64,000 nucleotides of DNA from Chiloscyllium plagiosum (Eukaryota): contig NC_057725.1 in NCBI RefSeq assembly GCF_004010195.1, positions 57,533,757-57,597,756 on the forward strand, in the 5' to 3' direction. Under the pieces are notes generated by a model. That model was not told the DNA's origin. It saw nothing but the letters and a program-made list of their open reading frames with translations, and did not search any database. Below are positions 1 through 64,000 of this stretch, piece after piece. Every line of letters starts with the position of its first letter. Within the stretch, counting starts at the first letter, position 1. The position numbers were made by a program, and so were the translations under genes.

Positions 1-310
1 AATCCATCAAATTCAGCACCGCCTTCCTAACCTGAGATCTTCTTCCCGACCTCTCCGCCCCCACCCCAGTCTGACCTATCACCCTCACCTTGACCTCTTT
101 CCACCTATCACATTTCTGACGCCCCTCCCCCAAGTCCCTCCTCCCTACCTTTTATCTTAGCCTGCTGGACACACTTTCCTCATTCCTGAAGAAGGGCATA
201 TGCCCGAAACGTCGATTCTCCTGTTCTCTGGATGCTGCCTGACCTGCTGCGCTTTTCCAGCAACACATTTTCAGCTCTGATCTCCAGCATCTGCAGTCCT
301 CACTTTCTCC
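1..310 (+). mobile_element. Penelope-like element 3' tail (family A), cut by the window edge
   Basis: Nearly identical to 2330-2647. Ends ...gcagtcctcactttctcc. Hammerhead-like core at 186-213. Confidence 0.8.
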
Positions 311-883
311 CTTATGTTTACAACAGCAGACAATGGTTTCTGGGGTTATCTTTGGACTGGCTTATTTATATCTTTAGGGTTTTTAAATTTGTTTTTTGAT
401 CTTTTGATTTTCTGTAAGTGAGCAATTCACCTCATGGCAGTTTACCATTCATTCTGCCTATTAAAACTGGATGTGTCTGGTTTGAGGATCTTTAGGTGCA
501 AGTTTTAAAGATTTTAAAAATGATTATAAAAATTTTAAACATGTATGATTATGCAATTACTACTTATTTAAATTGTTTCAGACTGACTTGTTTTGGGGGG
601 TTTAAACTTCCCTGTTCATCAGCCAGCTATTCCATGAAATTGCAGCAAGTTCTACTGTATGGTCTGGGTCTCTCCCTCGCTTCCACATCGTAATGAGCCT
701 CCAACATGAGTCATGCAAGTGCCTGTACTTAAAACTGCAACTTTTCCAGGCACTTACCCCAAACCATGCAACGCAAGAAAATGCCACCTTCCTGCTATTT
801 TCCAATTCACCAGCAGTGGGCGCAGTGTCCCCAGTTATCTTAAAAAATACAACTGGAGAGGAAAACCTACCATATTCAATTCA

Positions 884-979
884 TGATTTGGACCACCTGA
901 TGAAGGGGCAGTGCTGCGAAAGCTAGTGCTCCCAAATTAACCTGTTGGATTATAACCTGGTGTTGTGTGATTTTTAACT
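884..979 (+). mobile_element. ~96-bp Penelope-type mini-element (family B) with a 12-bp TSD
   Basis: atattcaattca is repeated at 872-883 and 980-991. Interior: cacCTGATGAaggggcagtgctgcGAAAGCTAgtg. Confidence 0.7.
894..928 (+). ncRNA. Minimal type I hammerhead-ribozyme-like motif (family B)
   Basis: Stem I CAC/GUG, core CUGAUGA, extra A, stem II GGGGC/GCUGC (one mismatch), GAAA, palindromic AGCU helix III, CUA cleavage triplet. Confidence 0.55.
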
Positions 980-1905
980 ATATTCAATTCAACATTCACT
1001 GAAAAGGGAGTTGCATTATGAATATTGTATTAATTTTTAAATAAGCGATTAATTAATTTCATAAGGTGTAAAAGTAAAGCAGTATCATTACACTGGCTTC
1101 ATCTCATGAGCTGAAGATGATCACTATAACTGCCCAAACTATCCAACCCCAGCCCCACCATTGAGCCCATTATATAATTAAGAAGCTACATATTCCCCAG
1201 AGACTTCACTGTAATTCTTGATTATCCAGCTTATTATTTAAACATTCTGTGATAAACATACTGGTGTACAGCTGTCAAATGATGGTATGGTATTAAAATG
1301 GACATCAGAACTGGAAATCCAAACCTAGTGAATAGCTTGGGTAGACTGATGAAAACCTACCCAAGTTACACTGGCAGTGCAGACGTGTCTTCAGCAAGAG
1401 AGCGGGCAGTGCAGAGGGAATACAGAGTCTGGCTTTGGGATGGCTGTGAGCACGTGAGGTAACATATTGCAGGCAAAAGTGAGAGTTGATGAGCATGAGC
1501 TTTGGTGGGAGGTGGGGACAGGAGCAGAGATAGAGGGAGAGTGAGCAATCGGGGGCAAGAAGTTGGCGCTTACATTGGAGGTCTGGAGAAGGACATTACA
1601 TTTGCCGGGCATTCCTCCAGCTGGCTGGGACTCATTGACCCCAGGTGGCAACCTCGGAGAAGGCTGGCACGGCCCCCACTGCTGGGGGAGGAGGAAGTCC
1701 ACATTAGCACCACCCCATCCAGCAGGACCTCCTGCCCACACAACAGGGCACTGATGGAATGAGCTGCCAGAGGAAATGGTGGATGCTGGTACGGTTACAA
1801 CATTTAACAAGCACCTGGATGGGTACTTGAATAAGAAGGGTTTAGAGGGATATAGGCCAAATGCTGACAAATGGGACTAGATTTATTTAGGATATCTGGT
1901 TGGCA

Positions 1906-3410
1906 TGAATTGAATTGAATTGAATTGAATTGAATTGAATTGAATTTATTGTCACGTGTGCCGAGGCACAGTAAAAAGCTTTGTCTTGCGAGCAATACAG
2001 GCAGATCACAGTAGCGTAGATAAGTAAATAATAGGTAAACAGCGGCAAAAACAAAAACACAGGTACAGGCGAATGCTAAGGGTTTGTGAGTCCATTCAGT
2101 ATTCTAACAACAGTAGGGTAGAAACTGTTTTGAAACTGGCTGGTGCATGTGTTCAGGCTTCTGTACCTTCTCCCTGATGGTAGAGGTTGTAGAAAAACAT
2201 AGCAACAGACCATAGCAACACGACAGTTGGAGGAAGAGCGCCTCATCTTCCGCCTAGGAATCCTCCAACCACAAGGGATGAACTCAGATTTCTCCAGTTT
2301 CCTCATTTCCCTCCCTCCACCTTGTCTCAGTCAAATCCCTCGAACTCAGCACCGCCTTCCTAACCTGCAATCTTCTTCCTGACCTCTCCACCCCCACCCC
2401 CACTCCGGCCTATCACCCTCACCTTGACCTCCTTCCACCTATCGCATTTCCAACGCCCCTCCCCCAAGTCCCTCCTCCCTACCTTTTATCTTAGCCTGCT
2501 GGACACACTTTCCTCATTCCTGAAGAAGGGCTCATGCCCGAAACGTCGATTCTCCTGCTTCTTGGATGCTGCCTGACTTGCTGTGCTTTTCCAGCAACAC
2601 ATTTTCAGCTCTGATCTCCAGCATCTGCAGTCCTCACTTTCTCCTCCTTGTAGAAAAACATTGCCAGGGTGGGATGGATCTTTGAGAATGCTGATGGCCT
2701 TTCCTCGACAGCGGGCCTGGTAGATGGATTCTATAGATGGGAGGTTGGCCTTTCTGATTGTCCGGGCAGAGTTCACCACTCTCTGTAACCGTCTCCGATC
2801 TTGACTGGTACAGTTGCCATACCAGGTAGTGATACATCCAGACAGAATGCTCTCGATGGCACACCTATTAAAGTTGGCAAGGGTATTCGCCGTCATGCCA
2901 AATTTCCTCAGCTGCCTGAGACAGAAGAGACGTTGTTAGGCCTTTGTAACCAGTGCATCTACATGAAGAGTTCAAGAAAGCTTGTTGTGGATGACCACTC
3001 CCAGGAGCTTGACACTCTCCACTCATTCCACCTCTGTGCTGTTGATGTGTAGGGGTTCATGAGTAACATCCCACCAAAAGTCAATAATGAGTTCCTTGGT
3101 TTTGCCGGCATTGAGAGCTAAGTTGTTCTCAGTGCACCATTTTTTCCAGGTCTTCCACCTCCCGTCTGTAGTCTGTTTTGTTGCCACCTGAGATTCGAAC
3201 GACTATGGTGATGTCGTCAGCAAACTTGTAAATGGAATTAGTCTGGTATTTGGCGACACAGTCATGGGTATACAGTGAGTACATTAGGGGGCTGAGTAAG
3301 CACCCTTGGGAGTTCAAATTATGAGTGTTAGGGAGGATGAAATATTGTCCCCAATCTTCACTGATTGTGGCCTGTGGGTCAGGAAACTGAAGATCCAGCT
3401 ACAGAGAGTG
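1906..3410 (-). mobile_element. Rex1/Babar-type LINE, 5'-truncated, RT C-terminus, with (TTCAA)n tail
   Basis: Minus-strand ORFs: SPLMYSLYTHDC...KFADD (RT motif), IESILSGCITTWYGNC...LQRVVNSA, LPSGRRYRS...SFYP. (TGAAT)8 at 1906-1945. Confidence 0.85.
2201..2647 (+). mobile_element. Penelope-like element 3' fragment (GIY-YIG C-terminal end plus tail) with a 14-bp TSD
   Basis: Encodes ATRQLEEERLIFRLGILQPQGMN, typical of the end of a PLE ORF. TSD ttgtagaaaaacat at 2187-2200 and 2648-2661. Hammerhead-like core at 2520-2547. Confidence 0.85.
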
Positions 3411-3844
3411 GGACAAGTTGGACCGAAGGGTCTGCTTCCATGCTGTACATCTCAGTGACTCTATGATTTTCTTTTGTCTACTGTGTCTGAGGCAGATATC
3501 AGGAAGCATTCAGGGCAGCTCTAGACTGATAGCACTTGTGCGCAATGGACTTTTAAAGATGGCGCCGGCAGAAGGAATGCTGAATTTCGATCGGTAGCCA
3601 CTGAGTGGCGAGTTGTCTGGGAATGTCGCATGATAGGGTGAGTATGGGATGGGACATGAGAGGCCTCATGGGGGCGCTGCGGGCAATTAATGAGACAATC
3701 TCGTATGATATGGCAAGAAAACTCATTGGAGTAGAAAAAAAACTCTCCAAAAAACTCAGCATAATTCAGATTTATCCGGAAAATGTATGATCCATCTTTA
3801 TGTATCTAGAAACGAGGTAAGGCAGGAATGTGGTTTAGTGATGT

Positions 3845-4080
3845 CAATTGAAGATAAATATTGACATTTCACATAATATCCCTGCCATTCTATAAATTAG
3901 TCCCATGCTTTTTTCACATTCATCTGTGAAACTGTCAATTTAATGCCTCATGGCACATCCAGCAATACAGTAGTTCTTCATAATTATAGAATGCCAAACG
4001 TGATAGCCATGCAAATCTCCCCTGGAGTGGGGCTCAAATTCATAACTCTCTAACACAGAGGTGCCACCCCACTGATCCAT
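3845..4080 (-). mobile_element. Highly diverged Deu-domain SINE (SacSINE1/AmnSINE1-like)
   Basis: Reverse-complement similarity to the Deu central domain and a tRNA-like head, judged by eye. Confidence 0.4.
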
Positions 4081-4594
4081 GATTGACATCTGCCAGAAAT
4101 CATTTCACCACAATCAGATAATGGAAAACAGCAATTGTTGAAGATACAATAACAAATAAAAGTACAGCTTACAAAAAAAACAAAGAGAGAGAGAGAGAGA
4201 AGCAAACAGGCAGAAGTTCGAACATTTTCAGCCCCACACACACTCAAACTCAAATGTTGCATTCACTCATTTGGTGGAAGAGTATGCCATTCGGTTTGGG
4301 GAGTCAGCTGTCAAGAAAAAAGCCTCGCACTTATCCAGCTATCTTTGCAACCACTAGGTGTCTCCAAGTGGTGTACATTAATGAAGTACTTTTGGAAGTG
4401 TTCTTTGTTCAACTTTTGAGGCAAAGAGGGCTTTGTTCAGTATCCAAAATATCTGCTGGCTCAGGGTTGCCTCCCTGTCTCTGATGTGTGCTTGCTTTTG
4501 AGGGAGGCTGCACCATTGTTATGTATGAGACACAGCACTGAATATGCACATTACAAAATCATATTGCTGTTCATGAGGTTATGATCTGATCAAC

Positions 4595-4790
4595 TGTTTA
4601 TGTGCTGTTCAGGGAGAGATAAGCATATGGCCGTGACACCTGGGATACTTTAATACACTCCTTCAAGAAAATGCCCCTTCTCTCCCCTGAAGCAGGCAGG
4701 TGGGGTCTTGGCTTGATACGTGATGTGAAAGTTGGCATCCAACAGTAGAGCACTGCTGCTGCAATGTACCAGAGTATCAGCCTCAATTTT
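4595..4790 (-). mobile_element. Diverged Deu-domain SINE fragment
   Basis: The reverse complement reads ...ggctgatactctggtacattgcagcagcagtgctctactgttggatgccaactttcacatcacgtatcaagccaagaccccacctgcc..., resembling the Deu domain. Confidence 0.5.
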
Positions 4791-4807
4791 GGCAACTGTT
4801 GCTGTCT

Positions 4808-5008
4808 TGCCCAATCAAAGGGGGCTATACTCTTATTAGAGAGAAGCAACTGGTGGTGATTTAACCTGAGGGCCACCAGACCTCAGGCAAGGGAAGAGGT
4901 TGAGAGGAAGAGTCCTTCATGGTAACCTCAAACCAGTGATGGGAATTGAACCCACACTGTTAGCATCAACTTCTCTACAAGCCAACAATTCAGCCAACTG
5001 AGCTAAAG
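4808..5008 (-). mobile_element. tRNA-derived SINE (family C)
   Basis: A box ttagctcagttggctg and B box ggttcaattccc on the minus strand. Homologous copy on + at 58787-58955. Confidence 0.65.
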
Positions 5009-8000
5009 CAATTCCCTGTGTTAATTAAGTGGGACTTGGACCATAAACCTTCTAATTTAGAAGGTGCAAATTTTGCAAACAGCACTTTAAAAGTCAGAAG
5101 CCAGAACAGAAGACAATAAGGTGGAATGTCAAGCCAGCTGGGTGATTGTAGTACACTAGTTCATGCTGGCCTGAAACTTGAGCCAAATTTGACATCAGAC
5201 CTTAATGAATGAAAACACCACATTGCAGGGGCTAATGCAGTTAAGCAGCTGGGGCATAATGAGATTTTAAAAAATTATTCATTGATGGAGGTGGATGTGG
5301 CTGGTGAAGCCAGTATTTGTTGCTCATTTATGAACAAACAGTCATTGAATTGATGAACAATTTGGTCCAATGACAATGTTGGTGAGGTTGTGGGTTATTG
5401 GAGAGGGGATACAGGAATTGAAGGTATCTGAGTGAAGGGAAGCCAGTTTGGGATAACAATCCCTGAGTATCTATTGCTGACCATGTTTGGGTTCCCTCCG
5501 TGCTGTACTCATCTTGCGTTTCTGAAAACACTTAACTTCGTGAAATCCTTTGCGACAGTCACTGGGAAATTCAGATCCCTTTTTTTAAAAAAGCATCAGG
5601 CTCTTTGAATTTGCAAAAAAGGAGTGAGATGTCATATGCTGAAGGATCTGTCTTCAAGATTTCTATAGCAACCACTTGCTCACAGGCAAGGGATGAACAG
5701 AGATGGCACAGAACGGAGCAAGCTGTGGGAGGTTTGAGGTGGTAAATGTTTAGGGTGTTAAGGAAGCAATTCTCTTCACCAAACCTCAGCTAGCAGCAGT
5801 GTGGCAGGCCCTTTTACTTCTCTCTGCTTTCACTGAAATCTGCAGCTGATGCAGCTCCCAATGCATCCTCAGAGCAGGGCAAAGGCAGCATTGGGAGCAT
5901 TATTAGGAAATTATGAGCCTTTATGTGCCTGCCTGGTCGATGTCTTGCAGCCTGATACACCAGCTGTTTTTGTGCCACTACAACAGTGAGATTGGCTAAA
6001 GCTTAAAACTCCCCGAACTTGACCGCTGGCGTGAGACCATTTTTTTTTTAATATTCAGGCTAGGTTTGCAGCCTCGATGGATCTCATTCCACTGCTTTCA
6101 CTAGAGTTACCTTGGAATCTGTCTGGCATCCTGCGGATGGGATAGATGCCATTTCCCTTCCGGTGCAGCATCAGGGAAACTTGGTAGCTCACTTCTAGGG
6201 GATTTCTTCCAGCAGCTGCTCTAGTCAAAATGTGTCTCACCTCCAAGAGGGGCTGGCCAGTTGAAGCACTTCATGGTTAATTGCATGCACCCAGCTCAGG
6301 GGTACAGGCTGTAAACTGTGCACTTAGCACTACAATCACTTAAAACTGTAGGCAGACCAATGTAAGGACCAAGGCCCATCTCACATTGTGATCCTTTCCC
6401 CCACCCCGTACCCCTGTTTTTGAGGAGCTGTCAAGTTTCATGACCTTGTTGTTTCTCCCCATGTTTCTGTAGCTTAAGACGTTAAGGGATTTACCACTAC
6501 ATTTTTTGTTTTGCTGATCATTTCCATTAGCTTTGTCAGCAACAATACACACGCCAGAACTCAAGCCATGATCCCACTCCCCGTCACGCCTGTATCCCAC
6601 CCTTTGCCTTCCGATTCTGCACATTATGGACTGGAACTAATCCAAGCTGTTTCTATGGGCTGGTTCTCGATATATGACATAAATAGGTTGCAGTGTTGCA
6701 AGGCTCTGTTATACATGGTGACAAATTGTACGAATCACACGCCCATTATACCAATGAAACAGCACACACCTATAAAAGACATGAACTCAAACAACACAAT
6801 TTTCTGTACTTTAAAAGCGTAAGGAAAAGCAGGTCACAGCTACCAGACCTTCCACAGCTCCATGAGTAAGTAAATCAGATATTTTTTAAGATGATGTTGT
6901 TATGGAGATTTGACTGGAAAACCTTATGTACATACATCACTGAACTTCAAAGATGGTTCATATTGTGAACTGTTTTCGGGTGCTTTAGGGTGAGGTGTTG
7001 CGAGATAGTTACATTGATACTATGCTGCCTTATTTGACTATGGGAAACTCTTATGACCATAGTCCACATGCAAACAAATGAATTCTCTTTATTACAGTAG
7101 CAGGGCAGATGTGCCCTCTAGATTTATAAATGACAATGTTCTGAGGAAAGGTCACTGGACCCCAAAACGTTAACTCTAATTTCTCTCCACAGGTGCTGAG
7201 CTTTTCCAGCATTTTCTGCTTTTAAGATTTATCTTGGGGTTTGTTATTGAGGACAGGATTTGCGCACTGCTCACATAATGTCTGCAACAGATTTTGCTTC
7301 CCGGCAGCAACAATCCCGTTCCTCAGTGAGCATAGAACAATCCAGTTTGTGCATTATAGCTTCAATGTGTCGTACCCACCATGACCAGTCACACAGACTC
7401 AGTGCAGTTCTGTCAATATGCACAGTGGCAGATTGCTTTATGCTGTTGGTTTCGTATAGCGGGCTGGCATGTGTTGACTTAGCTGTTCTCTCCAAGTGCA
7501 GCTGTTTGAGTGTCACAATGAGCGAAGGTGTGGAAGAATCAACCTACTCTCTGACCCTGACATGATTTACTGTACATGATTGGATGTGGGATGAAGCAGG
7601 GATTGGAATACTGCAGGATAACTAGCACTTTTGTCATTATACTGCAACAGCAAAGGAGAGAAATATGGTTGGGGGTGGGGATGGGAGAAAGAGTTTGGAA
7701 ATGAACAGTGCTAAATCAGCACATGATAAAGAGGATTACAGTTTAATGTTTTGGACTATTTGATGGTTTAAAAATCGAAAGCTTTGGTAGTGAAACTCCA
7801 TCTTTATAAAACAATAAGTTAAAGCTTTGCAAAGTGACATTTCTCTTTAGAAAGGATAAAATTTGTAACAAGAGGGTGCGTCTGTGACTCACCATTTTAG
7901 AGGAAAAAGGGATATATCAATGACACCACCTAACAAGGGCCCTTCCCTGCTATGTTACTGGCGAAATAATTGGCCTCTCCCTGCCTGTAAGGAACTGTGA

Positions 8001-8284
8001 CTTCAGGCTTGATCAAGGTGGATGCCTCCACTTGACAGAGGATTACAGTCAGAAGATTACCCTTGCTGCAAAAGCTCTGACAGTTATTTCCACTTGCAAT
8101 GTGGTGGCCATAAATGCAGATGCTGGGTGAGGGCAGCTGAACCGGTCGGTGTCTGGCTTTAGATACCGAATTTCTTCACTGGACTTTCCACTGAACACTT
8201 GATCAAGTGTTGTTTTTGGTTCATGAAATTCCAACCACCCCCCACCCCAGAAGTAAAACCAATGGACTCTTTGTTCCATGAGCA

Positions 8285-8620
8285 GGGGCAGTAGTGGCAT
8301 AATGAGAAAGTCACTGGATTAGTAATTGAGATGACGGGGTTTGTGAGCTGAATCCTACCTGGCAGATGGTGAAATCGGAATTCAATTTCATAAAAATCTG
8401 GAATAAAAGAAATTCACCTAAAAACAACAATGCAGTCATTGTCGATTGTTGTAACAACCCATCTGGTTCACTAAATACTCTTTAGGGAAGGAAATCTGCC
8501 ATCCTTTCCTGGTCTGGCCTACATGTGATTCCCATACCCAACCTGGTTGATTCTCAACTTTTCTCTGAATTATAGATGGACAATAACTCCAGCTGCAATC
8601 ATAATCCAATGGATTTAAAA
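8285..8620 (+). mobile_element. tRNA-derived SINE (family B; core tttagggaaggaaatctgcc...ggtctggcctacatgtgactcc)
   Basis: The same core recurs at 21190/21560, 22620, 26150 and 42320, and on the minus strand at 13600, 57660 and 61530. Confidence 0.65.
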
Positions 8621-11194
8621 AAGTCCTGCTGTTACTGAGATGGTGTGAGAGTTGAATGGATGTATCCGGAACAGTGTTGTCATTAGAGTTCCCAACCCGC
8701 GCTAGATTGGCCTGGAGTCTACAGAAATCTCCTGGCCACTGTAGTATCCAAGGTCAAAAATCATTGATGCAACAAATTGTTCCATTTGCACTAACATATT
8801 TATTTATTTCAAGTATCTTATGCTTGGGAATAAAAGGCTGTTTGGGTGACAGTCGGGAAAATATAATCAGGTAATGGACAGCCTGTTCCCTTCCCCAGTG
8901 CATTGTGAAAGTGTTGCACTTTTGTGTCCAGCAGGCAATGTGTGAGCACAAGGGTGGGGTAGTAGAAACTGGAGTGCACGACTCCCATGCCTTCATTTGC
9001 AAATAAACAGAGCAAGGGAACCTGCTCAAACAGACCAACAAAGCAGTTTTAAACTCATTGCAGTGTAGCATTGTTCTTGCCATTCAAACTGTCGGACTGA
9101 AAATAAGGTCTAAATTAATTACCTGGAAGCAGCTACTGTAAAGACAGCTGCCACAATATAAATAGGGTGACTTTTTATTGCATGTAGGTAGAACCACAGA
9201 ATCCACTTCTGAAAGGGTTCAGTTGTATAATTATGTGGGCTTAATTGCAAGGCAATGCTGAATTCTGTATCATTTGACAACAATGGGAGCAGTCTATTCA
9301 AGCATGTTGGATTATGTCAATTGGGTTCAATCTTATTATCAGGATGCATTCAGTGACATAGTGAGAAGTAAGCATTGGTGTTCATGTTATGTCTAGAATG
9401 TGGAGTTTGTAATGCCGATATTTTGCATGGTGCGGTTCAACATGATTAGATTTTATGATTAGGCTTGAAAATAATAATAATGTTGATCTTCCCATTACAC
9501 AACTGGAGGAAATATTTATTCACTTAGTAGTCATACAGCTGAGGAAAGTGATGGAAGCTACAATTGTCATTGGGCTAAAAATACACTGTAGTGGATGTCA
9601 CTGAGGGACTGCAAGCAGATAAGAGAAGGAGAGGCAATGCTGGGTGCAGAACGTTGGAGGGAGACAAGGGATGGAGTTGGCATAGGTAAAAACAATGACT
9701 GCAGATGCTGGAAAGCAGAGTGGTCAATGATATCATGCACCGTGTAGAGATTGAACATCCAACCTTTTGTCACAATAAGGAGAATCTGAGCAGAATGGGT
9801 TGGAATCCAGTGACAAGTGCAGTGAGTCCCAGCTCATCTCAGTCCAACATTTATACTTTTCACAAGTGGTGTGGCAAGATTCTCGCTCAGGATCAGCGAG
9901 GCACCAATTCACTAGGATTAACGCTTGCTAAATGCCTTGTTAATGTCACGAATCACTTCACTAATGTTCAGCTTCCCGTCTCACCAAACCCGCTAGCTAT
10001 CGAGAAAACTCAACAAGGAAACCAAAGGGTGTACCTGGTGGATTCAGTTCACCGCTTATTCAGAACAATCTCTTTTTTGCCCCTTCAACCAGAGCTACCC
10101 AGGCTGTCTTGCCATGCTGCCTCGAGCTGATAAAGAAAGCTTGTCATAATTGTCAATAGGCCTGACTTTACTCAGTGGGTTCCTGCCAGAGTAACTCAAG
10201 TGCACCCTCAGTTACCAGTCCAAGGTCTTGGCCATGGTTAGTTAGATGTTTGGGATGGTCAGGAACTCTTTCCTCAATATGTCTGGAGTCTTTCTGTCTA
10301 TGGTAAGCTGCTTTCCTCATGGAATGAGAGAGACGAAGTTATTACAGGAGATGGAAATTGGTTGCTTGGTATTATTGTTGGAGATGTGTCACGAATGATT
10401 GAATGGACAGCACAGAGGGAATGCAGGATTGGAGTGTCATGGAAACCCACCATGCCAGGGCGGAGGGCGGATAGACAATTAATGACACAAGTTTGGTCGG
10501 ATGTGCTCAGAAAACTTGCTGGGCCTTGTGATGGCAATCCCTCAAAAAATCTTCATGCAACTCAGAATTAGCCCGAAAGAAACTGGAAGTTTCTATCCAA
10601 TGTCATTGTGTGCCGGCAGCATTGTGCTGTTGCAGATAAACGTTCTGGTGTCAGTCTCAAGTCTCACCATTTGTTTAAAAAGTTTGTTAAATTCATGTTA
10701 TAAGACAGAGTGGTCCCTAAAGAAATAGTGCCTGTAAAACATTGAACAAGCATACAAACTTGTACACCCATAAAGACTTTGAAGTTGCTTTATATATGGT
10801 TTGCAGTCAGTGAACAATTACTGGCAGATGCGAATAATTGTTTGGTTTTAACCATGCTCAGGATTGGAGGTTAAAATGGCTTTTTTCTTTAATTTGCCTT
10901 ATCAAAAATATTTCACATTTATTTTCAGTTTTCGAGAGAGTTTGTTTGCAATATATTTGCACATAGCATTACATAGGAAACACAGTGTAAAACAGCCCAG
11001 AAGGTCCAAACAATCCATGCTTGTGTTTATATTCCTCGTGAATCTCCTTCCATCCTTGTTCATCTGGGTCTATCATTGTAACTCTATCCCATTCTGCTTT
11101 AAATTCTTAACAACTTCCCTTTATTTGCTTTAATCACTCCCAGTGGTAGTATACCCATCAGTCTTTAGGTGAATAAGTGTCTTCTCAATTTCCT

Positions 11195-11590
11195 GTTTTT
11201 TCATTCATTCATGGGATGTGGCCATCACTGACCGGCCAACATATGTTGCCTGTCATTAGTTGCCTTTGAGAAGGTGGTGGTGCACTGCCTTCTTGGACTG
11301 CTGCAGTCCACCTGTTGTGAGTTGACCTGTTCAGGAGGGAATTCCAGGATTTTGACTGAGCAGCGATATATTTCCAAGTCATGATAGTGAGTGGCTTTGA
11401 GGACAACTTACAAGTGATGGTTGCCCATGTATCTGCTGTGCCTGTTCTTCTAGATGGAAGCAGTTGTGTGTTCAGAGGTGCTGTCTGATATTCCTTGGTG
11501 AATTTCTGTAATGCATCTTGTAGATAGCTGCTACTGAATGTCAGTGGTGGAGGGAGTGGATTACATTCCTTGGGAACTGATGTCATACTG
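11195..11590 (-). mobile_element. LINE 3' end whose tail is shared with family-B SINEs
   Basis: Homologous to 16900-17200, 53745-54100 and 60380-60580/61420-61515. The tail (ggatgtggc..catcactg..ggccaacat) matches the SINE-B tail. Confidence 0.6.
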
Positions 11591-11609
11591 ATGGACTCCA
11601 GTTATGCTC

Positions 11610-12570
11610 TTCACGGTAAGAAATATTCTCCCTGTATCCACTTACTTGGAGTTTTATTTGCATTTTTAAAGACCTCTATGAGGTTACCCCTCAGCATTTT
11701 CTTTAAAAAAAACTAGCCTTTCAATACTTTCCTGATACATGTACCCAGATATTTTGGATAGTAATATTGTAGTCTGTGCTGTACCCCCTCTAGTTCCTCT
11801 TTATTCATTTTGTGGTATAGCAATCAACTAAATGCAGTGCTCTTGAATGTGGTTCAACAAGTTTTATTACAAGTTCAGGATAAGATTCCTATTTTCTAAT
11901 ATTAATCTTCTGGTAACAAGGCCTAGTTCTTGACTAAGTTTTGCTTTGCTAAACTGTGAGATAATTTTTAATTACTGTTGAATTTGTACTCTGTTTGTTC
12001 CCTCACTTCACCTAGACTTGCATCATTTATTAATAAGAACCCTTCCCTATTCTTTCAAACAAAATATATTCAAATTTGACACTTGTGTTGAACTTCATTT
12101 ACCAATTATTGGCCCATTCTGCAAATTTGCAAACATAAATGTTGCAGAACTCCTCAATGTTGTTACCTCCTATTTAGTGTTATCTGCAAATAGATACATT
12201 TTGAGTCTTTGATCCAATGTTCAAATCTTTAATGTAAGTGGTGAGCAGCAGAGGTCCCTGCATCAATACCTGCAGATCACCTTTCTGTCTTGCACCACTC
12301 TCAACAGATGCTGTTTACTCCACACTCAGCTTTCTGTCCTGAAGCCAGGTACTAATCCATACAGCCACACATCTCCTCACTCAACATTCTCTGATCCTAT
12401 TCTTTATTCTAACAGGGCGCACCTTAATGAAGGCCTTTTAAAAATGTAGATCAATTACATCTATTGCATTACCATAGTCTACGCTCTTTGTTATCTCCTC
12501 AAAAGAAAAATCAATAAGGTTGGTTGAAGAGGTTTTTTCTCCTTTATAATTATATGCTGACTATTAATTC
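11610..12570 (-). mobile_element. Old, degraded CR1-type LINE RT remnant
   Basis: Reverse-complement remnants of CR1 RT motifs (ttatctgcaaa = FAD; aaggccttttaaaaatgtagat = DF.KAF). Many stops. Confidence 0.55.
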
Positions 12571-14954
12571 GTATATTTGTAGTTTCCAGATGTTCTTCTA
12601 GTCTCTCCTATCCTACTATCTATGCTAGGGTGTACAATTCCCTGAACATATTTTATACACATATGCACCTTTTACTATTGAATTATGTGTAGTAATGCAT
12701 CTGCTATATCTTCCCTAGATCCTTTTGAAAAACATAAGTGCACTCATCTAGATGAGGGGCTTAAAACCCTTTGCAATTGTTTCATTTGTTCAAAAATCTC
12801 ATTTTTAATTTTAAACGCGTTTATCACATTGCTCTTCTCATCATTCAATACCATCTTTGTTTTTATTACGATCTATTAGGTGGATGGAATTTAAAGTAGC
12901 CGACAGGGGTCTTAGGCTGTCATGAATTTTCCACATCGACTTAATTGGAGCAGAAATGGAAAGGTGAAGTGGTCTCCTTTTATTGAGACTCTATTTGCCA
13001 CTCCCCTATTTGATTAAATGCCTCATTGTCACCAAATCTACTTTGGAAGAAGGTATTAAGTTCTGCCAATTGTTATAGGATACAGAGGAGCCCTACAGAA
13101 TACCAAGGGGCAGGTTACTTCCAGTTAATCTATCGTCCCTGGCCTAGATCACCAAGTCATTAGGTTAACAGGTACCACCACAAATATTAGGAGACATCCA
13201 AGGAGGTTATCCCTTGTCTTCATTAAGGAGGTACTCTTGCAACTTTACTATCACCTGCAGACTGACCAGTGCAAGGTTGAAGATGGTTCCGGTTGTCTTG
13301 GTAAAAGTAATTTCTATTTTTAACTTTTTTCACTGACTCCTTTCCGAATGATCTCAAGTGGAATTCATCAAATTAACCAGTTTGCAGTTTACTGCCTCCA
13401 ATAAATTTACTTGGTTGAAGTAATTCTTCCACTTGACACTCAAATGCCTGTTCAAGCCTTACTTCAGATTCTTGAGGGTATTATCTACTTTATGTAATTT
13501 AGGGAGTGCCGTGTTAATCCTATCTTCCCACCTCTCAGATGACATGTTAAAGTGAGGCCCTGTCTGCGATCTCAGTTAGATTTTATATTGACTAGTCATT
13601 CTTGCGAATGTGGGTATCATTGGTGAGGTCAGCTTTTACCACCATTTCCTAGATACCTTGAACAACTGAGGGGCTGGATGGGCCATTTCAGAGGATAGAT
13701 GATGCAGGACTGGTACCACATATAAGCCGGTCAAATAGATAGGCTTTCTTCCCTATGAGATGTCAGTGGGAATGAAAATAAAAAGATAAATAGACAGCCT
13801 AGATGCTGCACAATCTGTTGAATATTTCCAGAATTTTTAGATCTTATTGAAAGTTTGTCATTTTAATCACTCCTGTTTCTTAAAACTCTCATAGTAGTCT
13901 TTGAACCGAACAAGCCAGAAGCTAGGAATTGCATGGCAAGCAACTCACCTCCTAACTTCCCAAAACCTGTCCACTATCCGCGAGGCACAAATTAGGAGAG
14001 TGATGGAATACTTTCCTCTGGCCTCCAACAACACTCTAAAATCTTGATACCTTCCAGGTCAAAGTAGCCACTTAATTGGCACTTTATCTACCACCCTAAG
14101 CGTTTACTCCTTTCACCAATGAAACACCGTGGCAGCAGCATAGTGTATTATCCAGAACATCCACTTCATCAAGGTTTCTTCAGTAGCACCATCCAAACCA
14201 GCAACCTCTACCACCTACATTGACAAGGACAGCAGAAACATTATGATACCACCAGATTCCCTCCGACTTCCCCTTCAAACCACATATCCTGATTTGCAAC
14301 TATATTCCAAGATCAGGAGTCCATTAACTTAAGCACTACATCACCATAATCAAGATCCATGACAGTATCAAATTTATTTTCAAACCAACATACTTAATAA
14401 CAAAAAACTTTACTGCCCAGTTATTTCATTGTTATTTGTGAAATTTCAGTGCGGCATTCACTTGCTGTACAACAGGGATTATTGAACATTATTTTATTTT
14501 CTGTAAATTCCTGTATAAAATACATAGTATAAACATAATCTTTCTTTAATGACCATGACTATTTTTGATGGAAAACTATAAGCTCTCAGCTGCAGGACAA
14601 GGCTGTGAAATTTCAAAGGGATTTTTCCATATGAATATGATTATCAATGGAATCCATAAGGTTATGTGGGATTCTTTAACCATTCATGTTGGTATTTATA
14701 AATAGAGTTGTATTCCATTCAATTAATCAACAGGTAGTATGTAGCTATAATGTAGGTTGATGAAATATACCCCAAGGTTGGATAATACATCAAGATTCGA
14801 CAGATGATTACCTCAAAGGCAAAGCTGATCCTCTTGAACTGCAGTTCATGATGCGAGTGGACTCTACAAGTTGTTGTCAATATCAAATAGTTGTGGCAGA
14901 AAACACTGAATTCTGCTGTCATTACTGCTGCAACGGACGAGCCCAAAATTCTTG

Positions 14955-15272
14955 GGGTGGCACGGTGACTCAGCAGTTAGCACCGCTGCCTCACAGCACC
15001 AGGGTCCCAGGTTAGATTCCAGCCTCAGGCAACTGTCTGTGTGGAGTTTGCACGTTCTCCCCGTGTCTGCATGGGTTTCCTCTGCGTGCTCCGGTTTCCT
15101 CCCATAAGCCCAAAGATGTGCAGGTCAGATGAATTGGCCATGCTAAATTGCCCATAGTGTTAGGTGCATTAGCCAGAGGGAAATGGGATTGGGTGGGTTA
15201 CTCTTCGGAGGGTCGGTGTGGACTTGTTGGGCCGAAGGGCCTGTTTCTACACTGTAGGAAATCTAATCAAAT
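14955..15272 (+). mobile_element. HE1-type V-SINE
   Basis: tRNA head ggtggcacggtgactcag, V-domain tgtgtggagtttgcacgttctccccgtgtctgc, CR1-like tail ccgaagggcctgtttc and aatct repeats. Confidence 0.85.
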
Positions 15273-16899
15273 CAATGAATTCCATGGCAGTTCAAGGAGG
15301 ACGCAAGGTAATTGAATGTTGTGTTTCTTTTTCCATTCCCCCTGCCATTGTATCACCTCATGGTCTTGTTAATCTCCATTTAAGGATTTCACACCGCTGT
15401 ATTCCTATTTTATTTCCATTCACTGCAATCACATGTTTTTCATTTATCACATCAACACTGCGTGCCCTTTACATGTTTCCACAAGGAGCAGTCAAAAGCA
15501 TCAACTAACCATGTACAAATTGGAGGATCAATGAGCTGATGAGTTCTGACCGAGTACTGATGAGGCTTCTGCCTAACATAATGTTAGGGATTGTGCTTTC
15601 AATAGCAGAACATCTCATAAAAATGTCAGAGGCATGCAAAGAATGTAGGCGATCTGTTTTCCATGCACGTAACATTTGTTGGAACTTCACTTGTCAGTAG
15701 AGGGAGTTTGAAGACAATTTATTTATCGAAGTAGGACCATTTTAATTACACTGCATGTTTCCTTACGGCTAAAGCATTTATGATATTGTTAGGCAGATTT
15801 AGTTTCTTAGTGCATTTTGTAAAATGCCATTTCATTTCCTATCTGATAAACTGACTGTTTCTGAGCTCTGGCAATTTTAAGGATGCTACAGTTTCTTTCA
15901 GTAATACTGAGACAAAGGTGCAACATCATAAAAAAAATTCTAGACAACTTTTTTTCTTGAGTTATGTTCCATTGAGTTTGAAAGTTCAGCGCACCTTGAC
16001 TATAAGGTTGCTCTGGTGCGACATTGAGGCTGTTTCTCGGTGTACATTTTTGCCAAGGCACTGATTTTTCTTCTGCATCCATTCTATTTAACTTGCTCAT
16101 GCCCGGCCAAAGGAAGGCAGGATTTTGCTCTCCCCCAAAGGCACGTTAACCTCACTGCTCTCGGTTTGCCTGAAAATGTTTCCAGGAGGTGGGAAATGTA
16201 TCGGGCCGACTGTTCCCCCTTGGGCATGTTGACCTGCAGTAGTATGTTACCAGAATGATGGGAGGTCCATTGTCATGCAGAAAGCTTTAGCTGCACGTGC
16301 TGGTGTCAGGCAAAATGTGGGAGATGCTTTTCCAGCCTCCAGGATTATTGGATGTTTCCTCTCCAACTGCATTGTACTTCAGGTTGTCAGCATGCCTGTA
16401 GAGGCAGATGTGACCACCATGAACAATGACACTGCTGGGACTACAGAATTCCCTGTCATTCTTGCGGCTACCAGCTCTTTAAGGCTGGCCTTCCTCCTGA
16501 GAGGCTCACCTTAAAGCCAACAACACTGCGCCCAGCATTCATTTACTCTGTGTGTGTGTGTGTGTGTGTTGGGGGGGGTCAACTTTCTTCAGCTCTCTAG
16601 CTGGCTAGATGATTATCATATGGGTCCTGTAAAACCAAGCCTACAGTCTCCAATTCCAAAAGTCATTGCACACAAGTCCAAAATCAAGACTGAATCCTAG
16701 TGTTTTTGCTGCCCAGCTCTAGTCTGTGGTGCATCCTTTTTCTTTCAGGCAGATCGAAGGTAGTGAATTCTATGTGCCTTTGGGAGACTGCAAAATCCTG
16801 CCATATTTTTGCAGAACGTGAGCTGGTTACATGTAATTGGTGCAGAGTAGAGACTGTACCTCATCAAAAATGTATATAGACATTCAGGCTCAATGGTTT

Positions 16900-18500
16900 T
16901 CTTAATTATCTTTCAATAGCCATCCCTGGCCACCCTTGAGAAGGTGATGATGAACTACTGCATCATCATGGTGCTCTCAAAGAAGCTCCAGGTTATTAAC
17001 CTAGCAACAATGAAGGAATGATGAGGAATTCCATTCAGGATAGTGATTGATCTAATGGGGAACTTGCAGGAGATCGTGGTATTTCCATGCATCTGATGCA
17101 CTTGTGCTGAAGTGGAAGAGATCATGGGTTTAGAAGGTGCTATCAAAAGAACATTGGTGAGTCATTGCATTAAATCTTGTAGGTGTGTCAGAGTTGAAAA
17201 GAGTGAATGTTGAAGCTGGTGGATACAGCAGTGATGAAGTAGGCTGCTCTGCCCTTCATGGAGTCTAGCTTATTTGTTCTGGATGGTGTCAAACTTTTTG
17301 AATGTTGTTGGAGATCCAATCATCCAGGCATTTGGAAGGTTTTCCATAACAGTCCTGACTTGAACTTGGAGGATGGTCATCAGGCTTTGGGGAGCCAAGT
17401 TACTCATTGCAGAATTCCCACCATCCAAGCTGCTCTCGAAGCCACAGTATTTGCATTGTTTCTAATCAATGGTAACTCTCAGCATGTCACTGCTAAGGTA
17501 TCCATTCATGGTAATGCCATTGAATGTCAAGTGGTTGGGCTTTCTGCATGACAATGGACCTCTCATCATTCTGGTAACATACTACTGCAGGTCAACATGC
17601 CCAAGGATGTACAGTCTGTCCAATACGTTTCCCATCTTACTAGAGATAGTTATAACCTGGCAATTGTCTGGTACAAATGTTACTTGACACTTAACAGTCC
17701 AAGTCTGGACATGTCATGCTATTTGTGGACAAAGAGTCCAAAGAGTCATGAATTGTGTTGAATGTTTAAGCAATCTCCCGAAAAAATTTCCAGGAGATGG
17801 GAAATGTATAGGGCCGACTGTTTTTCTACTAGGTATAGTTATAACTAGTTAAGAGTGTTCCCTGTGATACGCATTGACTTAAATTCTGTGAGAGCTCCTT
17901 GATTCCACAACCAGTCAAATATTATCTTGACAATGAAAGTGGTTACTTTCCTATTACCTTAAGTTTAGTTTGCTTGTCCACAGATCAAGACTGCAATGAG
18001 GTCAGGAGCTAAGTGGCTCTGTCTGAACTCAAATCGAGGATCAGCGAGCAGGTTGTTACCTCATTAATGTGGGTTGATAGCACTGTTGACAGAATCTTCC
18101 ATCACTTTGTGGTGATTCAGTGTAGACTGACGGGGCAGGAATCGGAGAAATTGGATTTGCCCTCCTTCTTGGGACAAGTCAAACTTTGGCAATTTTCCAC
18201 ATTGTTGGGTGGATGCCAATATTGCAGATGTACTGTAGCCAGTTGACTAGGAGAACCAACTCATTCTGAAAAGGTACATCTGGGATACTGTCAGGGCTCA
18301 AAGACCTGAAGAAGACATTATTGCAAAAGCTTACAATCTGACCATGATGATTGACCCATACGCCTTGATTTTCTCTGCAACAGTGCACGGTGCACCTGGA
18401 AAACCCGTCAGTGCCTTGAATATTCTTTGCTGATGCTTCAGAAATTTCCATATCATCAATAGTCAATAAGGCTGACTGAGAAGATATTGGAGTGTCCCTT
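16900..18500 (-). mobile_element. Degraded LINE (SINE-B partner family), longer fragment
   Basis: Collinear with 11195-11590 and 53745-54680. Minus-strand remnant 'IGIHPTMWKIAKV' resembles the non-LTR pre-RT P..WK.A.V motif. Confidence 0.6.
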
Positions 18501-18989
18501 TCTCCATCATTTGTTCTTGTTCATTTGGGAAGTATGAGATATCAGGTAAAAGCCTCGATCTTAGTGAATGGCGAAGCAGGTTTGTGGGACCAAAGATATA
18601 TGTGGCTGCGTGATATTTGAATCTTTCAACAAGTGGTCAGGCAAACCAGAACTCTCTTGAGCTACAGCACTTCTTCCTCTGCTGTTACAGTTTAGAGTTT
18701 GTTGACAGAGAATGGGTGAAATGGGTATTATTTTTTTTCTTATTTCTATGAGTACTTCCTGTTCTATGTCTCTCCCTGGTACACTCCTGTCTTTCCTGAA
18801 AAGAGGAAAAGGAGAGATCTCTGAGAGGAAGGGAATGTGTTGAACAGATGCATGGATAGTGCTGAGGGTGACTATGAAGAAGAGGACTGACTTTGCATTG
18901 GAATGAGGGTAAATGTTAGCGATTCACATGCTGATGTGGGAGTGAAGAAATTCAAACAGAGAAATGGGTGCAATTGCATAATAAGAACT

Positions 18990-19795
18990 TGAGAGGAGTT
19001 TTAATTTAGATAAATGTGCGGTGCTGCATTTTGGGAAAGCAAATCTTAACAGCACTTATACACTTAATGGTAAGGTCCTAGGGAGTGTTGTTGAACAAAG
19101 AGACCTTGCAGTGCAGGTTCATATCTCCTTGAAAGTGGAGTCACAGGTAGATAGGATAGTGAAGAAGGCATTTGGTATGCTTTCTGTTATTGGTCAGAGT
19201 ATTGAGTACAGGAGTTGGGAGGTCATGTTGCAGCTATACAGGACACTGATTAGGCCACTGTTAGAATATTGCGTGCAATTCTGGTCTCCTTCTATCAGAA
19301 AGATGTTGTGAAATTTGAAAGGGTTCAGAAATGATTTACAAGGATGTTGCCAGGGTTTAGAGGATTTGAGCTACAGGGAGAGGTTGAATAGGCTAGGCTG
19401 TTTTCCCTGGAGCGTCGGAGGCTAAGGGGTGACCTTACAGAGGTTTAGAAAATCATGAGGGCATGGATAGGATAAATAGATAAAGTCTTTTCCCTGGGGT
19501 GGGGGAGTCCAGAACTGGAGGACATAGGTTTAGGGTGAGAGGGGAAAGATATAAAAGAGAACTAAGGGGCAACTTTTACATGCAGAGGGTGGTACGTGTA
19601 TGGAATGAGCTGCCAGAGGAAGTGGTGAAGGCTAGTACAGTTGCAACATTTAAAACGCATCTGGAGGGGTATATGAGTAGGCAGGGTTTGGAGGGATATG
19701 GGCCGGGTGCTGGCAGATGGGACTAGTTTGAGTTGGGATATCTGGTCGGCAAGGACGAGTCGGACCGAAGGGTCTTTTTCCATGCTGTACGAGTC
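18990..19795 (+). mobile_element. CR1/HER1-type LINE, 5'-truncated
   Basis: ORFs LHFGKAN...LYRTLIRPLLEYCVQFWSP and SRTGGHRFRV...VWNELPEEVV, followed by the CR1 3'UTR. Confidence 0.9.
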
Positions 19796-20212
19796 CATGT
19801 GTGCTGTATAGGAATGGGCTTTAGACGACAATATGAGGGGCACTACAGTAGGACATAGTTGAATGTGCTACTGCCTTCAGCTTTCCTGCCCTGGTTAACT
19901 CATTAAATTGTTTTCAGCAATCTGGAACTATACATCTACAGTTTGCCTCCTGTCATAGAATGATTAGAACACAGAAGGAGACCATCCAACCCATTATGGT
20001 TGTGCAGTCTCTCTGCAATAGTTTATCCCCTTCCTCCATTGTTCCCTTGAAACCCTCATTTTTTTCTCTCTAGGAGCATACCCAATTCCTTATTCAAACC
20101 ATGATTATATCTACCTTCACAGATCTACAGTCTGTGCATTCCAGATCCCAACCATTCACTGTGTACAAAGGTTTTTCCTATGTTGCTCTTGGCTCTTTTT
20201 GCAAACCCTTTG

Positions 20213-20550
20213 TGGCACGGTGGCTCAGTGGTTAGCACTGCTGCCTCACAATGCCAGGGACCCTGGTTCGATTCCTGCCTAGGGTGACTATCTGTGTAGA
20301 GTTGATACATTTCCCCCATATCTGTGTGGGTTTCCTCCAGGTGCTCTGGTTTCCTCGCACAATCCAAAGATGTGCAGATCAAGTGAATTGGCCATGCTAA
20401 ATGGCCCATAGTGTTCAGGGATGTTTAGGTTAGGTGCAATAGTCAGGGTTAAATGTAGGGTAAGGGAATGGATCTGGATGGGTTGCTCTTTAGAGGGTCG
20501 GTGTGGACTTGTTGGGCTTCCATACTGTAGGGAATCTAGTCTAATCTTAA
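20213..20550 (+). mobile_element. HE1-type V-SINE
   Basis: tRNA head, V-domain and tail as at 14955. Confidence 0.85.
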
Positions 20551-21004
20551 ATTGGTGTCCTCTGGAGCTTGACCATCCACCAATGAGAACAGTTTCTCCT
20601 CAGCTATTCTGTTCTACAGCCTACACAATTTACAACACTTTGATCAAGTTCCTCTTAACTTCTTCCTCTCAGGGAAAACCTAGTTTTTCCCCAAATATTC
20701 CAGATATATTCTAGTAAAATTATCAGACATGATTCCCTTTCATTTCTGCTTCATCATATAATGCATTTCTAAATGCTCTGCTTTGCATCCTTTATAATAG
20801 ACTCTAACATTTTCCCATTAGTTTCCATTCCTGCATGAAGTAAATTCTTCTAAAGAGTTCAAACATGTCAGGTTTTCTGCCTACTTTCCCTCTCTGTCTA
20901 TTTCTTGCTTTCTTAATTAAATCTTTGCTTCCTTAGTATTTGTCATTTTGGATCTGATTTGATCTGTCTGATTCCCTGGTCTAACTAATTCACCTTCTCT
21001 TCTG

Positions 21005-21705
21005 TGATTGCACAGTGGCAAATGCTACTGGACTCATGACCCAGACCGTTGGTTTGAGAGCGAAGTTTGAAACCCCACCAGGGTAATTAATTATTATTTA
21101 ATTAATAATTCTGAAATTGAATGCTAATTTCAGTTATGGCAAACATGACAAGTAAAATAATTTGTCATAAAACCCGTATAGTTTAATAATGCCCTTTAGG
21201 AAAGAAAATCTGCCATCATTTTCTGGTTTAGATTAGATTAGATTAGATTAGATTACTTTACAGTGTGGAAACAGGCCCTTCGGCCCAACAAGTCCACACC
21301 GACCCGCGGAAGCGCAAACCACCCATACCCCTACATTTACCCCTTACCTAACATTACGGGCAATTTAACATGGCCAATTCACCTAACCTGCACATCTTTG
21401 TGACTGTGGGAGGAAACCGGAGCTCCCGGAGGAAACCCACGCAGACACGGGGAGAACGCGCAAACTCCATACAGTCAGTCGCCTGAGGCGGGAATTGAAC
21501 CCGGGTCTCTGGCGCTGCGAGGCAGCAGTGCTAACCACTGTGCCACCATGCCGTGCTCTGCCCTATCTGTGACTCCAGACCCTCAGCAATGTGAATTACT
21601 CTTAACTGCCCTCTGAAATGACCTAGTAAGCCAGATTGTTAAAGGGCAATTACAGATGCACAACAAATGCTAGTCCTGCTATTGATAGCCACATCCCACA
21701 AGATG
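21005..21705 (+). mobile_element. Family-B SINE interrupted by an HE1 SINE
   Basis: The core is split at ctgccatcattttctggt|...|ctgccctatctgtgactccag. Confidence 0.65.
21228..21554 (-). mobile_element. Young full-length HE1-type V-SINE with (AATCT)n tail
   Basis: Intact A/B boxes, CpGs retained, (TTAGA)5 at the left end. Confidence 0.9.
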
Positions 21706-22959
21706 TGGTTCTCATCTCGTAAGGAGACAGACATTGATTCTGCCATTTGCTAAGGCCCCAGTTACCAAGTTGCTTTGCAAAAAAAATTGCAAGTGAATTG
21801 ATCTATACCCAGACAGTAGTGTGCATGATTTAAATACAGCTAACCATTCATTACACTCAGACACAACATTTTTCAGGAAGCTAAGAATTAACAGTATAAA
21901 TTGTTAATGCAATACTGTCATTTTAAGTTGCAGCAACCTTTTTTCAACAGAACGTTTGAAGTTAATGACATGAAAATGTTAAAAGTTAGCAACACATTTT
22001 CCTTTCGATAATCATTACTATTTTTCTTTGTGAACAATATTGAACAGAGTACTGAAATCAATCTTTCAAAGTAGTTATCATTCTTCCTAAGGTTTAGAAA
22101 AGGCTCTTGAGATCAATCCGCCCTGTTTTTTAAACCATGAGCACAATGGAATTATTGTGATTGTAATGAGAGAATTGTGGCACCAATTTTGCAATTTTTT
22201 TAGGTACATAAAATTTGCACTTTCACTTAGAAAGAGAACTACTGTACAAATAACTGTTACTCGACAATTAGTGTGTCAATTGTTATGTAGTTTGTTGCTC
22301 ACAGTAAATAGGCTCACTGAGGCAAAAACTAAGAAAATTGGAAAGAGATATCTGGATTAAGAGCTACCGGGTGCTAAACACTCCTGGAAAGGATGAAAGC
22401 TGGTCGATGACAGCACCAGAAATACTGCCCAAGAGCTGTGATCTTATATTACCCTTGGTCCTAACAGATAATTCTTCCTTCAGTCCTCCAAAGAGGGTGA
22501 TGAAATAACACTACAGAAAGCAAAAATGCTGCAGTTTTCGGAAATTTAAAATCAATAAGTTTAACAGCAGCTGTGGAAAAGAGAACCAGAATTAAAACTT
22601 TTCAAGCCAATAAATTCAGGAGGTGGCGGTGGAGTGGTAATATCATTGGATTAGCCCTTCAAAGAAACAAATTAATGCTGTGGGAAACGCAAGTTCAAAT
22701 CTCACCAAGGCAGCTGGTGGAATGGAAATTCGATATTTAAAAAAAGAAAATTGGACTTGAAAACTAGACAGCTTATTGTTTATAAATCGATTTATGAACT
22801 TCCTGTCGGGAAGGATATTCTTACGTAGTCTCCCATCAAACTCTGATGACTCTCCTCACAAGCAAACCACCCGGTCCAAGGGATGGGCAATAAAAGTCTG
22901 ACCATTGCATTCCATTACATTACACATTCCACGTAAGGTCTTTTTTAAAAAGCAAAAAA

Positions 22960-23267
22960 AAAGCCTGACGCGTTGAATGTGAAGAGGCCACTGAGTACCT
23001 TCCCCCGCAAGGCTGAGAGTGAGTCACCTGAGGAAGGTGGGGTTAGGGCGGGTTTGCTCCAGCCCTTTTTTTTTCCTTTTCCTGATGTCACCTTGGCCTC
23101 GCCCCACGAAGAGTTGCCGAGTGACAGTGTGAGTAAGTAAGTAAGTAAGTGAGTGAGTGTGTAGGTGAGGGAGAATCTTACTTTCGGATTGCATGGACTA
23201 ATTTAACGCGCACACCTCTGTGGCTCACTTCTGAGAGTTAACGAAGAAGCAGGAGTACGTTGTGAAG
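22960..23267 (+). promoter_or_regulatory. Putative TATA-less PKP3 proximal promoter and 5'UTR
   Basis: Local CpG enrichment. AP-1 TGAGTCA 23020-23026 overlaps E-box CACCTG 23025-23030. GC box GGGCGG 23046-23051, CRE-like TGATGTCA 23083-23090. Directly upstream of the ATG; the TSS is not visible. Confidence 0.6.
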
Positions 23268-23463
23268 ATGAACATGACGCAAGAGAGTTATTTCCTCAAG
23301 TCGGCCTTGCCCACGGACGCCCCGATGTCCACCTTGGCCATGCCCTCGGATACCCAGCTCGACCACAGGGACGGCTCCCAGCAGAAGAGCATGAGGGTCC
23401 AGGAGCAGGTCCGCACTATGCTCAAGAGTAGCAGCAGTAGCCGGGCCGGCTCAGTCTGTGGAG
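23268..23463 (+). CDS. PKP3: PKP3 coding exon 1 (MNMTQESYFLKSALPTDAPMSTLAMPSDTQLD...RVQEQVRTMLK...VCG)
   Basis: ATG at 23268 in context aagATGa (a second in-frame ATG is at 23274). Plakophilin HR2-like motif. Donor G|gtaaac, phase 1. Confidence 0.92.
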
Positions 23464-25355
23464 GTAAACACACACACTCTCTCTGCTTCTGTGTGCTTGT
23501 TTAATTGTTTGCAAAAATAAAACTTGTGATTGGCATCTTTCTCCGCTGTCACCCTTAGATACTTAAGTATTCGTCCCACAACTGTTTCTTTCCAGTCATG
23601 GTCTTAAAAAAAGAGAGTTTGATGTTCCGATGGTGTTGCATTTGCAATGTGTGTCCTTGCTTGCACGTACTGAGTCGTAGAGAATATTTGAATCTCTGGG
23701 TTTAATTTTTTTTTCAAAAATATATTAACACGCTATATCCCAAGGGAATGCTCTCTCTTTTATCCGAAACCGAGCTCAGTAAATCCCCTCAAACCGTGCA
23801 TGATCTGTATACTGACAGTAGGGAAATTTTGGGTGTGCCTCGCTGTGTAAAGTTCAGGATTGTGGGCAGATCTCATCTTGTACACAGAGGTGTCACTTGC
23901 AGGTTGTCCACCTTACCCTTTTGTTGGCAAACATTTAGTCATAACTATTTGTTCCAGATACTCTGTTTGAAATTCATATGGTAACTACATTCAATTTTCT
24001 TTCTACTTTTCATATGATCTGAACTGCTTTCTGACTTCTGCATGATAACCACAGTATGGACCCCATGTACTTTACATATGTGGAAGAACATTGCAGAACT
24101 GAATAAGAGGTGCTAAACTTGAGTCCTCATTTATATAGATCAGTCACGTTTGTCTAACCTTGTTCACCAGTTCCTTCTCAAACAGAAACTGCCCCTTAGA
24201 CATTTTTATATTTGTTAATTCAATAGATTAACAAAACTGACCAAAGAAAATTAATCTCCTTTAATAATGATGAAAACAATAGGTCCCTGTAAATTTTCTG
24301 TCACTTCTGCGGAGGGAGCAAATGCCTTGACCTTTTCTTGACAGTGTAAACTCAATTTGAAATTACAGTTGGAAAAATGCAGAGCAATGCTACTTTATGG
24401 TGTGAGGCACGTTTCAACTTATGAATGAATAGAAACAAAGAGCTGGAAGAGAACAGTGAGGGCTGTTCCATTATAGTCAGAGAGGAACTTATGAATTGTC
24501 GAGATCAACAGCTGACATCAAATATTAAAATATGTGATAAAACAATAGCTACCATGTCAAGGTTATGCTCCTGGCCATAAAATTTTCATTCTCTCCAGTT
24601 CACGCTAGAGATCTTAAATACCTATTACGATCTCAACAATGCAAAATTAAACTTGCGGTAAGCCATTTAAGTGTTGAAAATTGTATAACATGCCATTTGT
24701 CAAAGAGCATTTTGGAATTCTGATGAATCCCATACGCCTGAGATTTGCTGTAACTTTATGATGTAATTCGAAGCTCCTAAAATTTTAAAGTTTTTGATGC
24801 ATTTATGTATAAAGTATGGGAAAAGATTTTTCTCAAAACTCATGTGGAATCAATAATTACAGATGGCTTTTCATGCATTGTTTGTGTAACCTCACTATTC
24901 AGTTCCTGTCAGAATCTCTAAAGTTTTCATGATATAACCATTTGTTTTCTTCATGTGAAGACTGGTGAGCTGTTCTGGTTGTGATGTAACACTCACCTCT
25001 CCAGTTTCCTTTAAAATATGTTGGAGATACTAAGAAGAATATAGTAAATAACTTGTTGAAACAAAAACAAATTACTTGAACTCGAAAAATATCAGAAAGT
25101 TTGGTTTGTGGAGATGAGATTTTTTCAAACTGAGCACTCTCCTAGGGTAGAGTGTGTTAATATCTCTATCAGGGATTATTCTACTAATGGTGTAATATTG
25201 CTGGTGTTCTCTAAATTTTCTGTCGCTTCCAAAAACTGTGGCATCATTTTCGGCAGTCTTAATGTCAAGGGGCCTGTGATATTCAGAGTACAAGTTTTAG
25301 AATCTCACTTTCTGAATAAAATGTCTAGCTCCATTTTATTTCTATTGAATAAGAG

Positions 25356-25515
25356 ACAAATATTCGTGAAATGGTTCAGTTACTTGTCCAATTTATTAAC
25401 TGCAATCTGGAGCATGGCTGGAAAAAGTGTCTTACTTACTTGCTGCCTACTCTATCCATCAAATTAAATTTAGTGCCCCCATTGCGCAAATTCCCAGTAC
25501 TAAACTGTGAGCTCT
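25356..25515. repeat. Inverted repeat, left arm (~160 bp)
   Basis: Reverse complement of 26751-26911, with 12 substitutions and 1 indel by manual alignment. Confidence 0.9.
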
Positions 25516-26750
25516 CACATTACCACTCCTTCCACATTATTTCAAAAATATTTTATTACAGTTCATTAGAAGACAGTTCCTGAATATCTGAGGTGTTAAT
25601 ACTTGAAGAAACATTCCACAGTTAATAGCTTTAAATTAGTTCCCTACCCAACAATGCCTGGTGAACTTTTAGCTGCCTCATTCAGATTTTTTTGCTGTGT
25701 CGCGACTCCAGTTCGGCTTCACTCACTGCAACTGTTCTCAGATCCTTAGTTAGCAGTTCAAGATCTGTCTCAAATACATCAGCGCTTTGTATGGCCTTCA
25801 TTACCTTATTGTCCTTTTCTTATTACAAGGTTTATATCTTCATTATTCATGACTTTCATAAAGGAAATATGAGAACAGTTCTCTCCAAGCTGAGTTCGAA
25901 CTGCAACTTTGAAGCAAAAGATGCTTTCTGTAGCAGCAATGGAAGAATGTTTCTCATAGCTTAGTGTTTTGACACAGTGGTTGATTGAACTTTTGAATCA
26001 AAGTCCATGGTCACAGTGTGAATTCCTGTGAAATTTCAGGACTTTCTAATGTTAAAATGCATTTTGCAATTTAGAAGTTGCACTGTTCGGTTTCTTCTCG
26101 TGAGTACAAGTTAATGTTTAGTTAACCAATGGTGACCATGTCTATTTGTCGTGAAAATTCATCTAGTTCAATAATGTCGTTTGGAGAAGGGAATCTGTTG
26201 TCCTTATCCAATCTGGCCTATATGTGACTCCTGACCCAGAGCAACTCTTAGAAACCTGGAAAGCCAATTGAATCAAAGGCAACTTGGGATAGATCACAAA
26301 TGGTGTCCTTGTCAGCGATATCCATATTCCAAATACGAATAAAACAAATTACTTTTTATTGATCATATAAGATTGCTGTTTGTGCTGAAGCTAGTAAAAA
26401 TAACTGTTAATTTCAGTAGCTCGTAAGTCACTATAAAACTCAGATTTATCAAGAATATCGATACTGTTCCTTATCCCACTTAAATTTCTAGTCAAAAAGT
26501 ACAAGAGAAATCTTGCCATCTCATATATGATCTATGTATTCAGTTTAGCTTTCATTCTTGATCAATCTTTACTCTATATTTTCCTCCTTCGGGTGTAATA
26601 CTGTGGATTATGTACAATTTCTCCTCTCTCAATCCCTGTTATAGTTAAATGCTTTCTAATTCCAATTCTAACATATCTCTGGCAAATCTAAACTGTTCTC
26701 GCTACCCTTCCTCCAACAATCTACAATGCTTGCTTTGGAAAAGAAAAGAA

Positions 26751-26911
26751 AGAGCTCATAGTTTAGCACTGGGAATTTGCGCAATGGTGGCACTAAATTT
26801 AATTTGATGGATAGAGTAGGCAGCAAATAAGCAAGACACTTTTTCTAGCCATGCTTCAGATCTCAGTTTAATAAATTGGACAGGTGACTGAACCATTTCA
26901 TGAATATTTGT
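26751..26911. repeat. Inverted repeat, right arm (~160 bp)
   Basis: Reverse complement of 25356-25515. Confidence 0.9.
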
Positions 26912-27050
26912 TTAATCATCTTTTTAAAAAAAAATCTACAATGATGTTTGAGTTTGCATGGGATGCCACAACAGAGTGTACTTTTAAAATTTAGTAATGT
27001 TAAGCTCAGTTGGTTGGAGTTTAGTTCAAACTGTAGTAAGTCTCATTGGT

Positions 27051-27255
27051 GGAGAAAGTGAGGACTGCAGATGCTGGAGATCAGAGCTGAAAATGTGTTG
27101 CTGGAAAAGCGCAGCAGGTCAGGCAGTATCCAAGGAACAGGAGAATCGACGTTTCGGGCATAAGCCTGAAGACGGGCTTATGCCCGAAACGTCGCTTCTC
27201 CTGTTCCTTGGATGCTGCCTGACCTGCTGCGCTTTTCCAGCAACACATTTTCAGC
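27051..27255. mobile_element. Palindromic Penelope-tail insertion (family A) with a ~15-bp TSD
   Basis: The left half is the reverse complement of the right half. taagtctcattggtg is repeated at 27037-27051 and 27256-27270. Confidence 0.88.
27162..27197 (+). ncRNA. Minimal type I hammerhead-ribozyme-like motif (family A)
   Basis: AAGC-CUGAAGA-C-GGGC(UUAU)GCCC-GAAA-CGUC-GCUU: 4-bp stem I, 4-bp stem II, palindromic ACGU helix III, GUC triplet. Confidence 0.55.
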
Positions 27256-29286
27256 TAAGTCTCATTGGTGTAGATGAGGTCAAGCTATAGAAATGCAACA
27301 ACAGTTTCACGCTTGTTGCCTCTATGACAACATTTTTTTTTCTTTTAGTTTGTACTTGAGCATCATTTCCAAGTCTAATAATGAAACTAAGATTTAGTTT
27401 GTCTGCATGTGAGTACAAGGTGTACTTTTCTAATCCAGCACTCCCTGTGATCTGCGCCATTATTATTCCACATTTTCTGAAGAAGACGCATTTTGCAGTG
27501 CAACAAAGATGATATTTAGATGCTGAACTATTTTTGGACATTTGTTATCGACAATTACTGTCAAGAGGTCCTTGATTAGTATTTTGGAAAGAATTTAACC
27601 TCCGAGTAATAGTTTGTTTACTACCTCATTCCTGGAAAAAGTAGCTCTCTCCACTCTGAAGAATATACAGCACAATCTGTGACCAGCTTTCATAGAGATA
27701 TGCAGCATGCAAACAAACCCTTTGGTCCAACCCGTCCATATGTAGCTCAGGAAGTGGACCTCAGACAGGCTCAAGACAAACATATGTATTCTTGAGTTGC
27801 TAGATAATGCTGAAAGTATGTTGATTCCCTGTGGTGCTTGAGGCAACTAAAGACTTGAGAAAGGAAAGCTTGCAGGTCTGAATGAGTGTTGACAAAGATG
27901 CACCAATTGTGAATCAACTAACTGATGAAGAGTTTGTGCCAATGATACTGCAGGGTGAAATAAAAATGAACGACATTCATGGTAAAACCAAAGTTGCAGT
28001 ACAAAATTTTCATCAATAAATGCATTTAGTTGGCCACAGATCTGATATATGTATTGGAGCAAAGAAGATCTCTTTCTGAGAAAGAGGTCAGATCTGTGCA
28101 TATGATGCAAGGGAGACTCACTAAAGAAAGACAAACATCAGGCTGCAAGTTTGGTTCAAGCAAGAAGAACAGGCAGGTGATCCTCAGTCCTTGTATAAAG
28201 TGCCTGTCCAACTGCTCTAACTCCAAGTACATTGAGTGTCCCCAGAAACTCTCTTAACGGGAATGCTGTTGTCTGAGTCAGCCCGTTCAGTGAAGAGAAG
28301 CAGAATGGGATTGTTTTTAAAACTCCATTGTTGACCCTGAAATGTGACCACCTGTTTCTGGCAAGGCCCAGTCCTGAGGCTGCCAGATTAAGAAGGCACA
28401 AACTGAACAATGATCCCTGCTGTGCTTTGATTCATTTACAAGATTGCTACAGCTTTTTTGTAATAGTAATCATAATTTCCATGCACTTAGCATGGATGTA
28501 GACCCATTAAAGTTAGGTTGGTTTGACGTAGACTGCGACTAAATTTTATAAATGTTTAATATTCATTGTAACTACTTTTTGATTTTTTTTGTTCTGTTGT
28601 AATCTTTAATTTTGGAGGAGCATGGTATGGAAGAGATACTGAGTGAGCAGTAATTGGTTTTGAAATTCCATAAATTGGTGTTGAAGGGATTGACGTATAG
28701 ACAAGAGGATCAATGGTTTGGAAATCTGATCTGTGTTGCAATTAGCGAATGTCGGGTGAGTGTCCTGCCCTAAGGTGAGGAAAGAAAACATAAGATTCAG
28801 GCGTTGTGCTTCTAGTTGCAGCAATGCATGTCTTTATGGGCAAGGACAGTCTTAGCATCTACTGAGATGCTGCTTGTTGTAGAATGGTCCACAGATGTTC
28901 AGATACTTGTGGTATGGTGGTAGTGTCCCTACTTCTGAGCTCGATCCCACCTGCTCCAGGCCTGTGTCATAACATCTAGGCACAGGCAAATTAGATAATA
29001 TCTTGAATTTCTATGCACTGTCCCGATCTCCTGTCGGGAATTTACAGATGTTATGCAGCAGCTGTTTAGATCATTCCTGCTGAAGTTTTTCAGCAGGAGA
29101 TTGGGATCGTTGTGCAAGTCATTGGCCTCAGTGTCTGATCGCTTTTGTTGAAGAGTGGTTATTTCAGCCAAGTACCTGGCGCCTTCACTCGATAATCATA
29201 TCAATAACCCAGCAAGGGATGAGAAATTGGGAAGGAATGTTTTCTTAATGTAATTAAGAATTTTCCCTTTTTGTGTGTTACCACAG

Positions 29287-29372
29287 ATTCTTTTGGAGTG
29301 AGATATCCAGTGGCAACTATGCCAAGCTTCGCCTCCAAGTCTCAAGCCTTTGTAACTGAGAGAAAGTACTCT
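29287..29372 (+). CDS. PKP3: PKP3 coding exon 2 (DSFGVRYPVATMPSFASKSQAFVTERKYS); not in ORF track
   Basis: Pyrimidine tract and ccacag acceptor, donor TCT|gtgagt. The 86 nt convert phase 1 to phase 0, as needed to join exons 1 and 3. FASKSQ resembles mammalian FSSRSQ. Confidence 0.85.
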
Positions 29373-29679
29373 GTGAGTATACGGCCCCCAGTGTTGTAGT
29401 TTATCTCTGCTGTTATAGTTTCACGAACAGCTCAAACATGACTAGGATCGCAACTGAGCCATTATGTGGGTGTAATGATCCTTCGCGGGGGTTGTGGGGG
29501 GAGGTAGCAGTCATGTTTCTGCTTCCTCATTTGGGTAGGGTTTTATTTCCTGCAGCAAAAAATATCCATGGCAATAAAAGCAAGGATCTTGGAATACATA
29601 ATTCCAAACATTGCCCTTCAATCATTTGGAGACCAGACACTGCAGTCCCTTCAGGAATTGTAGCATTTTTGTATAATGC

Positions 29680-30155
29680 AAATTTACAAGGATGTTGCCA
29701 GGGTTTGAAGGTTTGAGCTGTAGGGAGAGGCTGAATAGGCTGGGTTATTTTCTGTGGAGTGTTGGAGGCTGAGGGCTGACCTTTATAGAGGTTTATATAA
29801 TAAATGAGGGGTGTTGTTAGAGTGAATAGTTAAGGTCCTTTTCCCAGGGTGTGGGAGTCCGAAACTAGAGGGCATAAGTTTAAGGTGAGAAGGGAAACTT
29901 TAAAAGGGACTTAAGAGGCAACTTTTTCATGCGGACGATGCTGTGTGGCTGGAATGAGCTGCCGGAGGAAGTGGTGGAGGCTGGTACAATTACAACATTT
30001 AAAAGGTACCTGGATGGGTATATATGAATAGGAAGGGTTTAGAGGGATATGGGCCAAATGTTGGTAAATGGGACTAGATTTATTTAGGAAATCTGGTTGG
30101 CATGGATGAGTTGGACGAAAGGGTCTGTTTCCATGCTGTTCTACTCCGACTCTAT
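29680..30155 (+). mobile_element. CR1/HER1-type LINE 3' fragment
   Basis: Collinear with 19335-19795. Confidence 0.88.
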
Positions 30156-31356
30156 TTGCATTCAACACGTTTACATAATAGGAAATACTTTGTGCTCCAA
30201 AATATGTTTGAAGTTTAATTTGTATTTTCAGATTTGAGCTTAATAAAGAGTAGAGTTAGTGTTTGTTGCAGAACATTACAGTATTCTAATATGCTATAGA
30301 TTCCAAAATGTCAGAACAATTATGGATGTAGGAGATTTCTGCACCTATTTTCAGAAGTTGAAAATGAATTTGAAATGTATTGAAATGAAGTGAAGATCAA
30401 CCATGATCTAGTTGAATGATTTCAAGGAACTTTGTCCTGTTCCTATGTTCGTTAATTAGTCACTTGCAGCAAGGAACAATGCTCAGAGTGCACTGATTTG
30501 GAAATCAAAAGCTGGAGTAACTAATGTTTTCATATATGGCTTGACAATGAGAAGTCTTTCTGGAAATATTGCTCCTTGACTGAAGGTGCAGTTTGGTGAT
30601 CGGCACTAAAGCTTGTGATTTCTGCACACTAAATATGGGAAGAATATAAACTCAAATCCATTGAGCTTTTGCCAGGGATTAAAGTTGACAGTTCTGAAGA
30701 CAATCTGAAAAGTAACTACTTTTTTTTTCCCCCAGAGGCTGGGAAAGATAAACAATAAACTAGTTGTCATTGTAAAGACCCATGATAGATTGATCTTACT
30801 GGTTGGTGGCAAATTTATGACAAATAATCTCAAAATTAGACAGGAGATTTGAAAAGTTTCTTTACAATTCGAACCATCCTCCATGTACATCCTCTGCCTC
30901 AAACTATTGTGTTTTTTAGAAAAAAGGGAGTTAAGTTGCTTATTGGAAAAGGGAAATAGTGAATGAGTGAGATTATTTTATAGAGAACTACTTGGTGTAA
31001 ATGTGAACCAAAGAGCATGTTTTTGTGCTTAACAAATGAGATACAATTGCTAGTCAGTGGTCCTGATATTGTGCAGGTGGACCACTGGCAGAGAATAGGG
31101 CAGGGCAGTACTGTGATGCATACTGCAGTCAAGTAGCTGCCAACATTCACTGGCTGAAAAATTGCTTCCAACTTCATAGATTTGCCAACAACTGTAAAAC
31201 CAAAGCCCTACGTGATTCAGTACTTATGTTGAGCAGTTGAAGTCAGTGGAGTTGAGGAACATATTAAACATCTGGACTTCATAATTGAACTGTTTCGAGT
31301 TTGCTTTTGTGGTGCTGTGCTTAATAGGTTTCAGAGTTATTGGTTTTCTCCCCCAG

Positions 31357-32156
31357 ACTGCCAAGCCATCGATGTACAAACAGGGGACGAGTCGAAACTG
31401 GTCGTCTCGTTCAGCCGTGGGGGATTACTCCTTCAAAGGGGCAACCACAGGAGATCAATATGTCAGGCAAAGGGAGGAGATGATCTCTCATTACAGACCC
31501 ATTTCAATTCATCAGACGTCTTCAAGACCACAGTCCTTCCATCAGTCCACAACGTACAGATATGTCAACCAAGGACTAATGGATCAGCAGGACATTGACA
31601 ACTTGTCACTACACTCAATGCAGCTGCCTGGTAAACATGCTGAGATCATGAGGAAGAAGCCTTGGTCTGGAGCACAAATGAATGGACAGGCCGTTTACCA
31701 AAGAGTAGACGATGGAGAGACCAGCATGATGTCAGATCAGGTTGATAATGGCTATTCATCCTCACGTGGCCGCAATAGCTATAGCACCAACACCTACAAT
31801 ATGAGCCACGTGACCAGTAAATCTCCAGTCAAGCAAATGGGTAATTTGAGCCTGCCTAGATCCTTAAGTGGATCAGTGGGTATGGCTGGTTACGCAGTGG
31901 AAGGGATGGAGGAGATGTCTGACCGTCGACAAATCAGACCCCCAGCTCAGCGCACCTTGCAGAGAGTCCAGCAAAGCAGCAAAGTAGCTCGAGGAAGAAC
32001 AGCTTCAGGTTCCTACTCAACAGTGCAAATGGCACATGCTCCATCGCTTCGCAGTTTGGGCAGATTGGAGGGCAGTATGCGGGAATTGGGAGACCTCCAA
32101 GCGCAGGAGTTAGAAGCGACGAGGCTTGATGGATTTCAAATGGCCCAGCTGACGCA
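31357..32156 (+). CDS. PKP3: PKP3 coding exon 3, large head-domain exon (TAKPSMY...WSSRSAV...RPPAQRTLQR...APSLRSL...QLT)
   Basis: Lies within ORF 31285-32160. Acceptor ttttctcccccag, donor CA|gtaagt (phase 2). WSSRSAV and PA.RTLQR are PKP3 head motifs. Confidence 0.92.
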
Positions 32157-33411
32157 GTAAGTCTGCAATTGACCTTGTAAGCGAAGCAGTATTAGCAAGG
32201 TTTTCAATTCACTTTGTACGCGAGTGGGGCATTTTTAATCTTTGTTGTTGACTCGCAAGAAACTCAGAAAAACTCTGGATAGAATCTCTAGAGAGAGGGA
32301 GAGAAAGACTCGATTTTAGAGATTGATATTGTTTCATCAGAACAAATTTCTAGTTGGCTCATTAGTTGTAAATTGGGAGGGGAATCTATTATTTAGAATT
32401 TCCCAGATTCTATAAATAGACCTTTTAAAACTTTTAGGTTGCTTGCATGGCATTTTGGGGATTTTAGTTCTTCTAAGTGGCCCTATCAAAGCTTTTTTAT
32501 TTGATTGATTTCACAGTCCAATCAATGTCACTGTCTGTTACCTTTATCACTGAATATTTCAATTCTTCTTAATACAGTCAGAGTATTCCCTCATTTTAAC
32601 AAGCCGAGATGCTAATCCTCAGTAAAAATATTTTTTTAAAAATGAAGCACAATAAATAATTTCTTAGAACAAAGACCTTTGTGATTTTTTGGGGGGAAAA
32701 AAACGGGGAAAAAAAGCCTTGAAGGAACAAAAGAATCTGGAAATCTTGGACAAGAAGTTGGACAAGAAACATGAACAAATTACATAGTTCTGTACTAATA
32801 ATGTATCTACTGTGAAACCAATAAGAGGAACAGGGTGTAAGAATTAGGATGCGAGAGAACGCATTCAGATTGTCCAGAATTTTCAAGAGTGTTATTCACC
32901 GAGAAGAAAGGGATTGTGTTTAATTTCATGTGTTTCCAAATCCAAACGTATTGTGATGCCACCCACCTCGTAAAGCCATTTTTGAGTTAGTGATGCCATT
33001 ACAGCACACCCACAAATAAAGTCACAACACAGAGAGGCCATTTGGCTCTCTAAAACTGGTCATTAATAAAACAACTTATTTAACTGCTCAGTTACATAGC
33101 AAGCTGGTCAGTCCTGGATTTAATTGAGCTGTGCTGAGTAAATATTTTTTTGGAGACCTGCAATTAGCCACGTCACCTATAGCCTATCAAAAGGCCATGA
33201 TTGGTAGACATTCTCTGGGAGAAAGCACTCTTGTGTGAATGCTCCATGTGGAGAGAATCTAGCTTTGCTATGATCCTCTCCACGAAAAATAGCTTTGTAA
33301 CCTGCATCGTTTGGACTTGCACCGGGAGGCCCCGCAGGAGGCGCAGGTTCAAATCCCAGCGAATGCATGGCAGATTTCACTTTCCATTCTTGCCACACAC
33401 TGTATTTGTTC

Positions 33412-33522
33412 TTGTAGCGCAGAGGTAGAGTCCAGGCCTCTGGGACAGGAGACTTGGGTTCAATTCCCACCTACTCCAGAGGTGTCCAAATAACATCGCT
33501 GAACAGGTTGGTTAGGAAAATA
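33412..33522 (+). mobile_element. Short tRNA-headed SINE
   Basis: A box tagcgcagaggtag and B box ggttcaattcc. No acceptor stem closes. Confidence 0.5.
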
Positions 33523-33911
33523 CCCAGTGATAGGGGTGCACAAACCATCTGTCCCAGGCCGGGACTAGCCTTTGTACGTTCTACAGTAAGTGATGCTCCT
33601 TTCCAGTCCGGCTTCCTCAGTTATTATAGGTAGTTTTGTAAGTTATGGAATGTTTGAACTTTGCACTCTTGCTCCTGGGTCTACTTGCCTTGCGCCCCAG
33701 CTTGGAAATGTAGACAATCCACCTCACGGAATTTTCCCATCCGCTTATTATTTTAATGAGTTGAAAGTTTTCTACAACCATTGACGCCCAGTATCCCATT
33801 CCGCACAGCTCAAGAGCAACCTTTCAAAATCTAGCCCGTAACTCCTTGTTTGCCGCTAATATGTTTCGGCAGATGTGTTTAGAAACCTGAACTCGATATC
33901 GTTCTCTCTAG

Positions 33912-34035
33912 TTCTGATGGTTTGGACCTGCCGACTGCTGTCAACCTTCTGAGCTCTCCTGACGTTAAGAATCAAGTGATTGGAGCTGGATATATCCAAC
34001 ATGAATGCTACCATGATGCGGGTGCTAAAGAGCAA
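33912..34035 (+). CDS. PKP3: PKP3 coding exon 4 (SDGLDLPTAVNLL...GAGYIQHECYHDAGAKEQ), start of the armadillo domain
   Basis: Acceptor ttctctctag, donor CAA|gtaaga, 124 nt, phase 2 to 0. Confidence 0.95.
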
Positions 34036-34224
34036 GTAAGAATTGGTGACTATGGCGAATCAGTGAAATGCTTTGAGTATTTTCCTTTAAGTTCCTGTCG
34101 CTTATCACTCTTTATTCTGAAATTCTTTTAAATTGAAGTATTGCTGTAGACATTCTGTTACATGTAGCAATATGTCACTTGTGTTATCTGTGTGAGTGCT
34201 ATTCTAGCCTCTTGCAGATCCTTG

Positions 34225-34475
34225 ATTTTTAATTACTCCACCATAAGTCATCAGCTGCCAAGGCCCTAAGCTCTGGGATTTGTCCCTGAACTCCTGCAAT
34301 TCACCTTGCTTCTTAAAGATATTCCTTTTAAATCTACCTCTCTGATCAAGCTTTTAACTATCTTCCCAAATATCTCCAGTGAGGCTCAGTATCAGGATAT
34401 ATTTGATAACGCTTCTGTGAAAACCCTTGTGATATGTTGCTTTATTAGAGACAGTATATGGGAATGAATTGTTGG
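34225..34475 (+). mobile_element. L2-type LINE 3' end remnant
   Basis: ggccctaagctctgg...aatctacctctctgatcaagctttt...ctgtgaaaacccttg resembles the L2 C-terminal (P.LWN..P; KT.LF..AF) and tail sequence. Confidence 0.5.
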
Positions 34476-35139
34476 GTGTAACATTCACATATCCCCTTGT
34501 TATTTGAACAGGCTATTTGCAAACATATACCCCACCAATCCTCCAAAGGTGTGTTGAGAAAATACCTGGCAAGACATGTCCAGATATAAGTTGGTATAAG
34601 TTTCGTAACAAATGAACTTGCAGAACAACATTATTATTATAGTATAGAAACATAATGTAAAATAATGAAAACGTCACACCTCTATGCTAATAAGTCATGC
34701 TTTATGAAACAAAATAATCTTTATCTCCTTCAGCATCTCCTAAATTTCTGAGTCTGGCCAGAGTTCTTAGCTAAACCTTTTCTGTCAAAGGAAGCCCAAC
34801 TTTATGTTGTGATTTTTGCTGATCCTGACTGACTGCCTTTGGTCTTAATCATCTGATATTCAGAGCCAGGCTAGAAGACCTCAGTGCCCAGAAAAATTAG
34901 CAGACAGATTAGAACATTGCTTATTGTTATAGATCTATGGCAGAATGTTACCAAAGCTTAAATACAAATGAGAGAAACTCAGCAGCTCTGACAGCATCTT
35001 CAGGGAGAGAAACAGACTTAACATTTTGAGTCCAATAAGACTTTTCTCGAGTCCTTTAGTTGGTAAAGACGAGTTAGAGGGTTGTAATGACCAAGCCCGG
35101 TATTACAAGTGCTAACATTGGATAGTTTTCCCTTATTAG

Positions 35140-35344
35140 GCTTATAATTTGAAGGCCATCTCGAAGCTTGCGAACCTCTTCAATCACGATGCGTTGGAAG
35201 TGCAACAGAGTGCGACAGCAGCAATGCGCAACCTGATCTATAACAACACCATGAACAAACAGGAGCTGGTCAAGCAGAATGGAATCCCCAAGATGATGCA
35301 GGCAATCAAAAGCATTGATGAAGAACTGAAGGCCAACATCACCG
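35140..35344 (+). CDS. PKP3: PKP3 coding exon 5 (AYNLKAISKLANLFNH...ATAAMRNLIY...ELKANIT)
   Basis: Acceptor ttttcccttattag, donor ACC G|gtaagt, 205 nt, armadillo repeat. Confidence 0.95.
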
Positions 35345-36204
35345 GTAAGTTTAATTCCACCCTTTTATAAGTTAGTTCGGTCCTTGAGCCTGTGAGTGAT
35401 GGTATGGTAACTTGTTGAGTATACTGCAACAAAGACCAAAGTACAAATTTGTATTTCCATCTAAACCCATCACGGGTCTGAACGAACCTACTTGGAAGGA
35501 CATTAAATTTATTTGGGTATTTACTCTTTACCCATCTTCAGATGTCATTAGATAGCAATGGTGAACCAATCCAAGGATTGAAAATAGCTTTATTAAAAAA
35601 AACCCTCATATTTCATGTGTTTTTTTTTCTGGCTGTGAGCTAGAGCCATTAATCAAAATTGCATTCACATTAATTAAGTAGTAATTAAATTTGCATGTTA
35701 CCTCATGGTCCTGCTGTGCCAATTTGCAAACCTGTAAGCCAGCCTAATTTATTGCGGTTTATGGTGTAATGTACCTTTTTTTTGACTTCAGGAATATAAA
35801 CTGGGAATGCTGAAAATGACAAGATAACCTCTTCTGAGTGCTTTCCTTTTAAACCTTGTATTTTATATGGATAAATTGTGCGCTTTATTTCGTTTACAGT
35901 TCTGCGTGTCAGAACCCGTCATCCCCTAGTCTGTAATGTGTAACCACACCATAATAAGCACTTCTCCCCCACCGCTCCCCACCAACTCCCAGCACCGCCA
36001 TCATCTCCAATCTGTTGCTGTCCCTGCTGACATTCACTGTAAGTTCATCTTCAACAACTACTTCTGAAGAAGATTCATATGCAGACTTGAAATATTAATT
36101 TTCTTTCTCCACTGATGCTGCCAGACCTGCTGAGTTTCTCCAGCATCCTCTGTTTGTTTCAGACTTCCAGCACCTGCAGTTCTTTGTTTTTATTCAACAA
36201 TTGT

Positions 36205-36480
36205 GGGTGGCACGGTGGCACAGTGGTTCAATTCCCGCCTCAGGCGACTGACTGTGTGGAGTTTGCACGTTCTCCCCGTGTCTGCGTGGGTTTCCTCCGG
36301 GTGCTCCGGTTTCCTCCCACAGTCCAAAGATGTGCAGGTCAGATGAATTGGCCATGCTAAATTGTCCGTAGTGTTAGGTAAGGGGTAAATGTAGGGGTAT
36401 GGGTGGGTTGCGCTTCGGCGGGGCGGTGTGGACTTGTTGGGCCGAAGGGCCTGTTTCCACACTGTAAGTAATCTAAACTA
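36205..36480 (+). mobile_element. HE1-type V-SINE with a deletion between the A and B boxes
   Basis: ggcacagtggtt|caattcccgcc junction, then V-domain and tail. Confidence 0.85.
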
Positions 36481-36676
36481 CATTCCAGACTATAACAGTA
36501 CTGCATCAGTGTTCCTTACTTAACATGTAAATACACTTTTCCACCTTCCAATCTCTTCCCTAATCACTAACTATAGCCCCACAAGTCTGTAACTCAACCC
36601 CCCCTTGTTTGTGTCTATAACTCCACCCCCACCAAACGCCTCTTAGCCAGTAAGTACTTACCATCAATCCCTCTAC

Positions 36677-36858
36677 TCTCCCACAGTCCAAAAATATGCA
36701 GGTTAGGTGAATTGGCCATGCTAAATTGCCTGTAGTGTTAGGTGAAGGGGTAAATATAGGGCAATGGGTCTGGGTGTGTTGCGCTTCGGAGGGTTGGTGT
36801 GGACTTGTTGGGCCGTAGGGCCTGTTTCCACACTGTAAATAATCTAATCTAATCTAAT
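36677..36858 (+). mobile_element. 5'-truncated HE1-type SINE
   Basis: 3' half only, ending in (AATCT)n. Confidence 0.8.
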
Positions 36859-37109
36859 TGTAACTGCAATTGCCCATCTACTCCAGCCTTTTACCCAAAC
36901 CACAATTAGTGACCTCGAGTCTAACTATACCTCTGCCAAATACTCATCTCTCTAGTTTGTATTCTTACAGTCTCCCCTTCTTTACAGCTAGTTAAATCTC
37001 TACTTACTTCTGTGATGTGTAACTTTCCTTTCGTTATTTCCCCTTCTAACCTTCATCATTCTGTGATTTTCCTTTTTCTCTCGTCTTCCTTCTTTCTTTT
37101 ATCTTTTTT

Positions 37110-37110
<1 letters not shown>

Positions 37111-37153
<43 letters not shown>
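37111..37153. repeat. (CT)n microsatellite
   Basis: About 19 CT units. Confidence 0.95.
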
Positions 37154-37156
<3 letters not shown>

Positions 37157-39336
37157 GTAATGTGACCGTAACCACCTTAATTGTTAATTGTGGTGATAGT
37201 AACAGCAGTGTTCAGTATCATACTGTTAGAAGTGTACCTTTTGCCAACAATGGATTAAATTTCTTCAAAGCTAAAACAACACTGCTCTGTGTGCATGACA
37301 AATATCCTGAGTTCAGCAATTATGCCTTGGGCTGGAGTTGTACTGGATAAGCTCTGAACTTTCACTGGCATTGCTTCTTGAAGCAGTGCCCTGATGCCTG
37401 ACTGCTTCATTGAGGGTTCTTGTAGTCTGGTGAGGGGTACTGCTGCTTCTGCTCGAAGGCGTGTTAGCACAAAAGTGGCAGCCTCCCCCTGTCCATTTGT
37501 TCTGTGGGTGATCTTTTGGACTGGCTGAGAAGGCAGGTTCAAAGAAAACAGATGGACACAGCTAAGATTCCTGCTACAAAGTGCTGCAGTCACAACACGG
37601 CAATGCTTTCTGAAGGTCATGTGGAGTGTTAGCAAGATAACCGACCAAACGCTGGATGGATTTGGCTTCAGACCAGTTAATGCAGTCATACCTTGGAGTT
37701 TTCTGGTGTGTAAAATACCAGAGAGAATGTATTGCTGGGGGTTGGAGCGAATGAAAAGAATCCAGGATTGCTTAACGTTCAAGAGGAATGTTAAAAGAAC
37801 CAAATATGTAATTTGAGGAAGCTTCTGTCTGAGTGATGATGTCAAGCGAAAGAACAGTCCAAAAAATAACCTCCTTATTGATACCAGAGTTTGCAGACTT
37901 ACCAAGCTGACGGAATGTGAGCATCCTCACCATGCTCTAATTTCAAACATCACTCTCTGTCAGAGCCGCTACTAAACGGACAACTTGAGTCTGGTCGGAG
38001 CTGGTTTCAGCTGGGCCTGAATTTAGTGTGTTACACTTGACCACTGCATTTCACATGAGATGTGAGAACCTTTGAGGAGATCATAGCAGCAATGGAGAAA
38101 CCTGGGTGCAGAGCTTGCCAAACTCTGCTCAGCGTGTCGCTAATCCTGAGCCGTCAGAGACCTCCACAAAGGTGGTCAATCTGGAATGGCAACAGAAGGA
38201 GAATAAGGTTCTGCCCTTACTTGCAGAGGTGATGTGTGCCTTTTGAAAAGAGAGAGAGAGCAAGATATTGGAGACTTCCATATCAAACATGAGAAGCCTC
38301 AGGCCTATACTCTGATGCTCAGTTCCTATGGAAAGAGTGAGTCACCACAGACCAGACAGAAAACAGAGGCCACGTTTGCCTTGATCCACCCTGCGCAGGG
38401 TAGAGACGACCCTCCCTGTGGCTGTTCAGTGGCTCACTGAAATGCTGTCCAGCTTCTCGCTGGCATGGGATTGTCGGTGAGGCCTTGAGAGGGAAGGTGG
38501 TGAAAGGGCATATGGAGTGGGCATGCTGCTAAAAGGCCCTCCCATCCTGCACTTCCAATCTTCTCAGGAGATCCCTATCCTCTGGAAACCTATGCTGTAT
38601 GGAGTGATGCGCGTCTCTGATCCTGAATCACACCTACAGTAACTTTGCACCAACGTGGATTCTGTTTTATTGTAGCTCTCCATGAGCAATGCGGCTTCTT
38701 ACAGGTGTCAAGAGCCATGTGCTTGGACAATAACCCTTGACTTTAAGAGACTGACTCTACTAGGAGTTGCAAAGACCCTTCCTGTGGTCACAATCCAACT
38801 GAAGATGGAAGGAGATTCTTTTGTCTTGACAAAGTCTGCTGGTTGATCAGAGGTCACTTGGATTATCATGTGTTCAATCTATGACTCTGAACGTGATGGG
38901 AATTCAACCATTCCAAGCCCTGTCTGCTCTGTCTGGCCTTGACATTAACAGTTACCTTAGAGAGATACTTGTGCAAAGCAGATTGAAATCTGACAGCTAG
39001 CAATCCCTTCAGATGAAAATCACGACTGTTGCGATCTTGGCAGCCAATGGCAAGATGTGTCCTCTGGGTGCAGTGGGATAGAGACCTAGTTCCAAAAGAA
39101 CCCAAATGTTGCCCATGATCTTCCCTGAAACACTCAGACATTGCTCGTCCATTATCTTGAGAAAGCTGATTCCTATCCACCCCTCCCCCACCCACCCCAA
39201 TATAAAAGCCGAATATGTTGATCCTGGCAATCTGAAATCAAATAGGAGATGCTGGAGAGCTCAGCGTTATGTAGAGAGAGATACTGAGTTAACATTTTTG
39301 AGTTCGATATGATCTCTTCAGAACCTGACTCTGTAT

Positions 39337-39915
39337 ATTGATTGGTTGATTGATTGATTAATTGTGACGTGTATCGAAGTACAGTGAAAAACCTTGTTTA
39401 CAAGCAGTACAGGCAGACCATAGTAAGCAAGGATTTGCAAACCAAAAAATCTTAAACTGAGGCATACAGGTGTGCACTCAACGTGATCCACATTAGCAAG
39501 GTCAGCATTATTTGAGGCTAGAGAATCCATTCATCAGTCTAATAATGGCTGGAAGAGTATGTGTGTGCGTGTGTGTGTGTGTGTGTTCGTTCGTTCGTTC
39601 AGGCTTCATTATCTTCCACCTGATGGAAGAGGTTATAGGAGAGCATTACTGGGGAGCAATGGGTCTTTGATGATGATGGCAGCCTTTCTGCGGTAGTGAG
39701 TCATGTAAGTGGACTGCATGGACATTGGCTTCCATGATGGTCTGGGCTGTGCACACCACCTTCTGTAGTTTCTTTCAGTCCTAGGCAGAGCAGTTTCCAT
39801 ACCAGGCCAGGATGCACCCAGGCAGTGTGTTTTCTATGGTGCACCTGAAGAAGTTGGTGAGGGTCCTTATGGACATACCAATCTTCCTCAGCTTCCTGAG
39901 GAGGAAGACGCTGTT
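39337..39915 (-). mobile_element. Rex1/Babar-type LINE 3' fragment with (TCAA)n tail
   Basis: Collinear with 1945-2930. It sits between older Penelope-tail remnants at 39225-39325 and 39917-39970. Confidence 0.75.
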
Positions 39916-40217
39916 CCTATCTCTGCTGCCTAACTTGCTGAGCTTCTCCAACAATTTTGCTTTGTGACCTCCAGTTCAGGGTCTCCCTCCCCTTGAGTTG
40001 GAGTTGTTTCCAGCCTTTTTGCAGTGCGGAGTAGTATGTTTCTGAATCTCTTGCTCTGCATCGGAGCTTCAATGGAGTGCTACATAGTTCCCGTGATGAA
40101 ATGAAGACCGATAATTGGAACGTACATGTCAGTCTTAGTGACATCCAATGTAACAATCATAACGTCCAAAGTATTGAAAGCTCTAAACATGTTCTCTGAG
40201 TAACAGCCTGTCAAATA

Positions 40218-40545
40218 GGTAGCGGTGGCTCAGTGGTTAACACTGCTACCTCACAGTGCCAAGGACTCAGGTTCAATTCCAGCCTCGGACAGGTGTCTGT
40301 GTGGAGTTTGCACATTTTTTCCTGTGTCTGCGTGGGATTGCTCCGGTTTCCTCCCACAGTCCAAAGATGTGCAGGTTAGGTGAATTGGCCATGCTAAATT
40401 GCCCATAGTGCCCATGGATGTGTTGGTTAGGTTCATTAGTCAGGGGAAATGTAGGGGAATGGGTCTGGGTAGATTACTCTTCAGAGGGTCAGTGTGGACT
40501 TGTTGGGTTGAAGGGCCTGTTTCCACACAGTAAGGATTCTAGATA
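40218..40545 (+). mobile_element. HE1-type V-SINE
   Basis: tRNA head, V-domain and tail. Confidence 0.85.
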
Positions 40546-41047
40546 CAAGGAACATTGCAGAATTGGTCTTTAACCTCCTTCCAGCCTGACTTTGGTAGAG
40601 CAATGTCTTCCCACTCTGCTCTCATGGTCCACCCCCCACAAATCCTGGCATGTTTCGCACAGTTTGTGAAACCCATAAGCTGTGTTTAAAGTCTGAATTG
40701 ACTGCATCTTAGAATAATTGAATTAGAGATCTTGCAGATTCACTAGGGCTTCCTGTGCATTTCTGAACATGCCCAACCAAGGCCAGAAGTCAGCAGGACT
40801 AAGTCAGACTTTTGACACGTTGGCCCTCCTTTTTGACAGATAAAACTCTGCCTGTTTTTGTATCCCAAATCCTGACTCAAATATACCTGAGTGACCTATC
40901 GTATAGTTGTTATTAATATAGATCTGATAAAATGTCTAGACTGGAATTGAACCATGCCCAGAGCAGACAGGAACCATCTATACCGGTGAGGTTCAGAAAT
41001 ACTGAATGTGGTCAGGAATTTGTTTATTGTAATTTAAGATTGACCTC

Positions 41048-41118
41048 ATGCGGGCCTGACAGGAACAACCAAAGGGCTGGATATGGCCCGCGGGCCGTAA
41101 AATGCCCAGGTCTGCTCT
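41048..41118. mobile_element. Possible hAT-Charlie-like non-autonomous DNA transposon end
   Basis: gcgggcc...ggcccgcgggccgtaaaatgcccaggtctg-ctcta resembles Charlie subterminal and terminal motifs. The other end was not identified. Confidence 0.4.
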
Positions 41119-41445
41119 AAACCTTTCCTATTCATGTACCCATCCAGATGCCTTTTAAATGTTGTAATTGTACCAGCCTCCTCCACTTCCTCTGGCAGCT
41201 CATTCCATACATGTTTATGTGTGAAAAAGTTGCCCCTTAGGTCACTTTTAAATCTTCCCCCTCTCACCCTAAACCTATGCCCTTTAGTTCTGCACTCCCC
41301 CACCCCAGGGAAATGACCTTGTTTATTTATCCTATCCATGCCCCTCGTAATTTTGTAAACCTCTATAAGGTCACCCCTCAGCCTTCGACGCTCCAGGGAA
41401 AACAGCCCCAGCCTATTCAGCCTTTCCCTATAGCTCAAATCCTTC
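41115..41445 (-). mobile_element. CR1/HER1-type LINE fragment
   Basis: ORF 41046-41438(-): SYRERLNRLGLFSLERRRLRGDLIEVYKI...WNELPEEV. Confidence 0.9.
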
Positions 41446-42129
41446 CGTAAAATTGCTCATTGAGGATATATTAGTAGACTTTGAACACAACACTGAAACT
41501 ACATTCATCTCCTTCGTCCCTGGGTGGGGTGTCACAAAGAAAGGCGAATTTGATTTTAATCTCCTCGTCGGTTTAATGCCAGGTGAGTCACCAATAATCT
41601 TAGGCTGCATCTGAAAGAGAGAAATGCTTGATTGTGTGGATGGTTCGTGCCTCATTGTGAGACATAATTTATAAGACTTTGAAACTGGAAGGGAGAAACC
41701 AGGTTGAGCAGAAAAATGAGTCAGCGTTGAGGTTTGGAGATTAAGAGCTCCATCTAAGTTTAAGAGTGATTTTTTTTTTTAGAAAATCTGCTGTAGTTTC
41801 CCTTTTCTGGTTTATGTAACTGAATTTACATTACTGCTTTGTCATCACAATTCTGCATAAACGCATCCTTCTCAGGTTGTCTCTGGTTAACAGTTATATC
41901 AGCTCTTCTTTTTATTCTCCCACCATATGTTATCTCGAGCTTTCAAGTAGCACCTCTGCTGCTGAGCAGCTAATTCTACAGATCAGAGATCCAAGTTTAA
42001 CACTTTCAATCTATTGGATTTGGTGCCACCCTGCAAGCCTCTTGCCTACTGAGACATCATAGTAACCTGTGGACCTTGCTGTAATTGTATGAATGGTATT
42101 AGGGGTTTGCATTATCAATCCAATATAAT

Positions 42130-42440
42130 GGGGGAGGTGACAGCTTAGTGGTATTATCACTGGACTGTTAATCCAGAGACTCCGGTAATGTTCTGGGAAG
42201 CTGAGTTCAAATCCCACTACGGCAGATGGTGGAATTTGAATTCTATGAATATCTGCAATTAGGAGTCTAGTGATGACCATGAATCAATTGTCAGGAAAAG
42301 CCCATTTGATTCACTAATATCCTTTAGGGAAGGAAACTGCCATTTATCTGGTCTGGCCTATATGTGACTCCAAATCCACAGCAATTAACAATTAGGGATG
42401 AGCAGGAAATGCTGCCCTAATTCCCACAAATTAATAAAAA
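42130..42440 (+). mobile_element. Family-B SINE
   Basis: tRNA-like head (agttcaaatccc), the family core and the tail. Confidence 0.7.
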
Positions 42441-42551
42441 TGCTACCAAAATGGCATAGCATTGGATTTACGTTAGGGAGTGTTCATACTCCATTTTTCC
42501 TCTCCCCCAACCTTCATTTATTAATCTGTTGTCAGTTGGCCACTAAGAACT

Positions 42552-43731
42552 AGAGCTGGAAATGTGTTGCTGGAAAAGCGCAGCAGGTCAGGCAGCATCC
42601 AGGAAACAGGAGAATCGACATTTCGGGCATAAGCCCTTCTTCAGGAATGAGGAAAGTGTGTCCAGCAGGCTAAGATAAAAGGTAGGGAGGAGGGACTTGG
42701 GGGAGGGGCGTTGGAAATGCGATAGGTGGAGGGAGGTCAAGGTGAGGGTGATAGGCCGGAGTGGGGTGGGGGCGGAGAGGTCAGGAAGANNNNNNNNNNN
42801 NNNNNNNNNNNNNNNNNNNNNNNNNNNNNNNNNNNNNNNNNNNNNNNNNNNNNNNNNNNNNNNNNNNNNNNNNNNNNNNNNNNNNNNNNNNNNNNNNNNN
42901 NNNNNNNNNNNNNNNNNNNNNNNNNNNNNNNNNNNNNNNNNNNNNNNNNNNNNNNNNNNNNNNNNNNNNNNNNNNNNNNNNNNNNNNNNNNNNNNNNNNN
43001 NNNNNNNNNNNNNNNNNNNNNNNNNNNNNNNNNNNNNNNNNNNNNNNNNNNNNNNNNNNNNNNNNNNNNNNNNNNNNNNNNNNNNNNNNNNNNNNNNNNN
43101 NNNNNNNNNNNNNNNNNNNNNNNNNNNNNNNNNNNNNNNNNNNNNNNNNNNNNNNNNNNNNNNNNNNNNNNNNNNNNNNNNNNNNNNNNNNNNNNNNNNN
43201 NNNNNNNNNNNNNNNNNNNNNNNNNNNNNNNNNNNNNNNNNNNNNNNNNNNNNNNNNNNNNNNNNNNNNNNNNNNNNNNNNNNNNNNNNNNNNNNNNNNN
43301 NNNNNNNNNNNNNNNNNNNNNNNNNNNNNNNNNNNNNNNNNNNNNNNNNNNNNNNNNNNNNNNNNNNNNNNNNNNNNNNNNNNNNNNNNNNNNNNNNNNN
43401 NNNNNNNNNNNNNNNNNNNNNNNNNNNNNNNNNNNNNNNNNNNNNNNNNNNNNNNNNNNNNNNNNNNNNNNNNNNNNNNNNNNNNNNNNNNNNNNNNNNN
43501 NNNNNNNNNNNNNNNNNNNNNNNNNNNNNNNNNNNNNNNNNNNNNNNNNNNNNNNNNNNNNNNNNNNNNNNNNNNNNNNNNNNNNNNNNNNNNNNNNNNN
43601 NNNNNNCTGAAGAAGGGCTTATGCCCGAAATGTCGATTCTCCTGTTCCCTGGATGCTGCCTGACCTGCTGTGCTTTTCCAGCAACACATTTCCAGCTCTG
43701 ATCTCCAGCATCTGCAGACCTCACTTTCTCC
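42552..43731. mobile_element. Penelope-like insertion with inverted ends and a TSD, spanning the assembly gap
   Basis: cactaagaactaga at 42541-42554 and 43731-43744. The left arm is a minus-strand tail and the right arm a plus-strand tail. Confidence 0.85.
42790..43606. other. Assembly gap (817 N)
   Basis: Run of n. Confidence 1.
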
Positions 43732-44109
43732 ACTAAGAACTAGATTTTCATGTCAGAGGTAGGGATTAAAGCATTGTAGGCTCGTCCAGTCTTCAGGAGC
43801 CCATCACAAGGTTGTTGGGAAGTGGGATCTCCTTAGGAGAAGAAACCACTTTTGCCAGGGGCAGGTCTGTTGTCTCGGATGGTAGACTTGAGGTGGGACG
43901 ATCCTGCTAAAGAGCCAAGCTCAGCTGCCATTCTCCTTTGGTTCTCTGAAGGGATTGTGAAAATTCGATCACAATAGATACCCACCCAAAATTTGACCCT
44001 TTGCTGGAGTTGCCTCCATACCTCTAATCCCTCCTATTCTGACTCCCCTTGATCTTAACCTCCCTCCAAATGGCACAATAAAGTTCTGAAAATCCTCTGC
44101 TTTATTTCG

Positions 44110-44708
44110 TAGAAATCATAGAATCCAAACAATGTGGAATCAGGCCATTTGGCCCAACTGGCCCACACCGACCCTCTGAAGAGCATTTCACTCTGACCCC
44201 ATCTTTGCCCTGTATTTCCCATGGCTAACCCACCTAGCCTGTACATCCCTCAAACACTACGGGCAATTTAGCACGGCCAATTCACCTAACCTGCACATAT
44301 TTGGACCGGGTCAAAGAGCTGGAAAAGCACAGCCAGTCAGACAGCATCTGAAGAGCAGGAGAGTCAACGTTAGCTTCTCCTGGTCTCTGGACCCACCCAG
44401 ACACCACCAGCCATGTGGCTGCTCCAGCAGTCCGCTGTGTCTGGGCAGTTCCAGAGGCTGGGAGAAGCTAACATCAACTCTCCTGCTGCTCAGATGCTGC
44501 CTGACCTGCTGTGCTTTTCCAGCACCACACTCTTCGACTTTGATCTCCAGCATCTGCAGTCCTCGCTTTCTCCATCTTTGGACTGTGAGAGGAAACCAGA
44601 GCACCCGGAGGAAACCTCTACAAACACACACAGACATTTGCCCGAGGCCGGAATTGAATCCGTGTCCCTGCTGCTGTGAGGCAGTAGTGTGAGCCACTGA
44701 GCTGCCCT
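44110..44708 (-). mobile_element. HE1-type SINE with a nested palindromic Penelope insertion (44307-44572)
   Basis: The SINE halves rejoin at cat(a/c)tttggac, duplicated at 44296-44306 and 44573-44583. Confidence 0.82.
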
Positions 44709-45041
44709 TTGTCTGGCAGTATCCTGGCCTTCTCACCATATATTAGTCTGTTCCCTACCGCTTCACAATCATAGTGGTTCCTGACGCCTGGCTGCCCTTG
44801 TGAAAATCCTAAAGGTCTGAGGCTTCGCCTTTTAATAGGGGCACGTGGACCTTCTGCACCCTCATATTTCCTGCACCCTCCCAAAATGGCCACTGGCGAT
44901 AACTGAGGCAAGGAATTTGTCCACACCAGTTGACAATCAGTTTTTGGGCACTGCCACCTCTATTTGATTCATTTCAGGATTCATGTATTCTTAGGAATGG
45001 ATACATGTGCAATTTTATTATACAATTTGACATCTTAGTAC

Positions 45042-45635
45042 TTAGAATCCCTACAGTGTGGAAACAGGCTCTTCAGCCCCACAAGTCCTCACTGTCCCTC
45101 TGAAGAATAACCCACCCAGACCCTTTGCCCTCCCTATAATTCTGTATTTACCCCTGACTAATACATCTCACCTTCACATCCCTATGGGCAATTTGGCATA
45201 GCCAATCTACAGTCAACTGCACATCCCTAGACACTATAGTCAATCTGGAGGAGAAAGTGAGGATTGCAGATGCTGGAGATCAGAGTCGAAGAGTGTGGTG
45301 CTGGAAAAGCACAGCTGGTCAGGCAGCATCCGAGCAGCAGGAGAGTCAACCCCATCAGGAATGAACTCATTCCTGATGAAGAGCCCATGCTTGAAACATC
45401 GACCCTCCTGCCCCCCCCACCCCGGAAGCTGGCCAACCGGCTGCGCCCCTCCAGCACTACACTCCTTGACTACAGCCAATCCACGCTGTCCTGCACATCT
45501 TTGGACTGTGGGAGGAAACCGGAGCACAGGGACGAAACCCACGCAGACACTGGGAGAATCTACAAACTTCACACAGTCAGTCGCCCGAGGGTGGAATCAA
45601 ACCCAGGTCCCTGGTGCTGTGAGACAGCAGTGCTT
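45042..45635 (-). mobile_element. HE1-type SINE with a nested palindromic Penelope insertion (~45247-45468)
   Basis: Imperfect duplication actatagtcaatc 45233-45245 / actacagccaatc 45469-45481. CTGATGA core at 45373. Confidence 0.78.
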
Positions 45636-46094
45636 GATTCAATATATTTTCTAACTGTCAAGGCAGCTGTTTTATTACAAGTGTTTCTCAGTATACCACT
45701 TACTCTCCAGTGTGTGCTTTAATTGTTTTAATTAAATCCATACATTGCCAGAAATAAAATGTCAGTTCACAGTAGGTTTGGATTTTTCTGAGAAATCTAC
45801 TGGAAATATAGGATTAGTGCCAATTAAAAACATAAACTGTAACACGAAGATAATTCATAATTTGTACATACCCATATTGACTACTCAATCATGGTTTGAT
45901 ATTTTGTTCTCCCATTTTATATTTTCCATTTCAAAAAGCTGTTGGTAGAGGCAAACATTTTGAGGTGGAAGTACGGATGCTAGGATAAGTTCAAATATAA
46001 AAATGTCCTTTGGCGCTGACATGAAGAGGTTACCTCCTGTGACCTTCAAAATGTAACTTTTTCTCGATGCACCATCTAGGACTCATGGATTAGA

Positions 46095-46268
46095 CTGCAT
46101 TTATTGAGTATATTTAAGATGGAGATAGATAGGTTCTTGATTGTAAAGGGAATAAAGGGTTACGGGGAGAGAGTGGGAGAATGGGGTTGAGAACCTTATC
46201 AGCCACGATTGAATGGTGGGGCAGACTCGTTCGGCTGAATGGCCTACTTTCTGCTCCTATGTCTTATT
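46095..46268 (+). mobile_element. CR1-type LINE 3' end (second subfamily)
   Basis: tatttaagatggagatagataggttcttg...ggctgaatggcctact..ctgctcctatgtct, similar to 56900-57060. Confidence 0.65.
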
Positions 46269-47572
46269 AAACGCGTTTCTGACTCTGATGTTATCTTGAA
46301 GTGAAATGTTAAATTTGTTCCTCTCTGCAAATACTGACTGATCTGCTGAGTATTTTCAGCATTTTAACATTTCTGTTTCAGACTCCCAGCACCTGCAGTG
46401 TTTTCCTTTATAGTCACTTGCTCAAATGGTACATTCCTTCTGGTTGTTCCATGAGGAAGTGAACGGAGATAATACATATCTTCTAATCAACCAGCTTAGA
46501 GATGTTTATACACACCTTTGCAGCAGGCAGGTCTTGACTAGAAACAGTTGTGTTCTATTTTGCCTTTAAACCTCTTACTCAGAGTTGTTCAGGACAAATC
46601 CTGTGTTGTTTTATAATGCTCATACATTACTGTGTCATTTTAAAAAAAAAAGGTAATCTCAATGTCATAATATGAGCAAGGTGTGGTTCACATACTGGTT
46701 TCTAAAGCATCAAAGGGTGTGTGTGACTCAATATCTCCTGTGCTGTTTTAAATATGTAGTTTAATGTGGAGTTACTGCTGCTAGGATCCACCACACAGCA
46801 TGAATAGGACCAACTCATAGAAGCACAGCAGGAAGGGGTACTACGCTATTAGTGCAGTGTTTCACAAGAATCTTTACAAGGGACTTGTGTTAATAAACCT
46901 AGTTATATTAGTGTGGTTTGTTTTGAAGGGAGCTGGGTTAAACACAAGGCTACCATTTGATATTAATTTGAATATGAACTGGTCATCTGATGCCGTTTTT
47001 AACACTTCTCTGTCACATTGTGTTTATAGATTTCAGATATGAATGTCAACATTAATAATTCACAATTCATGAACAGATACCAATGCTGTGTGTCTACTTT
47101 TGTCATTTGTGTAATGCTTACATATAGTTGCATTTGCTACAATGATCAATCTGGGGGTAGAATAGTACTTCAGTTATTTGATGGGTTGAGGTATAAGTTG
47201 AGTTGCCGCAACAGTGCCGGGTATCCCCAGAGAGACAGATAGTGTCTATCAGTCCAGTGGAGGCCTTCTGGAACCAGTGGACACCAGAGAGGACTGGAAT
47301 GCGTTAACAATCCTGTCAATGTCAACTTATTCAATTCCTTTGACCTTTTCGGGTTGTTTTGTATTATAAATACAAAAATGCCTGCTTAACCTGATACAGG
47401 TACGACAAAAGAATTATGACTAGGATTTGAAGCCCATATGGCTCACTCCGTAGAACATCAGACTTCTAATCTGAGATTACATGTCTCAAATCAAGGTTCA
47501 GAGACTGCTTGTAAAATTTGAGTCCACAATTCTTTTATTTCCTGTGATTGTTTGAAATTCCTGAGCAACTCG

Positions 47573-47860
47573 TACGGTGGCTCAGTGGTTAGCATTGCTG
47601 CCTCACACCAGGGTCCCAGGTTCGGTTCCAGCCTCAGGTGACTCTCTGTGTGGAGTTTGCACATTCTCCCAGTGTCTCCATGGGTTTCCTCCCACAGTTC
47701 AAAGATGTGGGGGTCAGGTGAATTGGCCATGCTAAGTTGCCCATACTGCTAGGTGCATTAGTCAGAGGGAAATGGGTCTGGGTGGGTTCCTCTTTGGAGG
47801 GTCGGTGTGGACTGGTTGGGCCGAAGGGCCTGTTTCTACACTGTAGGGAATCTAATCTAA
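47573..47860 (+). mobile_element. HE1-type V-SINE
   Basis: Head, V-domain and tail. Confidence 0.85.
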
Positions 47861-47977
47861 CTCGTGCTGACCTGTACAGAACGTTTTGTTTTTTTGCAAC
47901 AAAAGTATGAGCTGACTTGTCTAATAGACAACTGAAGTTCCGCCTCTAAAACACAGAACAAAAATGCTCATTAAAAA

Positions 47978-48222
47978 TAGAATCCCTAAGTGTGGAAGCA
48001 GGCCATTCAGTCCATCAAGTCTGCACTGACCTTCCGAAGAACATCCCAACCTGGCCCACCCCCCTACCCTAAGCCTATAACCCTGCAGGATTTAGACTAT
48101 GGGAGGAAAGTGGAGCACCCAGAGGAAACCCACGCAGACACTGGAAGATTGTGCAGACTCCGCACAGCCCTGGGGTGGTCCATGGTGTTGTCAGGCAGCA
48201 ATGCTAACCACGGGACAACCTT
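47978..48222 (-). mobile_element. Diverged HE1-type SINE
   Basis: Reverse-complement tail and V-domain. Confidence 0.7.
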
Positions 48223-48686
48223 CCCATAAAATTCTTAAAAAGTTCTTCCATTGTAACTCCTGTACTTAGTATCTATTGATTCATATCCTTACCTTAGGAA
48301 GGCTATTTCACTTACCTTAATTTACCCATCTCTGCAGTATCCTGTTAGACTATCCCATTGTTAACTAACCAATGCAGTGTGTTTACCTCCTTTACCTGAC
48401 ATCCAAACCCTTTGTAGAAGGAATCTCTGGATGTCAAACATATTCTGTCAGGCCAAGTTGGAATGTTTGGAGAATGATCAGAAAACTGGAAAGCTGTTTG
48501 ATTGGGCACAAGTTAAGCGGATGTTATGAGTCTTGGCATTATTGTAGATAACGATGAGGCTAGTTGTGACTTCAGGGTGGCACACAGGGGATTGTCAAAC
48601 GTGAAAGTGGAACTCAATGTAGGGGGTATGAACTGAGGCACTTTGTGAGGACTAATGCATTGAACTCTGCTTTCGTCTGTGTTTAG

Positions 48687-48861
48687 GAATCCTGTGGAAT
48701 TTGTCTTCCAATGAGAATCTGAAGAACACTCTTGCCCACGATACATTAGAGAGAATCACTGAAGAGATCCTTGCCCCATCCTCGGGCTGGAGTAGTAGTG
48801 TGAATGTCAAGCCATTAGCTTCAGAGGATGAGGTCTTCTACAATGCCACTGGCTACATTCG
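48687..48861 (+). CDS. PKP3: PKP3 coding exon 6 (GILWNLSSNENLK...EVFYNATGYIR)
   Basis: Acceptor tgtgtttag, donor CG|gtactg, 175 nt, phase 1 to 2. Confidence 0.94.
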
Positions 48862-49274
48862 GTACTGCTTCACCTTTTGCATTTCTGCCTGAATATTTTG
48901 TGTAATCTTGTTACAACTTTCACTGCTGGCATAAGTCGTTTTTATGTGTAAATCAATCACTTAAATTTGAACACTTTTATATCACTGCAAGTGAAGTCAG
49001 AAACAGTTAACGTTTCAGAAGAGGAGTCATTACCAGACTTGAAATGTTAACTCTTTGACTCTCCAAAGATGCTGCCAGACCACCTGAGTTTCTACAGCAC
49101 TTTGAAAAATAAACTGAATGAGTTAGAAGCATTGCCAATGCAGAATTTAAATCCCACTGTCCTTCCTGCAATTGAGGTTAGAGTCTTTCTGACAACTTGT
49201 TGAAGAATCGAAGCCAAGTTGCATGGATCAGGAGGACATGTACCTTTAGTAATGGATAAGATGGGGTCAACGTG

Positions 49275-49530
49275 CCACGGGCAGCACTGTTGCCTCATAG
49301 CGCCAGGGACCCTGGTTTGATTCCACTGTCAGTTGATTGTGAAGAGTTTGCGCATTCTGCCTATGTCTGTGTGGGTTTCCTCCAGGTGTTCCAGTTTCCT
49401 CCCACAGTTGAAAGATATGCAGGTTAGGTGGATTGGCTGTGCTAAATCCCATAGTGTCCAGGGATGTGAAGTCGAGAGTTGGTATGGACTTGATGGGCTG
49501 AATGGCCTGCTCCCACATTATAAGGATTCG
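49275..49530 (+). mobile_element. Diverged HE1-type SINE
   Basis: V-domain and tail. Confidence 0.75.
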
Positions 49531-49901
49531 ATGAACTTGGATTGATTTAACATTACAATACAATCAATGGATGAACTTAAACAGCTTAAGATGAACAGTC
49601 CTGTACTACAAACTATTACGGGAATTCCATTGAGAACAACTATGGAGAAATAAAAATGATAACTTCACTGCCAAGCTACCATTTTGCAAAAAATACTTCT
49701 GTATTATAATAAGAACAATGAGCTACTGAGTTCTTTTTTAAAATAAAAATATTACACGATGTGGATCTGGATGAGTACTGTGGCACTAATGGCCTTCCCA
49801 AGGACTAGTTCAGCCGATGCACTTTTTTCAATATTGTTTCTCTCCCATTATTTACTTCAATGTGAACGATGCTCTTATTGTTCATCTCCTATTTTGTACA
49901 G

Positions 49902-50016
49902 AAATCTGAGCTCAGGAAAAGAAGAAACACGTCAGAAAATGCGGGAATGTAAAGGTTTAGTGGACTCTCTGGTCTACTACATCCAGCAATCTCTGGATCA
50001 TAATGCAGCCAGCAAG
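49902..50016 (+). CDS. PKP3: PKP3 coding exon 7 (NLSSGKEETRQKMRECKGLVDSLVYYIQQSLDHNAASK)
   Basis: Acceptor attttgtacag, donor AAG|gtaagg, 115 nt. Confidence 0.95.
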
Positions 50017-51499
50017 GTAAGGATCTTCTTGATTGCAGTTAGGCAAGAATACAATAAACAGAAGCAGTAGCTATCTTTAGGATGCATCCAATTGGGGCCA
50101 AACTTAAGTCCCCTTTTCTAGTGAATTCAAACCCGCTTCACTTGTCTACTGTTCATGCTTGTGGTTGAGAAATTGAGAGTAACAATATAAATGAAACCAT
50201 CCCCATGAGAGAGTTTCCCAGAGAATGGAAGGATGAAGACTTTCTCAAATTTCAAGGCTGGCCATCAATCCCAATCTGCTCACAATTTATATGGAGTGGG
50301 AGAGCCCTGGGGAGAGGTGTCCGCACTCGCTCCAATCGGCCACTTAATGATTGGATTCTGCCCACTTTCTGAGCAGATGCCTAGCAGATTGTCCTACTTG
50401 AGCCTCAGGCAAGGAGGTGGTGAGGCACCTCTCAGAAAGGTCACTTTTCCCCCTTTAGACACCTCCCAAGGTCTGACCCTTGCAGGTCCTTTACCGCCTG
50501 GACAGCAAGACCCACTTTGAGGCTCATTACCTGCCAACCCACTTGGCTGATCCAGGCCATTAGTCCCAGTGTTCCCCAATATTCCTATTGCTGGCCAGTC
50601 AGATAATGTTTCCTGAGGCAGGGCTTCCATGTGTGAGGTGGGGAAGTCCAGTCTCCAGCCAATTAATACTATTCGGTGGGGATGAAGTGCAGCTACTGCC
50701 ATTACTATTGAACAAACTGCATATGTCTGGTTTGCTGTTTCAGCACTTCCATTCCACCTTTCCCTGTGTTTTGTGGAACTGCTGTGTATTGTAGTTGTCA
50801 GACATTTACTGGATGTACATTTTGTACTTGCTGGAGCTATTTGTGGTATTTCTTCTTTCCAGTGTGACTACTCAGTGTTCAAGTGGGCTTTGTGTGTTAT
50901 TAGCAATCAGGTCTGAAGGAGCTGCCTGCTTTGAATGATTAGCCAGTTGAAACATTATCCCATTGCTCAGTCTACGGTATTAATCAGTAACTGCATCCCT
51001 GTTGATGAGTAACTAGGTTTAAAAAACTGAGAGGCATGTTTTTTTTTCAGAAATACAGAGATCTACAAATCTGAACTGAAGAAGCGTAGTTTTTGTTTAA
51101 CTTGTAATCTCTAGCCCAGCTGGAGAACCGGTGGATTGTTAGGGTGTGAGTTTGTAGCAAGAAAAGATTGTTTTAAAAATTCCCAAATCAAAGAATTTAT
51201 TAAATTGCCATCTGTAAAACATTGTGTACCTATAAAGTTCCAATTTATTGAAAAACAAACTGTATTCTTTGACCTTGGATAATGAATGCTGTGTTGATCA
51301 CGTAATTGAAAATGACAGGCTTTTCTGAGAAAGCTGTGCTTCCCATAGTTCCTACTGAAACTAGTTTCTCCCCAGTCAAGTACTGAGGCACTGTTAAAAA
51401 TGATCAGGAATAATACAATTGGGGAATCTTGCCTTAAATAAAACAGTACAGCACAGGAACTGACCCCTCCATAACTGGGCTGCCATCTGCCTGCCCTTG

Positions 51500-52180
51500 A
51501 TCCATATGCCTCTATTCTCTGCCTGTTCACATGTCTGTCCAAATGCCTTTAAACTTTGCCCATGTTTCTGCTTTTGCCAGATCCTCCTGGCAGTGCATTC
51601 CAGGCATCTACCACTGGCTTTGTAAAAACAAAGCTTTCCTCTCATATCTCTTTTTAGACTTTTATTCCTCTCACCAGTTAACCCTATTTCCGCCCTGGGA
51701 AAGAGACTCTGACTATCTACCTTATCCATGCCTCTGAGGTATTTTTAGTTTTTGAAAACATGCATACAAGTTTCATTCCTTCAAATTGCAACATTAGTAT
51801 TTAACACAGAAGAGTACAGCACAGCGCAGGCCCTTGGGCCCTCGATGATGTGCCAACCATTTATCCTACTCTAAGATCTAACTAACCTACGTACTCTTCA
51901 TTTTGCTATCATCCGTGTTTCTATCCAAGAGTTGTTTAACTGTCCCGAATGTCTCTGACTCTACTATCACCATTGGCAGTGCATTCCACACACCCACCAC
52001 TTTCTGTGTAAAAGAACCGACCTCTGACCTCTCCCCTAAACCTTCCTCCAATCAGCTTAAAATTATGCCCCTCGTGATAGTCATTGCCGCCCTGGGGAAA
52101 AGTCTCTGGCTATCCACTCTATCTATGCCTCTCGCCATCTTGTACATCTCTATAAAGTCACCTCTCATCCTCCTTCGCTA
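51500..52180 (-). mobile_element. Two adjacent CR1-type LINE 3' fragments (51500-51740 and 51808-52180)
   Basis: Minus-strand MDKVDSQSLFPR and WNALP remnants. Confidence 0.7.
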
Positions 52181-52893
52181 ACATTGCCCTGAATTGCACT
52201 GATACCCATATTGTAAGTCATAGAATTTATTAGGAGTTTTTAGGAAGACAGTATCATCTTTTAGAGAAGGATTATACAAGTGAGCGTTTACCCTATACAC
52301 TAGCCCATGCACATGACGAGAAATAGGAATACAGCACATCATCCTATACAGATCGAGTTTTAGATTAGCTTGGAGAGAGACACGATTGGATTCAATCTAT
52401 TTTATCTGTTGATGATCCAATTCATTAGAAACTAAGTTTGATTGGGAGTCCAGCTGCTTGATGTGTGTATGTAGTTGGGGGTCTGAAGACATTAGTAGTA
52501 GTCACTATCCTTTCCCTGGGTGAAATCTCTCGGCTGAATTTCTTGCTGTCACTCAGTAAGCATGATGATGACCAGGGTCTTGTCTCATTCTGAGAGAGGC
52601 ACCTGGTGGGGTTACAGACTGAGGTTTTTCAGTTCTCTCTGGAAGACAGTGATTGTCTTCAGACAGGGAGCTAATAATATTATGAAAGACCTTTCCCTCT
52701 GTTTGTAAACATAGATAACTAGTTGAGGAGCTGAGAAAGAACAGATGTTAACTATACAACAGGCAGCATTGTTTCCAGCTCTTCATGGTAAGTTGCATTT
52801 GTCATTTAAGCAAATATTTGAAAGCTGTATCACTATATAGACATAAATCCGATTTGACTTAATATTTCTGCCGTTCCTCCTCTATCTCAACAG

Positions 52894-53061
52894 AGTGTAG
52901 AGAATTCAGCCTGCGTCCTGCGCAACTTGTCCTACCGGCTGTACGAAGAAATACCATCCTTTTATCAGAACCGATTGGAGGGCCCTGGCAGGAATGACAG
53001 AAATGTGAAGAAAGATGATGTTGTGGGATGTTTCACTCCTCAGAGTCGGAAGGTTAAAGAG
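52894..53061 (+). CDS. PKP3: PKP3 coding exon 8 (SVENSACVLRNLSYRLYEE...VVGCFTPQSRKVKE)
   Basis: Acceptor tctcaacag, donor GAG|gtgagg, 168 nt, phase 0-0. Confidence 0.95.
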
Positions 53062-53529
53062 GTGAGGGAATTGCATTTCCTATATCGTAGAGGTGAACAG
53101 ACATTGTCTGGTGTACACAGTCTTTCACTAAAATATAATTCAATACTCTCTCCTTCAGAACTATTTGCTTCCCACAAGACTTGATGGTGGCAGAGAGGTT
53201 GGAGTGGGCAGGGGTATTATTCACAATTTATTTTCAGTTGCTGCACAGTACACAAAATACTAACAAGTTTATCAAAAGCCATTTTTGTTTCACTTAGCAC
53301 ACAAGAGGAACCTGGATTCATCTGACTATATTAGCAGGAGGCTGTCATACATTTGATGCCTCCATATTTTTATTTGTATAATGGTGAGCAGAGAGTTCCC
53401 CCACCCACACCAAGAGTAACTTCTGCTAAGTTTTACTGTTATGGTTTTTAAAACAAAAAAAAAACGAGCTAAGTGTTAGACTGAAACATGCCCCAGTTAC
53501 TCATAAACGATGTAATCTTGTTTTCTTAG

Positions 53530-53709
53530 ATCAATACAGATTCAACAATATTTTCAGAAGTTACAAAAGATCCCAAAGGAATGGAGTGGCTATGGAATCC
53601 CGCTATTGTCCGAGTCTACAGCGGGCTCCTGGACAAGAGTGAGGCCAATCAGCAAACCGCTGAAGCTGCCTTGGGGGCACTACAAAATATTACAGCAGGG
53701 GACTTCAGG
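53530..53709 (+). CDS. PKP3: PKP3 coding exon 9 (INTDSTIFSEVTKDPKGMEWLWNPAIVRVYSGLLDKSEANQQTAEAALGALQNITAGDFR); not in ORF track
   Basis: Translated by hand. Acceptor ttttcttag, donor AGG|gtaagt, 180 nt, phase 0-0. Confidence 0.94.
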
Positions 53710-53744
53710 GTAAGTTGCATCCATGGCGTTCCCATTTAGCAGCA

Positions 53745-54685
53745 AACCATTTATTCTTTGATGGTGTGGCCATCATTTATTGGACTGTTGCTAATGATGT
53801 GGTCGTCTTGAACCGCTGCAGTCCATGTAATGTCGTGCTAATATGTAGGGCCTTTCAGTTTTCTGACTTAGAACCATATTGGCTCTCCTTCATTGTCACT
53901 GTCAGAACGAGGAAGGACTTGGAGAAGAACATGCAGCCAGTGATGTTCTCACGCATCTCTAGCTTTGTTCTACCACTAAGTGGTAGAAGCCAGTGGTTCA
54001 GAAGGTGTTGTCAAAGCAGCCATTAGTGAGTTGCTCCAATGCATTTTGTAAATGGTAGATACTCTTGTTGCTATGCACTGGCGAAAGTAGTGAACATTTA
54101 AGGTGGTGGATGGATTGATAAAGCAGGTTGAATTTATCCTGCCTGAGCTACTTGAATGTTTTGGAGCTGCACTCGCCCAAAGTGGATAGTATTCCACCAC
54201 ATAGTGGTGACTAGTACTTTGTAAATGGTGGAACAGGCTGCGAAGACTCAGCAGGAGAGATCCTTACTTCAGAATTTACCTCTGATCTTCTCTTGTAGCC
54301 ATGTATTTGATTGACAGTCAACCACTTCATGATACCATGTGGAGTGAATTGAATTTGGCTCAAGGGTGGGACTTGAGGTGCAGGGGAATTCAGAAGGAGG
54401 CTGAGGTAGATGTCCATCTCTATGCTGTTGGCTGAAATAAAGCGTACAAGCGCTCTAACCTTGCCTTGTGCAGTGATGTGTTGGGTTCCCATGACTGAGA
54501 ATAAAGATTCTGTAGAGCCACTGTTCCTCCTTTAATTGTTCATCACCATTCCCAACAAGACATGACAGGATTGCAGAGCTTTGATCTGAGTGTTTGCTTG
54601 CAGGATTGCTTGGCTCTGTTACGACTTACTAATATGCTGCTGAATATGCATTTGGTCCTGTTTCGTAACCTCGGTTGGTACTCAT
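53745..54685 (-). mobile_element. Degraded LINE (SINE-B partner family)
   Basis: Collinear with 11195-11590 and 16900-17500. Confidence 0.6.
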
Positions 54686-55900
54686 AGAATTTTAGAAAAT
54701 CTACTGCATAGTAGCAGGCCATTCAGTCTGTCACATCTGTGCCAGTTAAGTGAAATCTCCCCAGCCCAATGATGCCTTCCTATGTTAAATCTGTGGTTCT
54801 ACAGGTCACAGTCCTTCAAGTGGACTTTCAAGTGCCTTTGAAAAATGGTGCAAATTTCAGCCTCTACCCTTTTTTTTCAGGCAGTGACATTAGATTGCTA
54901 CCACGTTCTGGTTAACAAATATTTCCTCATCCCTCCTTTAATGCTTCTATAAATTACGTCTCCTGTGCTAAAGTAAATAGAGTAAATAAGAAAACAATCT
55001 ATGGGCCCTCATTACTTTATAGATGTCAACTTTTTAATTGCAACATTTAAGAGCATTTGGATGGGTACATGAATAGGAAGGGTTTGGAGGGATATGGGCC
55101 GGGTGCTGGCAGGTGGCACTAGATTGGGTTGGGATATCTGGTCGGCATGGACGGGTTGAACTGAAGGGTCTGTTCCCGTGCTGTACATCTCTAAGTCTCT
55201 AATTTAGACACTCCTCTAGTTCCTTTGTCCAAGGAAAACAAAGCCATCTTATCAAATCTTTTGCAATTTCAGTCAGGCAATAGCCTCATAAATCTCCTCT
55301 GCTCCCTCCCCAGCGCAGTCATGGCTTTCCTGTAATCCAGTGACTAGGAATATACGTAGTGTTTGAGCTGTGGTTTAATTATTGTTATATGCAGGAGTAA
55401 GTGAGGACTGCAGATCAGAGTCGAGAGTGTGGTGCTGGAAAAGCACAGCCGGTGTATGCAGTTCTAGCCAAACATCCCTCATCTTGTATGCTGTGCCTCA
55501 GCTAATAAATGAATCATTTTTACTGTTTCCTTATAAATTTCAGTGCTACAACTTTGGTTTAACAATCAAACCTTATTTAGTTTAAAAAATATATTTATTG
55601 ACCTGTCTTACCCTTAAGGACCTGCAGTCATAAAATCCAAGGACCTTCTATTCCCCTACATTACTCCATATCCTCCCATTTGTCCTATATTTCCTGGTCT
55701 TGTGCTATCCAAAATGCATTACCTCTCACTTCTCCATTTTTCATTCTTCTGCTAACCTGATCAAGCCTTTTTCCATCTTGAAATCTAAAACTGCCCTCTA
55801 AAACTGCCCTCTTCACTGTTGTATTCACACATTTTTTTAAAGGTGGCCCTGTATTTTCATCTAAATGATTAATATAAACTACAGATTTACTTCTCTTATC
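54685..55900 (-). mobile_element. Old CR1 remnant containing a + strand CR1 3' end (55035-55200) and a ~60-bp Penelope tail (55394-55454)
   Basis: Minus-strand CR1 motifs (EVR..HFG). The young insert matches the HER1 3'UTR. The Penelope fragment is flanked by repeated tatgcag. Confidence 0.6.
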
Positions 55901-56534
55901 CAGCATTCTGTGTGCGGTCTGGCAGCCACGGTAGTTCAGGTTTAAGGCATTCCCCCTGCCTACAATTCCATATTGACGTTCATTTTATAAAGACAGCACT
56001 AACTGGCCTTACTGCTGGTTACAAACAAGGTTTGTCAGTCAATGTCCTGACTGTCTTCTTTGCACTCTCCAAGCTATAGTAGTGGTATTTTGAAACATTT
56101 CCTCAAATTCATCTCTTCAACACTGACACCTCATTTCAATTGGAATGTCAGTGGCCAAGTCTAACATGGCCAGAAAAAGCAGAAGATCAGGCCACATACT
56201 GGGCATCGGTCTTAGTGTGAGGGCACTGACTAGGCTGGAAGATCAGGAGATGGGTGAATTGGACACACTGACTGCTGTCTTGTCCAGGAAATTGGCTACT
56301 CCAACAAAGGCCTGAGGCTGACAGAGATACAACCTGCACACAAAACAAGGAACTGAATATTAAGCTCAATGGAGCCAATTGCTAACAGATCATTGTGGCA
56401 AAAAATAACCTGTCAACTATAATGTTTACTTTGTAAGTTTGCAGCAAGTCAGTCAGAAACCAAGCTGTATGATATACTCAAATTCTCTTGCAATAAAGGC
56501 TACGTACAAATAAGTCTTGCTTTAATTGCATAGA

Positions 56535-57062
56535 CCATTGACGAGATTGCACCTGGAGTATTGTGTGCAGTTCTGACCACCTTACCAAAGGAAAAATATT
56601 CTTGTCATAGAGGGAGCATAGTAGAGGCTCACAAACACATTCCTGAGAGGATGGAACTGTCCCATGAGGAGAGATTGAGGAGACTAGGCCTGTATTCTCT
56701 AGAGTTTTGAATAAAGCCTCCTAGAAACCTACAAAATTCTTATTGGGGTTGATATTAGACTCAAAGGTCATTTCTTCTCCCCATGGGGCCTTGAAGCGGG
56801 GGCTGTGGTCTCTAAAACATTTACAACAGAGATGAGGAGGAACTTCCACCCTGAGAAAGTGTTGAATCATTGGAATTCTCTACTGCGGAGAGCTGTGTAA
56901 ACTCAATCAGTTTCAAAGCTGGGATAGTAGATTTCTAGTTGCTGGTGACGTTAAGGGATATGGGGTAGTGTGGGTTTAGAGTTGAGTTAGGTGATTAGCC
57001 ATGATCCAAGATGGTAGAGGAGGCTTGAGGGACTGAATGGCCTATTCCTGCTGCTATGTTCA
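56535..57062 (+). mobile_element. Older CR1-type LINE 3' fragment
   Basis: cacctggagtattgtgtgcagttctg (HLEYCVQF), WNSL remnant and 3'UTR. Confidence 0.75.
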
Positions 57063-58361
57063 AACTCTGAGCCCAATTTGGATCCAAGTACCCATTCTCC
57101 CAGCATATGGAACCTTGTCAAAGGCCTGACTAAAATCTACGTAGATCACATCCACTGGCCCTGCCCTCACCAATCCAAATTTCCAGAAAACACAGATCAA
57201 GTTAGCCGGATATGATCTGCCTTTAAGAAATCCATGTTGACTTTCCTTGATTTATCTGTGCCTTTCTAAGTGAAGCTTTCTACTATGCCTGGGCATTCAT
57301 GCCAATCATTTGCTCACAGCCAGAGTCAAGATCACTGACCTATGATTACTCCGATGAGTTCTTCCTCCTTTTTAAAATAGTACAGCATTGGCAGTCTTCC
57401 AATCCTCTTGCATCGCTATAACTGGGGGAGTTGAAATCTGATTATACAGATATCATGCTCAAAAAAAATGTCGCTGCTCTTGACACAGACATCAGTTTGT
57501 TTTTAGAAAAATTGAAACATGTAACTATTTTCATTTGGTGTGTCATATTGTGGTCAGTCCATCACTTTCCCCCATGTAACCACAAACCTGTTAATTGAAT
57601 GTTGCGTATATTGGAGCATGACCAATGGAAATATACCATTCTAATCTTTTAAGAAAATATTTATTCTTCCTTGGATGTCTGCGTGGCAAAGCCAGCATTT
57701 GTTGCTCATCATAAATTATCTAATTTCCCTTGAGTTGATTACCTTGCCAGACCATGTCAGAGTGCAGTTAAGAGTCAACCACATGGGCTTGATCAGGTCG
57801 AAATGGCAGATCTACTTCTCCAAAGAGTATTAGTAAAACAGATTAGTTTGCATTACATCAATCATCAATAATTTGATGGAACAAAAACAGGAGTTGCTGG
57901 AGAAATTCAGCAAGTCTGGCAGCATCAGTGGGAGAAAGCAGAGTTAACATTATCCTCCTTCAGAGCTTATTGAAGCTGGGAAAAGGTAGGTGAATATGCT
58001 GAAGATTGGGTGGGAGCAAGCGGAAGGGGTAAACAATAGGTGGTGCTGGAGCCCAAAGAGAGAGAGAGAGGGAGAGAGAACAGCAGATGAACAGACAGAG
58101 GAATGCAGCTGCTAATCAACAGCTGCTAATGGAGACCATTAGTGGCTGACAATGGGTGGTTTATGGTAGCAGCCCAAGTGATGACATGGCCTGGTGTGTG
58201 GAGTTGGGGGAAGGACATGGAAGAGGGTGCTTAGGCTCTAAAGTTATTGAACTTGACATTGAACTGCTAATAGTCCCCATGAGAACCAGTATGTACTGTC
58301 AGACAAAGGTACATATTTATCAATTGCACATAGATTTTCCTTTAGAATATAAGACTACTTT

Positions 58362-58672
58362 TTGATTAGATTAGATTATTTACAGTGTGGAAACAGGCCC
58401 TTTGGCCCAACAAGTCCACACCGACCCTCCGAAGAGAAACCCACCCAGGCACATTCCTCTACATCTAACACTATGGGCAAGTTAGCATGGCCAATTGACC
58501 TAACCTGCACATTTTTGGACTATGGGAGGAAACCGGAGCACCCGGAGAAAACCCACGCAGACACTGGGAGCATGTGCAAACTCCACACAGACAGTTGCCT
58601 GAGGTGGGATATGAACCCAGATCTCTGACGCTGTGAGGCAGCAGTGCTGACCACTGTGCCACCGTTCCGCCC
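58362..58672 (-). mobile_element. HE1-type V-SINE
   Basis: Full head, V-domain and (AATCT)n tail on the minus strand. Confidence 0.88.
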
Positions 58673-58786
58673 AGATATGGTTTGTAATTCTTTCCAGCAG
58701 TTTGCAATTTGATGTGCATGACACAAGTTCTCTACAAAATGCTAGTCTCTAGTTGAGATATTACCTTCCCAATGTTTCTGTTGGCT

Positions 58787-58955
58787 CTTAGCTCAGTTGA
58801 CTGGTTCAATTCCCACACTGGCTGAGGTTACCATGAAGGTTCAACCTTCTCAAACTTGCCCCTTACCTGAGGTCTGTTGACTTTCTGGGTAAACTCCCCT
58901 CTCGTCTTCTCTCAAATGAGAGAGCAGCCCTATGGTCCTCTGAGACTATGTGAAC
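58787..58955 (+). mobile_element. Family-C tRNA-derived SINE
   Basis: Homologous to 4808-5008(-). Confidence 0.6.
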
Positions 58956-59396
58956 TTCAGTTAATTTTGAAGTGACTTTATTGCCTGAACATTGATTTGA
59001 ACATCTGTGTATGCTCACTCATAAATTTTTCATGATCTATAAAGGCCATTTTTCTTCTCTGTTGTAGGTGCTTGAAACGCATAACTATTTTCTTGTCTTG
59101 TCCTGTGCTCCACCCAACGATGCTGGCTAAATGTATCATTATAGAGGTTAATTTGATGCTGAACATTAATGTGCCTTCTGTTACTTCATTCTTTTTTATG
59201 GCTTTCTTTACTTCCTTCTTCCTAAGCTGTTAATGTACCTTTACCCGAACTGTTAATCGTGTGTTACAAGATTTGAAAAAAAACAGATGAAAGATTCTTT
59301 TCTGAGTTCGGAGAGTTATTTTGCCTAATTTGAATAGACCATGGCTCCTTCAGCCTCCAGAGTGTGATTATGTTTGTGTCCCTATCTTTTATTCAG

Positions 59397-59550
59397 TGGG
59401 CCTCTGTGATAAGTCGAATAGCAATGGATCAGGACAGAACATGGTACACTCTCATGAGTTATTTGAAGAGCAACAATGACAATGTACTAAAGTCATTGAC
59501 TGGTCTGCTTCGAAATCTTACAGTTCATGCAAGGAACAAGGAAGATATTG
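59397..59550 (+). CDS. PKP3: PKP3 coding exon 10 (WASVISRIAMDQDR...SLTGLLRNLTVHARNKEDI)
   Basis: Acceptor cttttattcag, donor ATT G|gtgagt, 154 nt. Confidence 0.95.
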
Positions 59551-60101
59551 GTGAGTAACCACATAACCGCCAATGGAAATCATTGTTCATTTGGATAAAT
59601 AAGAGCATTTGATAATCTATCCAAGAGCTCCAATATCAATGAGCAAGTTATCAATTTTGATACTGTGCCTGAGCTTCAGCAGATTGGTTTCCGTTTGCTG
59701 AAAGTGGTTTGGAGCCAGCAGGAGAAAGGAAGATAAATGTTACTCTTACTCAAGATGAATGAAAGGCAGACTGAGACAAGTTATGTCAGCTATATGAACC
59801 TTTTCCTGATTAGAAGTATAGTAGGTTATCATTTGGAAGATTTATCTGAGAACGTTGCAAGGTATCAAATCTTTTCACCCACCCCACTCCCTCCCATTAT
59901 ATTGTTTTATAATATCTCTCTCAGTGTGCAGAACATAGTTTCCAGTGACCACCCCCATGAGATGTGTAAGCCATCTGTGCCTCAAGTGCAATTCAAATGC
60001 AAATGTTACATCTTCAGTTTCCACTATCTGAATGATGGATCATTGCAATTATAAATTGATTTTAAAAAGAACTTTCAAGTTATGTCTTTTCCTCTCCATA
60101 G

Positions 60102-60294
60102 CAATCAAGATCATTGGACCTCTCCTGCAAAAGTTGCCAGAGGAAAGCAGTTCCTCTTCACCATCAAACGAGGTGGCAGCTAACATTTGCACGATACTTA
60201 ACAATCTGGTGGTGGAGACCATTGAAGCTCCAAGACAAATTGTAAACCATAATGGATTAAGGAAACTCATGAACATCAAGCACAGAAGAGATAT
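60102..60294 (+). CDS. PKP3: PKP3 coding exon 11 (AIKIIGPLLQKLP...ILNNLVV...GLRKLMNIKHRRD)
   Basis: Acceptor tttcctctccatag, donor AT|gtaagt, 193 nt, phase 1 to 2. Confidence 0.94.
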
Positions 60295-60579
60295 GTAAGT
60301 GGGTCACTTGCTGTGAAAATGTGAAGAATGAGTTTGTGGAACACGTACAAGATATTTTTATAGATCAGTCAATATTTATTTATTTATACGGGGATGTACT
60401 GGTACTGGCTCGGCCAGCATTTATTGTCCATCTCTAATTACCCATGAAGATTGTAGAGAGTCGTGCTCTCTTGAACTGCTGCAGTCCACTTGGTATTGAT
60501 ACAGTGCTGTTCGAGGTGGAGTTGCAGGGTTTTGACCAGTGACAGTCAAGTTGGTAATTTTTCAAGTGATGAGTGGCTT

Positions 60580-61418
60580 GAATCTTGATCAGATGGGCAA
60601 GTGGGCCAAGGAGTGGTAGATGGAGTTTAATTTAGATAAATGTGAGATGCAGCATTTTGGGAAAGCAAATCTTAGCAGGACTTATACACTTAATGGTAAG
60701 GCCCTAGGAAGTGTTGCTGAACAAAGGGACCTTGGAGTGTAGGTTCATAGCTCCTAACAAACTGCAACTCTACTTACAAGGATAGTGAAGAAGGCATTTG
60801 TTATGCTTTCCGTTATTGGTCAGAGTATTGAATTCAGGAGTTGGGAGGTAATGTTGCAGCTGAACAGGATATTGGTTAGGCCACTTTTGGAATATTGCGT
60901 GAATTCTGATCTGCTTCCTAGCAGAAGGATGTTGTGAAACTTGAAAGAGTTCAGAAAAGATTTACAAGGATGTTGCCAGGGTTGGAGGATCTGAGCTACA
61001 GGGAGAGGTTGAATAGGCCCTGGAGCATCGGAGGCTGAGGGGTGACATTATGGAGGTTTACAAAATCTTGAGGGGCATGAATAGGATAAATAGACCAGGT
61101 CTTTTCTCTGGGATGGGAGAATCCAGAACTAGAAGGCATAAGTTTAGGGTGAGAGGAGAAAGATATAAAACAGACCTAAGGGACAATGTTTTCACACAGA
61201 GGGTGGTACGTGTATGGAATAAGCTGCCAGAGGAAGTGGTGGAGGCAAGTACAATTGCACCATTTAAAAAGCACTTGGATGGGTATATGAATAGGAATGG
61301 TTTGAAGGGATATGGGCCGGGTACTGGCAGGTGGGACTAGACTGGGTTGTGATATCTGGTCGTCATGGACAAGTTGGACCGAAGGGTCTCTCTCTGTGCT
61401 GTACATCTCTATGACTCT
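60580..61418 (+). mobile_element. CR1/HER1-type LINE nested in a minus-strand LINE fragment (60380-60580 and 61419-61515)
   Basis: Collinear with 18990-19795. The host rejoins at gagtggcttg|aagaggaacttgcagg. Confidence 0.88.
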
Positions 61419-61529
61419 AAGAGGAACTTGCAGGTTGTGGTGTTTCCAAGTATTTGCTGCCCTTCACATTCAAGGTAGTGGTGGTTGTGGGATGCTTCAA
61501 AGGAGTCCTTGGTAAGTATGATGAATATT

Positions 61530-61872
61530 TCTTAATTCATTCAAAGGATGAGGACATCGCTGGCTAGCCCAGCATTTATTGTCCATCACCTAATTGGCCA
61601 GAGGGCAGTTAAGAGTCAGCCACATTGCTGTGGGCCTGGAGTCGCATGTAGGTCAGACAAGGTAAGGGTGGCAGTTCCCTTCCCTAAAGGGTATTAGTGC
61701 CCCAGATGGGTTTTTCTGATGATTGACTGGTCATCATTAGGCTCTTCATTCTGGTATTTTCCACTGAATTCAAATTTCACCATCTGACCGGAATTCGAAC
61801 CTGGGTTCCTGTAACGTTGCCGGAATCTCTGGATTAACAGTCCAGCAGTAATACCATTAGGTCATCACCTCT
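61530..61872 (-). mobile_element. Family-B SINE
   Basis: Reverse complement of the 42130-42440 type. Confidence 0.75.
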
Positions 61873-61946
61873 CCTGAATTGACTAGTGAACAAACTATTT
61901 TGGATGTACTAAGAGTTCATTTACATGCTTATTGTATAAGATGCTA

Positions 61947-62195
61947 TGGGTGGCATGGTGGCTCAGTGGTCCAGGCACCTGGGTTCAATTCCAACCTCGG
62001 GCGACTGTCTGTGTGGCGTTTGCACTTCCATTTTGTGTCTGCGTGGGTTTCCTCTCACAGACCAAAGGTGTGCAGGTTGGGTGGGTCACGATTACAATTC
62101 CATGAGGTGTCACCGAGATGGGGATGTTCTTTGGAGGGCTAGTGCAGAGTCAGTGGGCCGAATGGCCTCTTTCTGCTCCGTAGGGATTCTATAGA
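61947..62195 (+). mobile_element. Diverged HE1-type SINE
   Basis: Head, V-domain and tail. Confidence 0.75.
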
Positions 62196-62581
62196 AGAGT
62201 TTATATAATAATTTACTGTTGCGTTTTACAATGACTTTTACATCCAAACCTTGGGCCTTCGCTCTAAACAAAAAAAAACTAACTCAACGAGATGCAAGTT
62301 GATAAATTGGGAAACTATATTAAAACTACATTAAAACTATGTAAGAAAAGGCAAGCAATGGTTAGCATTTAAAGAGTTAATAAATAATTTGCTATGAACA
62401 TGTATTCATTTAAGATGCAAAGACTGCATGGAAAGCATAAGTCAATTGATGTTAATGAGAGGAGTTAAAGATAGTATAGATCAAACAGAAAGGCTTATAA
62501 TGTTGTCAAAAAGAATAGTAAGTCCAAGGATAGGAAGCTTGTTTTGGTAAAGCAAGAAGAAAGACAAAATGCGAGCGTAAA

Positions 62582-62862
62582 TGGTGGCTCGTGGTTAGCA
62601 CTGCTGCCTCACAGCACCAGGGTCCCAGGTTTGATTCCAGGCGATTGTCTGTGTGGAGTTTGCACATTCTCCCTGTGTCTGTGTGGGTTTTCTCCCACAC
62701 TCCAAAGATGTGTAGATTATGGTGAATTGGTCATGCTAAATTGCCCATAGTGTTAGGTGCATTAGTCAGAGGGAAATGTGTCTGGTTGGGTTACTCTTCG
62801 GAGTGTCGGTGTGGACTGGTTGGGCCAAGGGCCTATTTCCAAACTGTAGGTAATCTAATCTC
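62582..62862 (+). mobile_element. HE1-type V-SINE
   Basis: Head, V-domain and tail with aatct repeats. Confidence 0.85.
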
Positions 62863-62879
62863 AACCTTTCATAAGAACA

Positions 62880-63660
62880 TAAGATGAACGTACTTTCTAT
62901 ATGTATATGCTCAAGAAGAGATTGGTGAAAGTGAACCTGGGCCCATTAGTGGCCAAGCCAGAAGAATTTACAGTGGAGAATAAGAAAGTAGCAGGGACCT
63001 TTAGACAGGTACTTTGTCTGAGTTCACAGTTTAAGACAAAAAGCAATCGTGAAATAATGGAGAGTCAAGGGTCTGGTGAGAATGAAAATGTTAGTGTAAG
63101 GAAGGAAATAGTATGGGAGAAATTATCGAGATGAAGTGACGCTAAATCCAGTGGACCTGATGACTGACATCCTGGGGTTTTAAAAGAGAGACCTGTAGAG
63201 ATAGTGGGTGTTATTGGTTTTCATCTTTGAGAATTCTGAATTGGAAGGTAGTAAGTCTATAACCCAGCTGTTTAACAAAGGAGGGAGAGGGGAAACTGGG
63301 GACAGGTAGGCCGGTTAACCTAATCTCATTATAAGGCATGTAGAAAATCGTGGTAAGATTGAGCAGAGTCAGCACAGGTTTATGAGGGGATATTATTTTT
63401 GATGAATTGAATATATAATGAATTTTTTTTGAGGATGCTACTGATGTGGTTGAGCCAGGGGATTGAGCATAATTGGACTTCCAAAAAACATTTGATTCAG
63501 TCCCATGCAGGAGTTGACAACACTAAAATTAGGAGGTTTTGGGATTGGAAGTAATAAATTTGCAAGACTTAAAGTTTGGCTAATGAGCCAAACAAGCACA
63601 GAGTAGGAACAAATGGGACATTTTTGGGTTACCAGCATGTAACTAGTGGGATAAGAATCA
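62880..63660 (+). mobile_element. Old CR1 ORF2 internal fragment (pre-RT and RT N-terminus)
   Basis: Remnants of KSSGPD..HPGVLK, LFNKGGR, SQH.F and LDFQK.FD.VP, with frameshifts. Confidence 0.7.
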
Positions 63661-64000
63661 CGTACTTTGACCTCATTACTTTATAAGCTGTATTATCAAT
63701 ATAGACTCAGTCCCCTTAACTGAGTTTGCTGAAAGTAAACAGTGAGGATGATACAAAGCACTGAACAGCTCTTTTGAGGCTGTGTGAGCACCACTGCGGA
63801 TGGAATGCAATAAACTGAAGTGTAAAGTTACCCATAATAAAACTAAATTACTGCAGATGTTGAAGCTCTGCAATAAAAACAAAGTGCCGGTTCACACTCA
63901 GCAGGTTGGCAGCTTCTATGGAGAGAGAAACAGAGTTAATGTATCACGTCCAATATGAGTCATTTTCAGGACAGAGTTCTAATACAGGGCTGTATTACAA

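What the first reader, a model, noticed from the sequence alone, without database searches (positions are those of the whole stretch)
186..45400. Dispersed minimal hammerhead-ribozyme cores in two Penelope-type families, with covariation
Seen: the pattern CUGA(A/U)GA-N-[stem II]-GAAA-NN-UH occurs at 186-213, 897-925, 2520-2547, 27166-27193, 42617-42644(-), 43607-43634 and 45373-45400. Stem II loops vary (AUAU, UCAU, UUAU, CCAU, AGU) while the stem stays largely paired (GGGC/GCCC, GAGC/GCUU). Helix III is a loopless palindrome that differs between families (ACGU in A, AGCU in B). Every copy has an extra base between A9 and G10.1. Established: Penelope-like elements carry minimal type I hammerheads that are thought to cleave as dimers, and an extra A at that position occurs in the CChMVd hammerhead. 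Inference: this shark genome has at least two abundant ribozyme-bearing PLE or retrozyme-like families. Three sense copies lie inside PKP3 introns 1 and 5, so two cores in one pre-mRNA might dimerise in cis. Caveat: stem I is weak in most family-A copies, and helix III is mutated at 42617, 43607 and 45373.
Basis: partly seen in the sequence, partly recalled or inferred. Interest (0 to 1): 0.7.

Follow-up and report, generated by a model that had tools for sequence, protein, structure and literature searches.

The report
Shark Penelope stubs starting at ribozyme
These motifs are real copies of the tiny self-cutting "hammerhead" RNA motif already known from Penelope-like jumping genes, and many short copies in this genome start a few bases before the motif with an extra G, which likely marks the capped front of the element's RNA and suggests that uncut RNA is what usually gets copied.

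Summary
All seven cores are present, from six insertions. They are the minimal hammerheads of Penelope-like element (PLE) termini, published in 2014. Families A and B lie downstream of Neptune-type GIY-YIG frames. A 965-kb sample held 96 cores against 0-7 in shuffles, about 350,000 genome-wide. Window variation is mostly loop change and CpG decay; real covariation appears between subfamilies. Pairing in cis in the plakophilin pre-mRNA is unlikely: each sense core is damaged and is one arm of an inverted repeat. A G precedes the A at -4 in 3,897 of 6,477 non-templated copies (26% expected), about 30 bases after a conserved upstream box. Starts at the cleavage site are about 14-fold rarer. Best reading: the RNA begins, capped, at helix I; reverse transcription starts internally and runs off the cap of uncleaved RNA. 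Cleavage and the start site are untested. I did not find this in print (7 searches), but this scan noted it before on other DNA of this genome.

The parts
1..310 (+). 3' end of a family-A (Neptune-type) PLE; its 5' part runs into an assembly gap just before the window
   Evidence: 93% to the 2201-2647 copy; gap in L211
152..157 (+). TTATCT box at -34 from C3, predicted promoter element
   Evidence: at -34 in 42 of 55 long copies, -30..-36 in 52 of 55
186..213 (+). minimal hammerhead core, intact; predicted cut after 213; predicted RNA start at A182
872..991 (+). family-B stub: 12-bp target duplication (872-883, 980-991), about 11 nt of an inverted tail end, start at A892 (-5) behind a G, core 897-925, short tail
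2187..2661 (+). 5'-truncated family-A PLE with 14-bp target duplication (2187-2200, 2648-2661)
2206..2328 (+). C-terminal end of the PLE GIY-YIG frame
   Evidence: 28 of 41 residues identical to the RT/GIY-YIG frame of L215
2486..2519 (+). TTATCT box (2486-2491) and initiator-like CCTCATTCC; predicted RNA start at A2516
   Evidence: reads of a related organism have loose ends at 2516 (143 reads)
2520..2547 (+). minimal hammerhead core, intact; tail continues to 2644 (+97)
27037..27270 (.). head-to-head inverted stub pair in intron 1 with 15-bp target duplication; + arm holds core 27166-27193 without the helix I 5' strand; - arm starts in stem II; tails end at +97 and +60
42540..43744 (.). one inverted insertion in intron 5 with 15-bp target duplication; cores 42617-42644(-) and 43607-43634(+), both with a helix III CpG change; middle is an 817-N gap
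45247..45411 (.). older inverted pair; + core 45373-45400 with C.A at 15.2-16.2; - arm has lost most of its core
36064..36183 (+). decayed core and tail of a more distant subfamily
23268..60300 (+). host plakophilin-type gene (exons 1-5 mapped by spliced contigs; later exons seen as ARM-like frames only)

Best explanation
The motifs are minimal type I hammerheads in the terminal repeats of Neptune-type Penelope-like retrotransposons, and many genomic copies are short stubs, likely dead, that were likely made when reverse transcription started inside the element's RNA and ran off its likely capped 5' end, 4-8 bases before the ribozyme core. Shown: linkage to GIY-YIG frames, target duplications, head-to-head inversions, two 3' ends near +60 and +97, a 5'-end peak at helix I, and an excess of G in front of that start. 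Inferred: a promoter about 30-40 bases upstream starts the RNA at a CA step (A-4 in family A; A-8 and A-6 in family B); the reverse transcriptase adds a C opposite the cap, which pairs with a G in the target or partner strand; run-off stubs lose the promoter. The ribozyme would be the first 32-37 bases of the RNA, with helix I only 3-4 bp because the RNA starts there. Cleavage would remove the cap and is predicted to need a second copy (palindromic helix III) or the element's protein. The cut RNA is seldom the template. The copies in the host introns are likely inert.
For: PLE identity: family-A loci extend into an unbroken frame with RVT_1 (E 6e-8) and GIY-YIG (E 4e-4, just under Pfam's cut-off) and a CX4CXXC linker; family B extends into a related frame. 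5' peak in tail-selected copies: family A 63 of 148 start at -9..+8 against 13 at -60..-10 (p 6e-25); family B 13 of 27 against 0. Whole-genome exact counts: G before A-4 3,897, A or T 2,580; G is 18 of the first 100 listed one base downstream and about 20 of 100 one base upstream (counted by eye). Control on all 112 such junctions in C1:1-46 Mb: 1 is a long copy with a point change; G in 24 of 50 copies without an inverted partner (p 7e-4), in 36 of 57 junctions explained by neither partner nor target duplication (p 4e-9), in 14 of 19 single extra bases (11 of 16 without three ambiguous ones). Family B: 12 G, 1 A, 0 T before A-8 and 7 G, 1 A, 1 T before A-6 among the first 100 of 2,906 listed (by eye). 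Upstream boxes at fixed distance: TTATCT -34 (42 of 55), TATAAA -36..-41 (10 of 10). Cleavage-site starts: 404 against about 5,600 at A-4, both purine-preceded. Covariation across 9 subfamilies grouped by stem II only: helix I pairs 1 and 2 paired in 9 of 9 with three pair types each; 15.2-16.2 is C-G in 6, G-C in 2, C.A in 1. Literature: internal initiation at two sites and uncleaved RNA as main substrate in vitro (PMC11167929); untemplated G as cap trace in L1 (PMC9341517).
Against: No RNA 5'-end data and no cleavage assay. No full-length element with a 5' terminal repeat joined to its frame was found among 40 RT-bearing stretches, so initiation in the 5' repeat is borrowed from the anole element. 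About half of the peak copies have an inverted partner (35 of 63), the partner strand is rich in GA (G before 16 of 29 non-C cases), and among inverted copies alone the G excess is weak (42 of 61, p 0.02). Junctions one base further downstream are as common (6,571) and show no G excess, so the start is not a single base. TTATCT is not a canonical TATA box. The Poseidon-like family C shows no such peak (1 of 29). The 9 subfamilies are related (four are family A) and were grouped by hand; 5 of 14 groups had fewer than 3 copies and were dropped. Within young copies the core (5 of 270) is not clearly better kept than flanks (77 of 1,998).
Confidence: 0.7

Rival explanations
1. The 5' peak is a fold-back or template-switch hot spot made by the near-palindrome TTCCTGAA around C3, and the G comes from the GA-rich partner strand; the RNA start is elsewhere.
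For: 35 of 63 peak copies have an inverted partner; 14 of 42 inverted G junctions are templated by the partner; C and T dominate at the -3 junction.
Against: Copies without a partner also peak there and have excess G (24 of 50); family B, with a different sequence, peaks at -8..-5 with G; upstream boxes sit about 30 bases before the starts.
Confidence: 0.15
2. The short units are non-autonomous SINE- or retrozyme-like families with their own master copies that begin with G, amplified by PLE enzymes.
For: Units are uniform, about 90-130 bp, and very numerous (43,645 exact cores); animal retrozymes are proposed to derive from PLE termini (10.64898/2026.07.22.740005).
Against: No shared sequence upstream of the G in 66 loci; the G occurs in several subfamilies and at different positions; stubs have the same two 3' ends as long copies; tandem arrays are rare (7 same-strand neighbours among 207 family-A copies, 0 among 46 family-B).
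Confidence: 0.1
3. The intronic cores pair in cis and cut the host plakophilin pre-mRNA.
For: Three sense cores do lie in introns 1 and 5; a palindromic helix III can pair between copies in a two-strand fold of 43607.
Against: All three are damaged and are arms of inverted repeats; normally spliced contigs span intron 1 in three runs of related organisms; published minimal hammerheads cut poorly even as dimers (PMC4209133).
Confidence: 0.03

Closest known systems
Minimal hammerheads in pLTRs of metazoan PLEs (Cervera and De la Pena 2014, PMC4209133; parts 1-2 of 4 read, one of the supplementary files searched)
   Same: Loopless palindromic helix III, extra base between 9 and 10.1, G10.1-C11.1, short helix I, many families, mostly single truncated copies, close pairs on opposite strands.
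   Different: Sharks are not mentioned in what I read; about 350,000 cores here against about 4,000 and 9,000 in coelacanth and Xenopus (different descriptors, not like for like); stem II is 4-5 bp in families A and B; that paper does not map 5' ends or an extra G.
Poseidon PAc of the green anole (Frangieh et al. 2024, PMC11167929; parts 1-2 of 4 and passages read, supplements not seen)
   Same: Two reverse-transcription start sites giving an optional tail (here 3' ends near +60 and +97); uncleaved RNA as main substrate; in family C the extra base makes an ATG at stem II, as in PAc.
   Different: Families A and B are Neptune-type; the genomic 5'-end peak at helix I and the G are not reported in the text I read.
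Penelope of Drosophila virilis and Adineta vaga (PMC8557442, PMC3846280; passages read)
   Same: Start site or TATA/initiator-like motifs in the pLTR, inverted pLTR next to the direct one, 30-40-bp tail, target duplications.
   Different: In D. virilis a 5'-UTR intron ends at helix I, so the RNA starts further upstream; here the inferred start is helix I itself.
Non-LTR retrozymes (10.64898/2026.07.22.740005; parts 1-3 of 5 read)
   Same: Type I hammerhead units related to PLE termini; reported in one cartilaginous fish.
   Different: Defined by tandem repeats; these copies are single or head-to-head.
Untemplated 5' G of full-length L1 insertions (PMC9341517; passages read)
   Same: Extra G before a pyrimidine-purine start, read as a copy of the cap.
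   Different: Different retroelement class; here the run-off products are about 100 bp because initiation is likely internal.

Membership tests
PLE minimal type I hammerhead | CUGANGA and GAAA boxes, UH cut site, G10.1-C11.1 | tested here: met
   (G-C in 9 of 9 subfamilies; one subfamily of 3 copies has a deviant core majority)
PLE minimal type I hammerhead | unpaired base between 9 and 10.1 | tested here: met
   94 of 96 strict cores
PLE minimal type I hammerhead | loopless palindromic helix III | tested here: met
   C-G 6, G-C 2, C.A 1 of 9 subfamilies
PLE minimal type I hammerhead | short helix I kept by covariation | tested here: met
   pairs 1-2 in 9 of 9, pair 3 in 6 of 9, pair 5 in 1 of 9
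PLE minimal type I hammerhead | self-cleavage as dimer or with protein | not testable with these tools
   genomic trace weak: 404 starts at the site against 163 and 298 at its neighbours
Endonuclease-positive PLE | RT followed by C-terminal GIY-YIG in one frame | tested here: met
   L215 frame, family A; family B only the C-terminal part, by similarity
Endonuclease-positive PLE | inverted pLTR, optional 30-40-bp tail, target duplication | tested here: met
Endonuclease-positive PLE | direct pLTRs on both sides of a full frame | tested here: inconclusive
   no full-length copy among 40 stretches, many with assembly gaps
Neptune clade | CX2-5CXXC linker between RT and GIY-YIG | tested here: met
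   CNRRRCNTC in P0001, matching cysteines in family B; motif per PMC8557442; shared with Nematis
Neptune clade | RT phylogeny with reference Neptune elements | not tested
   no reference sequences were on hand
Non-LTR retrozyme | tandem head-to-tail units each with a hammerhead | tested here: not met
   7 same-strand neighbours among 207 family-A copies, 0 among 46 family-B; none in the window
Non-LTR retrozyme | circular RNA | tested here: inconclusive
   4 reads join 2645 to 2521 in one run of a related organism; a genomic tandem would look the same

The most novel reading that the evidence does not exclude
In Neptune PLEs the hammerhead is the capped first 32-37 bases of the mRNA and works as a switch: the uncut capped RNA is the insertion template, while protein- or dimer-triggered cutting removes the cap and so ends, or changes the mode of, translation. 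The hundreds of thousands of stubs are the fossil record of cap run-off cDNA.
Probability: 0.35. Interest if true: 0.65.

Novelty: new member of a known kind. Interest (0 to 1): 0.42.

Why it matters
The role of PLE hammerheads is stated as unclear in PMC8557442 and PMC11167929. Placing the ribozyme at the capped start of the RNA, and showing from thousands of genomic junctions that insertions seldom begin at the cut, turns that question into specific tests: decapping, translation control, or no role. The motifs themselves are known, and the copies in this window are likely inert.

Tried and rejected
Rfam: no hammerhead match up to E 5. First 5'-end map was discarded because references with inverted partners gave false long alignments; redone with long non-inverted references. 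Of 209, 46 and 30 tail hits, 207, 46 and 29 were mapped; 204 and 41 passed the 3' filter; 148 and 27 at 88% identity or more were counted. Monomer folds show only stem II and z near 0 for three copies; two-strand folds did not give the hammerhead dimer as lowest energy; neither is evidence on catalysis. Cleavage trace: 404 / 163 / 298 at the site and its two neighbours, with about a quarter to a third of each being point changes (by eye) and the -1 pattern reduced by CpG decay: at most a small excess, left inconclusive. Sequencing runs: no RNA holder listed. Raw single-cell poly(A) reads of a related organism lie on both strands, 93% run on into unlike flanks, and show no start or end pile-ups; X21 laid no reads: they look like intronic copies and cannot show capped starts. 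No shared read-through beyond +97 among 171 tail ends. PDB: no match for the PLE frame. Pfam: 1 of 6 fragments hit; 0 of 3 plakophilin exon peptides hit. Literature: 7 searches found no paper on PLE 5'-junction G or on shark PLE hammerheads; Schostak 2008, Arkhipova 2006 and 2017 were not read, and unseen supplements (PMC11167929 Fig. S2, file 1 of PMC4209133, tables of the 2026 preprint) may bear on this.
Full report
Observation. The window has 6 strict cores against 0.08 expected; 100 stretches of 10 kb taken at fixed steps on contigs C1-C36 (965,093 called bases) hold 96 against 0-7 in shuffles, which scales to about 350,000 for the genome. One exact 25-letter family-A core alone occurs 43,645 times. 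Rfam has no model for it.

Anatomy in the window. The seven cores belong to six insertions. Four have clear target duplications of 12-15 bp. The 2520 copy begins in the last codons of a GIY-YIG frame. The 27166 copy is a head-to-head pair that folds into one long hairpin. 42617 and 43607 are the two arms of one insertion around a gap. The 897 copy is a family-B stub with about 11 bases of an inverted tail end. Helix III changes are CpG transitions.

What the elements are. Family-A loci extend upstream into frames with RT and GIY-YIG matches and a CX4CXXC linker; family B extends into a related frame. By the linker they are Neptune-type (PMC8557442, passages); no tree was built. A third family in the sample has a longer stem II, and its extra base is U, making an AUG as in the anole Poseidon element (PMC11167929). 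Inverted partners, tails ending near +60 or +97 after the cut site and target duplications match published PLE structure (PMC8557442, PMC3846280). Cervera and De la Pena (PMC4209133) described these minimal hammerheads, their extra base, palindromic helix III and opposite-strand pairs. The motif is therefore known.

Covariation. Inside the window it is thin. Across nine subfamilies grouped only by stem II (5 of 14 groups dropped for having under 3 copies), helix I pairs 1 and 2 are paired in 9 of 9 with three pair types each, pair 3 in 6 of 9, pair 4 in 5 of 9 and pair 5 in 1 of 9; 15.2-16.2 is C-G, G-C or, once, C.A. The subfamilies are related, so this is not an independent count. It points to selection on active source elements. 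Among 27 young copies the core (5 of 270 cells changed) is not clearly better kept than flanks (77 of 1,998), as expected for neutral copies.

Where copies begin. I found copies by their tail only and mapped their 5' ends against long non-inverted references. At 88% identity or more, 63 of 148 family-A copies start at -9..+8 of C3, against 13 in the 51 bases upstream and 15 in the next 18 bases; family B gives 13 of 27 against 0 and 3. Family C shows no peak. Whole-genome exact counts show G before the A at -4 in 3,897 copies and A or T in 2,580; the template has C there. One base either side, G is about a fifth of the first 100 listed (by eye). Because the inverted partner is GA-rich, I fetched all 112 such junctions in C1:1-46 Mb. 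One was a long copy with a point change. G stood in 24 of 50 copies without a partner, in 36 of 57 junctions explained by neither partner nor target duplication, in 14 of 19 single extra bases, and in 11 of 14 cases where the letter is part of the duplication; among inverted copies alone the excess over the partner's own composition is weak (42 of 61, p 0.02). Family B shows G before A-8 and A-6 (by eye). All these starts are CA steps about 30 bases after a fixed upstream box. Reads from a related organism have their loose ends at the same A. Starts at the cleavage site number 404, about 14-fold fewer than purine-preceded starts at A-4 (different patterns, so rough), and only 1.4-2.5 times their neighbours.

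Mechanism. An untemplated G before a pyrimidine-purine start is read in L1 as a copy of the cap (PMC9341517). The anole element starts reverse transcription at two internal sites and mainly uses uncleaved RNA (PMC11167929). Together these give the best reading (0.7): the RNA starts, capped, at helix I; reverse transcription from +60 or +97 runs to the cap; the added C pairs with a G in the target or partner; the product is a promoterless stub. Cleavage would free a 32-37-base capped piece. What that does is open; self-cleavage has been linked to cap-independent translation in viral leaders (PMC13725137, abstract and discussion read), which is only an analogy. The start site, the cap and cleavage are all untested here, and I found no full-length element in 40 stretches.

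Host gene. Spliced contigs from three runs place 27166 in intron 1 and, with the ARM frames, 43607 and 45373 in intron 5. Each of these sense cores is damaged and paired with an inverted arm, so cutting of the host pre-mRNA is unlikely.

Novelty. Known motif in a known element class, in a lineage not covered in the papers I read. The 5'-end and extra-G pattern was not found in 7 literature searches, but earlier unreviewed notes of this scan report the same on other DNA of this and other shark-type genomes; I had reached it before that look-up (note), and those notes are not independent support. No note lies near this window.

Noticed in passing
L215:6000-6560 (G000:C8, near 30.848 Mb): The 5' junction of a long family-A copy carries about four in-frame tandem repeats of about 132 bp of its own frame, giving an 893-codon open frame; looks like repeated template jumping.
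   Followed up: no
window 2645 to 2521: Four RNA reads of a related organism join the tail end to the core start with three letters between; a circle or a genomic tandem.
   Followed up: no
family C loci, e.g. L080, L090, L133: Poseidon-like family whose extra base is U and forms an AUG at stem II; TATAAA-like box near -53; no 5'-end peak at helix I.
   Followed up: partly
L105, L116 and one further copy (group E2): A small old subfamily with a deviant core majority (TTGACAA) but a fully re-paired 4-bp helix I.
   Followed up: no
window 14955-15275, 20212-20520, 36172-36860, 47566-47860 and others: Many copies of a tRNA-like SINE on both strands (recalled as HE1-like) and CR1-like LINE 3' ends; the older Penelope stubs at 44318 and 45247 sit inside such SINE copies.
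   Followed up: no
window 1325-1378: A hairpin with CTGATGAAAAC in its loop; partial core look-alike without hammerhead anatomy.
   Followed up: no
window 2001-2960: The 2520 insertion interrupts a different LINE-type fragment on the minus strand, next to a (TGAAT)n run at 1905-1945.
   Followed up: no
L188 and L189 (G000:C1:3.888 and 3.892 Mb): The same stub with the same flanks occurs twice 3.7 kb apart: a local duplication after insertion, counted twice in the 112 junctions.
   Followed up: no
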